From positions 235,001 through 299,000 of IMG/VR virus record IMGVR_UViG_3300021387_000463: 64,000 bases of DNA. One strand, written 5' to 3'. This stretch comes from a virus. Lineage: Duplodnaviria > Heunggongvirae > Uroviricota > Caudoviricetes. The translations under genes were made by a program, and so were the position numbers. Shown here piece after piece: positions 1 through 64,000 of this stretch; within the stretch, counting starts at the first letter, position 1, and each line of letters opens with the position of its first letter. The notes beneath the pieces are model-generated. The model was given only the letters and a program-made list of their open reading frames with translations, did no database searches and was not told the DNA's origin.

Positions 1-1
1 A

Positions 2-106
2 GAAATGAACTTGAAATATGTTGCCATTACAAGGGCAAAAAAAGAACTTATTTTCCTTGATTTGACAGAACAAGAATTGACAAAGAAAAAAATTACTACA
101 GATTAA
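2..106 (+). CDS. 3' end of SF1 (UvrD/Rep-like) helicase, partial
   Basis: Frame 2 reads EMNLKYVAITRAKKELIFLDLTEQELTKKKITTD*. YVAITRAK is SF1 helicase motif VI. Confidence 0.8.
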   Translation, partial: EMNLKYVAITRAKKELIFLDLTEQELTKKKITTD

Positions 107-126
107 TAAAAAAGTTGGGATAACAT

Positions 127-159
127 TTGGTTATCTCAATTTTTTTTCGTATCTTTGCA
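127..159 (+). promoter_or_regulatory. Bacteroidota sigma-A-type early promoter (TTTGG...TATCTTTGCA)
   Basis: tttggttatctcaatttttttttcgtatctttgca matches the -33 TTTG / -7 TAnnTTTG consensus. Near-identical copies at ~1220-1253, ~3069-3099 and ~3483-3516. Confidence 0.85.
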
Positions 160-189
160 CACATAAAACAATAATAGGAGATTTAGATT

Positions 190-513
190 ATGATTACAAA
201 AGCAGAAACATTAAAACTCATAAAAGAGAAAGTGGAGTCACGTGCCAATAACAAAGTGAAACTCAAGAAGCACGTGGAAACTACTTTAGAGGTTGGCATC
301 TTCAAGCATACCGAAAAGCGTGTGTTTAAGGAACTTTTCAAGAAAGGTAACTCAATTTATTGTGTTGACACGAACTACGAAGTTCACAATATCAATGAAC
401 TCGATTCTACGGCTCTCCGTACTATGCTGTGGCAGTTGATTACAGAGAAAGAGAAAAAGGAGATTGCTCTTGAGCATCTTTATGCAATTATGTCTTACCT
501 TAAAGAACTTTAA
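190..513 (+). CDS. hypothetical early protein
   Basis: 107-aa ORF directly after promoter, AT-rich leader. Confidence 0.75.
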   Translation: MITKAETLKLIKEKVESRANNKVKLKKHVETTLEVGIFKHTEKRVFKELFKKGNSIYCVDTNYEVHNINELDSTALRTMLWQLITEKEKKEIALEHLYAIMSYLKEL

Positions 514-516
514 ACT

Positions 517-1179
517 ATGGAATGTTACATTGAGATTAATGGGGTCAAAATGACCGAGAAAGAGTACAAAGAGTTCCGCAAGCAGAAGTTGGCTGCAAAA
601 ACCAAAAAGGTCAAGAAACCAAAGAGAAAACCAAAGGACGTAAACACCAAGGAGATTAGTGGTGTGGCATTACAGATTGAAAAGATGTTGAAGCCTCTCA
701 CAACCCTTAAGTCGTTCTCCGCATATTACGACCACGCATATCGTCAGTGGGGTACGATTGCGAGAGATATTCTCAACTTAAGAGAAATTCGTCCTCATTT
801 CGTCTTCTATCGTGTCAAGGTACGTGAACTTGAAGTACTCTTGGACGATATACAGAAGATGGCAAAGAGGAATGAAAGAGCAGCCTATCAGTATGTTGAA
901 AAGATGGTTTGGAAACTTGATGACATCAAGACAGACATCAACAACATCGCAAAGGGTGTGAATACAAGTGGTGTCATTCAGCAATTCAAGAACCATGAGT
1001 GCATCAACGGCAAAGGTCGCAGACTTGGACTTGAAACCCTTATGAACAGAACCATTAAGGCTATCTCAGAGATAGAAGATGTGATTGGTACACTACAGAA
1101 GATTGCTGATGATGGTGTAGATGTTATGAATGAGGGGGCACACATGTCACCAAGAGCAAGAGCAAGGTGTTGGGCATAA
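517..1179 (+). CDS. hypothetical protein (Lys-rich N-terminus)
   Basis: 220-aa ORF, 3 nt after previous stop. Confidence 0.8.
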   Translation: MECYIEINGVKMTEKEYKEFRKQKLAAKTKKVKKPKRKPKDVNTKEISGVALQIEKMLKPLTTLKSFSAYYDHAYRQWGTIARDILNLREIRPHFVFYRVKVRELEVLLDDIQKMAKRNERAAYQYVEKMVWKLDDIKTDINNIAKGVNTSGVIQQFKNHECINGKGRRLGLETLMNRTIKAISEIEDVIGTLQKIADDGVDVMNEGAHMSPRARARCWA

Positions 1180-1219
1180 TCTGATTCTCTTTAAATAATT
1201 GTTAAAACTGGGGTAATCT

Positions 1220-1253
1220 TTTGGTTATCTCAGTTTTTTTTCGTATCTTTGCA
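1220..1253 (+). promoter_or_regulatory. early promoter
   Basis: tttggttatctcagtttttttcgtatctttgca, almost identical to the copy at 127. Confidence 0.85.
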
Positions 1254-1272
1254 TCAACAATTAAAATAGATT

Positions 1273-1494
1273 ATGAAAGAAGAGACAAAGAAGAGGAAAG
1301 AACAATTGGTCGCAGAAATAAAAGATAAAATCCTTAAAAAAGGATATACTTTCTGTGATATGGGAAACGAAATGATTAATGAGAATGGGGAACTATTCTT
1401 TGTTAATTGCTTTGATGATAAAATCAAACTCTCAATTAGAATATCAGAAGATGATTTGAAATTTATCTTAGAAAACACAATTAAAACAGATTGA
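1273..1494 (+). CDS. hypothetical protein
   Basis: 73-aa ORF after promoter. Confidence 0.65.
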   Translation: MKEETKKRKEQLVAEIKDKILKKGYTFCDMGNEMINENGELFFVNCFDDKIKLSIRISEDDLKFILENTIKTD

Positions 1495-1880
1495 TTATGG
1501 AAAGGATAAGAAGAGAAATAAGAGGATTTTCATTTCAAGATACGTTGACATTGGATAATTTCAAAATCGTTGAATATTATCCATATACATCAATCGTAAA
1601 TTTACGCATTGTTGAATCGGACAGAGACGGACGTTCCCCATTTGACGAATGGCTTAACGCTCTGTGGGATGAAATATCAAAATGGCTTAGAGAAGAAAAA
1701 AATATAGAACCAGATAATAAAGTGGCAGTTAAATTAGTCCCAAAGGGCTTTAATCGAGAAATTGGAACCCTATTCTTCAACTCTGCATTGTATGTAGGAT
1801 ATAAAGATAATGTGGTCTCAATAGGTATGGGAGTGTGGCAACCTGACAACTATACGAAGAAATATAACAAAACATTTTGA
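1491..1880 (+). CDS. hypothetical protein
   Basis: 129-aa ORF in operon; ATG start likely at 1497. Confidence 0.7.
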   Translation: MIMERIRREIRGFSFQDTLTLDNFKIVEYYPYTSIVNLRIVESDRDGRSPFDEWLNALWDEISKWLREEKNIEPDNKVAVKLVPKGFNREIGTLFFNSALYVGYKDNVVSIGMGVWQPDNYTKKYNKTF

Positions 1881-2131
1881 TTATGCACAACGTTAATACG
1901 GAAAATAAGAATGTTCAAGTTGGTTATGAAAAAGGCAAGGTTAAATACTACCTTACAAAATCAACAGATGATTTGAAGATACCATCACTTGGTTTCGACA
2001 CACAAGAAGAAGCAGAACTTGCTGTGGCAGTCGCAAAAACCCTTAAAGCGTATGGGAAAGATATAAATAATCTCCACAAGGATATGGTTTATGTGCTTCG
2101 TACACTTGGAATCAGAAATGGATGGACTTAA
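1877..2131 (+). CDS. hypothetical protein
   Basis: 84-aa ORF in operon. Confidence 0.65.
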   Translation: MIMHNVNTENKNVQVGYEKGKVKYYLTKSTDDLKIPSLGFDTQEEAELAVAVAKTLKAYGKDINNLHKDMVYVLRTLGIRNGWT

Positions 2132-2140
2132 ATAAGTACA

Positions 2141-2171
2141 AAAAGGGGATAGAACTCAATCTATCCCCTTT
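2141..2171. terminator. bidirectional intrinsic terminator
   Basis: aaaaggggatag-aactcaat-ctatcccctttt between convergent genes. Confidence 0.8.
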
Positions 2172-2174
2172 ATA

Positions 2175-2417
2175 TTATACTAACTTAAACATTTCCTTGA
2201 AATACCTCTCGTTCAGACCTCTTGAAACGCCATCAAAGTAGCCGTGACTATCTACTATATCCTCCTTATTGGCTGATAATAATGGGTCAATCCAATATTC
2301 ATCACCAATCTTATCGAAGGTGTAACAATGACCTTTCTTAACCTTGCTGAAACGATGTTGTTTGCCATCACCTTCCCAAGTATAGGTCTCCTTAATACAT
2401 ATTGCTAATACACTCAT
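2175..2417 (-). CDS. hypothetical protein
   Basis: 80-aa ORF in minus-strand operon. Confidence 0.65.
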   Translation of the reverse strand: MSVLAICIKETYTWEGDGKQHRFSKVKKGHCYTFDKIGDEYWIDPLLSANKEDIVDSHGYFDGVSRGLNERYFKEMFKLV

Positions 2418-2450
2418 ATTAATATTATATAAGACTTAAAAAAGTACAAC

Positions 2451-2723
2451 TCACCCTATATACCTCCAAACACCATTATCTCTGATATAACGTTTGTCAC
2501 GCTTCTCAATCCAATGGTATGCTGAACGCAAGCACACATTAAATGGTACTACTTCACTATTCCAATATCCATCATAGCCAACAATGTATGACTTTCTTAC
2601 AGATTTATCATAGATAAAGATGCAGAAATCGCCTGCATTTGTCTTATGGTCATGAAATCTTACTTTCAAACCATTCTCCTTGGCAACTGCTTTTAACTTG
2701 TTAATCTCTGTTGTAATATCCAT
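2451..2723 (-). CDS. hypothetical protein
   Basis: 90-aa ORF. Confidence 0.7.
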   Translation of the reverse strand: MDITTEINKLKAVAKENGLKVRFHDHKTNAGDFCIFIYDKSVRKSYIVGYDGYWNSEVVPFNVCLRSAYHWIEKRDKRYIRDNGVWRYIG

Positions 2724-2738
2724 AATCTTATTTTCAAT

Positions 2739-2945
2739 TTAAATAAAACTCCATCTAACTTGCTTGTTTGGATTTGCGCCCAATTCACAAGCCTTTGAGA
2801 AAGCATCATCAAGATTCTCTCTGTCGCTCTTATTGGGGTCACAAACGTGGATAAGTTCTTTCACCTCGTAACGTTCAATGGTGCTCATGGAGAACATTTC
2901 CTTGACTTGCTTCACTTGATATTGAAACTTGATTCTCTTTCCCAT
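2739..2945 (-). CDS. hypothetical protein
   Basis: ORF (MGKRIK...) downstream of the minus-strand promoter at ~2970-3003. Confidence 0.65.
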   Translation of the reverse strand: MGKRIKFQYQVKQVKEMFSMSTIERYEVKELIHVCDPNKSDRENLDDAFSKACELGANPNKQVRWSFI

Positions 2946-3134
2946 ATACACTATATCTTATTAATGTAATGCAAAGATACGAAATTCCAGTGAGATAACC
3001 AAACTTATTAACACCATTTAAGAAAATGATATGATTGTGTTAATTAAATGTTAAAAAACTGGTTTCTCTTTGCCAATTCAATTTTTTTTCGTATCTTTGC
3101 ACCATCAAACAACAATTAATAACAGATTAAGATT

Positions 3135-3389
3135 ATGGCAAAGACAACAACAAAGGCAGCAACACGTCCTCTCTATGAGATTGCACGTGACATCAAGAAC
3201 GATTGGAAGAACGTATATTTCGGTGCAAAGCCATACCTCGATGCAATGGCTACGCTCGATTCTATCAACGACAACTATATGTTTGATTCAGCAAAGACCA
3301 TCGTGCTTTACTTCCTCGGCAACGCTTCTACATGGCGAGGTGAGACAGCAAAGCGCATCAAGGCTGAACTCAAAGCAATGGCAAAGTAA
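3135..3389 (+). CDS. small phage protein (RPLYEIA...YFGAKPYLDAM...FLGNASTWRG)
   Basis: 84 aa with its own promoter (3069-3099) and terminator; codon usage typical of high expression. Confidence 0.8.
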   Translation: MAKTTTKAATRPLYEIARDIKNDWKNVYFGAKPYLDAMATLDSINDNYMFDSAKTIVLYFLGNASTWRGETAKRIKAELKAMAK

Positions 3390-3414
3390 AGAACATTTGA
3401 CTATAAGCAATGTA

Positions 3415-3453
3415 GTGCTGATTGTCCGTGAGGATAGTCAGCACATTTTTTTT
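3415..3453 (+). terminator. intrinsic terminator
   Basis: gtgctgattgtc-cgtgag-gatagtcagcac followed by T8. Confidence 0.8.
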
Positions 3454-3539
3454 ATTATAAATCTAAAAAAAATCTGTTTTTGTTTGGCTAATCCAATTTT
3501 TTTTCGTATCTTTGCACCATCAAACAACAATTAAAGATT

Positions 3540-3842
3540 ATGGTAGACATTAGAGAAACATTTGAACAGAATCGTTCTGAAGCCTTGGAACTGATTGTCA
3601 AAAATGGGAAAAAAGACATTAGTGGGCAGTTTGTGTTGGAACTTAAAACGCCTATCCATGTGTGCTACAATGTTGTTAATGAGTGCGACATCACTGCTGT
3701 AAGGTGTTTCAGCAAAGATGATGCCTTAGAGGTTAGATGTGAAAACACAACTGATGAAGACGATGGTTGGGGATTTGAATCAACACTATGCTATGCAGAA
3801 AACAATGAGGTTTACTTGGAGATTGAAAGAACTTGCAAGTGA
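3540..3842 (+). CDS. hypothetical protein
   Basis: 100-aa ORF after promoter 3483-3516. Confidence 0.7.
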   Translation: MVDIRETFEQNRSEALELIVKNGKKDISGQFVLELKTPIHVCYNVVNECDITAVRCFSKDDALEVRCENTTDEDDGWGFESTLCYAENNEVYLEIERTCK

Positions 3843-4062
3843 ACTCCTTAGACTTAAAAAAGTACATCTATGCTCCTATCTGAATAAGGTAGGGGCATTT
3901 ATATTTTAATCTATAATAATACAAAAAATGGGTCATGTCTCACGGCATAACCCATCATCATTCACCTAAATTCACAATTATGACAAACAAATAGGTGCTT
4001 GGACTTATCACCAACATTACGTTTGCGCTACATTAAATGTGCCTTACACCCATTTCTCTTTG

Positions 4063-4158
4063 ACAAGGCGGTCGGATTCGAACCAACGTTATACAATCCA
4101 TGAAATTGTAGTCACATCTTTCTTGTGATGCCGCATGAACCAACTCTGCTACACCTTG
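4063..4158 (-). tRNA. degenerate type-II (long variable arm) tRNA-like gene, anticodon undetermined
   Basis: Acceptor CAAGGTG/CGCCTTG, D-arm GCAGAGTTGGTTCATGC, T-arm GTTGG-TTCGAAT-CCGAC, long variable hairpin TACAAT..ATTGTA. The anticodon stem GCATC/GATGT closes an 8-nt loop ACAAGAAA that lacks U33. No encoded CCA. Confidence 0.7.
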
Positions 4159-4564
4159 AAAATTGTGGAATAGTATCGTCACCACTGAATAGGTTACTTT
4201 CAAACCCTTTGTAGGCATTATTCTCTGTGCTGCCATTCTGCTATAACATACTCGTCTTGCACTTTAGAGCGAGGTAGGATTATAGGATGTGCTTACTTAC
4301 CATTTCAGTAGTCCTATTACTTTTATTGCACCTACTAGCTATATTTTTCCTAAATTACCAAATCAACTTACGCATGATTATTTCTTTATTTAATTGTTAG
4401 ACTTATTTAAGTACGTCTTACCATCATTGGTTGACGATGTAAAGATACGAAATTTATCTGAATTGACCAAACAATTTTCAAACTTTTTTTTATATCTTAG
4501 ACTTAAAAAAGTACGCACATATACATAAAAAAGGGAGGGCATTGCTGCTCTCCCTTGTTTGGCT

Positions 4565-5176
4565 TTAGTAAGCCATCGCCATTGCCATTTCCTCATGGAA
4601 GAGGACTGATGGCTCGATGATTCGTGCGCCTTGCTCGATGCGAGTGATGGTCTCCAACTGAGGGAGAATGAAGTACTGCTCATGTTCCTTGTCAATACCC
4701 ATTTCGATTTGGGTAGAGGACTGAGTGTGGCTGTCCTTTTTCATCCACTTGTCGATTGCAGCAACCTCGGCTTTTGTGGCAAGGTGGCCATCGAGATAGT
4801 AGGTGGTAGTGGTCTTGCAGCCAATCTGCTTGGCATTACGCTGCAACTTCAAATAAACCTTAGATTCGGTCTTCTTGTCTGTGCTGAACCACTCACCGAA
4901 TTGCTCACATGGCTTATGCCAAACCTTTTTGAGATTTGCTTCGGCTTCATCGTTACCCATGCGCTCTGCGGTATTTTCGAGGCTATTGGAATAGTCTGTG
5001 CCCATCACGTAGCCGCTATAGGTTTTCTCGATGATTACGCGACCCATGTACGGATTTCGGTTTTCACCTCGACCCTTATTCATGGCGGTATCGGCTGACT
5101 TGTTTACAACTATGGTGCTTGCTGCACCCTTAACGAACTCATTGGCAATTAAAGCCATAATTTCATTTCTCTCCAT
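4565..5176 (-). CDS. hypothetical phage protein
   Basis: ORF starting MERNEIMA, behind the minus-strand promoter at ~5263-5297; GC-richer codon usage. Confidence 0.8.
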   Translation of the reverse strand: MERNEIMALIANEFVKGAASTIVVNKSADTAMNKGRGENRNPYMGRVIIEKTYSGYVMGTDYSNSLENTAERMGNDEAEANLKKVWHKPCEQFGEWFSTDKKTESKVYLKLQRNAKQIGCKTTTTYYLDGHLATKAEVAAIDKWMKKDSHTQSSTQIEMGIDKEHEQYFILPQLETITRIEQGARIIEPSVLFHEEMAMAMAY

Positions 5177-5716
5177 ATCTTTTTGGATTAAAATAGTTAA
5201 TAAACAATGATGTATCAATCTCTAAAGAACGCTCGCCAAACCTCATTGTTTCTGTTTGACGATGCAAAGGTACGAAATTTCTCGCAAACTACCAAACTTT
5301 TTCCCAACTTTTTTTCAAAAAAATGCAATTTGGCGATATAAAGAACATTTTCTTTCCTATTTAGAACATTTTTCAATCATAAAAATGATATTAATTGTAT
5401 TTAATACACTTATTATTATACATTATATCATATATAGGTAATCACGCACATATATAGTCATAGAAATACGGATAATTCATTTTAAGGGCATTTTTAAGCC
5501 TTCTGACAGCCTTTTATATATCTCTCTGATAACTTTTACATTTCACTACCTAAAAATGCCTTAGAAAGCCTTAAAATAAGTCATTTAACATTTATAAAGA
5601 TTTGAGTATCAGATTCTTAACAAACGTTAAAGGTATATCCATGATGTTAGGTTTGTCATTTCCCATGTACTATATTAATGTAAACAACAACAAATAATTT
5701 ATTAATTAAACATCAA

Positions 5717-5905
5717 ATGAACATGAAACAGAACATTAACGTGATTAATTCAGTGATTAACGCTATCAGTGCTAACATTAACGTGATTGAAACGATATTA
5801 GCTGATACCAATAATGAAACGTTTTGGAACGATTTAGACAAGCTACAAGAAATAAGGTATTATTTAGATACTTTGAACAAAAAAACTGCCAAAGAATTGA
5901 TTTAA
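5717..5905 (+). CDS. small hypothetical protein
   Basis: 62-aa ORF with AT-rich leader. Confidence 0.5.
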   Translation: MNMKQNINVINSVINAISANINVIETILADTNNETFWNDLDKLQEIRYYLDTLNKKTAKELI

Positions 5906-6028
5906 ATCAAGGATATGGCATTTTTCTAATAAAAACAGAGAAAAAAGTTGTGTAATCCAAAAAAATGTATTACCTTTGCACTCGCAAACAAGAAACATTA
6001 GTATTCACCCTATAAAAATTAAAAAGTT

Positions 6029-6742
6029 ATGGCAAAATCAATCAATTTCAAAGAGAACAATTTTGTAGTGCGTGACGAATATGTAGAAATGCTCCGCGTT
6101 GAGGTAAACCGCTACAAGCCACTAACGCAAAGCGAGGTAGTAAACCTTATCAGCGAAGCACAGAATGGCTCTCAAGCGGCTCGTAAACAAGTAATTAATG
6201 CCAATCTTCGTCTTGTGTGGTCTATCGCGGCATCATACGGCACAATGATGGAATTTGCAGATATGTTTCAAAACGGCACTATCGGATTGTGCATGGCGGT
6301 TGATACTTTCGATGTTTCACGTGAAACAATGTTTTCCACATGGGCATTAGAGCAAGTGAGAAAATACATTAATATCGGCTTAGATACACAATCGAGGACC
6401 GTGCGCATGGGAGCGCATGAAATTCGTGCAAAAAAAACTAACATCGCTGCAAGCATGGATGCACCCATAGCAAGTGATGAAGATGGTGAAAAAACTTTAC
6501 TCGACACTTTTGCAAGTGATATGAAGTGTGACACATTTAGCGAGGTTCACGATATGCGTGTAAAATTAAATTACCTCTTCAGTGCTCTTAAACCCATTGA
6601 GAGAGAGGTTGTTTGTGGTCTGTTTGGACTGACTGAGGGCATGGAAACAGAATACACATTGTCAAAAAAATTCAACCTCACAGAAGAGCGCATCCGTCAA
6701 ATCAAGTGGGAAGCACTCGAAAAGATGAAGAAAATCGCATAG
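6029..6742 (+). CDS. RNA polymerase sigma-70 family factor (RpoD/RpoH-like regions 2 and 4)
   Basis: ARKQVINANLRLVWSIA...DMFQNGTIGLCMAVDTFD...FSTWA (region 2); C-terminal LTEERIRQIKWEALEKMK (region 4.2 HTH). Confidence 0.92.
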   Translation: MAKSINFKENNFVVRDEYVEMLRVEVNRYKPLTQSEVVNLISEAQNGSQAARKQVINANLRLVWSIAASYGTMMEFADMFQNGTIGLCMAVDTFDVSRETMFSTWALEQVRKYINIGLDTQSRTVRMGAHEIRAKKTNIAASMDAPIASDEDGEKTLLDTFASDMKCDTFSEVHDMRVKLNYLFSALKPIEREVVCGLFGLTEGMETEYTLSKKFNLTEERIRQIKWEALEKMKKIA

Positions 6743-6754
6743 AAAAATCTTTAC

Positions 6755-6785
6755 AAGCGGAGAGAGAAATCTCTCTGCTTTTTTT
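6755..6785 (+). terminator. intrinsic terminator
   Basis: aagcggagagag-aaat-ctctctgctt followed by a T tract, after the sigma gene. Confidence 0.8.
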
Positions 6786-6815
6786 ACATTTTACATGGTA
6801 AAAAATCTTTACACT

Positions 6816-6831
6816 TGTTTCACGTGAAACA
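6816..6831. promoter_or_regulatory. parS centromere-like site
   Basis: Perfect 16-bp palindrome TGTTTCACGTGAAACA, the canonical bacterial chromosomal parS consensus. Confidence 0.8.
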
Positions 6832-7205
6832 TTGTGGGGACACTACCCACTGGACCCCTCCCCACCTATGTCCCCTCCATCCCCAAGGGGGATTTTAACA
6901 CTTGTTAACAGAGGCAACAGTTTTGTAAATAAATTCCTGGGGAAAATTTTGTTTGTTTCCTGAGAGGGGGTGGTCCAAATTTATTCATGTGGTTATTCAA
7001 AAAAAAAATTCTGGAAAAAAATTCTTAATTTTTTCTAATGTTTGCTTTTTTTTTTTCGTCAATATAAATATTTCTTAATAAAAACAAAAAATCATTAACT
7101 AAAATTTGGAATTTAGAAAAATTTTATATATCTTTGCATTGGTTAACCAAACATAAAATAAAACATTTTAAAACCGCTGTGGCGGTATATCCACAGAATT
7201 TAAAA

Positions 7206-8105
7206 ATGAATAACATTAAAATCACGTTAAAAAGAGTCACTCCAGAAGTGGCTAATGAAATTCTTAAGGAAAAGAATACTGGAAATTACAGAAGTATGAA
7301 AAACGCTTCAAACCTTTACGAAAATGACATGAAGAACAAGAGGTGGATGTTCAATGGTGACACAATCCGATTTGACTGGAACGGAGTTCTTCTTGATGGT
7401 CAGAACAGATTGAAGGCAATTGCAGATAGCGGCATACCTCAAGAATGTATCTTTGTTGAAGGACTTGACCCAAAATGTGTACAAACAATAGATGTCGGAT
7501 ATAAGAGAAGTCCAGAAGATTATATAAAGTTCAGTATAAATCAAGGGCTTAACAAATACATTGATAATTTCGAAAAGATGTATCAAGCAGGAGCCACTGC
7601 TGTTGTGAAACTATCAATGACACTTTGTAGGGACAATAAACAAATTGGTCATTCACAAGCAAATGCAAGGATTTCCAATACAATGCTGATAGACGAGTAC
7701 ATGTCAGATAACACGCATTACAACGAATCAGCAAGATTTGGCAAAGAGATAAACAAGTTATCACAAGGCGTTCTAAAACCTTCACACGTAGGAGGTATAT
7801 ATCACTACTTAGTGTATCGAAAGACTGTTGATAAAGATTTGGTTACAGATTTCTTCAACAAACTTGCAAACTACTCAACATCTGATAAATCATTCTATGC
7901 AGAAGGCTATCGTCTTATCGAAGACAAGAAAGGACTGCTTGGAAGAAGTGGAAAAGCAATAATCAATGCATATATTCGAATATGGAATAGCAAGATGAGT
8001 GGGCAAAAGAAACATCTATTAGATTTGGACAAATGCGATACTTGGTTCATCATTCCAAACGAGAGGATTGATAATGTCGAACTTGAAACAGCAATGGCAG
8101 AATAA
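7206..8105 (+). CDS. ParB/Srx-like N-terminal domain protein
   Basis: NYRS...WMFNGDTIRFDWNGVLLDGQNRLKAI is the DGQ(H/N)RL ParB-like motif; promoter at ~7105-7138. Confidence 0.75.
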   Translation: MNNIKITLKRVTPEVANEILKEKNTGNYRSMKNASNLYENDMKNKRWMFNGDTIRFDWNGVLLDGQNRLKAIADSGIPQECIFVEGLDPKCVQTIDVGYKRSPEDYIKFSINQGLNKYIDNFEKMYQAGATAVVKLSMTLCRDNKQIGHSQANARISNTMLIDEYMSDNTHYNESARFGKEINKLSQGVLKPSHVGGIYHYLVYRKTVDKDLVTDFFNKLANYSTSDKSFYAEGYRLIEDKKGLLGRSGKAIINAYIRIWNSKMSGQKKHLLDLDKCDTWFIIPNERIDNVELETAMAE

Positions 8106-8160
8106 TAAAATGAGAGATACACCACCAACGTGTATCTCTCTTCAATAATTATTATACTTT

Positions 8161-8535
8161 ATGAGCGTACAATACAGATTGAATAAAATAGTTAGGATTA
8201 GGGATTTAAGAAATCTCGGACTAACAATTGAAGACCACAGAAAAGAGGTCGATTGTCATCCTTTTGTCGTGTTGAATGAGAAAGATAGTGGAGTGGCAAT
8301 TAGTAAAGTAATCACAAATGGGGATACCAATGAAAATAATTGGGAAATCAAAGAATTCGAAGGTAGAGGCTATTGTGGTGGTGCAGATGTAATGCTTGAA
8401 ATCTGTGACAAACTTGATTGCAAGTTTATTACTGATGAAGACATTGATTACTTGTTCCACGAGAACAAAGAAGAAATAACTGAAGAAATGTTCAATAGAA
8501 GAACAGAAGAGTATAGGAAAATAATAGAAAAATAA
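8161..8535 (+). CDS. hypothetical protein
   Basis: 124-aa ORF. Confidence 0.7.
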   Translation: MSVQYRLNKIVRIRDLRNLGLTIEDHRKEVDCHPFVVLNEKDSGVAISKVITNGDTNENNWEIKEFEGRGYCGGADVMLEICDKLDCKFITDEDIDYLFHENKEEITEEMFNRRTEEYRKIIEK

Positions 8536-8625
8536 TGGATTTAAAGATGATTTTTAAGAGCAATCATAATAGTGGTTGCTCTTTCTTTATGCGCTGAATT
8601 TATTAGGTATATACCAATTTATTTT

Positions 8626-8973
8626 TCAATATCGCCCTAATATTCTAAATTTTCTCCACATCATTCTATACTTATTCATTTCGTCTCTTGTAGGAGTTCT
8701 GATTACGTCTTGTGCGTTTGTAAGGTGCAGTTCATATATGTTTTTACTATATGGTTTATTATGGGGATACACTTCTGCTGAGAATAGGCTATAGCACGGT
8801 AGGTGATATATTTCGGATTCTCCTAGTGGAATATTATCTCTTTTATTTCCCACCTTTTGTAGTTTTTGAATCCACACATAGGTGCGATGTCCAACTTCGC
8901 TTCCGTTATGTGATTCAAATGCTAGGTATTCTCCTATATGTTTTTTCAGCTCTTTAATGGTTGTGATATTCAT
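8626..8973 (-). CDS. hypothetical protein, paralog of 9802-10158
   Basis: Shares ITTxxELxKHxGExLxF and AQxxxRxPTxxEMxxY...RIxG. Confidence 0.75.
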   Translation of the reverse strand: MNITTIKELKKHIGEYLAFESHNGSEVGHRTYVWIQKLQKVGNKRDNIPLGESEIYHLPCYSLFSAEVYPHNKPYSKNIYELHLTNAQDVIRTPTRDEMNKYRMMWRKFRILGRY

Positions 8974-8980
8974 AATGATA

Positions 8981-9424
8981 TTAGAAGTCAATGCATTCGT
9001 CTAGATATTCCTTAAATCGGTTAATGATTTTATTTGTGACGGATTGTGAGTTATATTTGGCTTTATAGTTTTTAAATGGATTATATTTTTCGTTAACGTC
9101 TCCACTCATAGTATCTGCTGTTCCTATAAGTGTATTGGCTTTTATGTCACCGCTAATGGTATGTGCCTTGTGGCAGATGTCGCCTGAGACGTTGATGTTT
9201 CCGCTTGTACTTGAGGCTGTATCAACGTTTCCATTGACAGTGATGTCACCGCTGGTTGTCACCACCTTATCTATTGTGCATCCATTGCAGATGACTGTAA
9301 TGTTTTTGTCTTGGGTTTCATATATATTTGTTATGAATGTGCCATCGACATAAAGTTTGCCATTGATGATGGATGCTTTTTCCCCATCATAGGTTTTACC
9401 ATTGATAGTAATATTATTTGCCAT
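8981..9424 (-). CDS. beta-solenoid (adhesin-like, TxSGDI repeats) protein
   Basis: Repeats TTSGDITV, STSGNINV, TISGDIKA, TMSGDV. Confidence 0.7.
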   Translation of the reverse strand: MANNITINGKTYDGEKASIINGKLYVDGTFITNIYETQDKNITVICNGCTIDKVVTTSGDITVNGNVDTASSTSGNINVSGDICHKAHTISGDIKANTLIGTADTMSGDVNEKYNPFKNYKAKYNSQSVTNKIINRFKEYLDECIDF

Positions 9425-9538
9425 ATTATTTCTTTATATAGATATATTTTGGGTATCTGCCTAGAACGAACAGTGTAACTGGACAAATCCACATCGTTGT
9501 ATAGCCTTTTTGATATGTTCTTGGGTATTTGATATTAC

Positions 9539-9805
9539 TCATTTCTTTCTGTTGTTCATTAGATTCCACCTTGGGTCATGTCTATATTTAAGTTTTTCTT
9601 TATCCTTATGTCGTTTATATATGTCAGTTAGTACGACATAGAAGATTCCGACACATAGCACTAGCGTATTGATTACTGGAGCGAAAACACATGTTATTGC
9701 TAGTTTTCTTTCATCATCCCATGTTTTAGCGATTGTGACTACAGTGGCCATAAATGCTAGTGAGACAGCGTATATGATGATGAATATGGTTATAACTGTT
9801 GTCAT
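9539..9805 (-). CDS. small 2-TM membrane protein, paralog of 10439-10690
   Basis: Hydrophobic helices; FAPVINT motif. Confidence 0.7.
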   Translation of the reverse strand: MTTVITIFIIIYAVSLAFMATVVTIAKTWDDERKLAITCVFAPVINTLVLCVGIFYVVLTDIYKRHKDKEKLKYRHDPRWNLMNNRKK

Positions 9806-10158
9806 CCGAATATTCTCTTATGTCTGTAGAAGTTCATATATGTTTTCATTTCTTCCTTTGTTGGGATTCTCACTAGTGATTGTGCGTCACAATATGTTCC
9901 TTCCAAGGCATATGGTGGTTTTTGAGTGAATCCGTAGCAATCACCTATTGCTATCATATTTTCCACTCTCAAGTGTTTGCCTCTCACAAGGTTATCATCC
10001 CTATCATATGGTTGTTTATTAACTTGCATGAGTTTTCCCATCCACATGAAGTATGGTTTATCTTGTTTTGCTCCCATGTAGTAATAGAAGAGTAGTATTT
10101 CTCCGAAATGTTTTCTAAGCTCTTCTAGTGTTGTTATGAATTGTCCTTCTTCATTCAT
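9802..10158 (-). CDS. hypothetical protein, paralog of 8626-8973
   Basis: Shares motifs with 8626-8973; ATGA overlaps. Confidence 0.75.
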   Translation of the reverse strand: MNEEGQFITTLEELRKHFGEILLFYYYMGAKQDKPYFMWMGKLMQVNKQPYDRDDNLVRGKHLRVENMIAIGDCYGFTQKPPYALEGTYCDAQSLVRIPTKEEMKTYMNFYRHKRIFG

Positions 10159-10442
10159 GTTTTTTCTTCCTTTTCTTTCATTTGTTCTAGAGCGACTTGC
10201 ATATGATAGAGTTTGGATTGACGCCAGTTAATGAGTTCCATTTGTTCTATGAATGAGAAGTCGATGATGTCTTGTATGTTATTGAATTCATATACCTTGA
10301 GTGAATCGAGGACTTTATTCATTTTTTCCTCGTCACCTTCTCTTCTAGCTGTGAGTATTTCGCCCACAACATCAATGAGTGTGGCATATGGTGTTAGGAG
10401 GTTTCTAAGGTGTGCTCCTAATGATTCGAAATCATTTTTCAT
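10155..10442 (-). CDS. hypothetical protein
   Basis: 95-aa ORF, ATGA-coupled. Confidence 0.7.
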   Translation of the reverse strand: MKNDFESLGAHLRNLLTPYATLIDVVGEILTARREGDEEKMNKVLDSLKVYEFNNIQDIIDFSFIEQMELINWRQSKLYHMQVALEQMKEKEEKT

Positions 10443-10690
10443 AAGCGTTCATTTTTAAATTTATTTCTCTCGTTATAGTCTATTCTATGATTGACGTAGT
10501 TTGTCACTATATCAATTAGTTTTGAGCCTAGCACCAATATTGTCATGATGGTATTTAGGAGTGGGATAAAGACCACACCGCTATCTAGGTTTGTTGTCTT
10601 CTCCTTTGAATATATGAGCATTTCTATTGCACCAAATATGCTAGCCACATATATTGCTACTACGATTACTAATGCTAATGTTGTTGTCAT
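10439..10690 (-). CDS. small 2-TM membrane protein
   Basis: Hydrophobic helices; FIPLLNT motif. Confidence 0.7.
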   Translation of the reverse strand: MTTTLALVIVVAIYVASIFGAIEMLIYSKEKTTNLDSGVVFIPLLNTIMTILVLGSKLIDIVTNYVNHRIDYNERNKFKNERL

Positions 10691-11070
10691 TTTCTTTCGT
10701 CTAATACTGATGCATATGGTCTATAATTCTTACTGAATATATCAACCCATTCTGAGTTTAGAGCAGACCAAAAGTTATGTTTCTCTGGTGTATCACTCCA
10801 ACAGAATGCGTAGTTAATCAACTCACGACATCTTTCGTAATTCATTTTATAGAGTCCATTATTAAGTATTTTCACATAAACACCATTCTGATATGCATCA
10901 TACCAATGTCTTCTTTTTTCTTCCTTAGTTTCGTAGCAATACCATTTACGAACAACGCAGTCTGCTATGTTCTCTTTATACTTCGTATATGCCTCTTTTT
11001 TCTTTAGGAATTTGAAGAACTCCTTTAGTATCTGCTTTCTCAGTTCTTTTACAACTTTTTCTTCATCCAT
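10687..11070 (-). CDS. hypothetical protein
   Basis: 127 aa; EFFKFLK N-terminal motif resembles 28994 and 29408 ORFs. Confidence 0.7.
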   Translation of the reverse strand: MDEEKVVKELRKQILKEFFKFLKKKEAYTKYKENIADCVVRKWYCYETKEEKRRHWYDAYQNGVYVKILNNGLYKMNYERCRELINYAFCWSDTPEKHNFWSALNSEWVDIFSKNYRPYASVLDERK

Positions 11071-11434
11071 TGTATTTAACCACTCTTACGTCTAGTCCTT
11101 TACTCTTACAATACTCTATCATGTGTTTTGTTCCATGAGACTCGCCATCCCAAAAGCCAATGGCAGCATTGGATATATCACCCATATGTTCATTGCGGAG
11201 GAATCCAGCTTTTTTGCCGTATTTATCCCAATCCGCTAGGTATGTCTCAAGCTCATAGCCTTTTTCTTTAGCGTATTGTTCGCCTAGTGTATCAGTTCCT
11301 CTAGCGTGTCCGCTAACTATGATGATGTGGTGTGTTTCCTTTTTATTCTGAAGGTATGCATCACATTTCTCTTTTAGGAGGTCATAGTTATTGAATCCTC
11401 TTGAGCCGAATATTACAACTCTATAATCTTCCAT
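11063..11434 (-). CDS. SLOG-family (YspA/DUF2493-like) protein
   Basis: VVIFGSRGFNNY...IVSGHARGTDTLGEQYA...ADWDKYGKKAGFLRNEHM...FWDGESHGTKHMI. Confidence 0.85.
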   Translation of the reverse strand: MEDYRVVIFGSRGFNNYDLLKEKCDAYLQNKKETHHIIIVSGHARGTDTLGEQYAKEKGYELETYLADWDKYGKKAGFLRNEHMGDISNAAIGFWDGESHGTKHMIEYCKSKGLDVRVVKYNG

Positions 11435-11521
11435 TAATATTACACTTTAATGCATGTTGCAAAGATACTAAAAATATGCGAAATATCCAAGAAAATAGGG
11501 AGGTTTTTAAGTATAATTAAC

Positions 11522-11529
11522 TATTTATA
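11522..11529 (+). promoter_or_regulatory. putative late promoter (A)TATTTATA, first of ~14 copies
   Basis: Same motif 15-60 nt upstream of genes at 13125, 16408(-), 21001, 31289(-), 41597(-), 48305, 50117, 52361, 54535, 55453, 57403, 59540 and 62634. Confidence 0.7.
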
Positions 11530-11549
11530 GGTTGAAACATTTGTGAAAA

Positions 11550-12845
11550 ATGGATAGGAAAGTATATATAACACCGAAGCAATATGGGGTATTGAAGGAA
11601 TCAGAGTGGAACTTACACTATGGTGGTGGCAGTTGGAGGGGTGATGGAAAAGAGCATACCTTAGAGCCTCATTATAGTGACAACAAGTTCAACATGGTTG
11701 GTCGTGATACAGGACATTTTGGTAGTGGAACATATTTTTCAACTTACAATTTTTCTCAAGATATGAGAGAACCTTTAAATAATAGTATGGATAATACTGA
11801 CCCTCATTTCATTAAGATTGGTGATGGTGTTTACCGTGTTGATTTTGACCTTTATAAGAACTTGTACAAGGTGACAAGTGAGAAACAAGGTGACATGTTA
11901 TTTACCATGATGGAAAATCTAAACAACATGTACAACAAGATATGTGAGTATAGGGGTATGTTTATGGATGGTAAACATGCAAACTATAACAATGCTAGGA
12001 ATTATCAGATTATAAAGAGAAATGCCGAGGCATTGGGGTTAAGGTGTCCTAGTTATTATCAGTTGACGAGAATGGCTCAAGAGCATGGTAAGAATAATGA
12101 TGCTGTTCAATCATTTTCCACATTATTCATGGAATGGAATGGTTATAATGGGGTGAATGTTAGTGGTATTGAGCGTTATGACAATACATTACATGGTTCT
12201 GTTATATATGACTTATCCAAGGTAAATACTGATATGGAGCAAGTTAATCCAAAGAACTTATTTAGTGGGTTTGGTGATAGTATGTATAACAACACCATTG
12301 CAGCCGATGGTTTTTCAGATGATGTTCATGATTCACTGAGGGGGAAGGATTTCTTGTGGAGTAACAAGTTGAATGAAATGCCGTTGCCTCAAGCCATGAG
12401 GCTTTTGAAAAATTACACTGATTACGGTAACATATTAAATTCATTTACAATTGAGAAATTAAATCCTGACCTTGCCAAAAGATATTTGAGGTTAATATTT
12501 GTAAAGAATCCTAGAACGTATTGGACTGAGGGTATTAATGACATAGTATTAGGTGGTGATAAATCAAAGTATTACCTTAAATTAATTGACAAATATGAGG
12601 CATATTATTGGGTAAACTATTATGATGAAAGGAGTCATAGGGGTCATACAATAAGTGGTTTGGAGTCATTGTTAAGTAATTTCGCTAGTAGTCTTAATTG
12701 GTGGAATTACGGCAGTAATGAGGAGATAATGGCTGCAAAGAAGGAATATTATGATAAGTTAATGTCTTATATGCAGAGGGATTTAACTGATTATGAGAAA
12801 GAGTATATAAACGAAGATTATTTTTACACTGATGATGAACAATAA
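11550..12845 (+). CDS. putative virion-associated protein with ADP-ribosyltransferase-like domain
   Basis: Leader KVYITPKQYGVLKE, then HYGG...GHFGSGTYFS...GYNGV, resembling H-G-x-YF / GYDG ART-fold signatures. Confidence 0.5.
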   Translation: MDRKVYITPKQYGVLKESEWNLHYGGGSWRGDGKEHTLEPHYSDNKFNMVGRDTGHFGSGTYFSTYNFSQDMREPLNNSMDNTDPHFIKIGDGVYRVDFDLYKNLYKVTSEKQGDMLFTMMENLNNMYNKICEYRGMFMDGKHANYNNARNYQIIKRNAEALGLRCPSYYQLTRMAQEHGKNNDAVQSFSTLFMEWNGYNGVNVSGIERYDNTLHGSVIYDLSKVNTDMEQVNPKNLFSGFGDSMYNNTIAADGFSDDVHDSLRGKDFLWSNKLNEMPLPQAMRLLKNYTDYGNILNSFTIEKLNPDLAKRYLRLIFVKNPRTYWTEGINDIVLGGDKSKYYLKLIDKYEAYYWVNYYDERSHRGHTISGLESLLSNFASSLNWWNYGSNEEIMAAKKEYYDKLMSYMQRDLTDYEKEYINEDYFYTDDEQ

Positions 12846-13104
12846 GAGAATTAGAGAGATTATAAGGGAAGAGGTTAATGCCTTGGATTTTTTCAATGGT
12901 ATTAATCAGAGCAATGGTGGATTGACACCTTGGAATCCAGATACGAAGATGGAGAGGATGCAGCCAAGTAATGCTTCTAGGTCAAATGGCAGTGTTCCTA
13001 CAAGGGAGTATGGCGTTATACGTGGTTATAATGATTGGAGTGCGAATTTTAAGGGTGAAATGACATATCCTCAGTACTGTGCTAAATTCGGCTTAAGAAG
13101 GTAA
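12832..13104 (+). CDS. hypothetical protein with IREIIREEV leader
   Basis: 90-aa ORF overlapping the upstream gene. Confidence 0.7.
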   Translation: MMNNKRIREIIREEVNALDFFNGINQSNGGLTPWNPDTKMERMQPSNASRSNGSVPTREYGVIRGYNDWSANFKGEMTYPQYCAKFGLRR

Positions 13105-13148
13105 TAACTTTGTCATTCTCAGAGATATTTATAAGAAATATTAAATAT

Positions 13149-13535
13149 ATGGGAGTTATAAGAAACATAAAGGCATCAATAGATGACAAATCTTCAATGA
13201 GTGTCAACAGCATAACGTTGTTGGTTTCTGCTCTTATGGGTGTAATCATTGGTCTTGTTATTTGTTTTGTATTGATTTATGATGTTACTTATGACGGAAA
13301 GGTTGATACGAACTTAACTGACATGGGTATTTTCTTGCTATGTAGTGGTGGTTACATCATGGGTAGCGGTGTTCCAAAGGCTTGGGTTGACTCAAAAATG
13401 AAGATGCGTTCTTGGGTTGAAGGTGAAAAGATGCAAGCTGAAGCTGATGAGGACATTGAAGACATGAGAATGGCGAGAAGAAGGAGAAGAGGAAAAAATC
13501 TTGACGATAATAACGAAAACGAAGAAGATATATAA
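13149..13535 (+). CDS. two-TM membrane protein (holin-like candidate)
   Basis: MGVIRNIK start after late motif; 2 hydrophobic segments and a charged C-tail (RRRRRGK...EEDI). Confidence 0.6.
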   Translation: MGVIRNIKASIDDKSSMSVNSITLLVSALMGVIIGLVICFVLIYDVTYDGKVDTNLTDMGIFLLCSGGYIMGSGVPKAWVDSKMKMRSWVEGEKMQAEADEDIEDMRMARRRRRGKNLDDNNENEEDI

Positions 13536-13538
13536 TAT

Positions 13539-15488
13539 ATGAACAAGAAAGTACTAGATTTTGTAAATAAATTGGAGGGTTATAAGACAGCGATTAAGCA
13601 ATTGCATTGGGATGCTGATAACATGTCCCAACATGAATTGTGTGATGATATTGCTGAAAGCATTGCTGAATTTCAAGATACAGTATCTGAGGTTGAGCAG
13701 TCTATAACAGGCAAACTAAAGGTTAACTCTCTTAAGCCTACTGAATATAAGATTAAGGACTTAAAATCATTTGTTGAGGATGTATTAGATGCCACTAATA
13801 GTTTTTACAAGGAGGTAAAAGATATGGGTGACACTTATGTTGGTATGGCAAGTGACTGTGAGAGCTTTTTATCTGATATGCAGAGGAAGTTATACCTTGT
13901 TAACTTTACGCTTAAGGAAGAGCTTAAAGAGAGGCTTAGAGGCAAGATTAACGAGTCAATGCCAAAGAACTTGGCAAATCATGATGAGGTTGACAAGTTC
14001 ATGGGAAGAAGACCAAAGACGATGAAGGCTAGAATCAACCAGATTTACAGAATTGTAAAGAGGTATGGCATTGATTCAAAGCTTTATCATGATGACCATT
14101 GGCAAGCAAAGGATGATTACTACAGAGCAATCACCTCATTGGGTTGTGACTTTGAAATGAGACCTTGTGGCAATTCAAACAACTTGGACAATTGGGATGA
14201 CATTACCTCAGATGGTGGATATTGCGATTATGCTGAAGATGGTATGCCACGTTCAAAGCAATATGCTGTAAAGATTATGTACGATGATGGAATGAACATT
14301 GGCGGTTACATTAAGTTCATGGCAGCTGGTCGTGTTGATGACCCATTCAGTGCATATGATACTTGTATGATTCTCTGGCCAAAAAATAATCGTGTATTAG
14401 AGAATAGAGAAATGAGAAACGAATCAATTACTGAATATGGTGACAAACCAGAGACTAGAGAAAAAATGGGTGCAGTTGCCAAGCGTGGAATAATGAAGGG
14501 TGACGTTAAGCCTTATCAGAGAGCCATGAGTAGCTTAGGAAAGAGAGGAAGTCGTAAAGAAGATTATGCAGATTTCCAAAGGGGCTTTGAAAATGAGAAT
14601 AGACAGATAAAGTTATCTGAGGCAGAACTTAAACAAGTGGTTAAGGAAGCTGCGATGAAGATATTAAGTGAAACTCCATTAAACTATGATATTGATAATT
14701 TCAGTGGAAGATGGACTAAGAGTGAACCTAGTGATGAAGAATGGGCATTAGCTGACTCAAGGGCAAATGGTGATTATTTGGATGACCCATTCCATGCACC
14801 TAACAGCTGGGATGATGATGAATGGGTAGATGGTGATAAGGATATGGAGAATGATTATTCATGGGGTTTATACCATAGAATGAATAATGTTGGCAAATCT
14901 CCGATTGACAGACAGCATGACATAATGGATGCTGCCCAGAATAGAAGAGACCATGCAGCTTATTGGACTGATAAGGATAATGAACGTGGTAGAAAATTGA
15001 TGGATAAATGGATTAATGGTAAGAGAGATACAGATGAATTGGGTGATGTAGATTTCTCTTACGACCCATATAAGTACAATGAGTCAAAAAGACCAATAAA
15101 GGTTACTGAGAACGAGTTAAAAACTATCATTAAGGAAGCCGCAGTTAAACTTATCAAGGAATATGGCGAAAATGTAAAGAATTTTGTAAAACGTAGTGGT
15201 TGTGCTGCAAGGCGTAAAACTGGTGACCCACGCAAGGATAAGGAGAATAGGGAGAAGTGGCTTGAGAGACAAAGGAAAAGGGAACTGAAGGGTGTTTCAA
15301 AGGAAACTGATGAATCGATTGATATAAAGCCATCTAAGGAAGGAACATTCACAGCAGCCGCAACGAAGCATGGCAAGAGTGTTCAAGGTTTTGCTTCTCA
15401 AGTATTAAATAATAAGGATGATTATTCACCAGCTATGGTTAAGAAGGCCAATTTTGCTAGGAATTCAAAGAAATGGAATAAGAAATAA
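13539..15488 (+). CDS. multidomain protein: N-terminal ferritin/Dps-like domain, internal leader repeats and C-terminal KKANFARN domain
   Basis: KQLHW...HELCDDIAE...QDTVSE ferritin-like helix pattern; internal IKLSEAELKQVVKEAAMKILSE and IKVTENELKTIIKEAAVKLIKE. Confidence 0.7.
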   Translation: MNKKVLDFVNKLEGYKTAIKQLHWDADNMSQHELCDDIAESIAEFQDTVSEVEQSITGKLKVNSLKPTEYKIKDLKSFVEDVLDATNSFYKEVKDMGDTYVGMASDCESFLSDMQRKLYLVNFTLKEELKERLRGKINESMPKNLANHDEVDKFMGRRPKTMKARINQIYRIVKRYGIDSKLYHDDHWQAKDDYYRAITSLGCDFEMRPCGNSNNLDNWDDITSDGGYCDYAEDGMPRSKQYAVKIMYDDGMNIGGYIKFMAAGRVDDPFSAYDTCMILWPKNNRVLENREMRNESITEYGDKPETREKMGAVAKRGIMKGDVKPYQRAMSSLGKRGSRKEDYADFQRGFENENRQIKLSEAELKQVVKEAAMKILSETPLNYDIDNFSGRWTKSEPSDEEWALADSRANGDYLDDPFHAPNSWDDDEWVDGDKDMENDYSWGLYHRMNNVGKSPIDRQHDIMDAAQNRRDHAAYWTDKDNERGRKLMDKWINGKRDTDELGDVDFSYDPYKYNESKRPIKVTENELKTIIKEAAVKLIKEYGENVKNFVKRSGCAARRKTGDPRKDKENREKWLERQRKRELKGVSKETDESIDIKPSKEGTFTAAATKHGKSVQGFASQVLNNKDDYSPAMVKKANFARNSKKWNKK

Positions 15489-15495
15489 ATGATAT

Positions 15496-15534
15496 AAAAA
15501 AAGAGGTAGGAATTTAATCTTACCTCTTTTTTTA
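15496..15534. terminator. bidirectional terminator
   Basis: aaaaaaagaggtagg-aatttaa-tcttacctcttttttt between convergent genes. Confidence 0.85.
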
Positions 15535-15537
15535 TGT

Positions 15538-16389
15538 TTAGAAATCTGTTGTTCCGATTTTAGGTCTTTTATAGAATCCTCTTGGGTCTACTGTATAGTC
15601 TTTATATCCATCACTATCCGTATATGTACCATCGGTGAATTCTATATATAATTTATTATCTCCAATCCATCCAGTTTTAGCATCGCTAAGTCCAAATTTC
15701 ATGAACTCATCATAGATTTTTTCTGACTCTGGTGTCATGTGTCCGTTTTCATCGGTATCAAATAAAGCATAGTAATCTCCGAAGTCAGTAACTTTTCCTC
15801 CAGTTTGTTTTGTTAGGTCTTCTAGATAGTTTCTTACATAATTCCAATAGCTTCTATCAGAACCTTTTCCAAGGCCAGTTGTTTTCTTTCCTCTAGCCCT
15901 TTTATGTGTTTGCATTCTTTGTTTTTCTGGAGATACTGTTTGTGTTATATCGTAATATTTACGAGCACCATCACCAATATCTTTATAATCAGTTTCCTTA
16001 TAAGTATAACCAGGATAGTCTTGGTTTCTTGAAGCTGCTATGTCTTGACTTTGCTTAAGTACGGATTCAAGTTTCTCCTTTACCTTTGGGTCTTTCTGAT
16101 ACTCTGGTTTAATTATGATATATTTACTTCCATCGTTAAACTCACATACATCATCAACAAATTGGTCTAGTTTCCAAGGAATACTTTCGCCTTTTTTTAA
16201 AAAAATTAAGTCATAACTTAAGTCATTTTTGTCCAATTGATACTTTTTGTTGACACTACGCACCCCTCCATGTTGTCTTGCAACTTTTTTGAGTCTTGGT
16301 GAAGCAAAACCTTCGCTAAGTATTCTTTGTACGGATTCTTTAACAATGTTATGTAAATCTGATTCTGTTAATCTAATTATATTTTTCAT
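15538..16389 (-). CDS. hypothetical protein with MKNIIRLTESDLHNIVKESVQRILSE leader
   Basis: Leader motif; late motif at 16408-16416 on the minus strand. Confidence 0.8.
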   Translation of the reverse strand: MKNIIRLTESDLHNIVKESVQRILSEGFASPRLKKVARQHGGVRSVNKKYQLDKNDLSYDLIFLKKGESIPWKLDQFVDDVCEFNDGSKYIIIKPEYQKDPKVKEKLESVLKQSQDIAASRNQDYPGYTYKETDYKDIGDGARKYYDITQTVSPEKQRMQTHKRARGKKTTGLGKGSDRSYWNYVRNYLEDLTKQTGGKVTDFGDYYALFDTDENGHMTPESEKIYDEFMKFGLSDAKTGWIGDNKLYIEFTDGTYTDSDGYKDYTVDPRGFYKRPKIGTTDF

Positions 16390-16461
16390 ATATATATACA
16401 TTTTCTATATAAATATTAGTATATACAAAAAAAATGCAGTCATCGTAGGCTGCATTTTGTA

Positions 16462-19400
16462 TTAGAAATCTGCGAGTGCATCGACAGTTTCAGCGTAGTT
16501 ATACTGTATATCATCGAAGACGTATCCACCAGTTGAAGGTGTGCGATTTGGTATCTTCTTGAAATACAATCTCATGTCTGCTGAGTTAAGTGTTACCAAT
16601 GTCTCAAGTACTTGTGGTAGCTTACCCTCATCCTCGAATTCCTCGACATCATCGTTTGTGATTTCCTCAAGTGCATTGAGATACTTCTGATTTTCCTCTT
16701 GGAACAGAGCGTTATTCTCTTCTTCCTTTTCTTTCTTGTACTTCTCAACAAGGGCATCCCAATCAATTCCACATTCCTTAACGAATGGTGGAACTTCGTT
16801 AATCTTGAGCCAATATTCGATTTCCTTCTTCTCTGGGGTCATCAATGCCTCATATGTATCTTGGTCTCCCTCCTTATTTGGATAACCACTTACAAGCTTT
16901 GATTCCTCTTCAGTAAAGTACTTTTTATCCTTTGGATTGGTTACAAGTATCTTATCCCTAATATCTGGGTGGAAGCATACTAGTAATGGTCTGATTCTGT
17001 TATTGAATTGGTCAATGTATTTCTCAACGTTATACTCAAGACCCTCATAGTCACTACAAAGAACATCGTCCTCAGTATCAAGAATCTCCTTTGGTACTAG
17101 TTTACAATTAAGTATGATTTCATCCTCATCGAATACCTTTGCTCCGAATTTCTCTCTGCCAAACTCAAGCCTGTTTTTCTTATCCTTTGTGCCCTTTGGT
17201 AGTTCCTTTGTATATGCTTTATACTCTTTTTCAAGCATCTTAGTTATCTCAGTCTTTTCTCCGTCCACGTAATTATAGTAATGTGTAACACGTTTAACGT
17301 CTGAATGTCCTTTCTTCTGACCTGTGTTAATATAATATACCGTATCACCTACATTTGGCGTTAGACCTTCCTTGAGTGCGAGTTCATACCAAGCTTGGCG
17401 TGATTTCTTTGAACCAGCCTTTGTAAGTGTCTTGGTATCAGCTTCATAATCAGCGAGTGTTTTCTTAATGTTACCCTTTGATGCAATGTCTCTGATAGGA
17501 ATTTGGTAGTTATATATTTTGCCGATATAGTCATAATAATTTGACAAGAACTTATATCCATTATTTCTAAGTAGAAGGTCAACACCCTCATCGATGAATT
17601 TCTCAAGGTATCCACTCATTTTTCTAGACTTAATGGTATTACCCACTTTCTTTGTCTTACCATCTGGCATCAAGTCAGCGTAATTCTTTCTAGCGAACTG
17701 GATACATGCATCACAGTACTCATCAATACCAAGACCCATCTTATTGATACCACCATTATACGCCTTTGATAGATAGATGTCTTCAAATTCTGCTACGTCA
17801 GCATCAACACGTGTATATTCCTTACCCTTGATGGAGTTACGTCCTGCGCCATTTGAAATATATGGATGTTCCTTTGTATATCTGAAGTCTTCCTCTCTTG
17901 GCATCTGGAAATTGAAGCCATCGGTGTTGTGGCATACTATCATACCGAGTGCGTTAACAAATGTTCCATTAGCAGAAATATCATATACATATTCTGATTT
18001 ACTTGTAATATTAGAACAACTCCACACTTCGTCTTCTTTTCTCTTTGAATAGTTTTCGTTCAATAGACTTCCACGATGGTTTCTAAGTCTGAAACTAATG
18101 AATTCTTGTTTATCATTTCTATTATGACAACGGAAATTATAATCAAGTTCTTTCATCAAGAAATAAAGTCCAGCCATTGCAACCTTTGATTTCTGCCCAA
18201 ACTCTATACATTCATTAATTGTATCGTTTTGTCCATCACCACAACAGAATCCATCTAAGAATGCTTTTTTCACTTCTTTCTTGGCATTTAATATGAACTC
18301 TGGAACTTTCTTATATCTATATGATGTATAGAAGTTATTGGAGAAGAATTTAGCATTTTCAGCATTCTCAACGACAAGATTATAAACATTGGATGATGTT
18401 CTATGGTCTTTTATTGATGCCTTTAACAAGAAACTGTTCTCCATTATCTCCTTTGCCTTATTAAGTCTATTAAGGGATTTGTTAGAAATTTTCCAATTTG
18501 CTCTCTTCCCTTTGTGCGTTACCCATTCACCCTTTCGCTTAGAATAGTACTTTTGAGTTCTATCACAATATACAGAACTACCATCTGCCATAAAGAATCC
18601 AAATAACCAAGCCTCCCTATCAGTTACAGTTGAACTTGCAAAATAGTTAATATCTTTTGTGTATATTTCTATTTTGTCACCACGAGTAAGTGTAGAAGGT
18701 TTCACCTCATTACCATTATTATCAAACAATGAATGGTCTTCAGTGCAATCAATGACACCATTTTTGGTTTCGACCCTCTTGAGTTGTTTATTTGTCTTAT
18801 GCTTGTAGACATATTCAATTGGTTTCCAACCGTTCCTTGTAAGGACTTCATAATCTTTCTTAGAGAAATCTCTGTATTGTCCTTGTTCAAATTCTACGGC
18901 TTCATTAGCATTGAATATGTCGCATATTGGTATAATATCAATTCTATTATCTTTACCCTTAATAAGTATAGGTGTATCATATGTAACACTATCACCAACG
19001 ATTGGTTCATAACCAATTGACCTAAAGTGTGAAATCATAAGTCTCAATGCCATTCTGCTGATACAAGTTGTCTTTTCTGCTGCAAGAATATCTCCGAATG
19101 GGAATACGTTTGGTGAACCATAGCCACCGAAGAATGAGTTTGCGAGAATCTTAAGAGGCAACTGTTTCTTATCATTACCACTCTTCTCAGCTTTCCAAAA
19201 TGTGATTTGTTCCTCGATTTCAGCCTTTTCATTACCTTCGGCAATCTTGAGTTTATCATTAAGTAAATCAACCTTATCTCCTGCTTCTGCCTTAAGTCCT
19301 TTATATTTCTCACGTTGTGTTAAGATATATTCAAGGAATGAAAGCATAACATTCATCACGTCAATAGGAGTTGATACGTGCCATGTAAGGATTACAGATG

Positions 19401-20859
19401 GGTAAAGTGAGTTATAGTCAAGCTTCACGATACGGTCAACGTAACCTGTCTTAAGAAGACGTGAAAGACCACCTGTAAATCGTTTATTTGGCGCTGCTGC
19501 TGGAATTGCCAAGTTATTTTCATAACACCATGCAAGCATGATAAGTTTCCAAATACCAGCTGTACCCATTGTACATGTTCTAGCGAAGTTGGTAGGTAAC
19601 ATCTTACCCACAAGAAAGTTAGACTCATTGAGCTTATCTTCCACCTTATCGGTTTCCCAAATATCATCTAGAAGGTATCGCTCAACGATATATCTACCGC
19701 TTACCAAGTTATATTCTGGAAGCAATGGTTTCTTATCTGTTACTCTGTACCAATCGCCATCTTCCTCACAGAGACCATATACTTTTTCCTTTACATTCCA
19801 TGTGTCAGTAATCTTATCACCTGGAACGTAGACTCTGTTTGGTTTCTTAAGGTTAAGATATTTGGTAACGTATTTCAAGTTTGATTTCTTCATGTTTGAG
19901 TCGATTGCTTGCGCTCTACGAGCTGCATGAAGTGAATCAAGAACGTTATGTCCCCACATGATTGTTGGATAGTAGTATTCTACCTCGCCACCAAGCTTAA
20001 GGACTGATGCCTTTTTCTTCTTATATATTGCGTGTTTAAAGTATTCGAGTGATAGTTCTGAAAAGTCTATACCATAATGTTCACAACGGACAATGAAGAA
20101 GTTCCAGTCGAAGTTCTCTGAGTTATGACCTACCACCGTATCTGGTTTCAATTCAGCCAATATCTGAAGGAATTCTCTGATTGCAGCGATTTCGCTTCTA
20201 TCGAGTTCGTCCTTTGTATTACCTTCTACCTCAATTATTTTTTCATATCCTTTATTGGTACGTATACCAATCTGTTCAATTCTATGCCTCTTTGGGTCAA
20301 GACCTTGTGTTTCCAAGTCAAAGATAAAACGATTGAGTTGGTTATAGGCATCATAGCCTTTAAAGAGTCTACGTCCAGTTGCAATCATGTATTGCTCGAT
20401 TGGAGTAATACCCATAAATTCTCTATTTCCGCTTGTGTTTACCTCGTCTTTCTTTTGTTTTGGATGGATGGGGACTCCAGCCTTAGAAAAAAAGCTTTGG
20501 AACACTTGGTTACTCATTTTTCTAGTTGCGTAGAAGAGGTATTTGTAACCGCTTTCCAATCTTTCGTGTTCTTTTCCGCTATCATCTGAGGTGATTAGCT
20601 TTTTGACTTTAATGCCGTACATGTTCAGATACCTTCTGAGTTGCGCTCTATCGCCTCCGAACAGTCTTATAGCGGCACTGTGTTTTACCCAAATGAATGG
20701 TTTGAAATCATCTTGTCTAATTCTTTTGATTCCATTTGGGTCAACATAGATGATGTTAACTTTATCTTCATCCCAAGCACACTCAATGGATATAATTCGT
20801 TCCATTGGGTCGTGTCCGTTAAGAAAGGTGTTAACAACCTCAGTTGTAATTTCCTTCAT
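16462..20859 (-). CDS. polB: family B DNA polymerase containing an intein
   Basis: Exo motifs FDLET, GHNSENFDW and YLLDD; pol motifs KLDYNSLYPS, KILANSFFG, GD|TDG and KNYA. Start taken as MKEITTE. Confidence 0.95.
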   Translation of the reverse strand: MKEITTEVVNTFLNGHDPMERIISIECAWDEDKVNIIYVDPNGIKRIRQDDFKPFIWVKHSAAIRLFGGDRAQLRRYLNMYGIKVKKLITSDDSGKEHERLESGYKYLFYATRKMSNQVFQSFFSKAGVPIHPKQKKDEVNTSGNREFMGITPIEQYMIATGRRLFKGYDAYNQLNRFIFDLETQGLDPKRHRIEQIGIRTNKGYEKIIEVEGNTKDELDRSEIAAIREFLQILAELKPDTVVGHNSENFDWNFFIVRCEHYGIDFSELSLEYFKHAIYKKKKASVLKLGGEVEYYYPTIMWGHNVLDSLHAARRAQAIDSNMKKSNLKYVTKYLNLKKPNRVYVPGDKITDTWNVKEKVYGLCEEDGDWYRVTDKKPLLPEYNLVSGRYIVERYLLDDIWETDKVEDKLNESNFLVGKMLPTNFARTCTMGTAGIWKLIMLAWCYENNLAIPAAAPNKRFTGGLSRLLKTGYVDRIVKLDYNSLYPSVILTWHVSTPIDVMNVMLSFLEYILTQREKYKGLKAEAGDKVDLLNDKLKIAEGNEKAEIEEQITFWKAEKSGNDKKQLPLKILANSFFGGYGSPNVFPFGDILAAEKTTCISRMALRLMISHFRSIGYEPIVGDSVTYDTPILIKGKDNRIDIIPICDIFNANEAVEFEQGQYRDFSKKDYEVLTRNGWKPIEYVYKHKTNKQLKRVETKNGVIDCTEDHSLFDNNGNEVKPSTLTRGDKIEIYTKDINYFASSTVTDREAWLFGFFMADGSSVYCDRTQKYYSKRKGEWVTHKGKRANWKISNKSLNRLNKAKEIMENSFLLKASIKDHRTSSNVYNLVVENAENAKFFSNNFYTSYRYKKVPEFILNAKKEVKKAFLDGFCCGDGQNDTINECIEFGQKSKVAMAGLYFLMKELDYNFRCHNRNDKQEFISFRLRNHRGSLLNENYSKRKEDEVWSCSNITSKSEYVYDISANGTFVNALGMIVCHNTDGFNFQMPREEDFRYTKEHPYISNGAGRNSIKGKEYTRVDADVAEFEDIYLSKAYNGGINKMGLGIDEYCDACIQFARKNYADLMPDGKTKKVGNTIKSRKMSGYLEKFIDEGVDLLLRNNGYKFLSNYYDYIGKIYNYQIPIRDIASKGNIKKTLADYEADTKTLTKAGSKKSRQAWYELALKEGLTPNVGDTVYYINTGQKKGHSDVKRVTHYYNYVDGEKTEITKMLEKEYKAYTKELPKGTKDKKNRLEFGREKFGAKVFDEDEIILNCKLVPKEILDTEDDVLCSDYEGLEYNVEKYIDQFNNRIRPLLVCFHPDIRDKILVTNPKDKKYFTEEESKLVSGYPNKEGDQDTYEALMTPEKKEIEYWLKINEVPPFVKECGIDWDALVEKYKKEKEEENNALFQEENQKYLNALEEITNDDVEEFEDEGKLPQVLETLVTLNSADMRLYFKKIPNRTPSTGGYVFDDIQYNYAETVDALADF
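17926..18990 (-). mobile_element. intein with LAGLIDADG homing endonuclease (355 aa) in PolB motif C
   Basis: IVGD|SVTYDTPILI ... CTEDHSLF (block B) ... WLFGFFMADGS / AFLDGFCCGDG ... YVYDIS...IVCHN|TDG. Confidence 0.95.
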
Positions 20860-20934
20860 AATTTGAATTGTTTTGCTTTTGTTATTTTCTGTGAACCTTA
20901 AGACATACCAAGATGTCATCAGTTCTTAGGTTTT

Positions 20935-20967
20935 TGCAAAGATATGTTAAAAATATTAAAAAAACAA
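20935..20967 (-). promoter_or_regulatory. early/middle promoter of the DNA polymerase gene
   Basis: Reverse complement ttgttttttt...catatctttgca. Confidence 0.75.
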
Positions 20968-21032
20968 GTAAATACTTAAAAATGTTTTAAAACCGATATG
21001 ATATTTATCAGTAATAAATAGTTTTAGTAGGC

Positions 21033-22550
21033 ATGATTTTAACTATAAATCAGATAATAAAAAGATTCAGAACCGAGGGACAGTGTTACAAGTTCAAACC
21101 CCAGACAATTATGTATATGGCAAGCAAGCTTGGGTATACAAAGAAGCAGTTTGGTGGTAAGATAGGTTATGACCAAAGTCTGATTACGGCCATTACAAGG
21201 CATTTTAACGAGGCAGTGAAGTACGATGAAGGTTTAGGTATGAAAGTGCCTCAGAAGCCTTTAAAACAGCCAAATATGGATGATTACTATACATATAATG
21301 GTGAGAGAGACAATATAGATTACGATTGGGAGAAAAACGAGAATAGAATGAGAAGAAATTATTTAATTGAAGGCCCACAAGCAATAAACAACATAAAATT
21401 AGCGATTGAACTAATAGAGGAACAATGGTCATCGTCTGATGATTATTGGTATATTTCTATCCGTCAAAGAGAAAAAGATAACAAAGGTGTCGTTAATCCT
21501 AATGGTAATTCAATTTTTTCTAATGAAAGATGGATTGATGGAGATGAAGACAAAAACAAGATAGGGTATGCAATTGTTAGAGGGAATTCAATAGAAGAAG
21601 CAATTAGTTCATTGCTTAATCCAACAGTTATCATATTTGATTCTTGGTTAGATTTTGTTGAAGGTGAAAAACGCATATCAAGTAATGATGGTAACATGAG
21701 TAGTATCATTAAAATTTGTAGAGCGTTTAATGCTAGGGCATATTTTTCATCTTACAAATGGTCTTATAAGAAGAATTACGGTTTAATTCCTAATGACCAA
21801 TTAACGCCTAAAGTTATTAAAGCTTTAAGGGGAAAAGATGATGACAGCTCTTATGAAAGGGCTTTAGATTTTGTTTCTACTCGTAAAAGGACTAAAGAAA
21901 ATTTACCATTATGGTTTGTCGATTGTGATGATGAAGGTGATGATATAAATAAAAAAGTTTATGATTACATAACTAATTTCAGTGGTATTGAGCCAAGATT
22001 TTATAGGACTCATAATGGTGTACATTATTTGGTTAATATGAGTAATTTCATAAACAAAAAGGGGGCAATGTCAGAAATGACAAGTGAATTGAACCAATTT
22101 TTTTATAATTTATATAACAATCAAATTAAGAAAAACAAAACAGGACAAGACAATCCGATAGAGTTAGAAAAAGGTAATAGTATTATCCTATTTTCTGAAG
22201 TGGGGCTTCATGATGGTGATATTGCTAATCGCAATTGGCAACCACAGATTACTAATTCTATCAAAAAACCAAAAGTTTCTAAGACAAAAACTCCTAAAAA
22301 GGTGGTTAAAACCAATGGCATTCCTAAACCAATGTTTGTTTTAAAGTTTACTAGTGGTAACGTTTTCAAATGTGATGCATCATCGAAAGAATCTGTTTTT
22401 ACTGCGTTGAAGGAGCGATTTCCTAAGTGGTCTGATGATACCATTATGATGCACTTAAATAACAAAAACAATTATGTAATGGAAAGTAGAAACATAAAGA
22501 CTATACTTATTGAAGTAATAAATGAATTTTTAAAAAAAGAAATATTATGA
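21033..22550 (+). CDS. multidomain protein with AEP/primase-like DxD...H core
   Basis: ISIRQREKDN...ICRAFNARAYF...WFVDCDD...RTHNGVHYL; domain boundary at NYLIE; C-terminal IKTILIEVINEFL. Confidence 0.5.
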   Translation: MILTINQIIKRFRTEGQCYKFKPQTIMYMASKLGYTKKQFGGKIGYDQSLITAITRHFNEAVKYDEGLGMKVPQKPLKQPNMDDYYTYNGERDNIDYDWEKNENRMRRNYLIEGPQAINNIKLAIELIEEQWSSSDDYWYISIRQREKDNKGVVNPNGNSIFSNERWIDGDEDKNKIGYAIVRGNSIEEAISSLLNPTVIIFDSWLDFVEGEKRISSNDGNMSSIIKICRAFNARAYFSSYKWSYKKNYGLIPNDQLTPKVIKALRGKDDDSSYERALDFVSTRKRTKENLPLWFVDCDDEGDDINKKVYDYITNFSGIEPRFYRTHNGVHYLVNMSNFINKKGAMSEMTSELNQFFYNLYNNQIKKNKTGQDNPIELEKGNSIILFSEVGLHDGDIANRNWQPQITNSIKKPKVSKTKTPKKVVKTNGIPKPMFVLKFTSGNVFKCDASSKESVFTALKERFPKWSDDTIMMHLNNKNNYVMESRNIKTILIEVINEFLKKEIL

Positions 22551-23347
22551 TATTATACACAAATAAAAATAAAAAATTTTATCTAACAGAAAATCAGCTT
22601 AATATGTTAGCAGAAAATTTTGATGATGAAGCATTTAAAAGGACTGCCCCAGTATATTATAGTGGTGATGATAAAATATCTATAGTTAAAGACCCATATG
22701 ATTCTTTAGATAAAAGCAAGCAGCATGGTAATTTAAGAAACTTTGCTATTAAGAGAAATGGTAGAGTATATTGGGTTGCTCGTTCAATGGCAGTACAATG
22801 TTGTGTTTTTTGTAAGAATAGTAATGGCGAATGGTGTTTGTTAGCAAGTCAAAGAGGTGGAACTGGAGATAGAAGCGGACAATGGAATATTGTTGGTGGC
22901 TTCTTAGATTATGGTGAAGACCTTGAAATGGCAGTTGTTAGAGAGTGCTACGAAGAAACAGGTGTTAGAATACCTAAAGAAACAATCAAATACCTTGGTC
23001 ATCATGCTCCAGTTGGTGATGGACCAGTTGACATATTCTTTAAAGCTGTTTTAAATGGTAATACTGACATGTATGATGCCCCAACGTTAGAGCATTGTGA
23101 GGGGTATGGCACACCAAAGCAAGAATCAACAAATGTTGGTTGGATTCCAATTAGTCAATTAGGCAATTATGATTTCGTATCTAGACAAAGGAAATATATA
23201 CAGCAAATGGTTGGTGAATTATCGGCTAGTAATTCAGGAAATCAACTTTACGCTAATTTTGTAAATTCTTTGGGGGAATTGTTGAAAAATGGAATGATAA
23301 ATAACATTATTTATAATAAGGTTATTAAAACAGTTAAGATGGGTTAA
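22547..23347 (+). CDS. Nudix hydrolase
   Basis: Nudix box GGFLDYGEDLEMAVVRECYEETGV; N-terminal KKFYLTENQLNMLAE leader. Confidence 0.92.
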   Translation: MILYTNKNKKFYLTENQLNMLAENFDDEAFKRTAPVYYSGDDKISIVKDPYDSLDKSKQHGNLRNFAIKRNGRVYWVARSMAVQCCVFCKNSNGEWCLLASQRGGTGDRSGQWNIVGGFLDYGEDLEMAVVRECYEETGVRIPKETIKYLGHHAPVGDGPVDIFFKAVLNGNTDMYDAPTLEHCEGYGTPKQESTNVGWIPISQLGNYDFVSRQRKYIQQMVGELSASNSGNQLYANFVNSLGELLKNGMINNIIYNKVIKTVKMG

Positions 23348-23415
23348 AAAATTTGGATATTTAGAGTTTTTTTCGTACATTTACAGTAAATTAATAACTA
23401 AATAAATTTTTAAAT

Positions 23416-23688
23416 ATGAAGAAGATACATATTAACGAGAATCAAGAAGCTATTGTAAATGAAGATGCTAAAATAGTAAATCTTTATGATACTAACTTAG
23501 GTGATTTTTATGATGAAGAAGAGGAGGAGTATATAACAAAAGTATCAGAAAAGTTAGATGAATTAATAAGAGGACTTTTTGATTTGAAGGAATATATTGA
23601 TAATACACCAGAATATGTTTCATCAGAAAGAGGTGAACGAGAAATACAGAGAATAAAAGATACAATAGAGACTTTAACAAATGGATAA
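23416..23688 (+). CDS. small acidic protein (MKKIHINENQEAIVNE leader)
   Basis: 90-aa ORF. Confidence 0.7.
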   Translation: MKKIHINENQEAIVNEDAKIVNLYDTNLGDFYDEEEEEYITKVSEKLDELIRGLFDLKEYIDNTPEYVSSERGEREIQRIKDTIETLTNG

Positions 23689-25387
23689 TAGACAAAATAT
23701 TAATGAATCATTCACTGATACCTTATTCCATTTTACTACATTTAGTGGAGCTTTTTATATAGTTAAATATGACAGATTCTTTTTAACTAACATTATAGAT
23801 GCTGCTAGAGAAAAGCAATTTAACAAAGACAGATTATATTATATGTCTTTTGCTAGGCATTTTAATTCTACTATGGGTTATGTTGGTACTAGAAACGATG
23901 GTACTAAATTTGGCTCTACATACCTTAATGTTAGAATAGAAGTTGATGGTAGAATATTGTCATATAACCATAAAGCTGTTAATGTTAATAATGTTGGTAA
24001 AGCGGCAGATGTGATAACAAATAGGCAGCAAGAAGAAAGGTTAATAAGTGATGAACCAGAAGTTGGAGATGCGCATAAATTCATAAGAGGTATATACATC
24101 TACAACCCAAAGGTTGGTAATGCCAATAAACTCACAAAAACAATAGTGAATTTACATAGACAAATACTTTACATGATGTTAAAACCTGGTTATGAAAGAA
24201 AAGTGTATGTTTTCACTGATGAAGAATCTTTCAACAACATTCCAAAAGCTATTAGTAATGGTTCATATGTTGACCCTAATGTAATAAAGGAAATAGCACA
24301 ATCTCCAGTTGAAGAAGTGGATGGAAGCCAAATTGAACTTGATAGTAATCAAATAATAACTTCTGCAAGAATATATGCTCTTCTTCAACTTTTAGAAAGA
24401 AGTTCTGTAGATGATTTATTTGTTAGCAATGATGAAAGATGGAACAAAGTATTACCACGCATCAAAGAAGAAGGTTTAAAAATAATAAATAGTTCATATT
24501 CAGACCCTATGAGAGCAAATACTTATCTTTTTGGCTCTCTTCTAGGCAATAATTTGAAAAACAATTTTGGTGGGGATTATAAACAGTTTTATCGTTTTAT
24601 AATTGCGCCTATCTACAAATATATGAATTCTAGGGGAATTGAAGAGTTTAATATATTACAAAAATGGAAACATAAATTATTTGCTGATGCAATTGGCGTA
24701 AGGTATAAGCCAGAGGTTAATATGAATGAAATACCTTATGGATTAGATAACACCAATCATATAGCTAGGAAAATGGCTGTTGGCGAGAATTCTACTTATA
24801 AGATACTATTAAAATCAATTATCCAAGAAGCGATTGATAATGTTCTAGGCGATAAAAAAAAAATTAAACTATCAATCTTCGATTTCGATGGAACTTTAGT
24901 TGATACCACAGCAATTGACAATTATAGAGAAAAAGCTAAAAGTATTAAGGATAAGAATGTTAGACTAGAGTTTTATAGACAATTTTTTAGTCAAACACGT
25001 CCATATTCTGGAATTGTTAATGTCCTAAATCAACTAAATAACATGGGTGTTTTTATTGCTGTAGTTTCATTAAGTCCTATGAACATGGTAAAAGAATTGT
25101 GCCAATATCATAATTTGCCAATTCAAGCAGCTATATCAGTTCCAGGACGTAGCACACCTCTAAATGTGATTAAAGGAAACCAAACTGGTTATCCGAAATC
25201 AGCAATTTATAAGCAGCTCATGACTAAATTAGGTATTGAACCAGATTGTGTATTAGCAATTGGTGATGAAGTCACAGATGCTCAAGAAGCTCGAAAGGCA
25301 AATATTAACTTCTTGGGATGTAATTGGGGTGGTAGAAATGAAGTCAATGACATTTCAAATCCAAATGAAATTTTAAATTATGTGTAA
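23681..25387 (+). CDS. fusion of an ART-like N-terminal domain and a HAD-family phosphatase
   Basis: C-terminal FDFDGTLVDT...VVS...PK...IGDEVTDAQEA (HAD motifs I-IV); N-terminal LFHFT...SFAR...QQEER resembles an ART core. Confidence 0.75.
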   Translation: MDNRQNINESFTDTLFHFTTFSGAFYIVKYDRFFLTNIIDAAREKQFNKDRLYYMSFARHFNSTMGYVGTRNDGTKFGSTYLNVRIEVDGRILSYNHKAVNVNNVGKAADVITNRQQEERLISDEPEVGDAHKFIRGIYIYNPKVGNANKLTKTIVNLHRQILYMMLKPGYERKVYVFTDEESFNNIPKAISNGSYVDPNVIKEIAQSPVEEVDGSQIELDSNQIITSARIYALLQLLERSSVDDLFVSNDERWNKVLPRIKEEGLKIINSSYSDPMRANTYLFGSLLGNNLKNNFGGDYKQFYRFIIAPIYKYMNSRGIEEFNILQKWKHKLFADAIGVRYKPEVNMNEIPYGLDNTNHIARKMAVGENSTYKILLKSIIQEAIDNVLGDKKKIKLSIFDFDGTLVDTTAIDNYREKAKSIKDKNVRLEFYRQFFSQTRPYSGIVNVLNQLNNMGVFIAVVSLSPMNMVKELCQYHNLPIQAAISVPGRSTPLNVIKGNQTGYPKSAIYKQLMTKLGIEPDCVLAIGDEVTDAQEARKANINFLGCNWGGRNEVNDISNPNEILNYV

Positions 25388-25401
25388 AAATAAAAAAGGA
25401 G

Positions 25402-25848
25402 TCAGCTTGACTCCTTTTTTTTGTAAATTCTATTGTCATCATATTCATATATTTGTTCAGAATTTAGTTTTTTGTCGAATTTGGCAATTTCTTTCAAGTT
25501 AGTCGAAACTATAATTAATTGTTTCTTTATGTATTTTCTTGCTTGGTCTGTTGCAGTAATCATTCCTTTGTGATACCCATCCATAAACACCACTGCATAA
25601 TCGCAATCAGTTAAAATCCTCTTTCTTTCTTCTTTTATGGTTTTGCCTTTTCTTGGATTTAACCAATCAATCATTTGCATTTCATTCTCTCTTATGTATT
25701 TTGCACAAGTATTATCCCCACTACTTCCTACAGTACAATAAAAACATAAATCATCTTTAGGAATATTCGAGAATATTTTGTCATAAATTCTCTTTAATAA
25801 TTCATAATTCGAAAAACTATCATATGCTGTTACAAAAACATTTTTCAT
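25402..25848 (-). CDS. divergent SLOG-like protein
   Basis: VFVT..DSFSNYELLK...SGD..CAKY...DYAVVFMDGYHKG parallels the 11063 ORF. Confidence 0.55.
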   Translation of the reverse strand: MKNVFVTAYDSFSNYELLKRIYDKIFSNIPKDDLCFYCTVGSSGDNTCAKYIRENEMQMIDWLNPRKGKTIKEERKRILTDCDYAVVFMDGYHKGMITATDQARKYIKKQLIIVSTNLKEIAKFDKKLNSEQIYEYDDNRIYKKKESS

Positions 25849-25901
25849 ATTTAAAAACAATTTTTGCAAAGATATGAAAAATTCTGGAGAAAACCAAATT
25901 T

Positions 25902-26123
25902 TTATCTAGGTATTTTTGATTTTATGTACTTTTTAAACTCTTTAACTTCTTCTTCAGTAGCTTCCCTTAGAGTTTCATACTTAGGTGTCATACCAATACG
26001 CAAGCCCATTTCATAAGCATACTTGAAAGCTTGTCTTGTAGTCTTTGCGTAAACAGTTTTGAGGATGGTTTTACCGTCCTTATCCTCAAACTCACATTTC
26101 CAATAAAAACTTCTTTTATTCAT
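25902..26123 (-). CDS. hypothetical protein
   Basis: 73 aa, own promoter at ~26139-26168. Confidence 0.7.
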   Translation of the reverse strand: MNKRSFYWKCEFEDKDGKTILKTVYAKTTRQAFKYAYEMGLRIGMTPKYETLREATEEEVKEFKKYIKSKIPR

Positions 26124-26241
26124 ATTCTATATATTTTTGTGTAAAGATACGAAATTTATTTGTTTTGGCTAAATTTATTAAGGTAATTTAACTATTTATT
26201 GTTTACATTCCTCTAGTAATCGAATTTTTGCAAATGTATGA

Positions 26242-26279
26242 AAAAAAAAAATGAACTGACATTTAGTCAGTTCATTTTT
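26242..26279. terminator. intrinsic terminator
   Basis: aaaatgaactgac-attta-gtcagttcatttt. Confidence 0.8.
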
Positions 26280-26282
26280 AAC

Positions 26283-26867
26283 TTATTTTAACATTATTTT
26301 TAATTTTCTTAAATCTCCAATCGGTTTCAACATATCTTGAAAACCATCTATTTTTTTTCCGATGTATTCCTTACAATAAGACACACGTGTAAGTCTATTC
26401 CTATATCTTTGATTGTCAGCAGACTTTTTATCTCTGCCCTTGCCATCGAATACTGTACCCCTTACATTGGGATTTCTTGATAAAGCCTCACCAAACTTAC
26501 TATGTGCTGTCTTGATGTATAGTCTGTAATCATGCTCATCATCTGATAGTGATTTGACAATACCACCAACAAAGTTAAAGATAGTTGTGCTAAGTCCTAA
26601 CCCTTGATAATCAGGTAGTATCACTATTCTAGATACTGAACAACCATAAGGTATGCCTTTTCTTGGGGTATTTAGAATTCCAACAAAACCGATTGGCACG
26701 CCATTCCATTCAAATAATAGGCACTTGCAAGATTTGTTAAGTTCTGCTGTTAGGTAGTGTTCCTTTGCGAAACCCATGCTTCGCCAGACACTTGGTTCTA
26801 CTCGTCTTACTGTGAGTTGTATAGGTGGTCTTTCACCTTTTGCATGATTAATCTTTACTATTTTCAC
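26283..26867 (-). CDS. GNAT acetyltransferase (ABC-ATPase-associated type)
   Basis: FAKEHYL...SRIVILPDYQGLGL (acetyl-CoA-binding motif A)...KTAH. Confidence 0.85.
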   Translation of the reverse strand: MKIVKINHAKGERPPIQLTVRRVEPSVWRSMGFAKEHYLTAELNKSCKCLLFEWNGVPIGFVGILNTPRKGIPYGCSVSRIVILPDYQGLGLSTTIFNFVGGIVKSLSDDEHDYRLYIKTAHSKFGEALSRNPNVRGTVFDGKGRDKKSADNQRYRNRLTRVSYCKEYIGKKIDGFQDMLKPIGDLRKLKIMLK

Positions 26868-27267
26868 GCTTTTTCCGTTTTGCTTTTATCTTATTTTCCA
26901 CTTCTTCCATTATCTTTTCTTGTCTTTCTTTCATACCATCATAACATTCTCTACACATTGGATATATCCAGTGATGTTCCACGATTTGCTTATTGATGTG
27001 TCTTCCACATATTTCGCAAACATGATAAGATTCAGCTTCGGCATCCTCAATCATCTTTCTCAATTCATCAGTCTTTTTGCTGACATAGAAAGACAATGTA
27101 CCAAACTTTTCCTTAATCTGGTATATCTCAATCTTATCATCATCTTCTTTGCCCTTATTATAATCTTCGATATAATCTATGATGGGTTGGTATATTCCTT
27201 TCCAGCCTTCACCACATTCTATGCCGAATAATTCATAAGGTTCTTTTGGTTCATTATCGTTTTTCAT
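26848..27267 (-). CDS. phage protein (GEGW...QIKEKFGTLSFY...CEICG)
   Basis: Common phage family motif with CxxC...CxxC zinc ribbon. Confidence 0.75.
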   Translation of the reverse strand: MKNDNEPKEPYELFGIECGEGWKGIYQPIIDYIEDYNKGKEDDDKIEIYQIKEKFGTLSFYVSKKTDELRKMIEDAEAESYHVCEICGRHINKQIVEHHWIYPMCRECYDGMKERQEKIMEEVENKIKAKRKKRENSKD

Positions 27268-27476
27268 ATATTCAATCTGTCTCTTGGTACTAGTGTTGTT
27301 TCGGCTATTGCTCGATTAAGCATTTCTATCATTTGTAGGTATCTTTCATTACCATTGTACTCGTATAGTCTTTCAAAATAATCGATTATAAATGGTCTAG
27401 GTTGTTGTTCATTTTCCCTACTTTTCTTAACCATTTCCTCAATATCTTGCATATTTGGTATCGTTTCTAATCTCAT
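27264..27476 (-). CDS. hypothetical protein
   Basis: 70 aa, ATGA-coupled. Confidence 0.6.
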   Translation of the reverse strand: MRLETIPNMQDIEEMVKKSRENEQQPRPFIIDYFERLYEYNGNERYLQMIEMLNRAIAETTLVPRDRLNI

Positions 27477-28183
27477 GGTACATCTACAGCTTCAGTTAAT
27501 ACATCTATATCTCTTGGTGATTGGTACACATTATAATCCTTTATATCCTCGTATACCATTTTCTCCATTTCAACTTCTCCGTTTTCATCCTTATGTTCCA
27601 AGTTGAACATATAATCTGGTTGTAGCCACTCCACAATGTCAAAATGACAGCTTGCAATAATAATCTTGAGATTCTTCTGCCTTGCATATCTCTGCAATGC
27701 AAAACTCATACTCTTTGCTGCACTACGGTTTACAACTGATGTGTATTCATCTAAAACCACAACGCCTCCATTTGCGTCATATATTGCCTTTGCAATGTCC
27801 AACCTTGCCCTCTCTCCATTAGACAGCTCTTGAGGCTTTCTAAGCCACGTAGGGACTGATGAAAGACCAATACTAGCTAGTAGGCCACAAGTCTCTTCCT
27901 CAGTTAACCTTGGGAACTGACTAATTACGCACTTCGTATAGTCATACTCTATAGGTTTAACATCACCATATACTTCTCTCAAAATTGTTGATTTACCACT
28001 ACCACTCTTACCACAGATTAAAAGGATATTCCAATTATCCTTATTCATGGTTTCCATGTCTTCTTTTGATGGTATTGGAACTTCAGTTACAGTTTTCTCT
28101 TTGTTTTGAATATCATAATTATCATAGAGAAAATTTGTAAAATTGTCATTTTCGATTTTGCTCTCTAATGTAATCTTTCCCAT
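27473..28183 (-). CDS. ABC-type ATPase
   Basis: Walker A GKSGSGKS, signature LSNGERAR, Walker B VVLDEYTS, H-loop SCH. Confidence 0.9.
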   Translation of the reverse strand: MGKITLESKIENDNFTNFLYDNYDIQNKEKTVTEVPIPSKEDMETMNKDNWNILLICGKSGSGKSTILREVYGDVKPIEYDYTKCVISQFPRLTEEETCGLLASIGLSSVPTWLRKPQELSNGERARLDIAKAIYDANGGVVVLDEYTSVVNRSAAKSMSFALQRYARQKNLKIIIASCHFDIVEWLQPDYMFNLEHKDENGEVEMEKMVYEDIKDYNVYQSPRDIDVLTEAVDVP

Positions 28184-28270
28184 TATCTTTGTTTGTTAGT
28201 TTTTGCAAAGATATGTAAAAAAAGTTAAATTTCCAAATTTTATAGCATAAAAAAAGAGATACGAGCTTTC

Positions 28271-28978
28271 TCATACCTCTTCAAAGTTACCATCATCGTG
28301 TAGTAGTATAGGTTTTCTACAATCAATGCAAGCAAATTCCCTTGTAATTATTGGGTGTTCATCTTGCTGACTATGGCCAAATACTTGGAAATCCCAAGGT
28401 AGTTCCTCATTGATGGTTGGTCTACATTCGGTAACGTCATTCCATACAATGCTGCCATACCTATCATATCCACCTCTTGCCCAAGATGCTTCACACAGTG
28501 CTCTAATACCATCTGGAATTTCTAACAAATGGTTCAATCCATTCACACTGAGTTCACCAATAAGTTTCTCGTGAGCATCATACCAACCTTTCTGAAGTCC
28601 AGCGTGCGTAAAGAGATATCTCTTGTCACCAACCAACTCTTCGTGTGCCAATTGGAAGAATGAACGATGTGAACGAAACATTTCCTCAATATGGTAGGCA
28701 TTGCTTGAGTCATATCTTGACCTCACGGTATAGTTCCTTTTGTCGATATATGCAAGGTCGTGATTGCCAACAAAGAGAACAACCTTATCCTTATTTTCAG
28801 CCTTGAAATCAATAATCTCTTGGAAATTAACTATAGCATCCTTCCTTGTGATACCCTCCCAAGGATAGGGGTCAAGCATATCTCCAATGAATATGATTCT
28901 ATCAACCTTATCTTTATATTCTTCCACAGCTTTTTTCCAAAAACTCCTGCCGTGAATGTCTCCAATTAAAAGTAACAT
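28271..28978 (-). CDS. calcineurin-like metallophosphoesterase
   Basis: GDIHG, GDMLD, GNHD, THAG and GHS motifs. Confidence 0.92.
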   Translation of the reverse strand: MLLLIGDIHGRSFWKKAVEEYKDKVDRIIFIGDMLDPYPWEGITRKDAIVNFQEIIDFKAENKDKVVLFVGNHDLAYIDKRNYTVRSRYDSSNAYHIEEMFRSHRSFFQLAHEELVGDKRYLFTHAGLQKGWYDAHEKLIGELSVNGLNHLLEIPDGIRALCEASWARGGYDRYGSIVWNDVTECRPTINEELPWDFQVFGHSQQDEHPIITREFACIDCRKPILLHDDGNFEEV

Positions 28979-28993
28979 CTATTATCCTCCTTT

Positions 28994-29377
28994 TCAATCA
29001 TCAACTATTATACAGTTATCAATATGTTTATCCTTGAAATAAGAGAATAGAAGGTTTGTTATGTCAAAGGCTTCATATGTATTTATCCTCAATGGATACC
29101 TGATAAAGTAATCCCTAACAACCCATTCAACAAGTTTGGTGTTTCTGTTGCGATTTCTTAACTCAGTCTCAAAATAGCTAATCATGCATTGTTTGTGACA
29201 AAGTACCTTTGCTTCACGATACTGTCCTTTCACATACATGTGTGAACCATCATACTTTGCTATCCTATACATATAGGCAACTAGCTTATCGTAGTAACCC
29301 ATAATCTTCATAAACTTGATGTACTCTAGTACAATTTCCCTTCTAGTCTTCTTCCTAGGTTTATCTGTCCACCTCAT
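28994..29377 (-). CDS. hypothetical protein (EYIKFMKIMG family)
   Basis: Paralog of 29408-29779. Confidence 0.7.
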   Translation of the reverse strand: MRWTDKPRKKTRREIVLEYIKFMKIMGYYDKLVAYMYRIAKYDGSHMYVKGQYREAKVLCHKQCMISYFETELRNRNRNTKLVEWVVRDYFIRYPLRINTYEAFDITNLLFSYFKDKHIDNCIIVDD

Positions 29378-29407
29378 GTTTTCATATCTTGGGGGCTTTT
29401 AAATTGT

Positions 29408-29779
29408 TTAACGTATTAACTTAATATATCTCGAATAACCTTTATCTTTCAAGCAAGATAAGAACAAATCAGCTAGTATATCAGAGTTTTCAAACGGTTT
29501 TGAATAATAATCTTCAAATAAATATACTCTCTTGATAAAGCCATCATTCAATGTATAAAAGTACGTTCCCATATCTTTTGCATACTTATAGAAAGAACCA
29601 CTCATAAAATATTTTGAAATACTAGTTGTGGAATTCCTATTTGGCTCTGAAAAGTAGCAAGAAGTATTATCTTTAAAGAACAATTTGCAAATATTTGGGA
29701 ATATTCCCATTATTTTCGCAAATTTAATGAATTCACGTGTAACTGTATCAATATAAATTGCTTTAGCCCTCTTTGACAT
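29408..29779 (-). CDS. hypothetical protein (EFIKFAKIMG family)
   Basis: Start MSKRAK; paralog of 28994-29377. Confidence 0.7.
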   Translation of the reverse strand: MSKRAKAIYIDTVTREFIKFAKIMGIFPNICKLFFKDNTSCYFSEPNRNSTTSISKYFMSGSFYKYAKDMGTYFYTLNDGFIKRVYLFEDYYSKPFENSDILADLFLSCLKDKGYSRYIKLIR

Positions 29780-30394
29780 TATATTTACTCTTAAGAAGTT
29801 GAAGTTGTATCTTTGCATTCAGCTCTTCCCATGATATTGGTTCGTAGTTGTTGTTATCCACACCAACATCGTACTGCATTGGATATGTATGTACTAATCG
29901 TGGTAGGTCTTGGCCTTTTTTGTCTGGACCACTGTGTACGTGTCCATAGCACTGATACACTAGTTTCTTCGGTTCACGATATACACCAGCATAACAAAGG
30001 AATGGGAAGTGATTAAGCCAAAGCTTTCTACCCTCAACCTCTATCAGCATTTGCCAAGTAACATGCTTAAACAGCTCTTGCTCTGCTGTTGTAGACATGT
30101 TCTTTTGGTCGTGATTACCTTTAATCAGTATAATATCTCCGTTCAGTTGCTCTCTAATTTTCTTCCAAAACTCATACCCACCCCATGCAAAATCACCGAG
30201 GTGGAATACAAGTCCATCGGCTGGTACTTTCTTGTTCCAAGCTTCGATTAACTTGTAATCCATTTCCTCAATGTCCTTAAATGGACGGTCACAGAACTTA
30301 ATTATATTTGAATGTCCGAAATGAGTACCTAGGTGTCGGAGGTGAAAAACACCTCCGACCCATCATTATATTTAAAGTCTACCTTTGTTGACAT
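29763..30394 (-). CDS. calcineurin-like metallophosphoesterase, interrupted after codon 21 (candidate translational bypass, else pseudogene)
   Basis: ATG at 30394 reads MSTKVDFKYNDGSEVFFTSDT-TAG. Eight nt on, the frame resumes (T)HFGHSNIIKFCDRPF...FHLGDF...GNHD...HFP...GHVH. All other motifs are intact. Confidence 0.85.
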
Positions 30395-30486
30395 ATTTTA
30401 TTAATTTAATTATCAATTAATTATTCACATTTTAGCAAATATATAAAAATTATTCTTCATTTCCAAATTTATAGGGTTAAAAAAAA

Positions 30487-31272
30487 CTAAAGCGATTTTT
30501 TATGAGTTTCGTACCATATTTTCTTATATTCTTTTATTTTTTCTCTATTCGCATTTTGGTACTTTTTCATATATTCTTTTCTTTCCTCTTTACGCTTTAG
30601 ATAACGCTCTTTTTCGTATTGTTTTATTTTTTCTTTGTTATTTCTGCGATATGTTTTACTTTTTTCTAACAGTTCCTTTTTATTATCTTGATAATATTCA
30701 TGACATCTTGTTTTGTTTGATTCCTTTAATTCTTCCTTATGGATTTTGTAGTATTTTTTTTGATATGATTTTTCTTCTTCTTTGTGGCTATCATACCATT
30801 TTTTCCTATACTCCTTTATTGCCTCTTTGTGGCTTTCTTTATATTTTCTACTATTTTTATTGCATTTTTCTTTATTCCTATTGTAATAGTCTCTAGCCCA
30901 AAGTAACATTTCTTTTTTATGTTCTTTGAACCATTTTTTCTTTAGTCCTTCACGTTCTTCCTCAGTTAATTTTGAAAGTTTTCCTACTTGACCACCTTTC
31001 AGTTTATTTAAAACATCATAAGGGCTATTTTCTTTGTATTCATTTATCCAATACTTTTCTCGTTCAATACCTTCCTCTACAGTTAAATCATTCTCAATTA
31101 TAATCATCTTAGGATGTTCAACGTGATGTTCACTACTGAATTGATAAGTTCTTTCGGTTGGAATATGTCTATGTTGGTAGTGTCTGCTTTTTGGGTTAAC
31201 AGTTCTACCAACATAGACAGTATTAAATTCTTCCCACAAATAAATGTAAATATTGTCTCTTTTTTCACTCAT
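30487..31272 (-). CDS. GIY-YIG-like homing endonuclease with Lys/Glu/Tyr-rich repeat tail
   Basis: YIYLWEEFNTVYVGRT...R..QH...EREKYWI...N, followed by ~15-aa KYY/HKEE helical repeats; very AT-rich. Confidence 0.75.
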   Translation of the reverse strand: MSEKRDNIYIYLWEEFNTVYVGRTVNPKSRHYQHRHIPTERTYQFSSEHHVEHPKMIIIENDLTVEEGIEREKYWINEYKENSPYDVLNKLKGGQVGKLSKLTEEEREGLKKKWFKEHKKEMLLWARDYYNRNKEKCNKNSRKYKESHKEAIKEYRKKWYDSHKEEEKSYQKKYYKIHKEELKESNKTRCHEYYQDNKKELLEKSKTYRRNNKEKIKQYEKERYLKRKEERKEYMKKYQNANREKIKEYKKIWYETHKKSL

Positions 31273-31323
31273 AATAATACCGTTTTATTATAAATATCAT
31301 AATAAATGAAAAAGTCGCATTTT

Positions 31324-32184
31324 TCACAAAAGTATTTTTAAGTCCTCTATATTCAGTGGATTATCTATAACCTCCATTGAGCCATCCTTGTATGTGACGA
31401 ATACTGTTTTATCTTCATTCATTGTAATTTTTTCCACTTTATCCTTCTCAATGTCCTTGTGCATGTATGTAAAGAAACATTTTGAAAGGAACATTACATC
31501 ATAAACTGACAATGGCGTTATGGTATTCTCAGAACCATCTTCCAATATTCTATCAAACTCCTTGTCTCTAATGGCGCAAGACTGGACGTAATTATCCATG
31601 AAAGTTTCCCACTTAAACTGCAAAATAGGTAACGTAGAGTCATTTACAATAATTTTATTCCAACAATCGTTCCATGTGATAGATGTCTCAGATTCATGAT
31701 TTGAGATATTATCGAGGGTTGTGCGTGTGATAAACCAACAATCCCCACCAAGTTCCTCAATCAATGCCTTTTCATTTGGGAATCTTACATCATCAATAAC
31801 ATAATTTTTTTCTTTATCAATCATTTGGCGTATCTTGTTTACGTGCCAATCCGTATCGTATTTCCTTATTAGGTCTGTTCCAATGAATTGTAACATATGT
31901 CTAACATCCTTTATTACGACACAATTACAAGTTTTTGTTACAATATCGATTGGAATTCCAGTCTCATCAGCAAGTATCTCGCACATATCCTTACCGATTG
32001 TAACACCAATATCATATTTTTCTGCTTTTGCCTTATTCAGTTCATCTAGAGAAATATCCAATAAATCAGCACATAATTGCTTTAACGGCAAAGCAAAATA
32101 GATTCGTTCATAACCAAATCTCTCACATATTTTTGCTAGTTCAGTCTTCCCTGACCTAGCTCTGCCAGCAATACCGATTATCAT
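31324..32184 (-). CDS. deoxynucleoside monophosphate kinase (T4 gp1-like)
   Basis: IIGIAGRARSGKT...FALPLK...RHMLQFIGTD...IDDVRFPNE...HESE. Confidence 0.9.
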   Translation of the reverse strand: MIIGIAGRARSGKTELAKICERFGYERIYFALPLKQLCADLLDISLDELNKAKAEKYDIGVTIGKDMCEILADETGIPIDIVTKTCNCVVIKDVRHMLQFIGTDLIRKYDTDWHVNKIRQMIDKEKNYVIDDVRFPNEKALIEELGGDCWFITRTTLDNISNHESETSITWNDCWNKIIVNDSTLPILQFKWETFMDNYVQSCAIRDKEFDRILEDGSENTITPLSVYDVMFLSKCFFTYMHKDIEKDKVEKITMNEDKTVFVTYKDGSMEVIDNPLNIEDLKILL

Positions 32185-32186
32185 AT

Positions 32187-32489
32187 TTACTTATCTTCTA
32201 ATGTCTTATTAATAATGTCAGTTAAATCCTTCAATGGCACATTTCCCATAAGTTTATAAATGACATCACCATTTTCATCAGCAAGAATGGTGGTTGGCAC
32301 TGACCTAATATTGTATTTCTCCACCAATATCTCCCCATCTTCATCATTCTCAATGTCGATGGTCTTAAACTCAATACCCTTGTATTCCTCCATTTCAGAT
32401 GCCTTTTTAAAAGTGTCAGCATACACACGGCAAGGCCCACACCAAGTGGCTGAAAATTTTATAACCGTTTTTGTCTTGTTCTCATTCAT
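32187..32489 (-). CDS. trxA: thioredoxin
   Basis: KFSATWCGPC and cis-Pro loop IRSVPT. Confidence 0.93.
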   Translation of the reverse strand: MNENKTKTVIKFSATWCGPCRVYADTFKKASEMEEYKGIEFKTIDIENDEDGEILVEKYNIRSVPTTILADENGDVIYKLMGNVPLKDLTDIINKTLEDK

Positions 32490-34273
32490 TTCTTTTTATT
32501 TTTTAATAAACTTGAGAAAGCATTGACCTTTCTCTTATTATTAGTAGTTGTTTTAAAATCTATTGTTGAACTAGTAAATATTTTCTTATCTATTTTTTTG
32601 GCATTCGCAACAATTGTTTTTGCTGTTTCCTCATTGATGATAACCTTCGTAGTCTTACCCAACACTCTGTTTACTTGATATTCGATTCTCCTTAAGGTTG
32701 CAATACTATTAACATTGGATGTATCGAATTTTTCAAAATCTTTCTCATCGATGAAACCCAATATGTTCTTTGCCCTCGTATAAGCCACGTACATAAGGTT
32801 GTATTCTTGGCGAATCTCCCAATCCTTCTTAGCAGATTTGCTTGGCATCAATGATTCGCAAGCGATAAACACATTGTTGGCTTCCAATCCCTTTGCCTTG
32901 TGGATGGTTGACAGAGAAATACCATCTTTCTTGTCTCTCTTTGGGAAAATCTCATCAATCTTCTCGATTATTTCCTCAGATGTGTTAATTCCTTCAGCAA
33001 GTATCTCAAGAGCGTTTATCATATCGATTTTATTCTGCAACTGAGGGGAATTTATCGCTGTCTCAGCATCAATACCGAACTTTTCCATCAACTTATTCCT
33101 AGAGACAAACAAATCATCATAAAGTCTTACAAATACGCCATCTTCTTTACAATCTGCATTCAGCTTTTCTTGTTTTGTGCTCTTAACAATCGCTTTGAGG
33201 TTGTTACCAATGTCTTTTCCCCTTATATATGCCTTTTTACCGAGTTTCAAGAACTCATTGTATATCTGTACCAGTGGCGCGTTATTCCTACACAGAATCA
33301 TATCACCATCTTTAACCATATCCAATGAAACATTCTTTACAATTTGACCATCTACTGCATTATCAGCAGCCTCAATTGTAGGCACTAATTTCTTGGCAAA
33401 ATCAACAATATTCTTACCGCATCTGTACGAGATACTTAATGGAAGACACTTTGTGTTTGGAATTGATTTGAGGGCATTAAACGATTCTGGGTCACCCCCA
33501 CTGAATGCATAGAGCATTTGCTGGGAATCTCCAACCGATATCATTCTTGTGCCCATTTTGAAGCATTTAAGCACCAACTCCCTTTCTGCCTTATTCATAT
33601 CTTGACACTCGTCAACCATTATAAAGTCATATAAGAGTCCTAGAGGCTTTAAAAAGAGTACGTTAGGCAACCATACCATGTCGGTGTAATCAATCGTTTC
33701 TAGGGCATTTTTACCCCATTCCATGACTTGCAAGGCAACCTCCTTTTCATCTGCGATTGTGTCGATTCCATATCTATCCTCTATAAAGTCCAAATCCTTT
33801 ACTGTTTGACAAAGATAGTATCTTCCAAAGTCAACATACTTCTTGATATTGTCGAGGTATCTGAAATATTCCCTACCCCTTAACGTAAACAAGTTGATTG
33901 ATGTGTATTCTCTGATATTGTTCTTGATGTGAGAATCATATTTGAATGGTTCTGGAATTGCACTCACTTGTGGTATGTTTTTCTTTATGAACAGCAACCC
34001 AAGTCCATGAAGGGTTCTAACATCAACGTTTTCCTTGTCCTTTGTTTTCTTCTTTAGTTCATTTACAATATCTGTGTTGAAAGCAGTTAGTAACACCTTA
34101 CTATTCTCAGGAATGAAATCCAAGCACTTAACGAGTGTTGTAGATTTACCACTTCCAGCTGCTGCTTCAACTACTAGATGTCCTTGGTCGTGCTCAATCC
34201 AATCATAAATCGCCAATTGATATTTTGACCAAGGGTATTCTACTTTTTCAACTTCTTTCTTTTTTCTAGTCAT
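32486..34273 (-). CDS. UvrD/Rep-like SF1 helicase
   Basis: AAAGSGKST, VDECQD, VGDSQQ, SYRC, STIHKAKGLE, YVAYTRAK. Confidence 0.93.
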   Translation of the reverse strand: MTRKKKEVEKVEYPWSKYQLAIYDWIEHDQGHLVVEAAAGSGKSTTLVKCLDFIPENSKVLLTAFNTDIVNELKKKTKDKENVDVRTLHGLGLLFIKKNIPQVSAIPEPFKYDSHIKNNIREYTSINLFTLRGREYFRYLDNIKKYVDFGRYYLCQTVKDLDFIEDRYGIDTIADEKEVALQVMEWGKNALETIDYTDMVWLPNVLFLKPLGLLYDFIMVDECQDMNKAERELVLKCFKMGTRMISVGDSQQMLYAFSGGDPESFNALKSIPNTKCLPLSISYRCGKNIVDFAKKLVPTIEAADNAVDGQIVKNVSLDMVKDGDMILCRNNAPLVQIYNEFLKLGKKAYIRGKDIGNNLKAIVKSTKQEKLNADCKEDGVFVRLYDDLFVSRNKLMEKFGIDAETAINSPQLQNKIDMINALEILAEGINTSEEIIEKIDEIFPKRDKKDGISLSTIHKAKGLEANNVFIACESLMPSKSAKKDWEIRQEYNLMYVAYTRAKNILGFIDEKDFEKFDTSNVNSIATLRRIEYQVNRVLGKTTKVIINEETAKTIVANAKKIDKKIFTSSTIDFKTTTNNKRKVNAFSSLLKNKKK

Positions 34274-34373
34274 TTAACATCTTTTTGCAAAGATATATAA
34301 AAAATGTTAGAAAAACAAAAAAGTGGGGAAGATTTTTTGTTCTACCCCACTTTTTATTTGGATTATTTACCTT

Positions 34374-35240
34374 TTAGCTCTCTTCTTCAAGACCACCGAG
34401 GAAGTTCTTCACGTATGAACGGAACTGAGGATTCTTCTTGTAGGTAGTCTTCATCTTGTTGATGAAGTTGGCAACCTTTGGGTCATTCTCAAGTTCCTCA
34501 ATCTGAGCTTCCATCTGCTTCTGCTCGTTCTCTCTGCGTTTCACTGCTTGCATGCGCTTGTCCTTTTCCTCAAGGAATCTAACAAGTGATGCCTTTTGAG
34601 CATTCACAGTGTCAATCTCGCTGTCCCACAAGTGCTTATTGATAATCTTAACAAGTTCTTCACGTCCCATCAATGCGAAAGGAGAAGTATGAGTCTCCTC
34701 TTGACGTGGGCGTTCAGCGTGCGGTACAGGACGCTGTGGACGTGGCTGTGGCTCTCTATTAAGACCTAAATCACGCTCAACTTTTTCACGCAAGAAAGGA
34801 GGTAAGTTTTCTGGGTTAAAACCACGTGGAGACTTTGGCATACCATAAGGGTTGCGAGGAGGTCTTGGCATTCCCATTGGGGGACGAGTAAACGGACTTG
34901 GCTGTGGCTCACGTCTTTCCTCGTCTTCAAACTCAGGTTCTAGCTCACGCATTACATGAGGATTAACGTTGTTGTAGTCCACAAGCGGAGTCTCTTCAAT
35001 TGGCTTAATTTCAATAGCGAAGCCTAACACCATGAATACCTTAATCAAGGTCTCGATGCTGATGTTCTCACCGTTTCCGTCCAAGATGTCGTAAATCTCG
35101 TCAACATCTACACCAATAACGTCAGCAAGCTCCTCTGGAGAAGAATCGTTTTCGTTTAACAGATTCTCTACCTTTTCCATAATGTCAGCACTATATTGTT
35201 CAATCCAATTTTTAGCTGCGATTTCAAAATTTTTATCCAT
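34374..35240 (-). CDS. XRE-type HTH protein with Pro/Arg-rich linker
   Basis: SPEELADVIGVDVDEIYDILDGNGENISIETLIKV HTH pattern. Confidence 0.7.
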   Translation of the reverse strand: MDKNFEIAAKNWIEQYSADIMEKVENLLNENDSSPEELADVIGVDVDEIYDILDGNGENISIETLIKVFMVLGFAIEIKPIEETPLVDYNNVNPHVMRELEPEFEDEERREPQPSPFTRPPMGMPRPPRNPYGMPKSPRGFNPENLPPFLREKVERDLGLNREPQPRPQRPVPHAERPRQEETHTSPFALMGREELVKIINKHLWDSEIDTVNAQKASLVRFLEEKDKRMQAVKRRENEQKQMEAQIEELENDPKVANFINKMKTTYKKNPQFRSYVKNFLGGLEEES

Positions 35241-35322
35241 TTTTACTTGTTTAAATTATTATACGATGCAAAGATATTAAAAAAAAGTGAAATAACCAAA
35301 TTTTTTAGCATTTTTTAAACTA

Positions 35323-36366
35323 TTATTCATCATATTTATGTGCTTGTTTTTTTAATGTGTCAAGAATCTTCTCAAAAATTGGTATGAGTATATCATATGC
35401 AATTGATTGATGATGATAAGGAGACAAATTAAATGTGGTACACGTACTTTTAAATGCACTTAAGAAATACACGTAGTTACAAGCGAGTTCCTTCATAGGT
35501 TCTATACTAGCACCTATACCATTATATAAGCAATGGTCAAAATCATCAACATATACATTGTCATATAAGATGCAGTGACTACCAAATATCAGATACATAT
35601 TCTTCCTAGCATCCTTTCCGATGTCTGAAAAATCAACACCATTTAAATCCCCAACACCAAACTGTAACGGATTTACTGTACTATAATCATTGAGATTATC
35701 ATCACTCTTTATAAAGTTCAAGGTAAAATCAAATGCTTCCTCTGGTTTAACTGGTCTATACCAAGCCCAATCATCTGAATATGTATTTTTGCCTACCTCT
35801 ACCATCTTATCATATATGGATTTATGTTCCATAATACAAACAAGTGATGCGTTATTGAATTCATACAAATTATCTTGGTACATTCTCTCCAAAAGCACTT
35901 GAACTTCATTGTTTGTGTCGTGCATTGTCATTTTCTTTGGCTCAAAGCCAAAAACCGTTTTCAGCATATTGATTCCCTTCTCATAATCTTCTACGGTTTC
36001 GTGGTGATACTTGTTTTCGTCCTTATCACCTTTTTTTATATCTTCTATGGCTTTTGTCATAGATTCAATCGAAAGCCCACTTTGGTCTGCCATAATATCA
36101 CAGAACTCATCAATTCCCATACCGACTTTCTCTCTAAAATACTGATGGTTGGCATCATCAACAACGTTCTCAATACCACCATAGTCGTTATATTTTCCAA
36201 AGAATGGCATAGCAACTGGTACTAGTCCACTAGATGTTATACCGATTGGCGTGTCATCCTTTCTATATTTGCTAGTATATGTGTCAGCACATACGAACAA
36301 TACAATCTCATCACCACAAGTGATTGGCAAGTGGCTGAAAAAACTTGTTTTGTTAAAACATCCCAT
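35323..36366 (-). CDS. phage protein (MGCFN...SHLPI..GD...GKYNDYG)
   Basis: Long ORF with an N-terminal motif common in phage hypothetical proteins. Confidence 0.75.
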   Translation of the reverse strand: MGCFNKTSFFSHLPITCGDEIVLFVCADTYTSKYRKDDTPIGITSSGLVPVAMPFFGKYNDYGGIENVVDDANHQYFREKVGMGIDEFCDIMADQSGLSIESMTKAIEDIKKGDKDENKYHHETVEDYEKGINMLKTVFGFEPKKMTMHDTNNEVQVLLERMYQDNLYEFNNASLVCIMEHKSIYDKMVEVGKNTYSDDWAWYRPVKPEEAFDFTLNFIKSDDNLNDYSTVNPLQFGVGDLNGVDFSDIGKDARKNMYLIFGSHCILYDNVYVDDFDHCLYNGIGASIEPMKELACNYVYFLSAFKSTCTTFNLSPYHHQSIAYDILIPIFEKILDTLKKQAHKYDE

Positions 36367-37630
36367 ATGCTTTTTTTCTAATTTCAATTAATAATTCATT
36401 AACAAACTCAACATCAATAGTTTCTTTGATTGTTGACTCTGCGATTGCCTTATCAAGAGCCTCCTTATCAGCATCCACCCTTGCCATAAGCTCATCATAC
36501 TCGAACTTGTGATTACGAATATTCATCAAGAACTCTCTATCCTCAGTACGATTTAGGATGATTCCACGACCCTCTGCGATTTCCTTACCCATGTGCATGA
36601 GACGAACACAATGCATCATGTTCTTTGAGTCATAGTTCTTGTCAAGGTTTGACTCATAACGCTTTGGGTTTCTGAATTTCTCCCAATCCTTGTACTCCTT
36701 GTACTTCTTGCAATGGTCTTTGAAACCACTCTCGTTGTAAACCATCCAACAGAGGGGAGTCTCACCTTTTGAAACAGATGAACCACGCATATCAGTTGAG
36801 GTCTCAAGACACATACCACGATAATGGATAATCTCATTGTGATTCTCGTACCAAGTTCTAAGCTGCTGCTTATTCTTGATACCGTAGAACTCCTTAATGA
36901 AAGCTCCAAGTTTGCGCTCCATTTCAGTAGTCCTACCATAACCAAACCAACCGAAGAGTATCAATCCAACTGGATTTGCTCCAAATGCAGCAAGCTCAAG
37001 CTTATCGTAGTTCATTCCATAATGGCTGAAATGAGCACCCCAATCGTAGTACACACCATAGGTATCGTGCATATTTGGGATATGTACGAGTCCACAGAAA
37101 TCCTTATTAAGCCCACGATTTGCAAGCCAATTACCAATCTTGGTACTACCTTGTTTATAGAATGTATAAGCAAAGTCAAACGGAGTAAGCCTCTCTGTAA
37201 CTGGATTAACTATCTTTTTGTTCAAGCCACGTGCCTTATGAATCTGCTCAATAGCATAAGATACGAATGGCTTAAAGCACTCCTTTGTGATGAATTGGTC
37301 TCTATTCTCGAATAGTGGCATGATAATGTCTGAAGGAGGTGTAATAACCTTATCCTCTGGGACAAACAAAGCCTCCAATACTGTTGGATTTGACTTCAAC
37401 AGCATGTTGCAGAACTTACCAACCTCATACCATGTGGTATCGTTTCTCTCATCAGAAACTTGGTCTGCATAATCCAATCCAAGACCCATTACTGCCTCCT
37501 TCGGAGCAATGAACACTGCACTAGTGTCAACGTCTGAGTCCTCGTTATTCAGTCCATAGAGGTGTGAACCACGAATATACTCATAGAGCAGTCTTTTATC
37601 GTCTGTAATTGTCTGAAAAGTATCTTTCAT
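36353..37630 (-). CDS. Pol-beta-superfamily nucleotidyltransferase (YcgL/RlaP/NrdC.11-like)
   Basis: RGSHLYGLNNEDSDVD...KSNPTVLEAL...YDSKNMMHCVRL. Confidence 0.88.
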   Translation of the reverse strand: MKDTFQTITDDKRLLYEYIRGSHLYGLNNEDSDVDTSAVFIAPKEAVMGLGLDYADQVSDERNDTTWYEVGKFCNMLLKSNPTVLEALFVPEDKVITPPSDIIMPLFENRDQFITKECFKPFVSYAIEQIHKARGLNKKIVNPVTERLTPFDFAYTFYKQGSTKIGNWLANRGLNKDFCGLVHIPNMHDTYGVYYDWGAHFSHYGMNYDKLELAAFGANPVGLILFGWFGYGRTTEMERKLGAFIKEFYGIKNKQQLRTWYENHNEIIHYRGMCLETSTDMRGSSVSKGETPLCWMVYNESGFKDHCKKYKEYKDWEKFRNPKRYESNLDKNYDSKNMMHCVRLMHMGKEIAEGRGIILNRTEDREFLMNIRNHKFEYDELMARVDADKEALDKAIAESTIKETIDVEFVNELLIEIRKKAYGMF

Positions 37631-37973
37631 TTCACTAAATGTATTTTATGATGCAAATATATGAAAAAAAATTGGATTAGCCAAAAACCAATCCAATTTT
37701 TAACTTTATTTAAGGAATACGATGCCTATATTCCTCTTCAGCTATTTCAGCTTCTTCCTCACATTTTTCCATGAATGGACAATATGAATGCGTCCATGTG
37801 CAGTCGCAAAATGACAGCATATCTCCAAAGCAACTAGGTTTACTGACCAACTTCATTATTTACATTTTCGTTAGTGCCATTATCATACCAACATTTTACA
37901 TACCAAGAACAGCCACCACATTTACACTTCATGATGGTTGATTTCTTAAAGCAATTAGGATAAGTTATGATTC

Positions 37974-38180
37974 TCATTGTGGTATTTTTTGAATAGCATC
38001 GTTAGTTAAAGGTATCTTGCAGTCAAGATACCCTTTCATTCTGTTGTATAGTCTTATACTCAGTTGACCGTCCTTAACTGATACGTTTTTCTCAGTCCAA
38101 TGTCTATCAACCTCATACCTTGCAACAACGGTATCACCATCCATGACATTGACAATTCCATTTACTTCCTTATACTTCAT
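37974..38180 (-). CDS. hypothetical protein
   Basis: 68 aa, ATGA-coupled. Confidence 0.6.
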   Translation of the reverse strand: MKYKEVNGIVNVMDGDTVVARYEVDRHWTEKNVSVKDGQLSIRLYNRMKGYLDCKIPLTNDAIQKIPQ

Positions 38181-39004
38181 TCTTTGTCATCAAAAATAAT
38201 TCTAGATTCAACGTATGTACGCCCTTCTCCAGTTAGTATTGGCATTTCCTCATCAATAGTCCATTTACCATTTTCATCTTTAACAACCGCAGTTCCACGT
38301 TTTTCAACTGTTGTTAGATTATTCCAATTAATGCCATATTTTTCAAATAGCATATCTTGAACTTGTCTTGTATTCTTATGTTGAAGTTCTTTATTGGAAA
38401 ACATTGATTGACCTAAACCGTTTATGCTATTTCTTTCAGCATCTTTTTCACGCCAAAGGATGCAGTTGCAAACTTCTGAAATTGGAATATTGAAACATCT
38501 TGAATCAAATAATGCACCTTGTTCAATAGCCCTATTATATGATTTTAATAATTTGTTCACAGAATCCATTAATTCTTCACCATATGTTTTTACGTCAGTT
38601 AATACGCCATGATGCTTATTGGCGAATTCATGAATTTTTCTACGAAATATTCTATTAAAATATAATGTAGCCATTGCAGCAGATACTGAGCACATTTTTT
38701 CAACTTGATAATCATACCAAGCATCTGTGTTAATCGTGTTATAATCAACTAGCACAAGTGTTATTTCATCAGATTGTGTATATCCAAAAACACAACCTTG
38801 AATACTTTCACATAATGCAAGTGTTGTTTCTTGCATTGTTTCTATTAGTCGTTTGTCAAATGGCTTCACAAAACCTCTTGTGAATGTATGAAAATGACAT
38901 CCATCTAATCTGATAATAATTGGCATCCTTCTTACGAGATAAGTCTTAGCCCTATTCTCGTAATACTCTTTCATTCTATCTCCTAAACTATCTCTTTTAG
39001 CCAT
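38177..39004 (-). CDS. thg1: tRNA(His) guanylyltransferase Thg1-like protein
   Basis: LGDRMKEYYE...IIRLDGCHFHTFT...YTQSDEI...FDSRCF...WREKDAERNS...KRGT. Confidence 0.93.
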   Translation of the reverse strand: MAKRDSLGDRMKEYYENRAKTYLVRRMPIIIRLDGCHFHTFTRGFVKPFDKRLIETMQETTLALCESIQGCVFGYTQSDEITLVLVDYNTINTDAWYDYQVEKMCSVSAAMATLYFNRIFRRKIHEFANKHHGVLTDVKTYGEELMDSVNKLLKSYNRAIEQGALFDSRCFNIPISEVCNCILWREKDAERNSINGLGQSMFSNKELQHKNTRQVQDMLFEKYGINWNNLTTVEKRGTAVVKDENGKWTIDEEMPILTGEGRTYVESRIIFDDKE

Positions 39005-39060
39005 AACTTTAAAAAATTAAAAAGGTGAGTACTATCTCAATACCCACCTTTTTTTAGTAA

Positions 39061-39585
39061 TTAATAATCCCAATCAAAATCTTCATCGTTCCACCAATCG
39101 GTCTCACCGATGAGGTCAACTCCCATAGGTGGTGCTTCGTTCAGTCTTTTACGGATGGCTTCACATCTATGAATAGGAGCATCTGATTTCTTTTCTAGAC
39201 CACGAGCAATACAATCCTCTGCTGCTGAAACGTATTCATCAAACAATTGATGGTCGTACTCGAAATCCTCACGGTCATCATAGTCTGACCTTCTTGGTTC
39301 ATCAATGCAAGGGCCTTGATAACCAAAACGAAGATTTTCATCTGCTGGTTTGCCACTGATACCCCACTGTGGGATAGGTGCTGGTGGCATAAAGCTGTGA
39401 TTCTTGAACCTTGGAGGTGTCAAGTCACGCTCGAATGACTGAGGCTTCTCTCTGAAGCGACACTCAGTTTTGTGTTCACACTTCTTAATCTTGGGCTTAT
39501 CGAAAGCCTCTTCAATAAGAGAGGTGATTTCCTCCATCAAGCCTTTCATTGATGGAAAACCGATAACAAAAATTTTTGCTTCCAT
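39061..39585 (-). CDS. hypothetical protein
   Basis: 174 aa behind a promoter at ~39636-39670. Confidence 0.7.
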   Translation of the reverse strand: MEAKIFVIGFPSMKGLMEEITSLIEEAFDKPKIKKCEHKTECRFREKPQSFERDLTPPRFKNHSFMPPAPIPQWGISGKPADENLRFGYQGPCIDEPRRSDYDDREDFEYDHQLFDEYVSAAEDCIARGLEKKSDAPIHRCEAIRKRLNEAPPMGVDLIGETDWWNDEDFDWDY

Positions 39586-39704
39586 AACTCTAATTTGTTT
39601 TGTTTATTGTTCTGTCAAATTGAAAAGTTTGACATTGCAAAGATATAGTCTTTTTTTGTAATTTCCAAATTTTATCGTAACTTTTTTTTTATTTTGTTAA
39701 CATT

Positions 39705-40193
39705 TCACCTTCTGCCTCCGAAATGTCCACCTCTAGTAGAACTTCTTGGTGGGTTATGTGGTCTATTACTCATTCCACCGCCATGATGATTTGGCCTTGA
39801 AGGAGGTCTATGCATGTTACCACCATGATTATTGTGATGTGGTCTTGGTGGTGCTGCATGAGGCCTGTGATGTGGCGCATTATGATGTGGCCTTGGATGT
39901 ATTCGGTCTCTTGGAATAGGCTTGTACCAATCATAGAAATGAGGTGATGGTAACACTCTTCTATACCTATGGAAATAGTAGTTGTTATTAACACAATAAG
40001 GATAATAGTACCATCCTCTGTAGAAATAGTACTCTATCATACCATTATAGATATATGGAGTACCATACGAAATAACCACTGTTGCATCAACTTCACCATC
40101 ATACATATCATCTTGTGCGCTGACTGTGGCTACGCAAGAGCTAAGACTTATTGACATTGCTAAAGTTACCAAAAAACTAAAAATCTTTTTCAT
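39705..40193 (-). CDS. secreted/lipoprotein with Tyr-rich core and His/Pro/Arg/Gly-rich tail
   Basis: Signal peptide MKKIFSFLVTLAMSISLSSC (lipobox-like LSSC); low-complexity C-terminus. Confidence 0.7.
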   Translation of the reverse strand: MKKIFSFLVTLAMSISLSSCVATVSAQDDMYDGEVDATVVISYGTPYIYNGMIEYYFYRGWYYYPYCVNNNYYFHRYRRVLPSPHFYDWYKPIPRDRIHPRPHHNAPHHRPHAAPPRPHHNNHGGNMHRPPSRPNHHGGGMSNRPHNPPRSSTRGGHFGGRR

Positions 40194-40289
40194 AAGCTAT
40201 CAAATTTTACTATAACTAGTGCAAAGATATTGGTTTATTTTCTAATTTCCAAGCAGCAATAACACATTTAGGGAATTTCCGTGCAATAT

Positions 40290-40625
40290 TTAGGGATTTC
40301 TCCCCTTGAGTATAGTTTTCCCTAATTTCTTATTATATAGGTAAAGACCTTTTTCTCTTAGTAAACTAGCCAACATGAGATATTCGGTAACAGTTATTGC
40401 TTTTGCCCTCATATCATCATTTATTGGTGTTGATTCTGTGCTCTTCTCATCATATGTTTGCCCATCTATAGTATTAACAACCAATTGATAGTGTATTTTT
40501 CTAGTTGCATCAAAATTCCTTCTATCTAGGTTATCGATGAGAACCCAATGACTTGTTTTTCTAAAATAGGTCTTCGGTGGGTCAAAATCGTTTGCTGAGA
40601 ATAATTCCATTTGTTTTGCTTCCAT
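40290..40625 (-). CDS. hypothetical protein
   Basis: ORF MEAKQMELF immediately after a TATCTTTGC promoter. Confidence 0.65.
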   Translation of the reverse strand: MEAKQMELFSANDFDPPKTYFRKTSHWVLIDNLDRRNFDATRKIHYQLVVNTIDGQTYDEKSTESTPINDDMRAKAITVTEYLMLASLLREKGLYLYNKKLGKTILKGRNP

Positions 40626-40694
40626 AAGGCAAAGATATACAAAATATATGTAAAAGCAAAATAACAAATGTTAAAAAAATAAAAAAATGGAGGC

Positions 40695-41132
40695 TCAATC
40701 GCCTCCATTGTAATATTTCATAACTTTCTTCAAGTAACCGTTTGTTCCTTTTATTGTGTATCCTAGGCCTCCGTTCCAGATTCGGATTGCCTTTTCAACG
40801 TCATTGGTCTTGTTGTAATAGCTTTGTACCATCACGAACATTTCCTTTGACTTCTTAACGTTATATCTGTCCGCTAGGGTATAACGTTTCTTAGATTTTT
40901 TGGCTTTGAGCCAAATGTTGCACTGTTTCACTAATCCTGGCGTTATCTGAAGTAACCCTGCACAATTACCATTTTTATTAAACGCTTTAGGATTTCCCTT
41001 ACTTTCCACCATAGCGATTGCATCAATGAGTTTGCTCCAATCGTATGATTCAGTTTTACTTTGTGCGTTTACAGTCAATGAAACCATCAACATAGCGCAC
41101 ACTAAAATAGTTTTCTTAATTTTTCTCATCAC
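40695..41132 (-). CDS. lysozyme-like/SLT muramidase with signal peptide (endolysin candidate)
   Basis: AIAMVESKGN (catalytic Glu)...GLLQIT...AIRIWNGG...YLKKV; N-terminal signal sequence. Confidence 0.85.
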   Translation of the reverse strand: MMRKIKKTILVCAMLMVSLTVNAQSKTESYDWSKLIDAIAMVESKGNPKAFNKNGNCAGLLQITPGLVKQCNIWLKAKKSKKRYTLADRYNVKKSKEMFVMVQSYYNKTNDVEKAIRIWNGGLGYTIKGTNGYLKKVMKYYNGGD

Positions 41133-41219
41133 TTAAAATTTATTGCGAGGCTCGAATCAATTCCAATTGACCGATGTTAACGATGATATGTGAGAGCGAG
41201 TTACACCGTTTTTCTCCTC

Positions 41220-41579
41220 TTAGTTAAAATTGTACTTTGACAGACTTCCATATTTACTAATTCCACCATTATACCAATCGTCTAGCAATTGGCTTATGAA
41301 GCCTTTTCTTTCTGTATCGTTTGTTATTCTATTATAAAATTCCTTATCTAGTGCATCAAGCACGTCTTGTTTCCAACATGTCATCTTGGTTGGTTGACCT
41401 TTGTCCAATTTCATGAACACACCAACAATCTTACCCTTACCATCGTCATAAGGTATTGCCTTATAGTTTGCGGTAAGGAACTGAGAACCATGATTCACAT
41501 GGTCTTCATAACATGCTTCCTTTATTAAGTTCTTCTTGAGTGTGTCTAAACCACTTTCAGATAATATGAATGTTTTCAT
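41220..41579 (-). CDS. hypothetical protein (MKTFILSESGLDTLKKNLIKE leader)
   Basis: Late motif at 41597-41605; leader variant. Confidence 0.7.
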   Translation of the reverse strand: MKTFILSESGLDTLKKNLIKEACYEDHVNHGSQFLTANYKAIPYDDGKGKIVGVFMKLDKGQPTKMTCWKQDVLDALDKEFYNRITNDTERKGFISQLLDDWYNGGISKYGSLSKYNFN

Positions 41580-41595
41580 AATAATTCTTTTATTA

Positions 41596-42168
41596 TTATA
41601 AATATTCATTAATCATCTTTTTGCTCAATGGTATGAGATAAAACACTGCTTCTGGTATCTCGAAAACGTCTACGAATCCAAGTCTTTTCCAATAACTATG
41701 CGTTTTTAAATTCCTTTCAACGCCTATCCAAATAAAGTCATAGTTGTCTCTTAAGAACTTAATGTTGAAGAACAACATTCTCTTATCGAGATTAGTTCCA
41801 CGAAGCCTTTCATCAATAATGAAAGAATGCCCATTGACTTGGGTATATCTATCCAAATATTCTGAAAGTTCTTTCTCAATAAATGAGATTGGAGAACCAA
41901 ACTTTATTGGGCACTCACAGAACATGAGTAAGCCATAAATCTCACCGCTTTCCTTGTCAACTAACTTAACTGAGTCTTCCAAAAGTGCCTTGGACTGACA
42001 AAGTTGTTGATATGCCTCTGCATCACTTGACAAATCAAATGCTTTAGCCAAAGTCTTGCAAATCTGGACTAAATCATCTATAGAGGTCTTCCTTATTTCA
42101 ACCCTTTCCAACAAGTCTTTTTTGGTTAAATTGTTATCAACCAACTTGTTGCATAAATCTATTTGCAT
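41596..42168 (-). CDS. GNAT-family acetyltransferase
   Basis: FIIDERLRGTNL...YWKRLGF. Confidence 0.75.
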   Translation of the reverse strand: MQIDLCNKLVDNNLTKKDLLERVEIRKTSIDDLVQICKTLAKAFDLSSDAEAYQQLCQSKALLEDSVKLVDKESGEIYGLLMFCECPIKFGSPISFIEKELSEYLDRYTQVNGHSFIIDERLRGTNLDKRMLFFNIKFLRDNYDFIWIGVERNLKTHSYWKRLGFVDVFEIPEAVFYLIPLSKKMINEYL

Positions 42169-42325
42169 AAACGCATACGATTTACAAGTGCAAAGATACT
42201 AAAAATATTTGAGAAAACCAAATTTTTTAATATTTTTTTGCTTATTTTACAAAAAGGGGAGATTTATCAACATTTTTAACCTCCCCAATTACTTAACTAT
42301 AAAATATTTGAAAAAATTATGAGCG

Positions 42326-44830
42326 TTATCTTATTACAATGTCACCATTTTCGCAAGAAGCACTGAATGTATAGTTTGGTTTATACTCATGTTCGAGCAT
42401 CAATTCTGTGATTTTATCCTCAATATTGTTCTGGATAAGTCTTATGATTGGTCTTGCGCCAAATTCCTTTTTCTTTACAGCCTCTACATGTATATAATCT
42501 ACTACATCATCAGTATATACTATATTATATTCTATATTATTTAATCTAGTATTAAATTTATTTATCTCTAATTTAACTATATTCTTAAGATTATCATCGG
42601 ATAAACTATTAAAATATACTATTTGGTCTAATCTGTTAAGGAACTCTGGAGTAAACTTCTTCTTCAACTCCTTGTCAATGATTGACTTCTTATTTGATTC
42701 CTCACTGCTTACGAAACCAAGTCCATTACCAAGTTCAGCAGCCTTTCTAGCACCAATATTAGATGTCATAAGCACAATTACGTTCTTGAAGTTAACAACT
42801 TGTCCAGCACTATCTGTAAGTCTTCCTTCATCAAATAATTGCAAGAATATATTATAAACCTCTTGGTCTGCCTTTTCAATCTCATCAAGTAGAAGCACAC
42901 AATGTTGTTTATGCTTAATCTGCTCTGTAAGTTGTCCTCCATTCTCATAACCAATGTAACCTGGAGCAGCACCAGTCAACTTAGCAACTGAGTTCTTCTC
43001 TGAATACTCAGACATATCGATTCTGATAAGTGCCTTTTCATCACCAAAGATTTCCTCTGCAAGCTTCTTTGCAATAAGGGTCTTACCACTACCAGTTGGA
43101 CCGACCATTAGGATGTTAGCCATTGTCTTGTTTCTATCACCAAGTCCTACCTTGTTTCTCTTGATGACTCTACATACGCTGTCAACAGCCTCATCTTGTC
43201 CTACAATGCTCTGCTTCAATATCTCATCAATGTGGGCAATCTTAACCTTCTCATCTGATGATAATTTACTTACTGGAATCTTTGTTACCTCAGATACAAC
43301 ATCCGCAATATCTCCCTCTGTGATATCAATTCTAGCAAGATTGAGCTTATTAATGTCTCTCTTATAGTCTGCGAGGTCTGATGCAAGCACATTCTCTTCA
43401 ATGGTTAGTGAGTCAATCTTCTCGAAATCGCCATTGTTAAGTGCCTCGTTCTTTTCCTCTTCAATTTGTCTCATTCTCTTCTTGGTATTCTGAATCTCGA
43501 TAGGTTCTCTGTCAACAAGAGCTGTCTTTGCTCCAGCCAAGTCAATGAGGTCAAATGCAGAATCTGGCAAGCTTCTATCTGTAATGTATCTCTCAGCAAG
43601 CTTAACAGCTTTCTCAATAGCCTTGTCACTATAGTTTACATTATGATAATCCTCGTAGTATTTCTTATTCTCAGTTAAGACTTTAATTGATTCCTCAATT
43701 GATGTAGGTTCAATTACAATCTTCTGTAGTTTTCTAGAAATCTGGGCATTTGATTCAATTGTATTTCTGTATTCCTTGAAGGTTGTTGTAGCAATAACCT
43801 TAACAGTGCCCTCAGTCAATAGGTTTCCAATCATGCCACTGATGTCACCGTCCTTTTCCTTGCTAGTGCTTCTTAGAACTGTATGAATGTCATCAATGAA
43901 TAGGATATATTTCTCAGATGATTGCAAAGTGTCAATCAAGTTCTTCATACGCTCTTCAAACATTCCTCTGAAGTGTGTTCCGCTGACAAGTGCCATTGGA
44001 TTAAGCATTACAATCTCCTTGCCCTCAAGGACGGAAGGAACTTTGTTTTCCTCAATCATCTTTGCGATTCCATAGACGATGGCTGATTTACCACAACCAC
44101 CTTTACCAACTAGTACCGCATTATTCTTCTTGCGTCTTGAAAGAACTTGTATGATTTCCTCAATCTCGTCCCTTCTTCCAATAATATCGTCAATCTTACC
44201 ATTCTTGGCTAACTTATTGAGGCTAGTTGTAAACTGCTCGATTGCTGAATCAGACGAAGAATCTGTTGTAACAGTCTTTGTATTTACTTGACTCTTCAAT
44301 GGTATATCTTTCTTAGCCTTGTTTATTTTCTTAGGTCTTAGTTTAGTAGGTTTCACAACCTTTTCTTGAGTTGGTGCGCTAACGTCACACTTGTTGTATA
44401 TAAATTCATATTGGAGCATAAATCTACCAAAGATTGCTTCCTCCTTAAAGTCGTTCTCCTTATTTAATACTGCGAGTAAGACGTGCTCAGTACCAATCTG
44501 GCTGTTATTCAACTTTTCTGATTCAGTCTTAGCACAATCTAAGATTCTTACCAATTCATCATTAAATCTTACATTACCATCCTTCATTTGAGGATTGGTG
44601 TGTGAGTCTATCACCTCTACGTATACCTTCCTCAACTCATCTAGATTATTAGACATCAAACAATTATCCAAAATTAGGTTTGCATGACAGTCTCTCGTGT
44701 CTAGAATAGCAAGAATAAGGTATTCTGGTGTTAGTACATCTGTTGGAAACTCATTCAACAACACTGTTGACATGTAATCCAATACTCCATTTAATTCAAT
44801 TGTGTAATTAGTCTCGTTCTTTTTACTCAT
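42326..44830 (-). CDS. clpC: ClpB/ClpC-like AAA+ chaperone ATPase
   Basis: Clp-N repeats; IIGRRDEI...RRKKNNAVLVGKGGCGKS; second NBD GPTGSGKT...RIDMSEY...LLDEIEKA...GARP. Confidence 0.93.
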   Translation of the reverse strand: MSKKNETNYTIELNGVLDYMSTVLLNEFPTDVLTPEYLILAILDTRDCHANLILDNCLMSNNLDELRKVYVEVIDSHTNPQMKDGNVRFNDELVRILDCAKTESEKLNNSQIGTEHVLLAVLNKENDFKEEAIFGRFMLQYEFIYNKCDVSAPTQEKVVKPTKLRPKKINKAKKDIPLKSQVNTKTVTTDSSSDSAIEQFTTSLNKLAKNGKIDDIIGRRDEIEEIIQVLSRRKKNNAVLVGKGGCGKSAIVYGIAKMIEENKVPSVLEGKEIVMLNPMALVSGTHFRGMFEERMKNLIDTLQSSEKYILFIDDIHTVLRSTSKEKDGDISGMIGNLLTEGTVKVIATTTFKEYRNTIESNAQISRKLQKIVIEPTSIEESIKVLTENKKYYEDYHNVNYSDKAIEKAVKLAERYITDRSLPDSAFDLIDLAGAKTALVDREPIEIQNTKKRMRQIEEEKNEALNNGDFEKIDSLTIEENVLASDLADYKRDINKLNLARIDITEGDIADVVSEVTKIPVSKLSSDEKVKIAHIDEILKQSIVGQDEAVDSVCRVIKRNKVGLGDRNKTMANILMVGPTGSGKTLIAKKLAEEIFGDEKALIRIDMSEYSEKNSVAKLTGAAPGYIGYENGGQLTEQIKHKQHCVLLLDEIEKADQEVYNIFLQLFDEGRLTDSAGQVVNFKNVIVLMTSNIGARKAAELGNGLGFVSSEESNKKSIIDKELKKKFTPEFLNRLDQIVYFNSLSDDNLKNIVKLEINKFNTRLNNIEYNIVYTDDVVDYIHVEAVKKKEFGARPIIRLIQNNIEDKITELMLEHEYKPNYTFSASCENGDIVIR

Positions 44831-44888
44831 AATTTTCAATTTTATATTTAAAAAATAACAATTTATCTGGGAAATTCAAGAGCAATAA

Positions 44889-44921
44889 TTTGGAATTTTA
44901 ACATTTTTTATATATCTTTGC
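44889..44921 (+). promoter_or_regulatory. early/middle promoter
   Basis: tttggaattttaacattttttatatatctttgc. Confidence 0.75.
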
Positions 44922-45088
44922 AAAAAATAGTTAAATATGGTAATTGAATATGCAAAGGCTTGTTTAGGGTTTAAGCCCAAGAAAAAAGACCCAATTGATA
45001 TTGCAAATGAATTTTGTGAGTGGGCTAAGAAAAATAGCCACGAACATTTAATAATAGATTTAACAAACGAAATAGGTTTTCATTAATT

Positions 45089-45589
45089 ATGAGTAAAATA
45101 TTTAATTTGTACACTAAAGATAGTAATGGAAACGACATTGACCGTACTTGGTATCAATCTAGTAATATTAAGTATAGCGAATGCGTTGACCACAACAATG
45201 ATTTGAAAACATTGAGGGTTGTTTTTAGTAATGGTACGCAGTATGAGTACAAAAATGTTGAAGTCGCTCATTACTTGCTTTTTAGGGATGCTGCTTCACA
45301 AGGTAAGGCTCTCAATGAGTATATCAAGCCAAAGGGTTATGAATATGAGAAACTTGAGAATGCCGACCTTGCGACTCTAGATGGTGAACTCACATTCAGA
45401 ATGGAAGATGGTATCTTTGTATTCTATGAGGGTGGTAAGCTAACAATGAAGGATAATAAGGATAATGTCATATGTGAAAGGGAAGTGAAATTGACACCAG
45501 AAGCATTTGACACGGTTTGCGCTGCTCTTGAGGCAGTTGGTAAACAACTTTACACTGAAGGAAAGGATTTTGCAGATGGAGAAGAATGA
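45089..45589 (+). CDS. KTSC-domain protein
   Basis: SSNIKYSEC...LRVVFSNGTQYEYKNV...ASQGKALNEYIK. Confidence 0.8.
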   Translation: MSKIFNLYTKDSNGNDIDRTWYQSSNIKYSECVDHNNDLKTLRVVFSNGTQYEYKNVEVAHYLLFRDAASQGKALNEYIKPKGYEYEKLENADLATLDGELTFRMEDGIFVFYEGGKLTMKDNKDNVICEREVKLTPEAFDTVCAALEAVGKQLYTEGKDFADGEE

Positions 45590-45851
45590 TAGACTAACCC
45601 TATATAATGCAGCTATAGCCAAATGGGGTGTTGGGGCACAGAAGAACATGGCGTATGAGGAAATAGGAGAGTTGCTTACAGCCCTAGCGAGGGATGATAG
45701 AGGCAGGACTACTACTGAGGAACTATTAACTGAATTGGCTGATGTTACCATTATGTGTGAGCAAATAGCATATATTCTTGGTTTTGAGGATTATGAGAAA
45801 GAAATTAATAGGAAACTAATAAGACTAAGGGACGATAAACTTAAATTGTAA
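45576..45851 (+). CDS. MazG-like NTP pyrophosphohydrolase
   Basis: KWG...QKNMAYEEIGELL...TELADVTIMCEQ. Confidence 0.8.
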   Translation: MEKNDRLTLYNAAIAKWGVGAQKNMAYEEIGELLTALARDDRGRTTTEELLTELADVTIMCEQIAYILGFEDYEKEINRKLIRLRDDKLKL

Positions 45852-46342
45852 TGGGTATAATAATCAGTAGTTTTATAGGCTGTGGAAGAGAATACCTTAA
45901 GAATACGCATGGTGATAAAATTAAGATATTCGATGCAGTCGAAGAAATACCATTGACTGATGTTGATGGGAAAACCAATCAAGATTTATTGGAAGAGTGC
46001 TATAATAAGGTAATGTCAATCGTTGATGAGTATGATGTTGTATTCATACCTTCAAACAAAGCCGTTAGAGACATATTCAATGACAACGGTGTTGACTATG
46101 ACATATTCTATCCGTCTGCTGATAGGAGAAAGGAATTCATTGAGAATCAAGTTAGGAAGAGAACAAAGCCGAATATCATTAGGGCACTAGATAAGAACTT
46201 TGAGAAATGGGTCGATGAAATCGATGATGATGAATCACCAAATTGCTATAAGCACAAACTTAGCAACCAAGGTGAATTCATAGGCAATGAGCCAGCAATA
46301 ATGCAATATATAAGCAGTATTAATCAAAATGAACATAACTAA
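45851..46342 (+). CDS. degenerate P-loop kinase-like protein
   Basis: IISSFIGCGREYL resembles the phage IISAFPGxGKS family with an altered Walker A. Confidence 0.55.
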   Translation: MGIIISSFIGCGREYLKNTHGDKIKIFDAVEEIPLTDVDGKTNQDLLEECYNKVMSIVDEYDVVFIPSNKAVRDIFNDNGVDYDIFYPSADRRKEFIENQVRKRTKPNIIRALDKNFEKWVDEIDDDESPNCYKHKLSNQGEFIGNEPAIMQYISSINQNEHN

Positions 46343-46465
46343 AGAGTGGAAAAATCTTCATGAGGCTAGAACTATTATGAAGAGAATGAGAAGGGAAATG
46401 AAGGAACTAAATAAACTAATGGTAATTGCACAACAAGAGATTTGCCAACCTAAATATACTTAATT

Positions 46466-47710
46466 ATGACAAATTGTGATAAAGTTTACCTCGATTTATT
46501 ACGAGATATAATGGAAAATGGTGTTGAAAAGGACACTAGAGCTGGACGTGTTAAGTCCGTATTCGGAAGACAGATGAGGTTTGACCTTAAGCAAGCATTT
46601 CCTCTTCTCACAACCAAGAAGGTGTTTACTAAGGGAGTCATTCATGAGTTGCTTTGGTTCTTACAGAGACCATACAATTCTCATGGTAGTATGAACATTG
46701 AGTATCTTGTTAGAAATGGTGTTCATATTTGGGATGACGATGCTTATCGCTGGTTCAAGACAAATATTGCACCAACCTTCAATAGTAAAATGGATGGTAA
46801 TTACCAAGTAAAGGGTATATTTCCAAAAGAATATCTTGTATGTACAAGTGATGATGAGAGGGATAAACAACCAGTGTTTGAATATTGGATTGAGAATGAA
46901 CTTAGACAACACGATAACAAATGGCTTAATAACATTACAAAGGAAGAGTTCTTGGACTTAACCTTGCAGAAGGTTGAAATAAAGGGGCTATTCATGTCGA
47001 GATATAGATTTGGTGACTTGGGACCAGTTTATGGCAAACAATGGAGAGCATTCGGAAGAAACCAAAAAGACCAAATTAAGAATATTATTGATACACTGAA
47101 AAATAATCCAAATGACAGAAGGATGCTGTGTGTTGCATATAATCCAGATGAACTTGAGAATATGGCATTGCCTCCTTGTCACGTCATGTTCCAGTTCTAC
47201 ACAAGGGAATTGTCAAATAATGAGAGAATGAAAATCTTCAACAGAAGATACATGAAGGGTCAAATCCCTAAGAAATGGCATGATTGGTTCGAGGAATATT
47301 CCAAGAATACTGAGGAAGGAGCAGATGTCTCAATGCCTAGTGATGGAAGTGATTATGACTTGGCAGACATTCCTAAGTATGGTTTATCATGTATGTATAC
47401 AATGAGGTCAAATGACTGGTTTTTGGGGAGTCCTTTCAATATAGCTTCTTATGCTCTTCTTACGCATATTATTGCAAAATTAGTAAACATGGTTCCAGAT
47501 GAATTAATTGCATCAATTGGGGACTGTCATTTGTATATTGAACATTTAGAGGCAGCAAAAGAACAATTATCTAGAAAGGGTAATGACAAATTACCAAAAT
47601 TATTAATTCACGGTAATCAAAAATCAATTGAAGATTTTAATTTTGAAGATTTTGAAATAATGGGTTATGAACCAGACCCACCGATTAAAGCACCACTGTT
47701 GGTAGGATAA
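46466..47710 (+). CDS. thyA: thymidylate synthase with two large insertions
   Basis: FPLLTTKKV, ELLWFL, DLGPVYGKQWR, MALPPCH, RSNDWFLGSPFNIASY, GDCHLY. Confidence 0.95.
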   Translation: MTNCDKVYLDLLRDIMENGVEKDTRAGRVKSVFGRQMRFDLKQAFPLLTTKKVFTKGVIHELLWFLQRPYNSHGSMNIEYLVRNGVHIWDDDAYRWFKTNIAPTFNSKMDGNYQVKGIFPKEYLVCTSDDERDKQPVFEYWIENELRQHDNKWLNNITKEEFLDLTLQKVEIKGLFMSRYRFGDLGPVYGKQWRAFGRNQKDQIKNIIDTLKNNPNDRRMLCVAYNPDELENMALPPCHVMFQFYTRELSNNERMKIFNRRYMKGQIPKKWHDWFEEYSKNTEEGADVSMPSDGSDYDLADIPKYGLSCMYTMRSNDWFLGSPFNIASYALLTHIIAKLVNMVPDELIASIGDCHLYIEHLEAAKEQLSRKGNDKLPKLLIHGNQKSIEDFNFEDFEIMGYEPDPPIKAPLLVG

Positions 47711-48261
47711 TGGCTGTATCAAGATTTGTTCAGAAAAGACAAGAGGAATATAGAAAGCTATATGGAAAAGTCGAACTTAAGGTGATGCAGATAACAAAGG
47801 ACACTTTCGGAGGTGAGGTATATAAATCCACAGTGGATGAAGACAAGAAAGACCATGTTGATTTTTGGTGGGATTCACCCAAGAAAGGTAAAATAGGAAT
47901 AGATGTAAAGGGTATTAGAAAGAATGATGATGGTGAACTTGATGATACAATATTTTGGATTGAGTTTAGAAACAACCCAGGACTTCCTGGTTGGATATAT
48001 GGAAAGGAAGAATATATTGCCATAGAGAGGTTTACAGATATTGTTTACATCAAGAGGGATGTTCTTAGGAAATACGCTGAAGATAAGCTACCTAAGATGG
48101 AACCAGTTACAAAGAGACCAAGGGAATTCTTTGTGCCTTATACAAGAAGCTTTTGGGGTCACAGAGACCTTACAATGAAAGTTCCGATGTCTGACATAAT
48201 ACAATTGGTAAACGAGAAGGGAGAAGATGGAACTTCAAACGGATTTTTTGCTGTATTCTAA
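47710..48261 (+). CDS. PD-(D/E)xK restriction-endonuclease-like nuclease
   Basis: EDKKDHVDFW...IDVKG...WIEFRN..G.PGWIYG. Confidence 0.6.
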   Translation: MAVSRFVQKRQEEYRKLYGKVELKVMQITKDTFGGEVYKSTVDEDKKDHVDFWWDSPKKGKIGIDVKGIRKNDDGELDDTIFWIEFRNNPGLPGWIYGKEEYIAIERFTDIVYIKRDVLRKYAEDKLPKMEPVTKRPREFFVPYTRSFWGHRDLTMKVPMSDIIQLVNEKGEDGTSNGFFAVF

Positions 48262-48349
48262 TATTAAAAGGTGTTGCGAAAGTGACACCTTTTTTTATTG
48301 TGTAATATTTATAGAGAAAATAACTTATAAAAAAAAAATAAAGAATAAT

Positions 48350-48697
48350 ATGAAAGCAAATATGTTAGACTACATGTACGAGGGTTATGGCTATGATATG
48401 GATAACCAACTCCTTTACACTGATGTTGAAAAGTATAACGAGGCACTTACAAGCGGTAGCAGCATGTCTACTTATGGTATGGAGACACTTGCTCATCAAG
48501 GTATCATTACACATGACCCAGCAATTCCAACCGATAAGGACAACAAGTATATTGAGGTCGCTTCATTTATCTCAGAGAGTGGTGCTAAATATACTGACCT
48601 TAGAAAGCCTCTTTGCGGATGCTGCACTAGCGGTTCAACACAGTCAAGCCCAGTTACCAATCTTGGTGAGGGTGAGGTCATAGACAACGGTGACTAA
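48350..48697 (+). CDS. hypothetical late protein
   Basis: Start MKANMLDY after late motif at 48305. Confidence 0.7.
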   Translation: MKANMLDYMYEGYGYDMDNQLLYTDVEKYNEALTSGSSMSTYGMETLAHQGIITHDPAIPTDKDNKYIEVASFISESGAKYTDLRKPLCGCCTSGSTQSSPVTNLGEGEVIDNGD

Positions 48698-48716
48698 TTC
48701 TTAAATTAATGTTTCG

Positions 48717-50093
48717 ATGGGAAAGACTATTACATTCGGAGAGAATAGACTATTAACTTTAAAGGATAGAATAAATGAAATTATGGTTGGCACAACTAGT
48801 GTCAGCCATAATCTTGTTTCCCATAACATTAATGAAGCATCAGCAGAGGTTGATGAATTTGAACTTGGACAAGAAACGAATAATCCTCCAGTTGGAGGAA
48901 ACTATTGCCATGTTGAAGAGAATGTTGACCTTGAGGTAAATTCATCTGATATTGACCTTTCTTCATTTAAGAAGAGAAGCGAATTAGCTCCAATATGGTT
49001 GGATGGTGATACATTGGATTCTAGGGTTAGATTAAGACTATTGGATATTGCAGATGATTTTTGGGAGTTTGTTAATCTAACTTGGGTTGAACCAAGTGGA
49101 ATTATTTTAACAGGTTCAATCTGTAATTTCAATTGGTCTAAGTATTCTGACATTGACCTTCATTTGATTGTAGATTTCGATGAGATTGATGAGAAGACAG
49201 AGTTTGTGCGTGATTATCTCGATGCCAAGAAGAACGAATGGAATAATGAGCATAGTGAATTGACGATATTGGGATTCCCAGTTGAATTGTATGTTCAGAA
49301 TCTAGGAGAAATGCCTCAGAGTGGCGGTATATACGACCTTGAGGAAAATGATTGGGTTAAGAAACCAGATATGGGCAGCATAAAGCCAATTGGTCTTGAT
49401 AAGTTCTCAATCAAGGATAAGGCAGCAGAAATCATGACAATCATTGATGACATGTATAATGCTCTTAATGCTACAGATGATTCACATAAGATTGAGACAA
49501 TCGGTGATGATGCTCAGTACCTTTGGAAAAAGGTTAAGGCAATGCGCAAGGCAAGTCTTGAAAGCAATGGCGAGAGTGGAGCTGGAAATATCGTGTATAA
49601 GATTCTACGTAGAACACAATATCTTGATAAGTTGTTCAAGTTGTTCTCAACTGTTTATGATAGAAACAATTCAATATTTGAAGGAATTGGGAAATACAAG
49701 AATGCCATTACATTATTAAAAGAGGAATGGGTTGGTGATGGAAACAGTGAGCATAATCCTTATAAGAAACGCTGGGATGCTGAAAGAAAGGCATTGAAAG
49801 ACTTTGTTTCTAATTATGGTAAACTAATGCAGTCAAAGGAGAATGGTAAACTTTACAAGTGCTATTATGATAAGGTATTATCCCAATTAATTGGATATAA
49901 TTATTGTATATGCATACAATGGGATAATATTGAGATGAAACCTAAAAGTGTACTATATATAAGAGCATTGGATAAGTTCACACCGAATATTAAACAAGTC
50001 AATTTTGATACAAGGGGAAGAGATAATTTGGCCAACACAAGAGATGATTTTATTGTTACAGCACCACAACAATCTCAGTATCAATACCAATAA
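48717..50093 (+). CDS. Pol-beta-like nucleotidyltransferase with cleavable-looking N- and C-terminal segments
   Basis: IILTGSICNFNWSKYSDIDLHL...VELYVQ; DRINE, HNINE and LLKE sites. Confidence 0.8.
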   Translation: MGKTITFGENRLLTLKDRINEIMVGTTSVSHNLVSHNINEASAEVDEFELGQETNNPPVGGNYCHVEENVDLEVNSSDIDLSSFKKRSELAPIWLDGDTLDSRVRLRLLDIADDFWEFVNLTWVEPSGIILTGSICNFNWSKYSDIDLHLIVDFDEIDEKTEFVRDYLDAKKNEWNNEHSELTILGFPVELYVQNLGEMPQSGGIYDLEENDWVKKPDMGSIKPIGLDKFSIKDKAAEIMTIIDDMYNALNATDDSHKIETIGDDAQYLWKKVKAMRKASLESNGESGAGNIVYKILRRTQYLDKLFKLFSTVYDRNNSIFEGIGKYKNAITLLKEEWVGDGNSEHNPYKKRWDAERKALKDFVSNYGKLMQSKENGKLYKCYYDKVLSQLIGYNYCICIQWDNIEMKPKSVLYIRALDKFTPNIKQVNFDTRGRDNLANTRDDFIVTAPQQSQYQYQ

Positions 50094-50162
50094 TTAATAT
50101 TTTTTAATTATATGAAATATTTATATTAAAAATAAGTTTGAAAAAAATTAATATATATTAAT

Positions 50163-51803
50163 ATGGATAACAAAATGAATACAAATGAGCAGATTGCTAG
50201 AATGAAGGCTTTGATGGGATACGGTCTTCAAACTGAGAGTAAGAAAGCTCCATACAGCTCAGTAGAGAACCAGAAGACTGGTGCTGACGGTAATGTATAT
50301 GGTATTGTACGTGAGGGTACAAAGTACTACATCAAGTCTGCTCCTAACAAAAAGAATCTTGTAAAGGAAGATTTCAACTACATTGGTGGTTTCAGAAATA
50401 GAAAGGATTATCAGTATGATTCTTTCGCTGATGCACAGAAGAATTTTGACCTCAAGATGATGTCTCTTAGAGAGGCAGCTAACAGACAAGACTACAACAT
50501 TAGTTCTTGGGACTTGGAAAAAAAAGAAAATGTTGTAATCGAGGCAACTGATAAGATGAGAAGTGAAATTAATCGTTCACGTCAAATCATGGAGAATGCA
50601 ATGAAGATTGCAGAGGGCAAGAAGAAGGAATGCGCAAATGGTGTTTGTGACAATATCTCTAGCGAGGTTGAGGAGTGCGGTGACGCAACTGCTGCAAACG
50701 CTGGTTATACCGATGCATCACTTCCAAAGGAGTCTGGCATGATTGAGTCAGTTGTTAAGGAAGAGGAAGTTCTTGGTTGGAATCGTGGTAACGATGACTA
50801 TATGGATAAGTCTCATGGCACTGAGATTGGTGATAGCGCACCTTTTGACGGTCCAGAGGCTCGTAACATTGACGATGGTGACAAGAAGGTAACTAACACT
50901 GGTGAAATGAAGAATGGTACTGTTGAAGAGGGTGCTTCAATGCACGATTCAGACAATCAGAATACTCCAACTCCAGGTGTTGGTGAAGGTCCATCTGATG
51001 ATAACAACAAACCTTTCGATGGTGAAAAGGGTAAGAAGATTGACGAGGCTTTTGATGATTTCGGTGGTGAGGATGTTGACGGTGCTCCAGCTCCTGAAGA
51101 TGGTGAGGGAGAACTTGGTGATGACCTTGGTGCTGAAGGTGAAGGTGAGCCAATTGGTGACGAACTTAGCGATGAAGGTGAACCAATGGGTGATGACCTC
51201 GGTGGTGAAGGCGAAGAAGACTTTGCAAGCGATGGAGAAGGTGAAGACGTATACGAGGATGATGTTGAGTCACGTCTTAGCGCAATGGAAGAGCTTCTTT
51301 CACAAATTGCTGACAAGTTGGGTATTAGCGAGCCAAGCGTAGACGCTAGTGAGTATTCAGACGATGATATCTTCGGTGATGAAGGTGAAGATGATGATTT
51401 CGGTGATGAAGAGCCAATCGATGACGAAATGCCAATGGAAAGCAGACGTAGAAATGGTGTTCAGATTTACGAGACCAAGGCATTCAAGGCTGCAATGCGC
51501 AAGCAGAGAATGAACGAGGATGGTATGAAGCCATTTAAGGATGCAGGACGTGTTCCAAGTGGTAACATGAACAAGTTGGATGACTTCGGTAAGCACCCAG
51601 CATATCAGAAGAAGGTTATGGAACTTCCTCCAAAGGATATGAAGGAATTCCCAGATTACTATGATATGAATGACGATTCAGTTAAGAACGATACACCTTA
51701 CGGTGAGAAGATTGGTGACGGTGCTCCATTCGACATCGACCCACAAGCAATTGACAATGCAATTTCAGAGGCTTTCAATCGTTTAAAAAAAAACAGAAAG
51801 TAA
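50163..51803 (+). CDS. acidic prohead core/scaffold-like protein
   Basis: NEQIARMKALM N-terminus, long D/E/G-rich region, many x-x-E sites; lies upstream of terminase/portal. Confidence 0.6.
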   Translation: MDNKMNTNEQIARMKALMGYGLQTESKKAPYSSVENQKTGADGNVYGIVREGTKYYIKSAPNKKNLVKEDFNYIGGFRNRKDYQYDSFADAQKNFDLKMMSLREAANRQDYNISSWDLEKKENVVIEATDKMRSEINRSRQIMENAMKIAEGKKKECANGVCDNISSEVEECGDATAANAGYTDASLPKESGMIESVVKEEEVLGWNRGNDDYMDKSHGTEIGDSAPFDGPEARNIDDGDKKVTNTGEMKNGTVEEGASMHDSDNQNTPTPGVGEGPSDDNNKPFDGEKGKKIDEAFDDFGGEDVDGAPAPEDGEGELGDDLGAEGEGEPIGDELSDEGEPMGDDLGGEGEEDFASDGEGEDVYEDDVESRLSAMEELLSQIADKLGISEPSVDASEYSDDDIFGDEGEDDDFGDEEPIDDEMPMESRRRNGVQIYETKAFKAAMRKQRMNEDGMKPFKDAGRVPSGNMNKLDDFGKHPAYQKKVMELPPKDMKEFPDYYDMNDDSVKNDTPYGEKIGDGAPFDIDPQAIDNAISEAFNRLKKNRK

Positions 51804-52315
51804 ACGAAATAGCTTTTGAGGAGAGACCAACAAAATTGGAAATACCAAACAGCAACCCTCTAGGTGGTAGTGTTGATGGCATGGGTGATTTAGATAATGC
51901 TCAAATACCACCAATGGGTGCTGACAATATGGGGATGGAAAACCTAGCAGATGGTGCTCAAGGCGATATGCCTCTAGGCGAAGCTCCAATGGATACACAA
52001 CAAGCTCCAATTGGTGATGGTATGGAAGGTGAAGATTCAGAGAATGCTGAAATTAATAATGTGATTAATGGCATGAATTTGAACAATAAATTAAAGGTTC
52101 TTAACTATGCTAAGAGCATTGAAGATGATTCAAACGATATGCCTCAAGATGGTGGAATACCAATGGAATCAACCTTCAACTACAAGGGTATAATTGATGA
52201 GGTTATAAATGATGTTTTGGATGATTATGAAGGTACAAAGAGGCCTGAAGATACAATGCCAAAAGAGTATAGAAGTCAACCAATAACACCATTCCAATCT
52301 CCAAATTTTAAATAA
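51782..52315 (+). CDS. -1 frame extension of the scaffold-like protein (ORF with no ATG at its 5' end)
   Basis: -1 frame is open from the slippery T_TTA_AAA (51782) as FKKKQKVNEIAFEERPTKLEIP...; shares acidic G/D/M composition and a PMES motif. Confidence 0.65.
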   Translation, partial: FKKKQKVNEIAFEERPTKLEIPNSNPLGGSVDGMGDLDNAQIPPMGADNMGMENLADGAQGDMPLGEAPMDTQQAPIGDGMEGEDSENAEINNVINGMNLNNKLKVLNYAKSIEDDSNDMPQDGGIPMESTFNYKGIIDEVINDVLDDYEGTKRPEDTMPKEYRSQPITPFQSPNFK

Positions 52316-52319
52316 GACA

Positions 52320-52349
52320 AAAAGGGATACTTTTGAGTGTCCCTTTTTT
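52320..52349 (+). terminator. intrinsic terminator
   Basis: aaaagggatac-tttt-gagtgtccctttttt. Confidence 0.7.
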
Positions 52350-52385
52350 GTTTTGTGCAGATATTTATAAAGAAAATATGTACAT

Positions 52386-52847
52386 ATGAAAATATTCGTT
52401 AAAAAAGACAATAAACTAAAGCCACTTGGCGAAGGTAAAATCTATTCAAAGAGTCAGTTGAGGCTCAATGAAGATAAATTTTTAACTACTGGCAATGCAG
52501 ATAATTTGCGCCAAGCAATGAACCAAGCTAAAAAAGTTGGTTCAGAAAATCCTAATAGTGGTGGTTATCAAGTTCAGTTTGACCAATTAAATGGGCAAAC
52601 TGACTCTGGAGAGCATATTAACATAGATGCTTCAACAGAAATGACTGGAGACCAGCAAAGTGCATTAGAGAGGGTGTTTGATGACCCTAATATAGAGGAT
52701 GCTAAGTTAACACTTAAGACTCCACAACAGATGAAATCTGATAGCAATAATATTAATGGAATGAGTGAATCTAGAATAACTGAAATGAGGAAGAATTCAA
52801 TTCCATTTACTAAGAAAGAATTAAGCAACTTCTTAAGCTCTCTATAA
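52386..52847 (+). CDS. hypothetical late protein
   Basis: Late motif at 52361; LRLNE and GMSES sites. Confidence 0.75.
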   Translation: MKIFVKKDNKLKPLGEGKIYSKSQLRLNEDKFLTTGNADNLRQAMNQAKKVGSENPNSGGYQVQFDQLNGQTDSGEHINIDASTEMTGDQQSALERVFDDPNIEDAKLTLKTPQQMKSDSNNINGMSESRITEMRKNSIPFTKKELSNFLSSL

Positions 52848-54520
52848 TGAAGAAGATATATCTTAAAGAGGATACAATTACCAATGTTTTGAATAAGAGA
52901 CTTTTACCTCAATTCTTATTCAAAAGAGTTAAGGCGCATGAGACATCATTGGGGGACAATAGCATGTTCCCTAGTGGTGGTGACTACCCTTTTGACTATG
53001 CCGTACTAAAGGTTAGATTCGGTGAGGTGTGCGATGCAATTGAAGAATTGGGTTTGGAAAGCCTTGATGAAGATTATCTTATGAGTGAGTTAAGCAAATC
53101 TCTTAAGATTTGTAAGGAAATGGAAGCCCCTATTAGAGAAACACTTGAGAAGGTTTGTGAGAATGCTGTCAATAGATTGTTTGCAATTCCAGAGGAAATG
53201 TTGAATCTTAAATGCAAGCTCGTTGATAAGATAAAGTTCAAGAATGCAATAAGGTTGAAGCCAGAATCAGATGATAAGATTACATACACATTTAATGATG
53301 TTTCAGATATTGAATTGTTTGACAAGGCTGTAGAAAAAAGACGTTTCATTGACTCATTGATTCAAGGCGCAGCATATACCTATTCAAAGGTATTGGGATT
53401 ATATATAGAGGATATTGATAAGATTAACAGAGACCTCATACCTTTGTATATGAAGATTATTACAATTAATGACTATCTTCTTTTCACCAAGAAAGAGGAA
53501 ATGAGTGACGTTAAACCAATGCAAGGTTCATACGTTGAGGTGCATCTTGGAGGTGTTGGCGAGAGAACAACCATAAAGGCTCAAGGCATTATATTTCCAT
53601 TGTTGCTTCAAGAGACCATTAAGGGCTTGTTTGAGCTATTCTCAGCGCATGGATTGCCAGAGGATAGGGAGAAAGCCATGTTCGTGGTTAAAAAGGCTGA
53701 TTTCGTCCTTGCAGAGCCTTGGGACTTGAGATTTGGCGTTACGTTATGGAATAAGATATTTGGTAGGGTGGAAGACACCAATATGATACCATATATGTTT
53801 ACAAGCCTTATTAAACAGCCAAATGAAGAGTTCAGTGCAAGCGTGAGGGAAATCCTTTCAAATACCAATAGGGGACGTAAAATAGTTGACAAGTTGATGA
53901 AGGATGCTGAATATGATAATGGCTATCAACAGTTCACCAATAGAATAAACGCAAAGAACATTGATAAATCATTAATCAAAGATTCTTATTTCACTGGAGC
54001 TGAGACAAATGGATATGAGATTGATTCAGATGAATCAGAGGGTGATGTGATTGAAGAGGGTGAAGATGCAGACGTAATGGGACAATATGAGGCAACACCT
54101 CAGAAGCCTATTGAATATTATCAACAGTTGGTACAATCTGCAACCGTAGAGAACATTGATTTCCTTGAGGGTAATGTTAATGGTGTTACTGAGGACTTAA
54201 TTGTAACCATTAATGGCGAGATTATACCAAGACAGATGATTCTCCTTATGGCACAGAGCGTTAAGATTAGAATCAGTCCAGAGGAAAGAGTGCCAATGCT
54301 TCAGATACACATTATATTGAATGAAGGAATCCAACGTTTAGGTTTAGCACCAAAGATATATACAAAGCTTATCTATGAGTTCGGTGCAATCTATAGCGGA
54401 GAGGGAAGAAGAATAAATAAGGAACATATAGCAAAGGTTTATGCAAAACTAGCTCAAAACCCAAATATTTATGTATATCATGATGATATGTGCTATATGG
54501 CAATGCTAAGACAACAATAA
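52847..54520 (+). CDS. large late protein with C-terminal GNAT-like domain
   Basis: MKKIYLKE leader; AQGIIFPLLLQETIKGLFE core; C-terminal IHIILNEGIQRLGLAPKIY. Confidence 0.65.
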   Translation: MKKIYLKEDTITNVLNKRLLPQFLFKRVKAHETSLGDNSMFPSGGDYPFDYAVLKVRFGEVCDAIEELGLESLDEDYLMSELSKSLKICKEMEAPIRETLEKVCENAVNRLFAIPEEMLNLKCKLVDKIKFKNAIRLKPESDDKITYTFNDVSDIELFDKAVEKRRFIDSLIQGAAYTYSKVLGLYIEDIDKINRDLIPLYMKIITINDYLLFTKKEEMSDVKPMQGSYVEVHLGGVGERTTIKAQGIIFPLLLQETIKGLFELFSAHGLPEDREKAMFVVKKADFVLAEPWDLRFGVTLWNKIFGRVEDTNMIPYMFTSLIKQPNEEFSASVREILSNTNRGRKIVDKLMKDAEYDNGYQQFTNRINAKNIDKSLIKDSYFTGAETNGYEIDSDESEGDVIEEGEDADVMGQYEATPQKPIEYYQQLVQSATVENIDFLEGNVNGVTEDLIVTINGEIIPRQMILLMAQSVKIRISPEERVPMLQIHIILNEGIQRLGLAPKIYTKLIYEFGAIYSGEGRRINKEHIAKVYAKLAQNPNIYVYHDDMCYMAMLRQQ

Positions 54521-54573
54521 ATGAATCTTAAGAGACATTTATATAGAAATAAGCAAATAAATACGTATTTAAA

Positions 54574-55329
54574 ATGGATAAGAAAATCATAAGACTAACT
54601 GAATCAGACCTTCATAATATTGTGAAGGAATCAGTGAATAAAATTTTGAAAGAATATACAGGAGATTTTGGCTACAGTGATGACCCAAACTATAACAAAT
54701 TTGCACAGCAAAATAGACCTCAGCAAAAACAGACTCCACCACTTGCTAACTATCAGCCAAAGAGACTTGGTGGTAATTTGGTGTCTAATGATGGTGGGGA
54801 ATCATATATGTGGGATGATTCTCAACAAAGGCAATTTGGAAACAATGGAACTGTAGAAGAATCTGCTGTAAACGAGGTAAAGTATGATGGCGTTTCATAT
54901 CACGGAACAAACCCTTATGATTGGGTAGATGTTGCTAAAGAGAGACAATATAAGGCAAGAGGGGAAGAAGATAAAGTTTCCCAATATAATAGAGAACGTT
55001 TTAAAGCAAAAGACAATGGTGACTTTATGGGTGCAGAAAATGCATCCAATAATGCAGATACACATAGGCAACAGTGGAGGCTTCAAAATAAAAAAATGAA
55101 TAGAAACTATGATAATGCGAAACAACTTGGATGGAAAGGTGTTGATTGGGAAGGAAATGGAGATACAAGATTAGGTAAAGCACAAGAATATTACAATATG
55201 GGTCAGAACGCTCAAACGCCACAAGACAGACAACGTTATAATAAAATGGCTCAAGATACATTGGGTGACGTAGAAGGTAGAGCACAAAAGAGTCTAAATA
55301 TGCTAAGAGCCGCAAGAGGGCAAGCATAA
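54574..55329 (+). CDS. hypothetical protein with MDKKIIRLTESDLHNIVKESVNKILKE leader
   Basis: Leader nearly identical to the 15538-16389 ORF; Q/N-rich body. Confidence 0.8.
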   Translation: MDKKIIRLTESDLHNIVKESVNKILKEYTGDFGYSDDPNYNKFAQQNRPQQKQTPPLANYQPKRLGGNLVSNDGGESYMWDDSQQRQFGNNGTVEESAVNEVKYDGVSYHGTNPYDWVDVAKERQYKARGEEDKVSQYNRERFKAKDNGDFMGAENASNNADTHRQQWRLQNKKMNRNYDNAKQLGWKGVDWEGNGDTRLGKAQEYYNMGQNAQTPQDRQRYNKMAQDTLGDVEGRAQKSLNMLRAARGQA

Positions 55330-55415
55330 CAATAACGAGCAACCTAACCAACTTGGTTGCTCGTTATATTTTATCAAAAATTGGGGTCTAATTGTATATA
55401 GTTGCCAAATATAAA

Positions 55416-55444
55416 GAGCAATCAGCAATGGTTGCTCTTTTTTT
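55416..55444 (+). terminator. intrinsic terminator
   Basis: agagcaatca-gcaa-tggttgctct followed by a T tract; a second hairpin lies at 55333-55366. Confidence 0.75.
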
Positions 55445-55517
55445 GTTTGTAAATATTTATAAATGAATAACTTTTCGAAACACTGTTATATTTATTTAAA
55501 TTTAGAATGTTACAATT

Positions 55518-57395
55518 ATGATTTACGATAGGCAAGAAATGAGTCGAGACTATGCCATGTGCTATGCCGACAAATCAAGAATTACATTTATAGAAAAGTA
55601 TTTCTCTACCTTTAATGCAACTAAGGGTAAGAAAACACAATTCCACTGTTTTCCACGTCAGAGAGCATTCCTCAAGGCTCTTGCGGAGAATAGAAACGTT
55701 GTTGCGATTAAACCAAGACAGTGTGGTATCACAACATTATCAAGTGCTTGGGCTGCTGCCCAGTGTGCATTTGCATCAGCAGAGGCACCTGAGACTGTGT
55801 TGTGTATTGCCAATAAGCTTGAGCAAGCGCAAGAAATTATCATCAAGGTAAGAGATTTCCTTGAGCAAGTTCCTAGATGGTATTGGGGTAACGATTATTT
55901 CTCAGTTGACCCTAATTCAGAAAAAAACACAAAATCAATTTTTTTAAAGGATGCAAAAGGTGAGTTGAAATTGTTCAATGGCTGTAGAATCATTGCACGT
56001 GCATCTGGTCCTAATGCTTCTCGTGGTATCTCTGCTGTATCCGTATTGATTCTTGACGAGGCAGCATTCATTGAGGAAGGTGTGGCTGCATTTACCACTG
56101 CTGCTGCAACTATGGCATCTAACCCTAATTCTAAGACTGTTATGGTATCTACCCCTAACGGTAGAGACGAGCTTTACTATAACACATATAGACAAGCATT
56201 AAGCCATGAGAATAACTTCGTGGCAGTACAGTTCCGTTGGTATCAAGACCCAAGATTCAACAAGTATCTTGTTTGGAAGAAGAAGAACGAGAATACTGGA
56301 GAATGGGAGTTTGACCAAGACCCAATAATCGATAGCGAGGGAAGTGTGAAGTATGATGAGGAAAGATGGGCTAGACTTGAACATAACGGTTGGAAGCCTA
56401 CAGCACCTTGGTATGATGAAATGTGCAAGCAGTTCAACAATGACTCAATGAAGATTGCCCAAGAGCTTGATGTATCGTTCATGGGTTCTGCCGACAACGT
56501 TGTTGCCCCAGAGTTCATTGAAATGCAAGAGAAACTTAACACAAGAGAGCCACTTGATGATTTCCATGACCCATTAGTTGAGGAGACTTGGTTCTGGAAG
56601 CGTCCTCTTGAGGGACACCGTTACATTCTTGCGTGTGACCCATCAAGAGGTGTGTCTGCCGATAGAACAGCCATTGAGATTATTGATATGGATGGAAGGG
56701 ACGAGAATGGTATACCTATCATTGAACAAGTTGCGGAATATGTCGGTAAAAAATTAGGTGATGACATCGGAGCATTGTGTTATCAATATGCCACAATGTA
56801 TAATGATGCTTTCATTGTTGTGGACTGTACTGGTGGTCAAGGTGATGCTGCTATATTGGCACTTATTAATATGGGTTATAAGAACATGTACTATGAGGAC
56901 TCTAACCAGAAGACATATACGGTTCAGAGGTCAACGAAGAACTATGATGGATACACGGATAAACTTCCAGGTTTCCACTTCCAAGGAAACCGTTATCCAG
57001 TACTTGCAAACTTCGCAGGACTTGTTCGTAACAATGAGTTCAAGATTCGTTCAGCTAGGGTAATCAATGAGCTTGAGACTTGGATATTCAAGGGTGAGGC
57101 AGCTAGAATTGACCACCAAGACGGTGCTCATGACGATACTCTTACAGCATTGGCTATGGGATTATTCGTTATGCAGTACACTGTCAATAGGATACAGAAT
57201 ACTGCCAATAAGGATAAGGCCATCCTTAATGCGTATATGATGAATCGTGCAATTAGTATGAATAAGCCTAAGATGAAGAGTGGAGAAACCATTGCTCCTA
57301 AGACTGGTTTACCTTTCTATAGTTCAAAGAAACGTATTGAGAAATATGATAAAATTGGTGGAAGTTGTATGTGGCTATTTGGGGGTATTCGTTAA
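55518..57395 (+). CDS. terL: terminase large subunit (T4 gp17-like)
   Basis: PRQ...IKPRQCGITT (Walker A), LILDEAAF (Walker B), VSTPNG, ACDPSRG and HDD nuclease motifs. Confidence 0.95.
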   Translation: MIYDRQEMSRDYAMCYADKSRITFIEKYFSTFNATKGKKTQFHCFPRQRAFLKALAENRNVVAIKPRQCGITTLSSAWAAAQCAFASAEAPETVLCIANKLEQAQEIIIKVRDFLEQVPRWYWGNDYFSVDPNSEKNTKSIFLKDAKGELKLFNGCRIIARASGPNASRGISAVSVLILDEAAFIEEGVAAFTTAAATMASNPNSKTVMVSTPNGRDELYYNTYRQALSHENNFVAVQFRWYQDPRFNKYLVWKKKNENTGEWEFDQDPIIDSEGSVKYDEERWARLEHNGWKPTAPWYDEMCKQFNNDSMKIAQELDVSFMGSADNVVAPEFIEMQEKLNTREPLDDFHDPLVEETWFWKRPLEGHRYILACDPSRGVSADRTAIEIIDMDGRDENGIPIIEQVAEYVGKKLGDDIGALCYQYATMYNDAFIVVDCTGGQGDAAILALINMGYKNMYYEDSNQKTYTVQRSTKNYDGYTDKLPGFHFQGNRYPVLANFAGLVRNNEFKIRSARVINELETWIFKGEAARIDHQDGAHDDTLTALAMGLFVMQYTVNRIQNTANKDKAILNAYMMNRAISMNKPKMKSGETIAPKTGLPFYSSKKRIEKYDKIGGSCMWLFGGIR

Positions 57396-57453
57396 GTAAC
57401 AAATATTTATATTTATACTTAAAACAATTATATTTTATAATAAATGATTTAAA

Positions 57454-59493
57454 ATGGCTAAAAATACAGTTTTCCAAGCCCTAGATAAAGCTATAAGCGG
57501 TAATTGGTCTTCTCCATCAACATCAATAGCAGAACCACATATAAATTCATATGATTTGAGTTCTAATGGTGGTAAAAATATACTCTACAAAACAACGGAT
57601 AGAGAGGATTACTTACAGAAGAAACTAGAGCTTCAGCAAGATAAGTACTTGAAGGACAGATGGGTTAAAACAAATGTTAACCTAGCTGTAACTGCATATG
57701 CTGGACTTAACAACGTCAAGTTGATGTATCGTGATGGCGATTTGATGGATGCATTTCCAGAGATTAGTGCAGCACTTGATATTGTTTCTGAGGAAAGTAC
57801 AATTGTTAATGACAAGGGAATGGTTGTTAATGTTTATTCAAAGTCAGATAGAATCAAGAGCATTCTTGAGGATTTGTTCGTGAATAGGCTTAACATCCAG
57901 TTAACTGGTCAAATGATTATTCGTGCAATGTGTAAGTATGGTAATCAGTTCATGTTATTGGATATTGACCATAAGAATGGTGTGAAGGGTTGGAAACAAC
58001 TTCCAGTGTTTAACATGGAAAGAATTGAGAACGGAATTCAGAATCCTTATGGTGCTGGTGCATCAATCGCTGTTAACGGTATCACAAAGGATGACGCAGA
58101 CCTTTCAACTCAGTTCATTTGGTTGGATGACAATAACTCTCAAGTACCATTTAGAGATTGGCAGATTGCACACTTCAGATTGCTCACCAACTCATTATAT
58201 TTGCCTTACGGTGTAAGTTATCTTAATGGCGCACGTAGACATTGGAGAATGCTTTCACTTATGGAGGACATGATGCTTATTTATCGTCTTGAGCGTTCTG
58301 TTGAAAGACGTGTATATAAGATTTTCGTAGGAGCAATTGACGATGCTGATGTTGAGGCATATGTTGAGAGAATTGCTAATGAGTTCAAAAGAACACCAAT
58401 TATTGACCCAGTAACAGGTCAAGTTGACCTTCGTAAGAATATTCTTGGAATTGATAATGATATATTCATTCCAGTTCGTGATGAGAATGCTCCAACTCCA
58501 ATTGATACTCTTCAAGCAGGTCAGAACATGACAGCTCTTGATGACATCAAGTTCGTACAGAATAAGGTGTTGACCTCACTTAGAATACCTAAGTCATTCT
58601 TGAATTTCGAGGAAGGTGTTGGTGACGGTAAGAATCTTGCACTTATGGATATTCGTTTCACTAGAACAGTAAACAGAATACAGCAAGCATTCTTGATGGA
58701 ACTTACAAAAGTGGCTTCAATCCACTTGTTCTTGTTGGGATTCAATGATGAATTAACTAATTTCTCATTGACAATGAATAATCCATCAACACAAGCTGAA
58801 GGATTGGAGATTGAGAATATGCAAAAGAAGATTGATGCTGTTAGAGACGCAGTATCAGACCCAGGAAATGGTCTTCCAGTTATGTCACAGACTCGTGCTC
58901 TTAAGCAGATTATGAAATGGTCTGAGAAGGAGATTAAAGAGAACCTTGAAGAGATACGTCTTGAGAAGGGTATTGCTGCTGAACTTGAGAAAACCACACA
59001 GATTATCAAGAAGACTGGTATTTTCGATACCGTTGATAGAATCTATGGTGAACCAGGAGCAGAATACATGGATGATATGCAAGGCGGTCAAGGCGGCATG
59101 GACGCTGGAGGAGGCGGTATGGGCGGTGGAATGGGAGCACCACCACCTCCAATGGGAGACGCACCTGATATGGGTGGAGATATGGGCACACAAGGTGATG
59201 ATGGTAGTGGAATGACACCAGCCCAAGAGGGTTCAATGCCAACTGCCGATATGGGAACTGACCCAAATGCACCAATGGAGTCTAGATATTCAAGCAAGCC
59301 ACTAATAAAGGAGCAGAACAACAAGCTTGATGAAATGTTTAATAAGTATCTCTCAACCTTGAATGGGCGTAATGAGAAACATAGGGAAACTGAATACAAG
59401 CGTGCAAATGTCTATGACGAGGACTCATTATTGATTAATGAGGAATTTGATAAGATGATTGACGAACTTGGTAAGTTTGTTGACAATGAATAA
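57454..59493 (+). CDS. portal protein (T4 gp20-like) with G/M/P/D-rich C-terminal tail
   Basis: PEISAALDIVSEE...AHFRL...YGVSYL..ARRHWRMLSLMEDMMLIYRLERSVERRVYKI...LRIPKSFL...DIRFTRTV. Confidence 0.95.
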   Translation: MAKNTVFQALDKAISGNWSSPSTSIAEPHINSYDLSSNGGKNILYKTTDREDYLQKKLELQQDKYLKDRWVKTNVNLAVTAYAGLNNVKLMYRDGDLMDAFPEISAALDIVSEESTIVNDKGMVVNVYSKSDRIKSILEDLFVNRLNIQLTGQMIIRAMCKYGNQFMLLDIDHKNGVKGWKQLPVFNMERIENGIQNPYGAGASIAVNGITKDDADLSTQFIWLDDNNSQVPFRDWQIAHFRLLTNSLYLPYGVSYLNGARRHWRMLSLMEDMMLIYRLERSVERRVYKIFVGAIDDADVEAYVERIANEFKRTPIIDPVTGQVDLRKNILGIDNDIFIPVRDENAPTPIDTLQAGQNMTALDDIKFVQNKVLTSLRIPKSFLNFEEGVGDGKNLALMDIRFTRTVNRIQQAFLMELTKVASIHLFLLGFNDELTNFSLTMNNPSTQAEGLEIENMQKKIDAVRDAVSDPGNGLPVMSQTRALKQIMKWSEKEIKENLEEIRLEKGIAAELEKTTQIIKKTGIFDTVDRIYGEPGAEYMDDMQGGQGGMDAGGGGMGGGMGAPPPPMGDAPDMGGDMGTQGDDGSGMTPAQEGSMPTADMGTDPNAPMESRYSSKPLIKEQNNKLDEMFNKYLSTLNGRNEKHRETEYKRANVYDEDSLLINEEFDKMIDELGKFVDNE

Positions 59494-59563
59494 GATAAAA
59501 GGCGTGGCAATAACTGTCACGCTTTTTCTGTTAAACATGATATTTATAAGAAATAATGTTTGA

Positions 59564-61858
59564 ATGAAAAGTAAAAGATTATTAGAATATTTTGAAGGTA
59601 CTCCAGATACTGTATACGATACGACTAATCAAGTAACTTGGGAATGGGATAATGAAATGGCAATATCTTTTGGATACTTCCCTATTTCATTAGATAATGA
59701 GTACCTTTTTATGACTGGTACAACAACTCATCTTATGATTGGAGCACAAGCAGCAAAGAAATTGATGGGAAAGGCAATCAGTCATATAAAGGACACCTAT
59801 ATTCCTTGGATTGAAAGACAGTGTTATGGAAAGTCATATTGTCGTGGAAGGATATGGACATTTGATACTGATAAGTATCCTAGTATCATGGCATTTTGGT
59901 ATCTTCCAAGTTCTAGAATGGTTAGAAAGATTGTAAATGAACTTAATATAGACCCATACAAATATATATTGGTAGTGGAAGACTCTAAGAATGCATTTGA
60001 GGAAAATCCAACAATAGCCGAATATATAGAGTCAAATTGTAATGGTGATGATGGATATGATGAAATTAGCGAACCATTTGCTATTGATAAGAGGGTTGTT
60101 GAAATTATAAGAAGATATAATGATACCCAGAAGACTTGGCAAACTAGCAAGGAAAAGGAAGGTTGGAAGTCGCTTGCCCAGAGAAATGCTGTGTTGTATC
60201 AAGAGAATAGACAGAGGATTGATGAATACTTTGCTGGAGACCCAGATACGATTGATGAGTTCGATGATGTTAGTGGTGAATGCATAAGAAGCATAAACTA
60301 TAGGGATAAGAACGTAATATCATTCGGTTTCTTCCAGACAACACTTGATGGAGGTAAGGAATTCATATATAAGACTGACATCTGTCATCATGACATCTGT
60401 AGGGGAATTGCAGAGAAGATAGTTGGTAAAGCCATAGCTTCAGAGGACGTAGAAGAGGGTGAGATAAGAGAGATTGCCTCTTCAATATATTCTGCTACAG
60501 CATACAAGGGACGTATATTCTTGGATGCCAACATGATAACAACATGGAACAGGGTATCTTCAAGTACATTAGAGAATTTGCTTAATCTAATGGGTGGTGT
60601 TGAAAAGTGGAAGCACTTGAGTTACATTGTTCCAAGATGGTATGACCAGAATTGGGAAACTGATGATTTGTCACAGAAGAATATTAATGTTGTTGAATAC
60701 ATTGCAGATGGCATTACTGCTGATGAAACAAGAGATAAGTACTTGATGGAAAGGGATTTCAAACCATTGGTTGATGAGTGGCTTATCAACACCATAAGAG
60801 ACTACAATAAACCTAACTCAACATTAGCAACTAAGACAGCAAAATTGGGTAATATGACAATTGCACAATACAATTCGTTGATACATCAAGAAGAGAAAGA
60901 ACCTAAACAAACTATAAAAGAAAATAATATAAATATGAAAGATAATAAGTATCAAGACTATATTAACATAATGTCTGAGGCATTACAGAAGGATGACTTC
61001 AAGGCATACGAATATGTTAAAGAAATGCTAGATGAGACTATTGAAGAGAGCAAGCATGAGAAAGAACTTATGAACGAAATGAATACAACCAATTTCGGTG
61101 TGTTGAACCATATCTTCGAGAATGAACTTCCAACTCTCATCAAGACAAACAAAAAGGCTGTAAGGAATGTCATCAAGACCATTAAGGAGGATAAGAACCT
61201 TATCAACCAGTTCAACTTCTACAATGTCATCAAGGAGCAGTACAATGGAAGTCATGCTGACATGATTTCATCTAAGGAAGCTCTTGAGAACCTTGCAAAG
61301 ATTGTTGGTGAAAACATTGACCTCAAGACCGTAAAGGCTTCAAACAAGAAGTTAAGAAACGTGATGATTGAGAGTGGTGTTAAGCCAAGTAACTTTGTTG
61401 ATGAGGAATCAAGAAAGCTTTATGAAAATGGTGATGTAATCCTCACATCAAAGAGAAATACAAACAACATGATTTCTCTTGTCGAGAGTTATAACGCTGT
61501 TAGCAACTGGATGGATGCTCATAAGTCAGATAAGATTAATGAAGGTAAGACTCCAGATGAAATGATTAAGGAGTTTGAGGACAAACTTAAGGACAACCTT
61601 AATGAGTCTGAGATTTCATTCGTTCAGCAAATCACTGATTGGAGAAGTCCAATTGCAGAGCAGAGAAAAGAGAAACTTTTCAACAAGTTCAAGAATGAAT
61701 GCATCAATAAGATTAACGAAATGTTGAAGGAAGATGCAGAGAATGTTGAGCTTAAGGGTTTGAGCGACCAGATTAATGAAATGAATTTTAATAAAGAGAC
61801 AATTGTAAAGGATATTGCAAAGTTACTTGAAATAAGAGATATTTTAATGGATGATTAA
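59564..61858 (+). CDS. late protein: two tandem paralogous domains plus a C-terminal helical domain
   Basis: LLEYFEGTPDT..ISFGYF..H..GKAI..RGRIW vs IDEYFAGDPDT..ISFGFF..H..GKAI..KGRIF; possible internal start MKDNKY at 60934. Confidence 0.75.
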   Translation: MKSKRLLEYFEGTPDTVYDTTNQVTWEWDNEMAISFGYFPISLDNEYLFMTGTTTHLMIGAQAAKKLMGKAISHIKDTYIPWIERQCYGKSYCRGRIWTFDTDKYPSIMAFWYLPSSRMVRKIVNELNIDPYKYILVVEDSKNAFEENPTIAEYIESNCNGDDGYDEISEPFAIDKRVVEIIRRYNDTQKTWQTSKEKEGWKSLAQRNAVLYQENRQRIDEYFAGDPDTIDEFDDVSGECIRSINYRDKNVISFGFFQTTLDGGKEFIYKTDICHHDICRGIAEKIVGKAIASEDVEEGEIREIASSIYSATAYKGRIFLDANMITTWNRVSSSTLENLLNLMGGVEKWKHLSYIVPRWYDQNWETDDLSQKNINVVEYIADGITADETRDKYLMERDFKPLVDEWLINTIRDYNKPNSTLATKTAKLGNMTIAQYNSLIHQEEKEPKQTIKENNINMKDNKYQDYINIMSEALQKDDFKAYEYVKEMLDETIEESKHEKELMNEMNTTNFGVLNHIFENELPTLIKTNKKAVRNVIKTIKEDKNLINQFNFYNVIKEQYNGSHADMISSKEALENLAKIVGENIDLKTVKASNKKLRNVMIESGVKPSNFVDEESRKLYENGDVILTSKRNTNNMISLVESYNAVSNWMDAHKSDKINEGKTPDEMIKEFEDKLKDNLNESEISFVQQITDWRSPIAEQRKEKLFNKFKNECINKINEMLKEDAENVELKGLSDQINEMNFNKETIVKDIAKLLEIRDILMDD

Positions 61859-62084
61859 TGTTATAAAAGACGTTATAAGTGAGGTTATAAATAATTATCT
61901 AAATAGTAAGTGTATGATTAAAGAAAATTCTTATTGGGGGGACGATTTGCAGACATTACATGCTTGCGAAGAGTCCCTAAAGGGTGTATACGGAAGATTG
62001 ATAGATAAAGGTCTAACAAAAAACGTTTACATCGTTCAACAGCTTGGGGAAATAATTGGTAAGCTAGAGAAATTAACAAAGTAA
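61851..62084 (+). CDS. hypothetical protein (IKDVISEVINNYL leader)
   Basis: 77 aa, overlapping the upstream stop. Confidence 0.65.
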   Translation: MINVIKDVISEVINNYLNSKCMIKENSYWGDDLQTLHACEESLKGVYGRLIDKGLTKNVYIVQQLGEIIGKLEKLTK

Positions 62085-62188
62085 GTAAAGATGGGTAATC
62101 TACGCACGATTGCCCATTTTTTTTTGTGTTTGGGGCTTGATTTTTACTAAAATTTTTGTTATTTTTTAAAAGTAAAAGATATAACAAA

Positions 62189-62623
62189 ATGAAACGACTT
62201 AATAAAGAATATAAATTAGACGTGTGTAATCATATTTCGTTAAAGTATGGTACGGTAAATAGAAACAACCCTCAAGTTGTTTATATCAGTGGGAAATGTT
62301 GGGTATCTCCACAAAGAGAAATGAATTATTCTGATGTTATTGATAACATTGAAAAAGGTATGAAGAGGAATATAAAATCATTTTTGATTGATGGTATAAA
62401 CTTCGATAATCGCTTTATATTAGACTTTGACATCAACACTGAAGGGCTTATACCGAAGGAGAAGAAATTCCTCTCATTCGACTTCTATTTGCGTCAGAAC
62501 GAGAAGAACAAAAAGCAGTTACAAGATTTGAATGATTTGTTTAAGAGAAAGATTAGTACTATTGCCAACAACCTAGTATATTCTTTTAAGGAAAATGATT
62601 TCACGATAAACAAAAAAAAATAA
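62189..62623 (+). CDS. hypothetical phage protein
   Basis: MKRLNKE start; YGTVNRNNP...FILDFDI motifs. Confidence 0.7.
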   Translation: MKRLNKEYKLDVCNHISLKYGTVNRNNPQVVYISGKCWVSPQREMNYSDVIDNIEKGMKRNIKSFLIDGINFDNRFILDFDINTEGLIPKEKKFLSFDFYLRQNEKNKKQLQDLNDLFKRKISTIANNLVYSFKENDFTINKKK

Positions 62624-62658
62624 ACTCTCAAGAATATTTATTATAAAAATTAAGTATC

Positions 62659-62991
62659 ATGAAGAAGGTAATAAGACTAACAGAATCAGAATTGAAAAAT
62701 ATCATAAAGAATTCCGTTAATAGAATATTAAGGGAAGATGTATTGGGAAATGATTGGCGTGAGAACGACAATGTATTGAATAACTATGAACCATTTGAGG
62801 GTGAGGAACATTCTACCCCATTTGACGGTATGACAAATGACCATGACTTTGGAATAACTGGAGAACCTCTTGACCAAACTCATGATGACATTAATCAAGA
62901 TGATATTGTAAATGGTGGAGACCCAGAGGAATGGGCACAAGATAGAATTGACCTTGAGGCCAATTACGATGATTTTCCACCAATGAGATAA
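62659..62991 (+). CDS. acidic protein with MKKVIRLTESELKNIIKNSVNRILRE leader
   Basis: Leader motif; late motif at 62634. Confidence 0.8.
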   Translation: MKKVIRLTESELKNIIKNSVNRILREDVLGNDWRENDNVLNNYEPFEGEEHSTPFDGMTNDHDFGITGEPLDQTHDDINQDDIVNGGDPEEWAQDRIDLEANYDDFPPMR

Positions 62992-63017
62992 TTTTTTTGG
63001 ATGGTGTTTTGGCAAAA

Positions 63018-63050
63018 AGAAAGCGAGACTAGATTTAGCCTCGCTTTTTT
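63018..63050. terminator. bidirectional terminator
   Basis: aaaagcgagacta-gatt-tagcctcgctttttt between convergent genes. Confidence 0.75.
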
Positions 63051-63054
63051 ATTT

Positions 63055-63453
63055 TTAAATATTCTTTATTTTTACTGTGAAACTTTTAATGTATGAATTC
63101 CTTACACATACAAATTCTATGTTGTCTTTTATTGGAGCATATGCCTTGATTCTCTCCATGAATGTTTGTCTGTCCTTAGATGTGTAGTCACTCATTGGAT
63201 AGCATATATATTCTGTATAACGTCCCATATCCTTTGAATTCATATGCCTCCATCCACATTCTCTTTCAGCTCTCAAGAGGGCTTCAATTGCTCTACCGTT
63301 TGCAGATGAACGATATTCGTCAACTTGGCCTTGGTCGAAGAATAGGTCAGTTTGTCCATTTGGATAAACACCAATCTCATTTATAATTCTAGTGACCGAT
63401 TCGTTTATCAGACCATGCAAGTCACCTTCAGTTAATCTTATCACTTTTTTCAT
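63055..63453 (-). CDS. protein with MKKVIRLTEGDLHGLINESVTRIINE leader
   Basis: Leader motif; directly downstream of the prohead protease gene. Confidence 0.8.
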   Translation of the reverse strand: MKKVIRLTEGDLHGLINESVTRIINEIGVYPNGQTDLFFDQGQVDEYRSSANGRAIEALLRAERECGWRHMNSKDMGRYTEYICYPMSDYTSKDRQTFMERIKAYAPIKDNIEFVCVRNSYIKSFTVKIKNI

Positions 63454-63457
63454 AACA

Positions 63458-64000
63458 TTATGATTTTAGAATACTCTTAATTTTACTAATCTTTTCGTTA
63501 AGGCTTGGCTTCTCATTCTTTGTTGTATCTGTTTCAACATACTGCTGCAAGTCTTCTGCTGCGCCAACAAATGCACCTGGAGTTGAAGGGTCGCTAACTA
63601 CGTCCCAGCAGATAAGCTCGAAGTCATCACCTACGATATATTGTCCAAGCTTCTGTTCAACTGAGCCGACACCTCTTGAAGATACACCAATCTTAATTCC
63701 GTTCATAAGTAGGTTAGCCATGTCATCACCACGTGTACTTACAATACCATATTTTCTAAAACCGTATGAGGTATTAATCTCAAGCTTTCCTACAAGTGTT
63801 CTTCCTTCCCAATGAAGTTCAACGATATTGATTGCAATTCTACCCAAATCAATTGTTGACTCTGCTGGGTGATTCAACTCACCAATTGCTCTTCTATCAT
63901 TAATCTTCTCTTGGTATAGTTCAACTTGCTTCTTCAATACAGCCTCTGGATATATTCTACCATTTGCGTTCTTAACGCCAAACTTTTGAAATACAGCATC
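63458..64000 (-). CDS. prohead core protease (T4 gp21-like), 5' end outside the window
   Basis: DAVFQKFGVKNANGRIYP...AIGELNHP...IGVSSRGVGS...WDVVSDPSTPGA; C-terminal SLNE site. Confidence 0.95.
   Translation of the reverse strand, partial: DAVFQKFGVKNANGRIYPEAVLKKQVELYQEKINDRRAIGELNHPAESTIDLGRIAINIVELHWEGRTLVGKLEINTSYGFRKYGIVSTRGDDMANLLMNGIKIGVSSRGVGSVEQKLGQYIVGDDFELICWDVVSDPSTPGAFVGAAEDLQQYVETDTTKNEKPSLNEKISKIKSILKS

What the first reader, a model, noticed from the sequence alone, without database searches (positions are those of the whole stretch)
11550..63453. Portable capsid-cargo leader plus I/L-x-E cleavage sites: a candidate modular system for packaging and injecting effectors
Seen: unrelated proteins share a ~25-aa motif. 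N-terminal copies are KNIIRLTESDLHNIVKESVQRILSE (16389-), KKIIRLTESDLHNIVKESVNKILKE (54574), KKVIRLTESELKNIIKNSVNRILRE (62659) and KKVIRLTEGDLHGLINESVTRIINE (63453-). It also occurs twice internally in 13539 (IKLSEAELKQVVKEAAMKILSE, IKVTENELKTIIKEAAVKLIKE). Half-motifs appear in 11550, 12832, 21033, 22547, 23416, 23681, 41579, 48717, 52847 and 61851. The full motif ends in a hydrophobic-x-E after which the sequences diverge completely. Most of these genes carry the ATATTTATA motif or follow one that does, and one abuts the gp21-like protease gene. Known: T4 internal proteins use a short N-terminal capsid-targeting sequence removed by gp21, which cuts after Glu in (L/I)-x-E. Inference: the motif is a shuffle-able capsid-targeting tag, and these genes encode polyproteins cut inside the prohead into separate effectors (ART-like, Nudix, HAD, NTase, ferritin-like, GNAT-like) delivered with the DNA.
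Basis: partly seen in the sequence, partly recalled or inferred. Interest (0 to 1): 0.85.

Follow-up and report, generated by a model that had tools for sequence, protein, structure and literature searches.

The report
Shared head-loading leader on phage proteins
A 413-kb uncultured T4-like jumbo phage of Bacteroidota starts about a dozen unrelated late proteins with the same 26-residue peptide, which ends in the motif its head-maturation protease should cut. This is most likely an enlarged version of phage T4's "load into the head, then clip" tag, but neither packaging nor cutting has been observed.

Summary
The long motif is real at every stated coordinate. The genome has 12 copies in 11 genes, and 9 of them sit directly after the start Met. 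Selection acts on the peptide: identical residues use different codons about as often as chance predicts. Conservation stops abruptly after an almost invariant hydrophobic-x-Glu.

Of the ten "half-motifs", three fit a genuine 16-residue short form. That short form replaces the long leader, at the same junction, in orthologues of the gene beside the protease. The other seven are not distinguishable from chance.

Leader genes lie in late units that share the ATATTTAT promoter of the terminase, portal, protease, scaffold and capsid genes (10 of 11 against about 18% of other genes). Their commonest conserved neighbours across relatives are head-core genes, the S77 protease and the scaffold. Every complete genome with the leader has that protease. 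A close relative keeps the leader but swaps the body exactly at the leader's end.

The leader heads about 7,300 protein clusters in metagenomes. It has no Pfam or PHROG family, and I found no mention of it in the literature.

I read it as a T4-CTS-like prohead-targeting propeptide (confidence about 0.55). Delivery of "effectors" is unshown: only the Nudix and HAD labels hold, and the ART label is a weak lead.

This scan has reported similar leader systems in other uncultured T4-like phages.

The parts
54574..55329 (+). Leader protein of 251 aa; leader codons 54580-54657. It lies just upstream of the large terminase gene.
   Evidence: HMM E 2.5e-17. In relative G016 the syntenic gene keeps the upstream DNA and the leader (91% nt identity to about codon 24) but has an unrelated body; homology resumes after the stop codon.
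15538..16389 (-). Leader protein of 283 aa counted from the second ATG (16389); leader codons 16309-16386.
   Evidence: HMM E 6.5e-17. A late promoter box at 16409-16416 (- strand) lies 20-27 nt from ATG 16389, which is the usual spacing.
62659..62991 (+). Leader protein of 110 aa with an acidic, probably disordered body (pI 4.2); leader codons 62662-62739. It lies in the head module.
   Evidence: It has its own late promoter at 62634-62641. The body family recurs next to leaders in many related contigs.
63055..63453 (-). Leader protein of 132 aa; leader codons 63373-63450. It starts 4 nt downstream of the protease gene and is co-transcribed with it.
   Evidence: Orthologues carry either the long or the 16-residue short leader at the same junction. 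AF2 gives the leader as a detached low-confidence helix (residues 9-27) and the body (50-132) as a confident alpha/beta fold.
13539..15488 (+). 649-aa protein with an N-terminal Dps/ferritin-like region (weak match) and two internal leader copies at 14598-14675 and 15087-15164.
   Evidence: HMM E 8e-13 and 8e-12; DUF5856 and phrog_858 are weak. The G016 orthologue is 79% identical and has both copies.
63458..64000 (-). Prohead serine protease, Peptidase_S77 (T4 gp21 family). The gene runs on to 64153, beyond the window.
   Evidence: Pfam PF03420 E 1.7e-23; it is the only copy in the genome.
11550..11600 (+). Short-form leader candidate (17 residues ending Leu-Lys-Glu) on the conserved 431-aa protein encoded at 11550-12845.
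   Evidence: Regex hit. The N-terminus is conserved in 120 homologues, with variants that approach the short-form consensus. The ART label is unverified.
22547..22615 (+). Short-form leader candidate on the Nudix protein encoded at 22547-23347.
   Evidence: Regex hit; NUDIX E 4e-15. Nudix homologues in relatives lack this N-terminal extension.
23416..23463 (+). Short-form leader candidate on the 90-aa protein encoded at 23416-23688.
   Evidence: Regex hit; the gene lies in a late unit.
55518..62623 (+). Head module: large terminase 55518-57395, portal 57454-59493, unknown 764-aa protein 59564-61858, 77-aa protein 61851-62084, 144-aa protein 62189-62623.
   Evidence: PHROG terminase E 1.6e-39 and portal E 3.3e-65. 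The 764-aa, 144-aa and 77-aa families are the commonest conserved neighbours of leader genes in related contigs (16, 17 and 7 loci).
62634..62641 (+). One example of the phage late-promoter box ATATTTAT. Others in the window: 13125, 21001, 50117, 52361, 54465, 55453, 55488, 57403, 59540 (+ strand) and 16409 (- strand).
   Evidence: There are 58 such boxes 13-65 nt upstream of genes, including all head genes, usually with a T-run 12-17 nt upstream. They are distinct from the host-type TAnnTTTG boxes found before PolB and other genes.

Best explanation
The 26-residue leader (alignments A1 and A3) consists of a short beta-strand segment, a helix cap and an amphipathic helix that ends in hydrophobic-hydrophobic-x-Glu. 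I read it as a prohead-targeting propeptide of the T4 CTS type.

Proposed mechanism, all steps inferred unless marked otherwise. Leader proteins are made late, together with the head proteins; the promoter class was tested here. The leader docks them into the scaffolding core while the prohead assembles. After the shell closes, the gp21-type S77 protease cuts after the terminal Glu, and possibly also after the internal Val/Ile-Lys-Glu at position 17. This frees the body inside the head, and the roughly 3-kDa leader leaves or is degraded.

The bodies are a fast-turning set of small proteins. Some may be prohead-core components and some may be internal proteins that leave with the DNA. Where leaders occur internally or in tandem, the same cuts would split one chain into several pieces.

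Because every member shares the leader, it also serves as the left-hand junction at which bodies are exchanged between phages. Two such exchanges were observed here.
For: (1) Position: 9 of 12 copies here and 117 of 124 in related contigs start within two residues of the Met.
(2) Boundary: 89 of 98 instances end in hydrophobic-x-Glu, either at position 25 or, in a second clade, at position 21. Conservation falls from about 2.5 to about 0.5 bits immediately afterwards.
(3) Selection on the peptide: paralogous leaders are 70% identical in residues, yet 56% of identical residues use different codons, against 62% expected for independent choice.
(4) Protease: the genome has one S77/gp21-family protease. 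All 5 complete leader-bearing relatives (295-412 kb) have it, as do 6 of 10 incomplete contigs. The capsid protein is gp23-like, and three Ile/Leu-x-Glu sites (44, 51, 60) bracket the position that aligns with the mature T4 gp23 N-terminus, so a T4-like specificity is plausible.
(5) Timing: 10 of 11 long-leader genes and 16 of 18 long plus short lie in units headed by the promoter box that precedes the terminase, portal, protease, scaffold and capsid genes. Background is about 18% (Fisher 5e-7 and 1.6e-10).
(6) Neighbourhood: three leader genes sit in the head module. In 69 related loci the most frequent non-leader neighbours are the 144-aa, 764-aa and 77-aa head-module families, the protease (14 loci) and the scaffold (9 loci). 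No modifying enzyme recurs. Leader genes flank the protease in G000, G002, G007, G009, G010, G012 and G016.
(7) Modularity: one body family carries either the long or the short leader at the same junction. Two genes in G016 keep the leader but have unrelated bodies, with breakpoints at the leader's end and just after the stop codon. AF2 does not pack the leader onto the body.
(8) Precedent: the T4 CTS is a 10-residue N-terminal propeptide that targets IPs into the core and is removed by gp21. T-even phages carry diverse IPs that share only a CTS (PMC3012670, PMC9026906, PMC5694885).
Against: No virion proteome, no cleavage assay and no cultured relative carrying the leader (no match in 50,697 phage records).

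Hydrophobic-x-Glu is a three-residue motif that is common by chance: there are 24 in one 764-aa protein.

The leader is 2.6 times longer than the T4 CTS and is not demonstrably homologous to it.

Co-occurrence with S77 is confounded by common descent, because all carriers belong to one group of T4-like jumbo phages.

The promoter class is inferred from sequence alone.

One long-leader gene (genome position 10917) falls in a host-type promoter unit.

Profile comparison of the leader with the scaffold N-terminus is not significant (P 0.034, probability 1.5%).
Confidence: 0.55

Rival explanations
1. The leader is an uncleaved docking or oligomerisation module (a strand plus an amphipathic helix) that joins these proteins to each other or to some other late structure, such as the capsid exterior, neck, tail or an intracellular assembly. 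It is neither a protease-removed signal nor a route into the head interior.
For: It is predicted to be a free amphipathic helix. Tandem and internal copies would give multivalent binding. Late timing fits any virion part.
Against: The conserved neighbours are the protease, the scaffold and head-core genes, not tail genes. The near-invariant terminal Glu and the loss of conservation exactly there are not required of a plain docking helix.
Confidence: 0.2
2. The leader is half of a nucleic-acid-binding fold: a ribbon-helix-helix-like strand plus first helix that pairs between chains. On this reading the proteins are small late DNA- or RNA-binding factors, not cargo.
For: The Lys-Lys, strand, Thr-Glu-Ser cap and helix layout resembles the start of RHH repressors (from my own knowledge, not tested). 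Several bodies are basic (pI 8.2-9.6).
Against: No RHH or other Pfam family matches any leader protein. The second helix that defines RHH is absent, because sequences diverge right after the first helix. Many bodies are strongly acidic (pI 4.1-4.5).
Confidence: 0.1
3. The shared stretch matters mainly as DNA: a homology anchor for swapping gene cassettes, with no function of the peptide itself.
For: Two body swaps have their left breakpoint in or at the leader.
Against: Synonymous sites among paralogous leaders are nearly saturated (56% against 62% expected) while the peptide is conserved. Serine even switches between the AGY and TCN codon families. The leader is kept when it lies inside long proteins.
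Confidence: 0.05

Closest known systems
Phage T4 capsid targeting sequence (CTS) on internal proteins IPI/IPII/IPIII and Alt, removed by prohead protease gp21 (Mullaney and Black 1996, as reviewed in PMC9026906, PMC3012670, PMC5694885)
   Same: An N-terminal tag on otherwise unrelated proteins. It ends in the protease's Glu site. The protease is of the same family (S77) and the capsid protein is gp23-like. The genes are late. The bodies are diverse and turn over quickly while the tag is conserved. Some tagged genes lie between the portal and the protease, where T4 has the core genes 67 and 68.
   Different: 26 residues (21 in a second clade, 16 in the short form) against 10-20 in T4. No detectable sequence homology. 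11-19 tagged genes per genome against a handful in T4, and about 7,300 clusters in metagenomes. Copies also occur internally and in tandem. The host is Bacteroidota. Nothing has been shown experimentally.
Propeptides of inner-body and ejection proteins of phiKZ, 201phi2-1 and SPN3US, cut by gp175/gp245 (PMC5694885, PMC9026906)
   Same: Jumbo phages with a gp21-related protease that cuts many head proteins after Glu. Propeptides may carry more than one site. Paralogues can share identical N-termini.
   Different: Those propeptides are often over 100 residues long, their motif is Ser/Ala/Gly-x-Glu, and they belong to paralogous body families. Here a short leader is shared by unrelated bodies.
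Polyvalent proteins of phages and conjugative elements (Iyer et al. 2017, PMC5512222)
   Same: The idea that several activities are made as one chain, travel with the DNA and are separated by proteolysis. A language-model search points weakly to ART-PolyVal for the 431-aa protein.
   Different: Polyvalent proteins have 2-15 recognisable enzymatic domains, and often MuF or their own metallopeptidase domains. Leader proteins here are small and have no known domains. Any cutting would be done by the prohead protease.
Encapsulin cargo-loading peptides (established knowledge, not examined here)
   Same: A short portable peptide that directs unrelated cargo into an HK97-fold shell.
   Different: Those peptides are usually C-terminal, bind the shell protein directly and are not removed. 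Here the tag is N-terminal and ends in a protease motif.

Membership tests
T4-type capsid targeting sequence / gp21-removed propeptide | Located at the extreme N-terminus of otherwise unrelated proteins | tested here: met
   9 of 12 copies here and 117 of 124 in related contigs lie within 2 residues of the Met. The bodies fall into at least 10 unrelated families.
T4-type capsid targeting sequence / gp21-removed propeptide | Ends in the protease's cleavage motif (Leu/Ile-x-Glu) | tested here: met
   Glu25 carries 2.87 bits. 89 of 98 instances end in hydrophobic-x-Glu at position 25 or 21, and conservation is lost right afterwards. The motif is short and common by chance.
T4-type capsid targeting sequence / gp21-removed propeptide | The phage encodes a gp21-family (Peptidase_S77) prohead protease and a gp23-type capsid protein with a propeptide | tested here: met
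   PF03420 E 1.7e-23. All 5 complete leader-bearing relatives have it. The capsid protein matches T4 gp23 (E 6e-29), with Ile/Leu-x-Glu sites at 44, 51 and 60 around the aligned mature N-terminus.
T4-type capsid targeting sequence / gp21-removed propeptide | Tagged proteins are made late, with the head proteins | tested here: inconclusive
   10 of 11 lie in units behind the promoter box shared with all head genes.
T4-type capsid targeting sequence / gp21-removed propeptide | Sequence homology to the T4 CTS | tested here: inconclusive
   No Pfam or PHROG family covers the leader. A 10-residue peptide is too short for a homology test. The lengths differ (26 against 10; PMC9026906).
T4-type capsid targeting sequence / gp21-removed propeptide | Tagged proteins are incorporated into the prohead core and the tag is cleaved off; the tag alone suffices to package a foreign protein | not testable with these tools
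   This needs virion or prohead proteomics and reporter fusions.
Polyvalent proteins (PMC5512222) | Several recognisable effector or enzymatic domains in one polypeptide, often with MuF or a metallopeptidase domain | tested here: not met
   Pfam on 106 leader proteins found no recurrent domain. The 649-aa protein has only a weak Dps-like match.
Ribbon-helix-helix DNA-binding domain | Strand, helix A, turn and helix B (about 45 residues) matching RHH profiles | tested here: not met
   No RHH family matched at E 0.01. Sequences diverge after the first helix.
RiPP-like leader read by a dedicated modifying enzyme | A conserved modifying enzyme encoded beside the tagged genes | tested here: not met
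   The neighbour census of 69 loci shows only head genes. The single radical-SAM gene is more than 75 kb away.

The most novel reading that the evidence does not exclude
The leader is both an address and a joint. It may be a protease-read punctuation mark that lets Bacteroidota jumbo phages string, swap and load thousands of different small proteins into the head, singly or as chains cut apart inside the prohead. Internal copies would be preceded by their own conserved Asn/Tyr-x-Glu-Ser-Lys/Arg element as a second cut site. If so, this would be a natural, highly expanded and programmable protein-packaging system far larger than T4's, and a large reservoir of uncharacterised injected anti-defence proteins.
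Probability: 0.3. Interest if true: 0.75.

Novelty: new variant of a known kind. Interest (0 to 1): 0.55.

Why it matters
If the leader works like the T4 CTS, it labels by sequence alone thousands of proteins (about 7,300 clusters at 50% identity) that uncultured gut and rumen jumbo phages carry inside their heads. Such proteins act first on the host, and in T4 they include anti-restriction factors and an ADP-ribosyltransferase.

It would also give a ready-made, longer and better-defined packaging tag for engineering Bacteroidota phages. It would show that the T4 internal-protein principle has been scaled up and made modular: long, short and 21-residue forms, tandem copies, and cassette exchange at the tag.

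If it is instead an uncleaved docking helix, it is still a very large, undescribed N-terminal module of phage late proteins.

Tried and rejected
(1) Iterating the HMM to recruit the half-motifs: no new members beyond 12-13 copies. A short-form HMM was underpowered, so I used a regex designed after seeing the data and flag it as such.

(2) Literature search for motif strings: 0 papers.

(3) tblastn of two leader proteins against 50,697 phage records: no leader match.

(4) Pfam and PHROGs on all leader proteins and on 106 metagenomic ones: nothing recurrent.

(5) hhalign of the leader against the scaffold: the best local match is to the scaffold's N-terminal helix, which also ends Leu-Leu-Ser-Glu, but P is 0.034 and probability 1.5%. 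This is not evidence.

(6) AF2 plus Foldseek of the 132-aa protein: a generic ferredoxin-like body with no informative match.

(7) ART identity of the 431-aa protein: the Atlas lead scores only 0.90; Pfam on 43 family members and AF2 plus Foldseek found nothing.

(8) Nudix orthologues in relatives lack the leader-like extension, so they give no support for a leader-Nudix link.

(9) Radical-SAM/RiPP alternative: rejected.

(10) DNA-level repeat explanation: rejected on synonymous divergence.

(11) Enrichment of Leu/Ile-x-Glu in residues 6-30 of late-unit proteins: weak (40% against 25%, P 0.012) and partly driven by the leader genes themselves.

No result exists from either.
Full report
WHAT THE WINDOW IS. 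The window is bases 235,001-299,000 of a 412,753-bp virus contig with 36% GC. The contig encodes:
- a family-B DNA polymerase with an intein;
- a large terminase and a portal;
- a Peptidase_S77 (T4 gp21-type) prohead protease;
- an acidic 497-aa scaffold-like protein;
- a 679-aa gp23-like major capsid protein.

The closest cultured capsid relatives are Flavobacterium and cyanobacterial T4-like phages, at about 40% identity over part of the protein.

Two promoter-like motifs are strongly enriched upstream of genes:
- The Bacteroidota host type, TAnnTTTG, occurs before about 100 genes, including PolB.
- A phage box, ATATTTAT, occurs 58 times, usually 22-30 nt before the ATG and preceded by a T-run. 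It stands before the terminase, portal, protease, scaffold and capsid genes and the following structural genes.

I therefore treat the second box as the late promoter. This is an inference from sequence.

THE OBSERVATION.
- An HMM of the copies finds 12 copies in 11 genes genome-wide, with E from 1e-17 to 1e-12. Reversed proteins give nothing better than E 0.07.
- Nine copies start right after the Met. Two lie inside the 649-aa product of 13539-15488. One follows a DUF3008 domain.
- The gene at 15538 most likely starts at the second ATG (16389), given the promoter spacing, so its leader is N-terminal too.
- The conservation is on the peptide. Paralogous leaders are 70% identical in residues and 66% in bases. 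56% of identical residues use different codons, against 62% expected if codons were chosen independently. Serine even switches codon family.

SHORT FORMS. But orthologues of the 132-aa gene beside the protease carry either the long leader or a 16-residue short one. The short one reads Met-Lys-basic, three alternating hydrophobics, Thr/Ser-Glu, then a short helix ending Leu-Leu/Phe-Glu. Both forms are followed by the same conserved Ile/Met-Gly-Gly-Val-Tyr-Pro body.

A regex for this form finds 13 N-termini in the genome, 7 of them not long-leader genes, against 0.05-0.35 expected. The regex was written after seeing the data, so the size of the excess is biased.
- For 11550 the N-terminus is conserved across 120 homologues, with variants that drift toward the short consensus.
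- The other seven are not distinguishable from ordinary Lys-rich N-termini of an AT-rich genome.

HOW WIDE IT IS.
- A profile of the leader matches 7,289 representative clusters (50% identity) at E up to 1e-3, and 916 at E up to 1e-10, out of 1.84 billion.
- Among the top 150, the first copy is N-terminal in 128. Many have two copies spaced 36-212 residues apart. Internal copies are often preceded by a recurrent x-Glu-Ser-Lys/Arg element, which is also seen before both internal copies in the window.
- Pfam finds no recurrent domain in 106 of these proteins.
- No PHROG, Pfam family or paper covers the leader, and no record among 50,697 deposited phage genomes has it.
- In IMG/VR the leader occurs on at least 69 loci. 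117 of 124 instances directly follow a Met.
- Each complete relative (295-412 kb) has 7-19 copies.
- A second, more distant clade has a 21-residue version ending Val/Ile-Ile-Asn/Lys-Glu.

THE BOUNDARY. Over 98 distinct instances, relative entropy averages about 2.5 bits for positions 1-25, with Glu25 at 2.87 bits. It drops to 0.3-0.7 bits from position 26 on. 89 of 98 instances end in hydrophobic-x-Glu, at position 25 or 21. This matches the T4 gp21 rule, cleavage after Glu with Leu/Ile two residues before, as summarised in PMC9026906 and PMC5694885.

Aligning this phage's capsid protein to T4 gp23 places the mature gp23 N-terminus near residue 45. Ile-Lys-Glu44, Leu-Tyr-Glu51 and Ile-Tyr-Glu60 lie there and are conserved in relatives. 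A T4-like specificity is therefore plausible. The motif is very short, however, and common by chance.

LINKS TO THE HEAD.
(a) Timing. 10 of 11 long-leader genes, and 16 of 18 long plus short, lie in units headed by the late box, against about 18% of other genes (Fisher 5e-7 and 1.6e-10). Genes within one operon are not independent, so these P values overstate the case.

(b) Position. The 54574 gene is just upstream of the terminase gene. The 62659 and 63055 genes lie between the portal and the protease, and the latter starts 4 nt after the protease stop codon. T4 has the core genes 67 and 68 in this position (established T4 gene order).

(c) Neighbour census. In the 3 kb either side of 69 related leader loci, the commonest non-leader families are the homologues of the 144-aa (17 loci), 764-aa (16) and 77-aa (7) head-module proteins, the protease (14) and the scaffold (9). 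No modifying enzyme recurs.

(d) Protease co-occurrence. All five complete leader-bearing relatives have the S77 protease, and leader genes flank it in seven genomes. This co-occurrence is confounded by shared ancestry.

MODULARITY. AF2 models the leader of the 132-aa protein as a detached, low-confidence helix (residues 9-27). A well-folded body (residues 50-132) follows a conserved but unstructured linker.

G016 is a phage whose scaffold and small head proteins are 93-96% identical to this one. Only about five of its eleven leader proteins are full-length orthologues of those here. At two loci the leader is kept and the body replaced:
- The gene upstream of the terminase shares 91% nt identity from the promoter to about codon 24. 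It then has 486 nt where this phage has 769 unrelated nt. Homology resumes at 94% some 85 nt after the stop codon.
- The DUF3008-leader gene behaves the same way.

This is the pattern described for the polymorphic internal-protein genes of T-even phages, which keep only the CTS (PMC3012670; PMC9026906).

INTERPRETATION. The best-supported reading is a CTS-like propeptide: late synthesis, docking into the scaffolding core, and removal by the S77 protease after the terminal Glu. The bodies would be a rapidly exchanged set of prohead-core or internal proteins.
- Shown here: the motif, its N-terminal position, peptide-level selection, the sharp boundary at Glu, the promoter class, the head-module linkage, the protease co-occurrence and the cassette swaps.
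- Inferred: targeting, cleavage, fate of the bodies and injection.

Only Nudix and HAD are confirmed as domains. They carry a short leader or none, and Nudix homologues in relatives lack the extension. The ART label is a lead only. True leader proteins are small, acidic or basic, often low-complexity, and without known domains.

RIVALS. I considered four. Their evidence is given in the Rival explanations section.
- An uncleaved docking or oligomerisation helix (0.2).
- A half-RHH nucleic-acid-binding start (0.1).
- A DNA-level recombination anchor only (0.05).

COMPARISON AND NOVELTY. The principle is the T4 CTS. The differences are:
- length and architecture: 26, 21 or 16 residues, a strand plus a capped helix, and two nested hydrophobic-x-Glu sites;
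- scale: 11-19 genes per genome and thousands of clusters;
- internal and tandem copies;
- a Bacteroidota host.

This scan has reported comparable leader systems, with other sequences, in several other uncultured T4-like jumbo phages. First-stage notes on four other windows of this same genome describe the same leader. I file it as a new variant of a known kind.

LIMITS. No experiment bears on packaging or cleavage.

Noticed in passing
window 16462-20919 (-): The family-B DNA polymerase (1485 aa) carries an intein with a LAGLIDADG homing-endonuclease region at about residues 690-1000. It is driven by a host-type TAnnTTTG promoter.
   Followed up: partly
whole genome; examples at window 13125, 21001, 55453, 57403, 59540, 62634: There are two promoter classes. 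The Bacteroidota-type TTTCGTATCTTTGCA-like box stands before about 100 genes. A phage box, T-run-N8-10-(G/A)ATATTTATA-nn-AA, stands before 58 genes, including all head genes. Together they allow a sequence-only early/late map of the genome.
   Followed up: partly
metagenomic leader proteins P0042, P0066, P0078, P0080, P0081, P0084: A large subfamily of leader proteins ends in a second conserved motif, Tyr-x-Lys-Gly-Lys-Gly-Trp-Gln/Glu/Lys, at the extreme C-terminus. Between the two motifs lies a variable, low-complexity, Gly/Asn/Asp/Tyr/Arg-rich middle.
   Followed up: no
window 14580-14600 and 15066-15090; many metagenomic two-copy proteins: Internal leader copies are preceded by a recurrent Tyr/Phe-x-(Asn)-Glu-Ser/Asn-Lys/Arg element, often with a retained Met. 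This could be a second cut site, or a trace of fusion of tandem leader genes.
   Followed up: partly
window 12832-13104 (+) and genome 5726-5935 (+); also 5 related loci: A different shared N-terminus (Asn-Lys/Arg-Ile-Arg-Glu-Ile-Ile-Asn/Arg-Glu-Glu) occurs on small proteins encoded near leader genes. It may be a second leader type.
   Followed up: no
L004:328-1821 (genome 299328-300821): The scaffold-like protein has a conserved N-terminal helix ending Leu-Leu-Ser-Glu followed by an acidic run. In relative G012 this segment reads Leu-Val-Lys-Glu-Ser-Leu-Asn-Glu, close to the leader's helix. The likeness is not statistically significant, but it could mean the leader mimics a scaffold-scaffold contact.
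   Followed up: partly
window 63458-64153 (-), first 11 codons: The protease itself starts Met-Lys-Lys-x-Glu-Leu-x-Ile-Ile-Lys-Glu, and this is conserved in relatives. It is a short CTS-like N-terminus, as has been suggested for T4 gp21 (Leu-Ile-Glu9; PMC9026906).
   Followed up: no
window 46466-47710 (+): The thymidylate synthase is 414 aa, but the match covers only about 280 profile positions. This implies an insertion of roughly 130 residues of unknown nature.
   Followed up: no
window 11550-12845 (+): The 431-aa protein belongs to a highly conserved family with 437 homologues at 55-65% identity. It has invariant Gly-Arg-x-Thr-Gly-His-Phe-Gly-Ser-Gly-Thr-Tyr-Phe and other motifs, but no Pfam match, no PHROG match and no fold match. 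AF2 is unsure of the first 100 residues despite their conservation.
   Followed up: partly

Follow-up and report, generated by a model that had tools for sequence, protein, structure and literature searches.

A candidate natural stop-hop in a metallophosphoesterase gene family of giant phages

The stretch of DNA analyzed here, a 64,000-nucleotide piece of a Caudoviricetes genome (IMG/VR record IMGVR_UViG_3300021387_000463, positions 235,001 to 299,000) that we call the window, carries on its minus strand a phosphoesterase gene that is interrupted by a stop codon and two further bases inside its first metal-binding motif. Our analysis indicates that this locus is probably a programmed short translational bypass, i.e., a natural 'stop-hop'. 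The anatomy of the site, its conservation in relatives, the covariation of its codons and of its stem, and purifying selection on the gene are all observed directly. The preliminary description of the locus had favored programmed recoding over decay, and the comparative record (codon covariation, compensatory stem changes and an intact gene under selection) argues for the same preference.

The interrupted gene and its product

Re-reading of the sequence found the whole interrupted gene on the minus strand, with the ATG, TAG, GT, ACT, CAT and hairpin exactly where they had been described. The first part of the ORF (30332..30394) starts at the ATG at 30394-30392 and comprises 21 codons (MSTKVDFKYNDGSEVFFTSDT, M...VFFTSDT) for beta-strand 1 and for the Asp with which motif I binds metal; gapless relatives have homologous N-termini. 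Its last codon is the take-off codon ACC (Thr; 30332..30334, minus strand, read directly), followed by the untranslated gap UAGGU (30327..30331, minus strand), which consists of the stop codon UAG (30331-30329) and GU (30328-30327). The landing codon ACU (Thr; 30324..30326, minus strand) lies 8 nt 3' of the take-off codon; the same GGU-anticodon tRNA reads both codons, and the phage encodes a tRNA-Thr(GGU). The second part of the ORF (29763..30323, minus strand) runs from the CAT at 30323-30321, begins with HFGH... and has 186 codons plus a stop at 29765-29763. The joined product of the two frames is 21 + 186 = 207 aa long, and translation of both bears out the earlier proposal that a hop would restore the D-x-H motif in a product of this length. 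The net difference in the window is +8 nt, since gapless relatives read ...FFTSDTHFGH... without a break.

A promoter-like box of the TAnnTTTG type (TTTTATATATTTG; 30436..30448, minus strand, read directly) is located 42 nt 5' of the ATG and may function as a promoter; with up to two mismatches the motif occurs 23 times in the window vs. 10.5 expected. The phosphoesterase gene's own start has no Shine-Dalgarno sequence. A free-standing GIY-YIG homing-endonuclease gene (30487..31272, minus strand) lies directly upstream, and a dNMP kinase gene (31324..32184, minus strand; Pfam PF21448) is the upstream neighbor of the phosphoesterase that is conserved in relatives (synteny).

The identity of the enzyme was established by profile and motif comparison. 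The downstream part matches Pfam PF12850 with 31.1 bits (cut-off 27), the phosphoesterase matches PHROG 547 at 2.6e-43, and a gapless homolog matches PDB 1xm7 (aq_1665) at 3e-11. The downstream part carries the GD, GNHD, NH and GHVH motifs, and within the metal-binding set D-x-H, GD, GNH(D/E), H and GH-x-H, motifs II-V are invariant in the alignment of relatives. Motif I is complete in the hop product only, taking its Asp from the first part and its His from the second. On the Pfam Metallophos profile the first part occupies positions 2-16 and the downstream part in the window matches only from position 17, whereas a gapless homolog matches from position 2. Together with the unbroken reading of gapless relatives, these profile positions show the two frame segments to be parts of one conserved protein, split by non-coding bases.

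Metallophosphoesterases use a five-motif site, and a fragment without the Asp of motif I should be inactive. This bears on the possibility that the locus makes two products, i.e., a 21-aa peptide ending at the UAG and a remainder translated by re-initiation, perhaps in a leader/attenuator arrangement with the hairpin as terminator or pause. A short ORF that ends just after a strong hairpin does superficially resemble a leader peptide with an attenuator; however, the stem is not followed by a U-tract, the 'leader' is the conserved beta-strand 1 with the metal-binding Asp, homologous to gapless enzymes, and between the landing site and Met 30263 the downstream frame has no ATG, GTG or TTG, though the residues H2, H5, I8 and R14 in that interval are invariant. 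We therefore consider two separate products highly improbable. Gene callers do report only a 166-aa piece of these enzymes, from which the active-site Asp is missing, and such genes are thus mis-annotated in phage catalogues.

The downstream frame is under strong purifying selection, with pN/pS of about 0.04-0.3 within gap-bearing clades, even at synonymous saturation, and of 0.056 between the window and its gap-bearing sister L042. The genome encodes three further Metallophos paralogs, one of them just 800 bp away; these other phosphoesterases could buffer a loss of the gene, which counts against the hop. If the gene were inactivated, the 8-nt insertion would be a knockout allele or scar, e.g., from a homing endonuclease, with the paralogs covering the function, and both the paralogs and the homing-endonuclease genes flanking the site fit this picture. 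Against it, the 34 distinct gap-bearing lineages keep the downstream frame intact (170-197 aa wherever the contig allows) with invariant catalytic residues, the low pN/pS values hold despite saturated synonymous sites, and conservation extends to the stop, the matched codons and the hairpin, so that inactivation deserves very little credence.

The family of interrupted relatives and its hairpin

Megablast of the locus against GenBank phages gave no match, and relatives came from protein-level and metagenome searches alone; homologs of the phosphoesterase number at least 507 in IMG/VR. We collected 98 distinct junctions, 34 of them gap-bearing; most of the latter were retrieved by means of a DNA pattern in which a portion of the hairpin is fixed, and several of the statistics below carry the resulting ascertainment bias, since only 8 distinct cases came from protein-based searches. 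An artefact of sequencing or assembly in this record, itself a metagenome-assembled virus, has a negligible probability: at least seven further assemblies of independent origin, made from different samples (L215, L216, L217, L042, L028/L067, L035 and L068), share the junction exactly while differing from the window at nearby positions, and this recurrence shows that the 8 nt did not arise by misassembly. Dozens of contigs also have related gaps whose lengths differ.

All 34 interrupted versions have a 10-bp hairpin whose end coincides with the Asp codon, a stop immediately after the take-off codon (TAG in 20, TAA in 9, TGA in 5), and a landing codon that shares its first two bases with the take-off codon, no cognate codon lying between the two. 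The shift is 5 nt (11 cases), 6 (5), 8 (11), 9 (1), 10 (4), 12 (1) or 14 (1), covering all three frames, and the gaps are spelled TA, TG, TAG, TGA, TAGGC, TAGTA, TAGTG, TAGGTAA and in other ways. The take-off/landing pairs are ACC/ACT (22), ACC/ACC (5), ACT/ACT (3), CTG/CTG (2), ACT/ACA (1) and TCC/TCC (1). These codons covary and match the residue found in gapless sisters: L101 has TCC/TCC beside TCT in L198, and L196 has CTG/CTG beside TTA and CTA in L197 and L200. One further variant, L069 (ACG...ATG), is without a properly matched landing codon. The N-termini of relatives are variable outside VFFTSD. The preliminary description had looked to relatives for a conserved stop, codon pair and hairpin, and these are kept at SD|x|H in 34 distinct relatives; the adverse case it had considered, in which all relatives are uninterrupted with no conserved hairpin, fails in view of the same 34. 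A role as a signal for the palindrome that it had noted in the extra 8 nt (ACCTAGGT) was not upheld, since other gap sequences occur in relatives and the palindrome is therefore incidental.

A hop would yield S-D-x-H in all 34 cases, which read-through or a -1/+1 shift cannot do. Other ways of repairing the message, whether -1/+1 frameshifting, stop read-through (possibly by a CUA-anticodon tRNA) or mRNA editing or cut-and-ligate repair, have some points in their favor: the -1 frame opens 13 codons 5' of the gap, the sequence G GTG TTT TTC is slippery-like, the phage has a gene for a CUA-anticodon tRNA, and RNA-repair-type genes occur near some relatives, e.g., a P-loop kinase upstream in L012. 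Translation nevertheless agreed with the earlier statement that TAG read-through and a -1 slip both fail to restore D-x-H. Frameshift products lack the Asp of that motif (the -1 product reads ...VFHLRHLGTHFGH), -1 shifting is of no use for gaps of the in-frame and +1 classes, and read-through gives D-x-x-x-H or an out-of-frame product. No conserved structure was found 3' of the landing site, where gap-bearing genes are if anything less structured, and this also speaks against -1 frameshifting. Neither splicing nor editing would need a stop or matching codons on the two flanks, and the absence of an Rfam match at the locus is a further point against an RNA-level fix. No single mechanism of this kind covers shifts of 5, 6, 8, 9, 10, 12 and 14 nt and three stops, and we regard this whole group of alternatives as very unlikely. 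Reassignment of TAG was considered separately and rejected: TAG ends 32 of 321 long ORFs, i.e., the code is standard, same-frame ORF pairs are joined by TAG 6 times vs. 35 times for TAA, and relatives use TAA and TGA at the site.

The hairpin in the window (GTCGGAGGTG/TTTTT/CACCTCCGAC; 30335..30359, minus strand) has a 10-bp stem and a U5 loop, abuts the take-off ACC and folds with about -18 kcal/mol. Perfect hairpins of at least 10 bp number about 22 in the 412,753-bp genome and 1-7 in shuffled genomes, and this one is the most GC-rich among them. It is coded by the rarest codons of the genome (TCG, 2.4%, and TCC, 3.4% of Ser; ACC, 15% of Thr), and given the peptide, the joint probability of its codons is about 1e-7. 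The hairpin thus exceeds chance expectation, and the genome-wide count and the codon probability put figures to the earlier remark that a GC-rich hairpin is striking in such an AT-rich genome.

Comparison across relatives showed that gap-bearing genes fold with -15.9 to -20.3 kcal/mol vs. a mean of -5.0 for gapless genes (Mann-Whitney p 4e-16), and that in gap-bearing genes the stem always extends up to the nucleotide that precedes the take-off codon. Pairing in the stem is complete (100%) in 18 distinct sequences, and three pairs are changed on both sides; one pair is A-U vs. G·U at 9:9, which fits a sense-strand RNA. In seven phylogenetically independent contrasts the hairpin tracks the gap in 6-7 and opposes it in none (p about 0.016). 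In the unbiased protein-search set, synonymous codon differences were present at 54% of body positions vs. just 26% across the 3' arm and the take-off codon, and the corresponding value for gapless genes was 62%. A comparable hairpin is present in gapless L184 (-16.3 kcal/mol) and L011 (-14.9 kcal/mol), and hairpins are thus not exclusive to gaps. The hairpin pattern had four matches in cultured and MAG genomes, none of them in a phosphoesterase. Two additional roles for the stem were discarded, i.e., the GGAGG of the 5' arm as a Shine-Dalgarno stimulator, which varies to GGGGG, GGACG and CGGCG with pairing kept, and an extension of the stem onto the take-off codon (upstream GG with the take-off CC), which is not conserved.

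A proposed crossing of the gap and a possible reason for it

From this arrangement we infer the hop, its efficiency and a 'spring' role for the hairpin, as follows. The ribosome would translate the 21 codons from the ATG at 30394 and pause with peptidyl-tRNA-Thr on the ACC (30334-30332) in the P site and the UAG in the A site. At the pause, the 3' arm of the hairpin (-10 to -1) would still be within the ribosome, with the 5' arm and the loop just out. Once codon-anticodon pairing releases, the stem would refold at the mRNA exit and pull the message through, and decoding would restart at the CAU to give ...FFTSD-T-HFGH..., a 207-aa calcineurin-like phosphoesterase with D-x-H intact. Known synthetic stop-hops are inefficient (about 1%), which counts against this account, and the matched flanking codons could alternatively have originated as a duplication by the insertion event. 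No phage-encoded release factor was found in the genome. When the same genome was scanned crudely for further hop sites, 1279 candidates came up, mostly due to chance, and among them this locus ranked third by hairpin energy; the other top candidates checked, at genome positions 155364 and 261755, are genes in a normal arrangement.

As to why the gap exists, our favored explanation is that it may break the most conserved DNA stretch of the gene, a target of homing endonucleases; a regulatory role is the alternative. The upstream gene has a match to the GIY-YIG catalytic domain (PF01541, E 4e-8, 33.8 bits vs. a cut-off of 22.6; its cleavage activity is putative) and shows presence/absence polymorphism at a fixed intergenic site. 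Across relatives the phosphoesterase has GIY-YIG or LAGLIDADG genes as neighbors, or none; L007 encodes a LAGLIDADG protein. Two endonuclease families recur just upstream of the phosphoesterase, and the endonuclease idea would parallel T4 MobA/gene 60. The sister contig L042 lacks the segment corresponding to window positions 30494-31330 (with clean flanks) yet has the same 8-nt gap, indicating that the endonuclease is not needed for the gap, and L137 has a GIY-YIG homolog upstream of a gapless gene. A strict linkage of gap and endonuclease was accordingly rejected, since L128 and L140, like L137, combine endonucleases with gapless genes; the association is an enrichment only, 9/27 vs. 5/62 (Fisher p 0.008), among loci that are not independent.

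A joint reading brings these elements together, and we put it forward tentatively, at slightly below an even chance. The 10-bp hairpin would be a motor that refolds at the mRNA exit and drags the message 5-14 nt past a stop-paused ribosome, giving an efficient minimal bypass without a nascent-peptide signal or a take-off stem-loop; the gap would persist by destroying a homing-endonuclease site in the conserved D-x-H DNA; and the hairpin-plus-gap cassette would have been gained, lost or exchanged at least seven times among giant phages. If this is true, stop-hops would have their first natural family, and phages a second answer, reached independently, to the problem of T4 gene 60.

Relation to known bypassing systems

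To our knowledge, bypassing has for about 35 years rested on T4 gene 60 with its direct homologs and on one yeast mitochondrion. A review states that no natural stop-hops are known and that shorter natural counterparts "have long been presumed" (PMC5009743), and a 2022 survey found no other phage bypassing case (10.1101/2022.08.31.505936). We found no published report of a natural stop-hop of this kind in the searchable literature. The present family amounts to a natural mutant series with seven shift lengths, three stop codons, three take-off/landing codon families, several compensated stems, and gapless sisters with and without the hairpin. It allows a test of whether a message that folds behind the ribosome can by itself drive forward movement, which is currently debated for gene 60 (10.1101/2024.12.09.627546).

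The likeness to T4 gene 60 claimed in the preliminary description held in part, namely for the matched codons, the stop and the 5' stem-loop, and did not extend to a take-off stem-loop, a nascent-peptide signal or an in-gap Shine-Dalgarno sequence. Like the window, gene 60 makes one protein from two discontinuous frames, with take-off and landing codons that match and a stop right after take-off. Both have a stem-loop 5' of the take-off codon that is thought to propel forward movement on exit, as proposed for the gene 60 stem-loop forming there (10.1101/2022.08.31.505936; 10.1101/2024.12.09.627546). As with gene 60/MobA, the gene is a phage gene, a homing-endonuclease gene lies directly upstream (here and in many relatives) and the gap sits in highly conserved coding DNA. 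Unlike in gene 60/MobA, the gap exists here without the endonuclease in L042. The gap here is 2-11 untranslated nt (shift 5-14) vs. 47 (shift 50) in gene 60 and leaves no room for an in-gap Shine-Dalgarno sequence; no stem-loop encloses the take-off codon and stop, and there is no conserved downstream structure. With just 21 residues synthesized by the time of take-off, there can be no nascent-peptide signal of the gene 60 type (KKYK..., which sits 25-30 residues from the P site). Among gene 60 homologs the 5' hairpin is less conserved than any other element (10.1101/2022.08.31.505936; PMC5009743), whereas in the present family it is invariant. The genes, a phosphoesterase here vs. the topoisomerase II large subunit with mobA in T4, have no sequence homology.

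Stop-hops on synthetic sequences with matched codons flanking a stop are established in E. coli (Weiss, Dunn, Atkins and Gesteland 1987; reviewed in PMC5009743). Their layout is identical to that of the 6-nt class here (ACC UAG ACU, CUG UAG CUG), and the peptidyl-tRNA re-pairs a few nt downstream. They are laboratory constructs of low efficiency with no dedicated stimulator (PMC5009743), whereas the phosphoesterase family is natural and conserved, has a neighboring hairpin and includes out-of-frame variants (+5, +8, +10, +14). The byps of Magnusiomyces capitatus mitochondria are likewise short inserts, located in essential coding sequence and bypassed by ribosomes, with matched or near-matched codons and a slow A-site codon (PMC5009743; 10.1101/2022.08.31.505936). 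They measure 27-55 nt, occur in 81 copies in many genes and involve an unassigned sense codon and relaxed mitochondrial decoding, whereas we describe one site in one gene family, with a true stop, bacterial ribosomes and a specific 5' hairpin. The Streptomyces phage Hau3 terminase and Prevotella loescheii plaA (a 29-nt hop) have similarly been proposed as natural short-range hops (PMC5009743; PMC10732093). Hau3 depends on a rare UUA codon and not on a stop, and both are unconfirmed single cases that offer nothing like the varied gap lengths and covarying codon pairs of the phosphoesterase family.

The interrupted phosphoesterase gene

On the minus strand of the window, ATG 30394-30392 opens a 21-codon ORF, read from the sequence as MSTKVDFKYNDGSEVFFTSDT, that ends at TAG 30331-30329; the codon directly before this stop, ACC (30334-30332), is the candidate take-off codon. 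GT (30328-30327) separates the stop from the landing codon, from which a second frame (T-H-F-G-H-S-N-I-I-K-F-C-D-R-P-F...) continues on the same strand to a stop at 29765-29763. The 25 bases 5' of ACC (30359-30335, minus strand) fold into a perfect stem of 10 bp and a T5 loop, at about -18 kcal/mol. The preliminary description had proposed a hop from ACC to ACT over 8 nt that rebuilds the D-x-H motif of a calcineurin-like metallophosphoesterase; on re-reading, its coordinates and letters were all correct, as were the 207 aa of the joined product and the perfect GC-rich hairpin 5' of the take-off codon. Since the downstream frame has no start codon ahead of Met 30263, the conserved THFGH...RPF stretch is translatable only by ribosomes arriving from upstream. 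The virus record containing the window has 412,753 bp, 36% G+C, about 50 tRNA genes and a tmRNA.

Comparison with relatives shows that the gap, i.e., the stop and the few bases before the landing codon, is a real insertion into a single gene. The nearest GenBank phage scaffolds (50-55% identical) carry an uninterrupted ...FFTSDTHFGH..., as do most IMG/VR relatives. In addition, the Pfam phosphoesterase profile matches the gapless gene of a near-identical phage (L007) from position 2 and the downstream part in the window only from position 17; thus, the 21-codon mini-ORF supplies beta-strand 1 and, within motif I, the Asp that binds metal, and an alignment with PDB 1xm7 gave the same layout. 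The identical hairpin-ACCTAGGT-ACT junction was found in assemblies from other samples (L215, L216, L217, L028/L067, L035, L068 and the gap-bearing sister contig L042), and since these independent assemblies differ at nearby positions an assembly artefact is excluded.

The conservation pattern further indicates that the gene is alive, in line with the preliminary description, which had argued against decay partly from the otherwise intact gene. The downstream frame is complete (170-197 aa) wherever the contig allows, and the GD, GNH, H and GH-x-H motifs, together with the residues from the landing site to the first Met, do not vary even where identity falls to 28-47%. The pN/pS ratio was 0.056 between the window and L042, 0.055-0.066 within a well-supported clade of 5-nt gaps, and at most 0.3 in deeper pairs, where synonymous sites are saturated.

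Stops, codon pairs and hairpins among relatives

A DNA-pattern search of IMG/VR and JGI/ENA metagenome contigs that specified only the V-F-F-T-S-D codons and did not require a gap, supplemented by two protein-based scans, brought the total from all searches to 98 distinct junctions of the phosphoesterase gene, 34 of which bear a gap. In all 34, a stop (TAG 20, TAA 9, TGA 5) directly follows the post-Asp codon, a codon sharing its first two letters stands directly before the His codon, and this landing codon is the first such match 3' of the take-off codon. The shift from take-off to landing is 5 nt in 11 junctions, 6 in five, 8 in 11, 9 in one, 10 in four, 12 in one and 14 in one, so that all three reading-frame relations are present. 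The codon pairs are ACC/ACT (22), ACC/ACC (5), ACT/ACT (3), ACT/ACA (1), CTG/CTG (2) and TCC/TCC (1). Where the pair encodes Leu or Ser, gapless members of the same sub-family likewise carry Leu or Ser as the x of D-x-H (L197 and L200 next to L196, L198 next to L101). A single mechanism, a peptidyl-tRNA hop from the first codon to the second, would yield S-D-x-H in every case. One metagenome contig (AUXO015066799.1; L069:7-70) has take-off ACG and, at the landing place, ATG (ACG TAG GT ATG CAT), a near-match only, with the hairpin and a 196-aa downstream frame intact; it represents either near-cognate landing or a decaying copy.

Each of the 34 gap-bearing junctions also has the hairpin. Folding energies for the 40 nt 5' of the take-off codon range from -15.9 to -20.3 kcal/mol in this group, compared to a mean of -5.0 in the 64 gapless junctions (p 4e-16). 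The last base of the stem is in every case the one next to the take-off codon, including in L196, which has an 11-nt loop, and in L132 and L167, which have a different stem sequence. Pairing is complete (100%) across 18 distinct stem sequences, with double-sided changes in three pairs (G:C to C:G twice, G:C to A:U once), while one pair is split evenly between A-U and G·U (nine sequences each), which fits a sense-strand RNA and not a DNA or protein-binding palindrome. On a tree of the enzyme body, seven independent contrasts in gap state were available; a strong hairpin went with the gap in 6-7 and against it in none (p ~0.016). Much of the stem is fixed by the DNA pattern, and codon-identity statistics on the full set are thus biased; among eight distinct gap-bearing genes from the protein search alone, synonymous codons differed in 26% of cases in the 3' arm and take-off codon vs 54% in the body, and the same codons differed in 62% of cases in gapless genes. 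Codons that are rarest in the genome make up the window's stem (TCG, 2.4% of Ser codons, and TCC, 3.4%; joint probability ~1e-7), and no other of the roughly 22 perfect hairpins of at least 10 bp in 412 kb is as GC-rich. A strong hairpin is not confined strictly to gap-bearing genes, since gapless L184 (-16.3 kcal/mol) and L011 (-14.9), of an I-W-F-T-S-D sub-family, have strong hairpins ending at the Asp codon; in these genes a gap may recently have been lost precisely, or the hairpin may have arisen ahead of a gap. The window's 25-nt hairpin sequence also occurs twice outside any phosphoesterase gene, in contigs of a Nitrospinota MAG (L209, L210), probably as an unrelated repeat or terminator-like element.

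Alternatives to a hop and a possible mechanism

Read-through of the stop would yield D-x-x-x-H or an out-of-frame product and a -1 shift would yield ...VFHLRHLGTHFGH without the Asp; our translations agree with the earlier view that neither restores D-x-H, and neither can serve all gap lengths. Stop-codon reassignment was likewise rejected: the code is standard, 32 of 321 long ORFs end in TAG, and TAG-joined frames are not in excess. The phage encodes a tRNA with a CUA anticodon, yet translation past UAG in the window reaches another stop after 9 codons. This tRNA (134142-134227 of the phage genome, outside the window) is of amber-suppressor type, though TAG is an ordinary stop in the phage genes, and the phage's own tmRNA lies at 129249-129604, also outside the window; either might influence what happens to a ribosome paused on UAG. 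A search for a phage-encoded release factor found none, the locus matched no known RNA family, and no conserved structure was seen downstream of the junction among gap variants. The palindrome ACCTAGGT, which the preliminary description had singled out in the extra 8 nt, is not kept among gap variants and is thus incidental. A Shine-Dalgarno role for GGAGG in the stem is not supported either, as this motif varies while pairing stays. The phosphoesterase gene's own start lacks a Shine-Dalgarno sequence and stands behind a TAnnTTTG-type box. This promoter-like box (TTTTATATATTTG, as in Bacteroidota) has 23 window sites at up to 2 mismatches (10.5 expected), including 30436-30448 (minus); it gives a hint of the host phylum and is in keeping with the lack of Shine-Dalgarno sequences.

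The comparative evidence, i.e., the 34 gap-bearing junctions with their codon pairs, hairpin and signs of selection, argues strongly for the programmed hop first proposed, and ribosomes likely hop here, making the full enzyme. A ribosome covers roughly 12-15 nt of mRNA 5' of the P site; therefore, when ACC occupies the P site and the stop the A site, the ribosome would enclose the 3' arm (-10 to -1), with the loop and 5' arm newly emerged. The 18 kcal/mol stem could then refold only by drawing message out through the exit, and if codon-anticodon pairing opened during the pause at the stop, refolding would move the ribosome forward. The displacement predicted for a 10-bp stem is up to ~10-12 nt, and the observed shifts are 5-14 nt. 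Besides the stop and matched codons, the hairpin would be the only conserved stimulator here. The 5' stem-loop of gene 60 has been suggested to drive the ribosome forward in the same way (10.1101/2022.08.31.505936; 10.1101/2024.12.09.627546).

Homing endonucleases and comparison with known bypassing

The gene order dNMP kinase, phosphoesterase, one or two small ORFs, and second phosphoesterase is conserved, and the kinase-phosphoesterase interval has repeatedly acquired homing-endonuclease genes: a GIY-YIG gene in the window (30487-31272, minus) and in L137, and a LAGLIDADG-plus-HTH gene in L004, L007, L008, L005, L031, L034 and others. The GIY-YIG gene is a presence/absence polymorphism; L042 lacks window 30494-31330 and has the same 8-nt gap, so the gap is independent of this gene. 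The L007 phage (412,435 bp) has a phosphoesterase body 97% identical in protein, with homology to the window beginning only at 30314, just 3' of THFGH. Upstream, at the spot taken by the GIY-YIG gene in the window, L007 has a LAGLIDADG gene, and the N-terminus of its phosphoesterase is unrelated and has neither gap nor hairpin; this swapped 5' end resembles a co-conversion tract that stops within the gene. An endonuclease gene lies directly upstream in 9 of 27 gap-bearing loci vs 5 of 62 gapless ones (Fisher p 0.008, the loci not being independent), and gap state requires 17 changes on the tree, of which well-supported branches force at least 7. In T4 MobA/gene 60, the gap protects against an endonuclease. 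The pattern of endonuclease entry and gap exchange, along with the gap's location in the most conserved coding DNA, would fit a similar protection from endonucleases targeting such DNA.

Several other features were noted. In L031/L099 (IMG/VR 3300028833_000172) the LAGLIDADG frame continues without a stop into the 21-codon first part of the phosphoesterase gene, giving a single frame up to the hop site. Two small ORFs at 29408-29818 and 28994-29377 (both minus; ~123-136 and 127 aa) resemble tandem paralogs (...EFIKFAKIMG... and ...EYIKFMKIMG...) and had no match in Pfam or PHROGs; the former is absent from L007 and L042. ARAGORN reported a 97-nt tRNA-like gene with a 4-base anticodon (aaga) at window 4062-4158 (minus), with a second copy elsewhere in the genome and no Rfam tRNA match at E up to 1; adjoining it, 3919-3990 (minus) gave a sub-threshold match to the Bacteroidetes FopS sRNA family (26.7 bits vs a gathering score of 56).

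A 2016 review stated that natural stop-hops were unknown, with shorter gene 60 counterparts long expected (PMC5009743), a 2022 survey found no other phage bypass case (10.1101/2022.08.31.505936), and our full-text literature searches found no published report of such phosphoesterase gaps. The candidate hop would work like gene 60 bypassing and like synthetic stop-hops. The analogy with T4 gene 60 holds for the matched codons, the stop and the 5' stem-loop, but not for the take-off stem-loop or the in-gap Shine-Dalgarno sequence, both absent here, nor for a long nascent-peptide signal, which is impossible with 21 residues made. Given these differences and the different gene involved, the phosphoesterase falls outside the gene 60/MobA cassette family, and its probable stop-hop is a novel form of translational bypassing.

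Follow-up and report, generated by a model that had tools for sequence, protein, structure and literature searches.

A conserved poly-A run at the junction of two reading frames in a rumen phage head-region gene, a probable recoding site with a short and a long product

Programmed ribosomal -1 frameshifting occurs on the heptamer A_AAA_AAG in Escherichia coli dnaX and in IS elements, and on G_GGA_AAG in the G/GT tail chaperone of phage lambda. Recoding can also take place during transcription. The tau and gamma products of Thermus thermophilus dnaX arise via transcriptional slippage on a run of nine A (PMC1088944, PMC5009743), and two-length variants are produced by transcriptional frameshifting on poly-A in Citrobacter rodentium tssM (PMC4256274) and Shigella spa13 (PMC5009743). 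Head proteins of phages T7 and T3 (gene 10A/10B, -1) and the capsid protein of Listeria phage PSA (+1) acquire C-terminal extensions by frameshifting, and in retroviruses a frameshift yields the Gag-Pol fusion, which the viral protease subsequently cleaves (PMC5009743). The site presented here, for which no description was found in the literature and no match by blastn against deposited phage genomes, is very probably a well-supported new example of this known recoding trick, as judged from the comparison of related sequences.

The window, i.e. the whole stretch of 64,000 nucleotides analysed, belongs to the genome of a 413-kb rumen phage. ORF1 (Table 1) was conserved in its N- and C-terminal regions, between which lay a long, acidic stretch of low complexity. 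It ended with ...AAT CGT TTA AAA AAA AAC AGA AAG TAA, the stop (51801-51803) closing the frame seven bases past the T3A9 run. Three X_XXY_YYZ heptamers were found in phase there, namely T_TTA_AAA (51782-51788), A_AAA_AAA (51785-51791) and A_AAA_AAC (51788-51794); the first and the last had been pointed out in an initial annotation made from the sequence, which had missed the second and better one. The -1 frame was open from 51755 to a TAA at 52313-52315 and, counted from 51782, comprised the 177 codons previously estimated (translation FKKKQKVNEIAFEERPTKLEIPNS). Fused to ORF1, it yielded a long form of 717 aa and 78.9 kDa, instead of the ~720 aa announced initially, with ...NRLKKKQKVNEIAFEERPTKLEIPNS... 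as junction sequence. In line with that annotation, which had seen only a TTG start, TTG 51836 was the sole start codon of ORF2 before its first ATG (51881); one of the peptides that this frame encodes ahead of the Met at 51881 is QKVNEIAFEERPTK. Likewise, a search for terminator-like hairpins gave none between the two ORFs. ORF1 and ORF2 constitute one transcription unit, and the first such hairpin comes only after ORF2.

Table 1. Features of the ORF1-ORF2 locus and of the neighbouring head genes (window coordinates)
Feature	Position	Strand	Remarks
ORF1 (short form)	50163-51803	+	546 aa, 60.3 kDa, pI 4.3, 24% Asp+Glu
Overlap of frames 0 and -1 (both open)	51755-51803	+	Shift confined to this interval
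A9 run (slip site)	51785-51793	+	Preceded by T3 (51782-51784), followed by C; A7-A11 at the homologous position in relatives
ORF2 part, -1 frame	51791-52315	+	174 residues added after Lys543
V-N-E, ORF2 frame	51800-51808	+	[LIV]-x-E directly after the Lys run in 39/39 distinct ORF2 sequences
Conserved linker FEERPTKLEIPNS, ORF2 frame	51815-51853	+	Upstream of ATG 51881; contains TTG 51836
Terminator-like hairpin followed by a T run	52319-52348	+	Ends the ORF1-ORF2 transcription unit
TerL	55518-57395		
Portal_T4	57454-59493		E = 1.4e-87
Peptidase_S77 (T4 gp21-type prohead protease)	63560-64000 and onward		E = 7.5e-25

The window was compared with 61 related viral contigs (38-85 % identity) and with 16 metagenome contigs, which were found by a variable-length pattern scan and displayed flanks near-identical to those of the window. 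All of these 78 sequences harbored a run of seven to eleven A and a homolog of ORF2 (~160-215 codons) in a shifted frame, and each had its ORF2 frame open as far upstream as the run. Among the window and the 61 viral loci, 27 combined A9 with a -1 frame, 26 A10 with +1, five A10 with -1 and four A7 with -1, so that A9 or A10 was encountered in 58 out of 62 and A7 in four. Of the metagenome contigs, 15 out of 16 displayed A9 and one A11; A10, which would be in frame, was found in none. The shift needed was -1 with A9, A10 or A7 and +1 with A10 or A11. The conservation that the initial annotation had proposed to look for in homologs was encountered for the A run and not for the -1 relation, ORF2 lying in +1 in 26 out of 62 sequences (~40 %). 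According to the ORF1 tree, the needed direction switched at least three to four times, and run length was constant within clades across 60-85 % protein identity. Run phases 0 and 2 occurred while phase 1 was absent, all A7 cases being in the phase of ribosomal slippage. No A8 run was seen in the sequences compared, although A8G would be nearly silent. A 0-frame stop was located 2-12 nt past the run everywhere except in the single A11 variant, and in many relatives the overlap of the two frames was reduced to the run plus these 2-12 nt. In the set formed by the window and 46 loci, the ORF2 frame opened only at run position +2 in 17 of the +1 sequences and in one -1 sequence (L040), and several additional loci were alike in the wider 61-locus set.

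The frequency of the A run at the slip site was far above chance. Away from the site, only four runs of at least nine A were present on this strand in 394 kb (47 aligned loci), while at the site such runs were found in 45 out of the 47 loci, the remaining two displaying A7. There were 593 protein clusters homologous to ORF1, and the best 120 of these 593 were all 328-593 aa long. Neither the 78 sequences nor three protein searches contained an in-frame fusion of ORF1 and ORF2, and no ORF2-containing protein longer than the ORF1 homologs was found. Searching 1.84 billion representatives with ORF2 yielded credible homologs of 41-192 aa, never within a long in-frame protein; one extra match was a 2401-aa low-complexity protein. 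In hundreds of genomes of huge phages from rumen and gut, gene callers split the gene, and the 717-aa product is consequently absent from protein databases. Conservation thus extended to the slip site, to the split between the ORFs and, as detailed below, to the coding status of the linker, and among the sequences compared neither a fused nor an independently started version was found. That split and run were kept through deep divergence, with a changing direction and an in-frame state never seen, indicates selection for a ratio between two forms.

The A9 run is in all likelihood a site of programmed recoding of some kind. ORF1 and ORF2 would form a single gene whose reading frame is switched at the run in a programmed manner, the majority product ending at 51803 (546 aa) and a minority running on in the -1 frame (717 aa). 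Transcription has about an even chance of being the main level of this recoding. In such a case, RNA polymerase would stutter and add one A (A9 to A10), which would place ORF2 in frame and let ordinary translation read through; in A10 and A11 relatives with ORF2 in +1, the loss of one A (or the gain of two) would lead to the same outcome. A run of about nine or more A at the frame junction, its conservation together with that of the alternative ORF, and a plausible fusion, all of which are expected of transcriptional slippage, were found here. Further observations, the absence of A8 among them, were counted in favor of the polymerase. Runs in relatives clustered at 9-11; it is from such lengths on that many bacteria show selection against runs prone to slippage, and the Thermus dnaX site is of this length too (PMC1088944). 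The direction of the shift also switched, with a near-identical contig carrying A11. No phage RNA polymerase was detected with PF00562 or PF00940, the second search having been made without a positive control, so the slipping enzyme would be that of the host, a point against this route.

Thermus dnaX is among the closest parallels to such polymerase stuttering. In both genes an A9 run lies on the sense strand towards the end of the coding sequence, two products share their N-terminus, RNA structure is not needed, and the remaining slippage products stay short owing to stops close by in the non-productive frames. In Thermus, however, the long product comes from unslipped mRNA and slippage shortens it, whereas slippage would here extend the product by 174 residues. 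The present case moreover concerns a phage head-region gene in which slippage is inferred, as are its level and its efficiency. Like tssM and spa13, it would represent an interrupted gene restored in part of the transcripts via a long A or T run, with short and long forms. Those are bacterial secretion-system genes, and the interruption of tssM is strain-specific, whereas the split described here is ancient and kept clade-wide in phages, with a direction varying by lineage.

Ribosomal -1 programmed frameshifting was ranked slightly behind polymerase stuttering, as a possible but less probable origin of the long form. Two tRNA-Lys on AAA AAA (51786-51791) would slip back by one base at the in-phase A_AAA_AAA, or alternatively at A_AAA_AAC or T_TTA_AAA, perhaps helped by the nearby 0-frame stop, whose position just past the run speaks for this mechanism; +1 relatives would require a -2 or +1 shift, or sliding on the poly-A tract. 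Ribosome sliding on iterated AAA codons is known (PMC4363877), and in-phase heptamers were present in the window and in every -1 relative, as in E. coli dnaX, IS elements and lambda G/GT. Five A9 relatives (L024, L025, L027, L039 and L044) even displayed A_AAA_AAG, the classic heptamer of E. coli dnaX, which argues against the polymerase route. A further case is made by the four A7 relatives (L041, L043, L117 and L127). A polymerase would not slip efficiently on so short a run, which holds exactly the minimal in-phase heptamer A_AAA_AAA, to which L043, L117 and L127 add G_GGA_AAA (site G_GGA_AAA_AAA). In this small clade it is probably the ribosome that slips instead of the polymerase, and parsimony would perhaps extend the same explanation to all -1 members.

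Several properties of the family fit poorly with the ribosomal explanation. Of the features of a -1 frameshifting cassette, the in-phase heptamer was found, while a stimulatory element and a conserved -1 relation were not. Fold z values in the window were +1.44 downstream and +1.07 upstream of the run, i.e. no stable structure, and the means over 38 homologs were -0.81 and -0.41, with values below -2 in only four and two of them; neither the window nor these homologs displayed a conserved stimulatory stem-loop or pseudoknot on either side. An upstream Shine-Dalgarno-like element was not conserved, GAGG alternating synonymously with GAAG. The locus differs in both respects from E. coli dnaX, IS elements and lambda G/GT, and also in the large proportion of +1 relatives, which would need a +1 or -2 shift, rare for ribosomes. 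Sequences of the phase-2 A10-TCT class would allow only imperfect re-pairing, runs were kept at 9-10 though seven would suffice and eight was never seen, and the repeated switching of direction is also difficult to accommodate. Since ~40 % of relatives need +1, run lengths cluster at 9-10 and a conserved stimulator was not encountered, slippage of the polymerase appears at least as likely as that of the ribosome. The initial annotation had proposed a -1 frameshift producing long and short forms; comparative evidence strongly supported the two-form frame switch, while its ribosomal -1 nature was not established. The family constitutes a natural experiment, offering comparative leverage on whether polymerase or ribosome slips.

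A small GUCUUU/AAAGAC hairpin was observed in a subset of relatives only. Further A9 and A10 runs were found within ORFs of the same genome, which is awkward for the polymerase route if every run slips efficiently. A second A9, at 62612-62620, was considered as a recoding site and rejected, as no long alternative frame follows it; for an internal A10 at 24854-24863, considered as a control, the search for relatives retrieved none.

ORF2 could instead be a separate small gene with an internal start (TTG 51836 or ATG 51881), the run merely encoding a Lys-rich tail or serving as an A-rich leader. Hosts without Shine-Dalgarno use favor A-rich leaders, gene callers present the ORF2 homologs as stand-alone proteins, and the first ATG of ORF2 is usually located 50-90 nt downstream of the run in relatives. 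At this distance from the ATG, however, the run is too remote to serve as a leader. Purifying selection acts on the peptide preceding the first ATG: pN/pS of the linker was 0.30 in the ORF2 frame versus 0.77 and 1.70 when the remaining frames were read. Nor was TTG 51836 conserved, being replaced by TTA, CTT, CTA or CTG in most relatives. An independent start in homologs had been named beforehand as an observation that would speak against recoding; no conserved start codon of its own was found for ORF2 among homologs, while the run was present in all. A separate gene would also leave unexplained why the ORF2 frame is always open to the run, why [LIV]-x-E invariably follows it and why run length stayed at 9-10 across 38-85 % divergence. 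This makes an independent ORF2 improbable. Least probable of all is a homopolymer miscall splitting a 717-aa gene, or a phase-variable contingency locus at which replication slippage flips genomes between a split and a fused state: long A runs are error-prone and hypermutable and one near-identical contig displayed A11 instead of A9, but 78 out of 78 sequences from many samples and assemblers were split and none fused (the in-frame A10 version that the initial annotation had associated with a simple fusion or assembly error was absent from every assembly examined), run length was stable within clades, and the sole variant jumped by two bases, bypassing the in-frame state.

Both ORFs are located in a head-morphogenesis region with a T4-type portal and prohead protease, their neighbours being a ThyA-like gene, an NTase-like gene, TerL and the portal. 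No match to either was obtained in PHROGs, Pfam, NCBIfam or PDB profiles, nor any named ESM Atlas cluster, and an AlphaFold2 model of ORF1 (25-sequence alignment) was mostly disordered (pLDDT 51, pTM 0.21). The initial label of scaffold-like or T4 prohead core protein was not established and is a contextual guess, similarity in sequence or fold to T4-type core and scaffold proteins (gp22, gp67, gp68, IPs) not being found. The C-terminus of ORF2 (IIDEVINDVLDDYEG) was also considered as a member of the recurrent MKKIIRLTESDLHNIVKESV motif family of this phage and rejected (E >= 0.29); with ORF2 excluded from the seed, it was not recovered.

Like lambda G/GT, the locus lies in a structural region of a phage genome and its arrangement as two ORFs is conserved, presumably to set a fixed ratio; unlike that tail chaperone, it is not adjacent to tail tube or tape-measure genes, and its protein is unrelated and without family match. 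The switch would determine in what ratio this acidic, disordered head-region protein is made bare or with the 174-residue extension. In T7, T3 and PSA, too, a minority of a structural-module protein gains a frameshift-encoded C-terminal extension, but the proteins concerned there are major capsid proteins, whose folds and shift sites are defined, in contrast to the acidic disordered protein and homopolymer site encountered here.

Prohead proteases of the T4 gp21 type cut after Glu (PMC5694885, PMC9026906), and [LIV]-x-E after the run is a candidate site for such an enzyme. The extension would be joined via this conserved motif and might be cut there by the T4-type prohead protease of the phage. 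Gag-Pol offers an analogy, and only that, in which a second polypeptide is joined to an assembly-region protein via a sequence resembling a protease site, in the present case [LIV]-x-E with a gp21-type protease encoded nearby; packaging and cleavage are hypothetical here. A more elaborate scheme, in which the A run is a frame-agnostic polymerase-stutter switch, retained by the clade through several reversals of the needed direction, and a Gag-Pol-like minority carries the 174 residues into the prohead as cargo or anchor, to be released by the T4-type protease at [LIV]-x-E, is speculative and rather unlikely. Near the N-terminus of ORF1, Glu25 was invariant.

The acidic gene of the window, ORF1, stops just past a poly-A run, and recoding at this run is well supported, yielding a short form and a long form extended by the downstream frame, ORF2. 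Both slippery heptamers named in the initial annotation were confirmed in phase, and a third, which it had missed, was found beside them. The -1 frame was open past the run, the TTG was indeed the sole start codon in the ORF2 frame ahead of the ATG, and the terminator came only after ORF2, no terminator-like hairpin being found between the two ORFs. One A added to A9 gave an unbroken protein with a computed length of 717 aa (78.9 kDa, pI 4.2), slightly below the ~720 aa first proposed; the short form was computed at 60.3 kDa and pI 4.3, with 24% Asp+Glu.

Coordinates of the features discussed (window positions unless marked genome)
Feature	Position	Strand	Remark
ORF1	50163-51803	+	546 aa; 3' end CGT TTA AAA AAA AAC AGA AAG TAA
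Pro-Phe motifs, ORF1	50800-51760		IGDSAPFD, NNKPFDGEKGK, IGDGAPFDID
Homopolymer at ORF1 end	T3 51782-51784, A9 51785-51793	+	
Heptamer A_AAA_AAA	51785-51791	+	in phase
Open -1 frame	51755 to stop 52313-52315	+	from 51782 reads FKKKQKVNEIAFEERPTKLEIPNS
TTG, ORF2 frame	51836		
ATG, ORF2 frame	51881		
ORF2 C-terminus	52270-52312		P-F-x-S-P-[FY]
Terminator-like hairpin, T tail	52319-52348	+	after ORF2
NTase-like ORF	48717-50093		neighbour; weak match
Three further ORFs			neighbours; no assignment
TerL	55518-57395		neighbour
T4-type portal	57454-59493		neighbour; PF07230, 1.4e-87
T4 gp21-type prohead protease	window end		neighbour; PF03420, 7.5e-25
Leader-like motif protein	54574-55329	+	
Leader-like motif protein	62659-62991	+	
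Leader-like motif protein	63055-63465	-	
Leader-like motif protein	15538-16401	-	
Two internal motif copies	13539-15488	+	
Six more motif proteins	elsewhere in genome		
A10 run	24854-24863		in 568-aa ORF 23681-25387
A9 run	62612-62620		in ORF 62156-62623
tRNA/tmRNA entry	4062-4158	-	ARAGORN
tRNA/tmRNA entries	genome 22662-22757, 134142-134227, 129249-129604		ARAGORN

Two scans of IMG/VR gathered 61 distinct related loci (38-85% identity), many on contigs of 200-412 kb. In all 61, the ORF1 homolog stopped 2-12 nt past the run and was followed, in a shifted frame, by an ORF2 homolog of ~160-215 codons. The anticipated conservation of run and shifted ORF2 was thus borne out; a constant -1 relationship was not, since 26 of 62 sequences (window included) displayed A10 and required +1. 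The remainder required -1 and displayed A9 (27 sequences), A10 (five) or A7 (four). A metagenome contig scan with fixed flanks and free run length recovered 16 contigs with the site, 15 displaying A9 and one A11 (L065:1997-2031, minus strand, contig NFZD01012523.1; other near-identical sequences have A9); in the latter ORF2 passes from -1 to +1, bypassing the in-frame A10 state. Because the run was kept in all loci and off-site runs of at least nine A were rare on the same strand (four in 394 kb of the 47 aligned loci, at positions that were not fixed), sequencing error and chance can be ruled out to the extent that assemblies allow.

Judged from sequence, ORF2 is translated from the run and not from a start of its own. 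No conserved independent start was found in homologs, most of which displayed TTA, CTT, CTA or CTG at the position of the window TTG. After the run, the ORF2-frame peptide KK..[LIV]-x-E..(F)EERPTKL[EK][IV]PNS was kept across all frame classes. Thirteen codons, FEERPTKLEIPNS, preceded the first post-run ATG in 16 of 18 distinct sequences and were abutted by it in the other two; over these 18, their pN/pS was 0.30 in the ORF2 frame versus 0.77 and 1.70 in the others. The ORF2 frame was open as far back as the run in every sequence, and in most +1 relatives and one further locus (L040) a TAA overlaps the run start, so that this frame opened no earlier than the third base of the run and the shift window was 10-20 nt, mainly the run. 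Searches for fused relatives found no longer protein containing ORF2. The ORF1 C-terminus had homologs in 593 protein clusters, of which the best 120 were 328-593 aa long, and an exhaustive HMMER search of 1.84 billion representatives with ORF2 gave 37 matches of 41-192 aa, except for one low-complexity match of 2401 aa.

This anatomy matches the homopolymer programmed slippage of Thermus dnaX, tssM, spa13 and IS elements, and is like the frameshifted C-terminal extensions of phage structural proteins in T7/T3 gene 10, PSA capsid and lambda G/GT (PMC5009743, PMC4256274). Classical -1 PRF cassettes, in contrast, usually have a stimulatory element and keep the -1 relationship among homologs; the former was not found at the site and the latter did not hold among the relatives. 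Literature searches turned up no account of the gene family or of its recoding. Of the ribosomal -1 frameshift initially proposed, recoding into long and short forms stands, while a ribosomal -1 event specifically is not established.

For the A9 and A10 classes, window included, we lean towards slippage by RNA polymerase, without regarding the matter as settled. Of the 62 sequences, 58 had runs of 9-11 and none had A8, though an A8G change would alter almost nothing in the protein read in either frame. In many bacteria, selection against slippage-prone runs appears at a length of nine, which is also that of the Thermus dnaX slip site (PMC1088944). Transcription is further favoured by the +1 shift needed in ~40% of relatives, by at least three to four switches of shift class on a quick ORF1 tree (eight parsimony changes), by the near-identical A11 variant and by the lack of a conserved signal besides the run. 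Predicted stimulatory folds were no more stable than those of shuffled sequences, whether in the window (downstream z = +1.44, upstream z = +1.07) or, on either side, in 38 homologs; upstream, GAGG and GAAG alternated among relatives, a synonymous change. No phage RNA polymerase was detected in the genome, and therefore the host enzyme would be the slipping one. Further A9/A10 runs inside ORFs of the genome speak mildly against slippage being very efficient. The A10 run lies mid-ORF within the peptide ...IIQEAIDNVLGDKKKIKL, where slippage would truncate the protein because no long alternative frame follows; no relatives were retrieved for testing its conservation. The A9 run immediately ahead of a stop looks like a plain Lys-Lys-Lys tail, and was rejected as a recoding site, neither alternative frame running beyond ~36 codons.

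A slipping ribosome is favoured, again tentatively, for the A7 clade, whose four members all displayed exactly the minimal in-phase heptamer, three of them within G_GGA_AAA_AAA. It would also suit the in-phase A_AAA_AAA of every -1 member and the A_AAA_AAG carried by five relatives, and sliding of ribosomes along iterated AAA codons is known (PMC4363877).

ORF1 and ORF2 matched nothing of assigned function in PHROGs, Pfam, NCBIfam, PDB profile or ESM Atlas. For ORF1, AlphaFold2 predicted disorder apart from a small beta-meander and a few helices (pLDDT 51). In alignments of ORF1 both terminal regions were conserved, the N-terminal one carrying an invariant Glu25; the middle was acidic and variable, and three G-D-x-A-P-F-[DE]-like motifs were present. 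Pro-Phe motifs recurred in both ORFs and were kept throughout the family; within a disordered chain, they resemble short linear binding motifs. A prohead-associated role is plausible, given the location in a head module and the T4-type protease encoded nearby; the T4-like head-core or scaffold label first given is a guess from this setting, the database searches having found no match to a known core or scaffold protein. The T4 cleavage motif is L/I-x-E, and the [LIV]-x-E located directly past the run in 39 of 39 distinct ORF2 sequences would suit removal of the extension from the body of the protein by cleavage once assembly is over.

Prohead proteases of the gp21-type family cleave within a short motif, after Glu; the internal proteins of T4 have N-terminal targeting leaders of 10-20 residues (PMC5694885, PMC9026906). 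Elsewhere in the phage, a ~25-residue motif (MKKIIRLTESDLHNIVKESVxRILKE) was encountered in 12 copies in 11 proteins, as the N-terminal start of at least nine small proteins, ~60 residues into one further protein and twice inside a 649-aa ORF. Its residues 1-9 end in L-T-E, and in this the motif may resemble the leaders that target T4 proteins to the capsid and are cleaved off by the prohead protease.

The source virus record (412,753 bp, 36% G+C), of which the window covers bases 235001-299000, was rated complete by CheckV. ARAGORN identified ~50 tRNA genes and a tmRNA, among them a tRNA whose CTA anticodon would recognise UAG and a pair of tRNA-like genes with the four-base anticodon aaga, which is of note given several candidate recoding sites in the phage.
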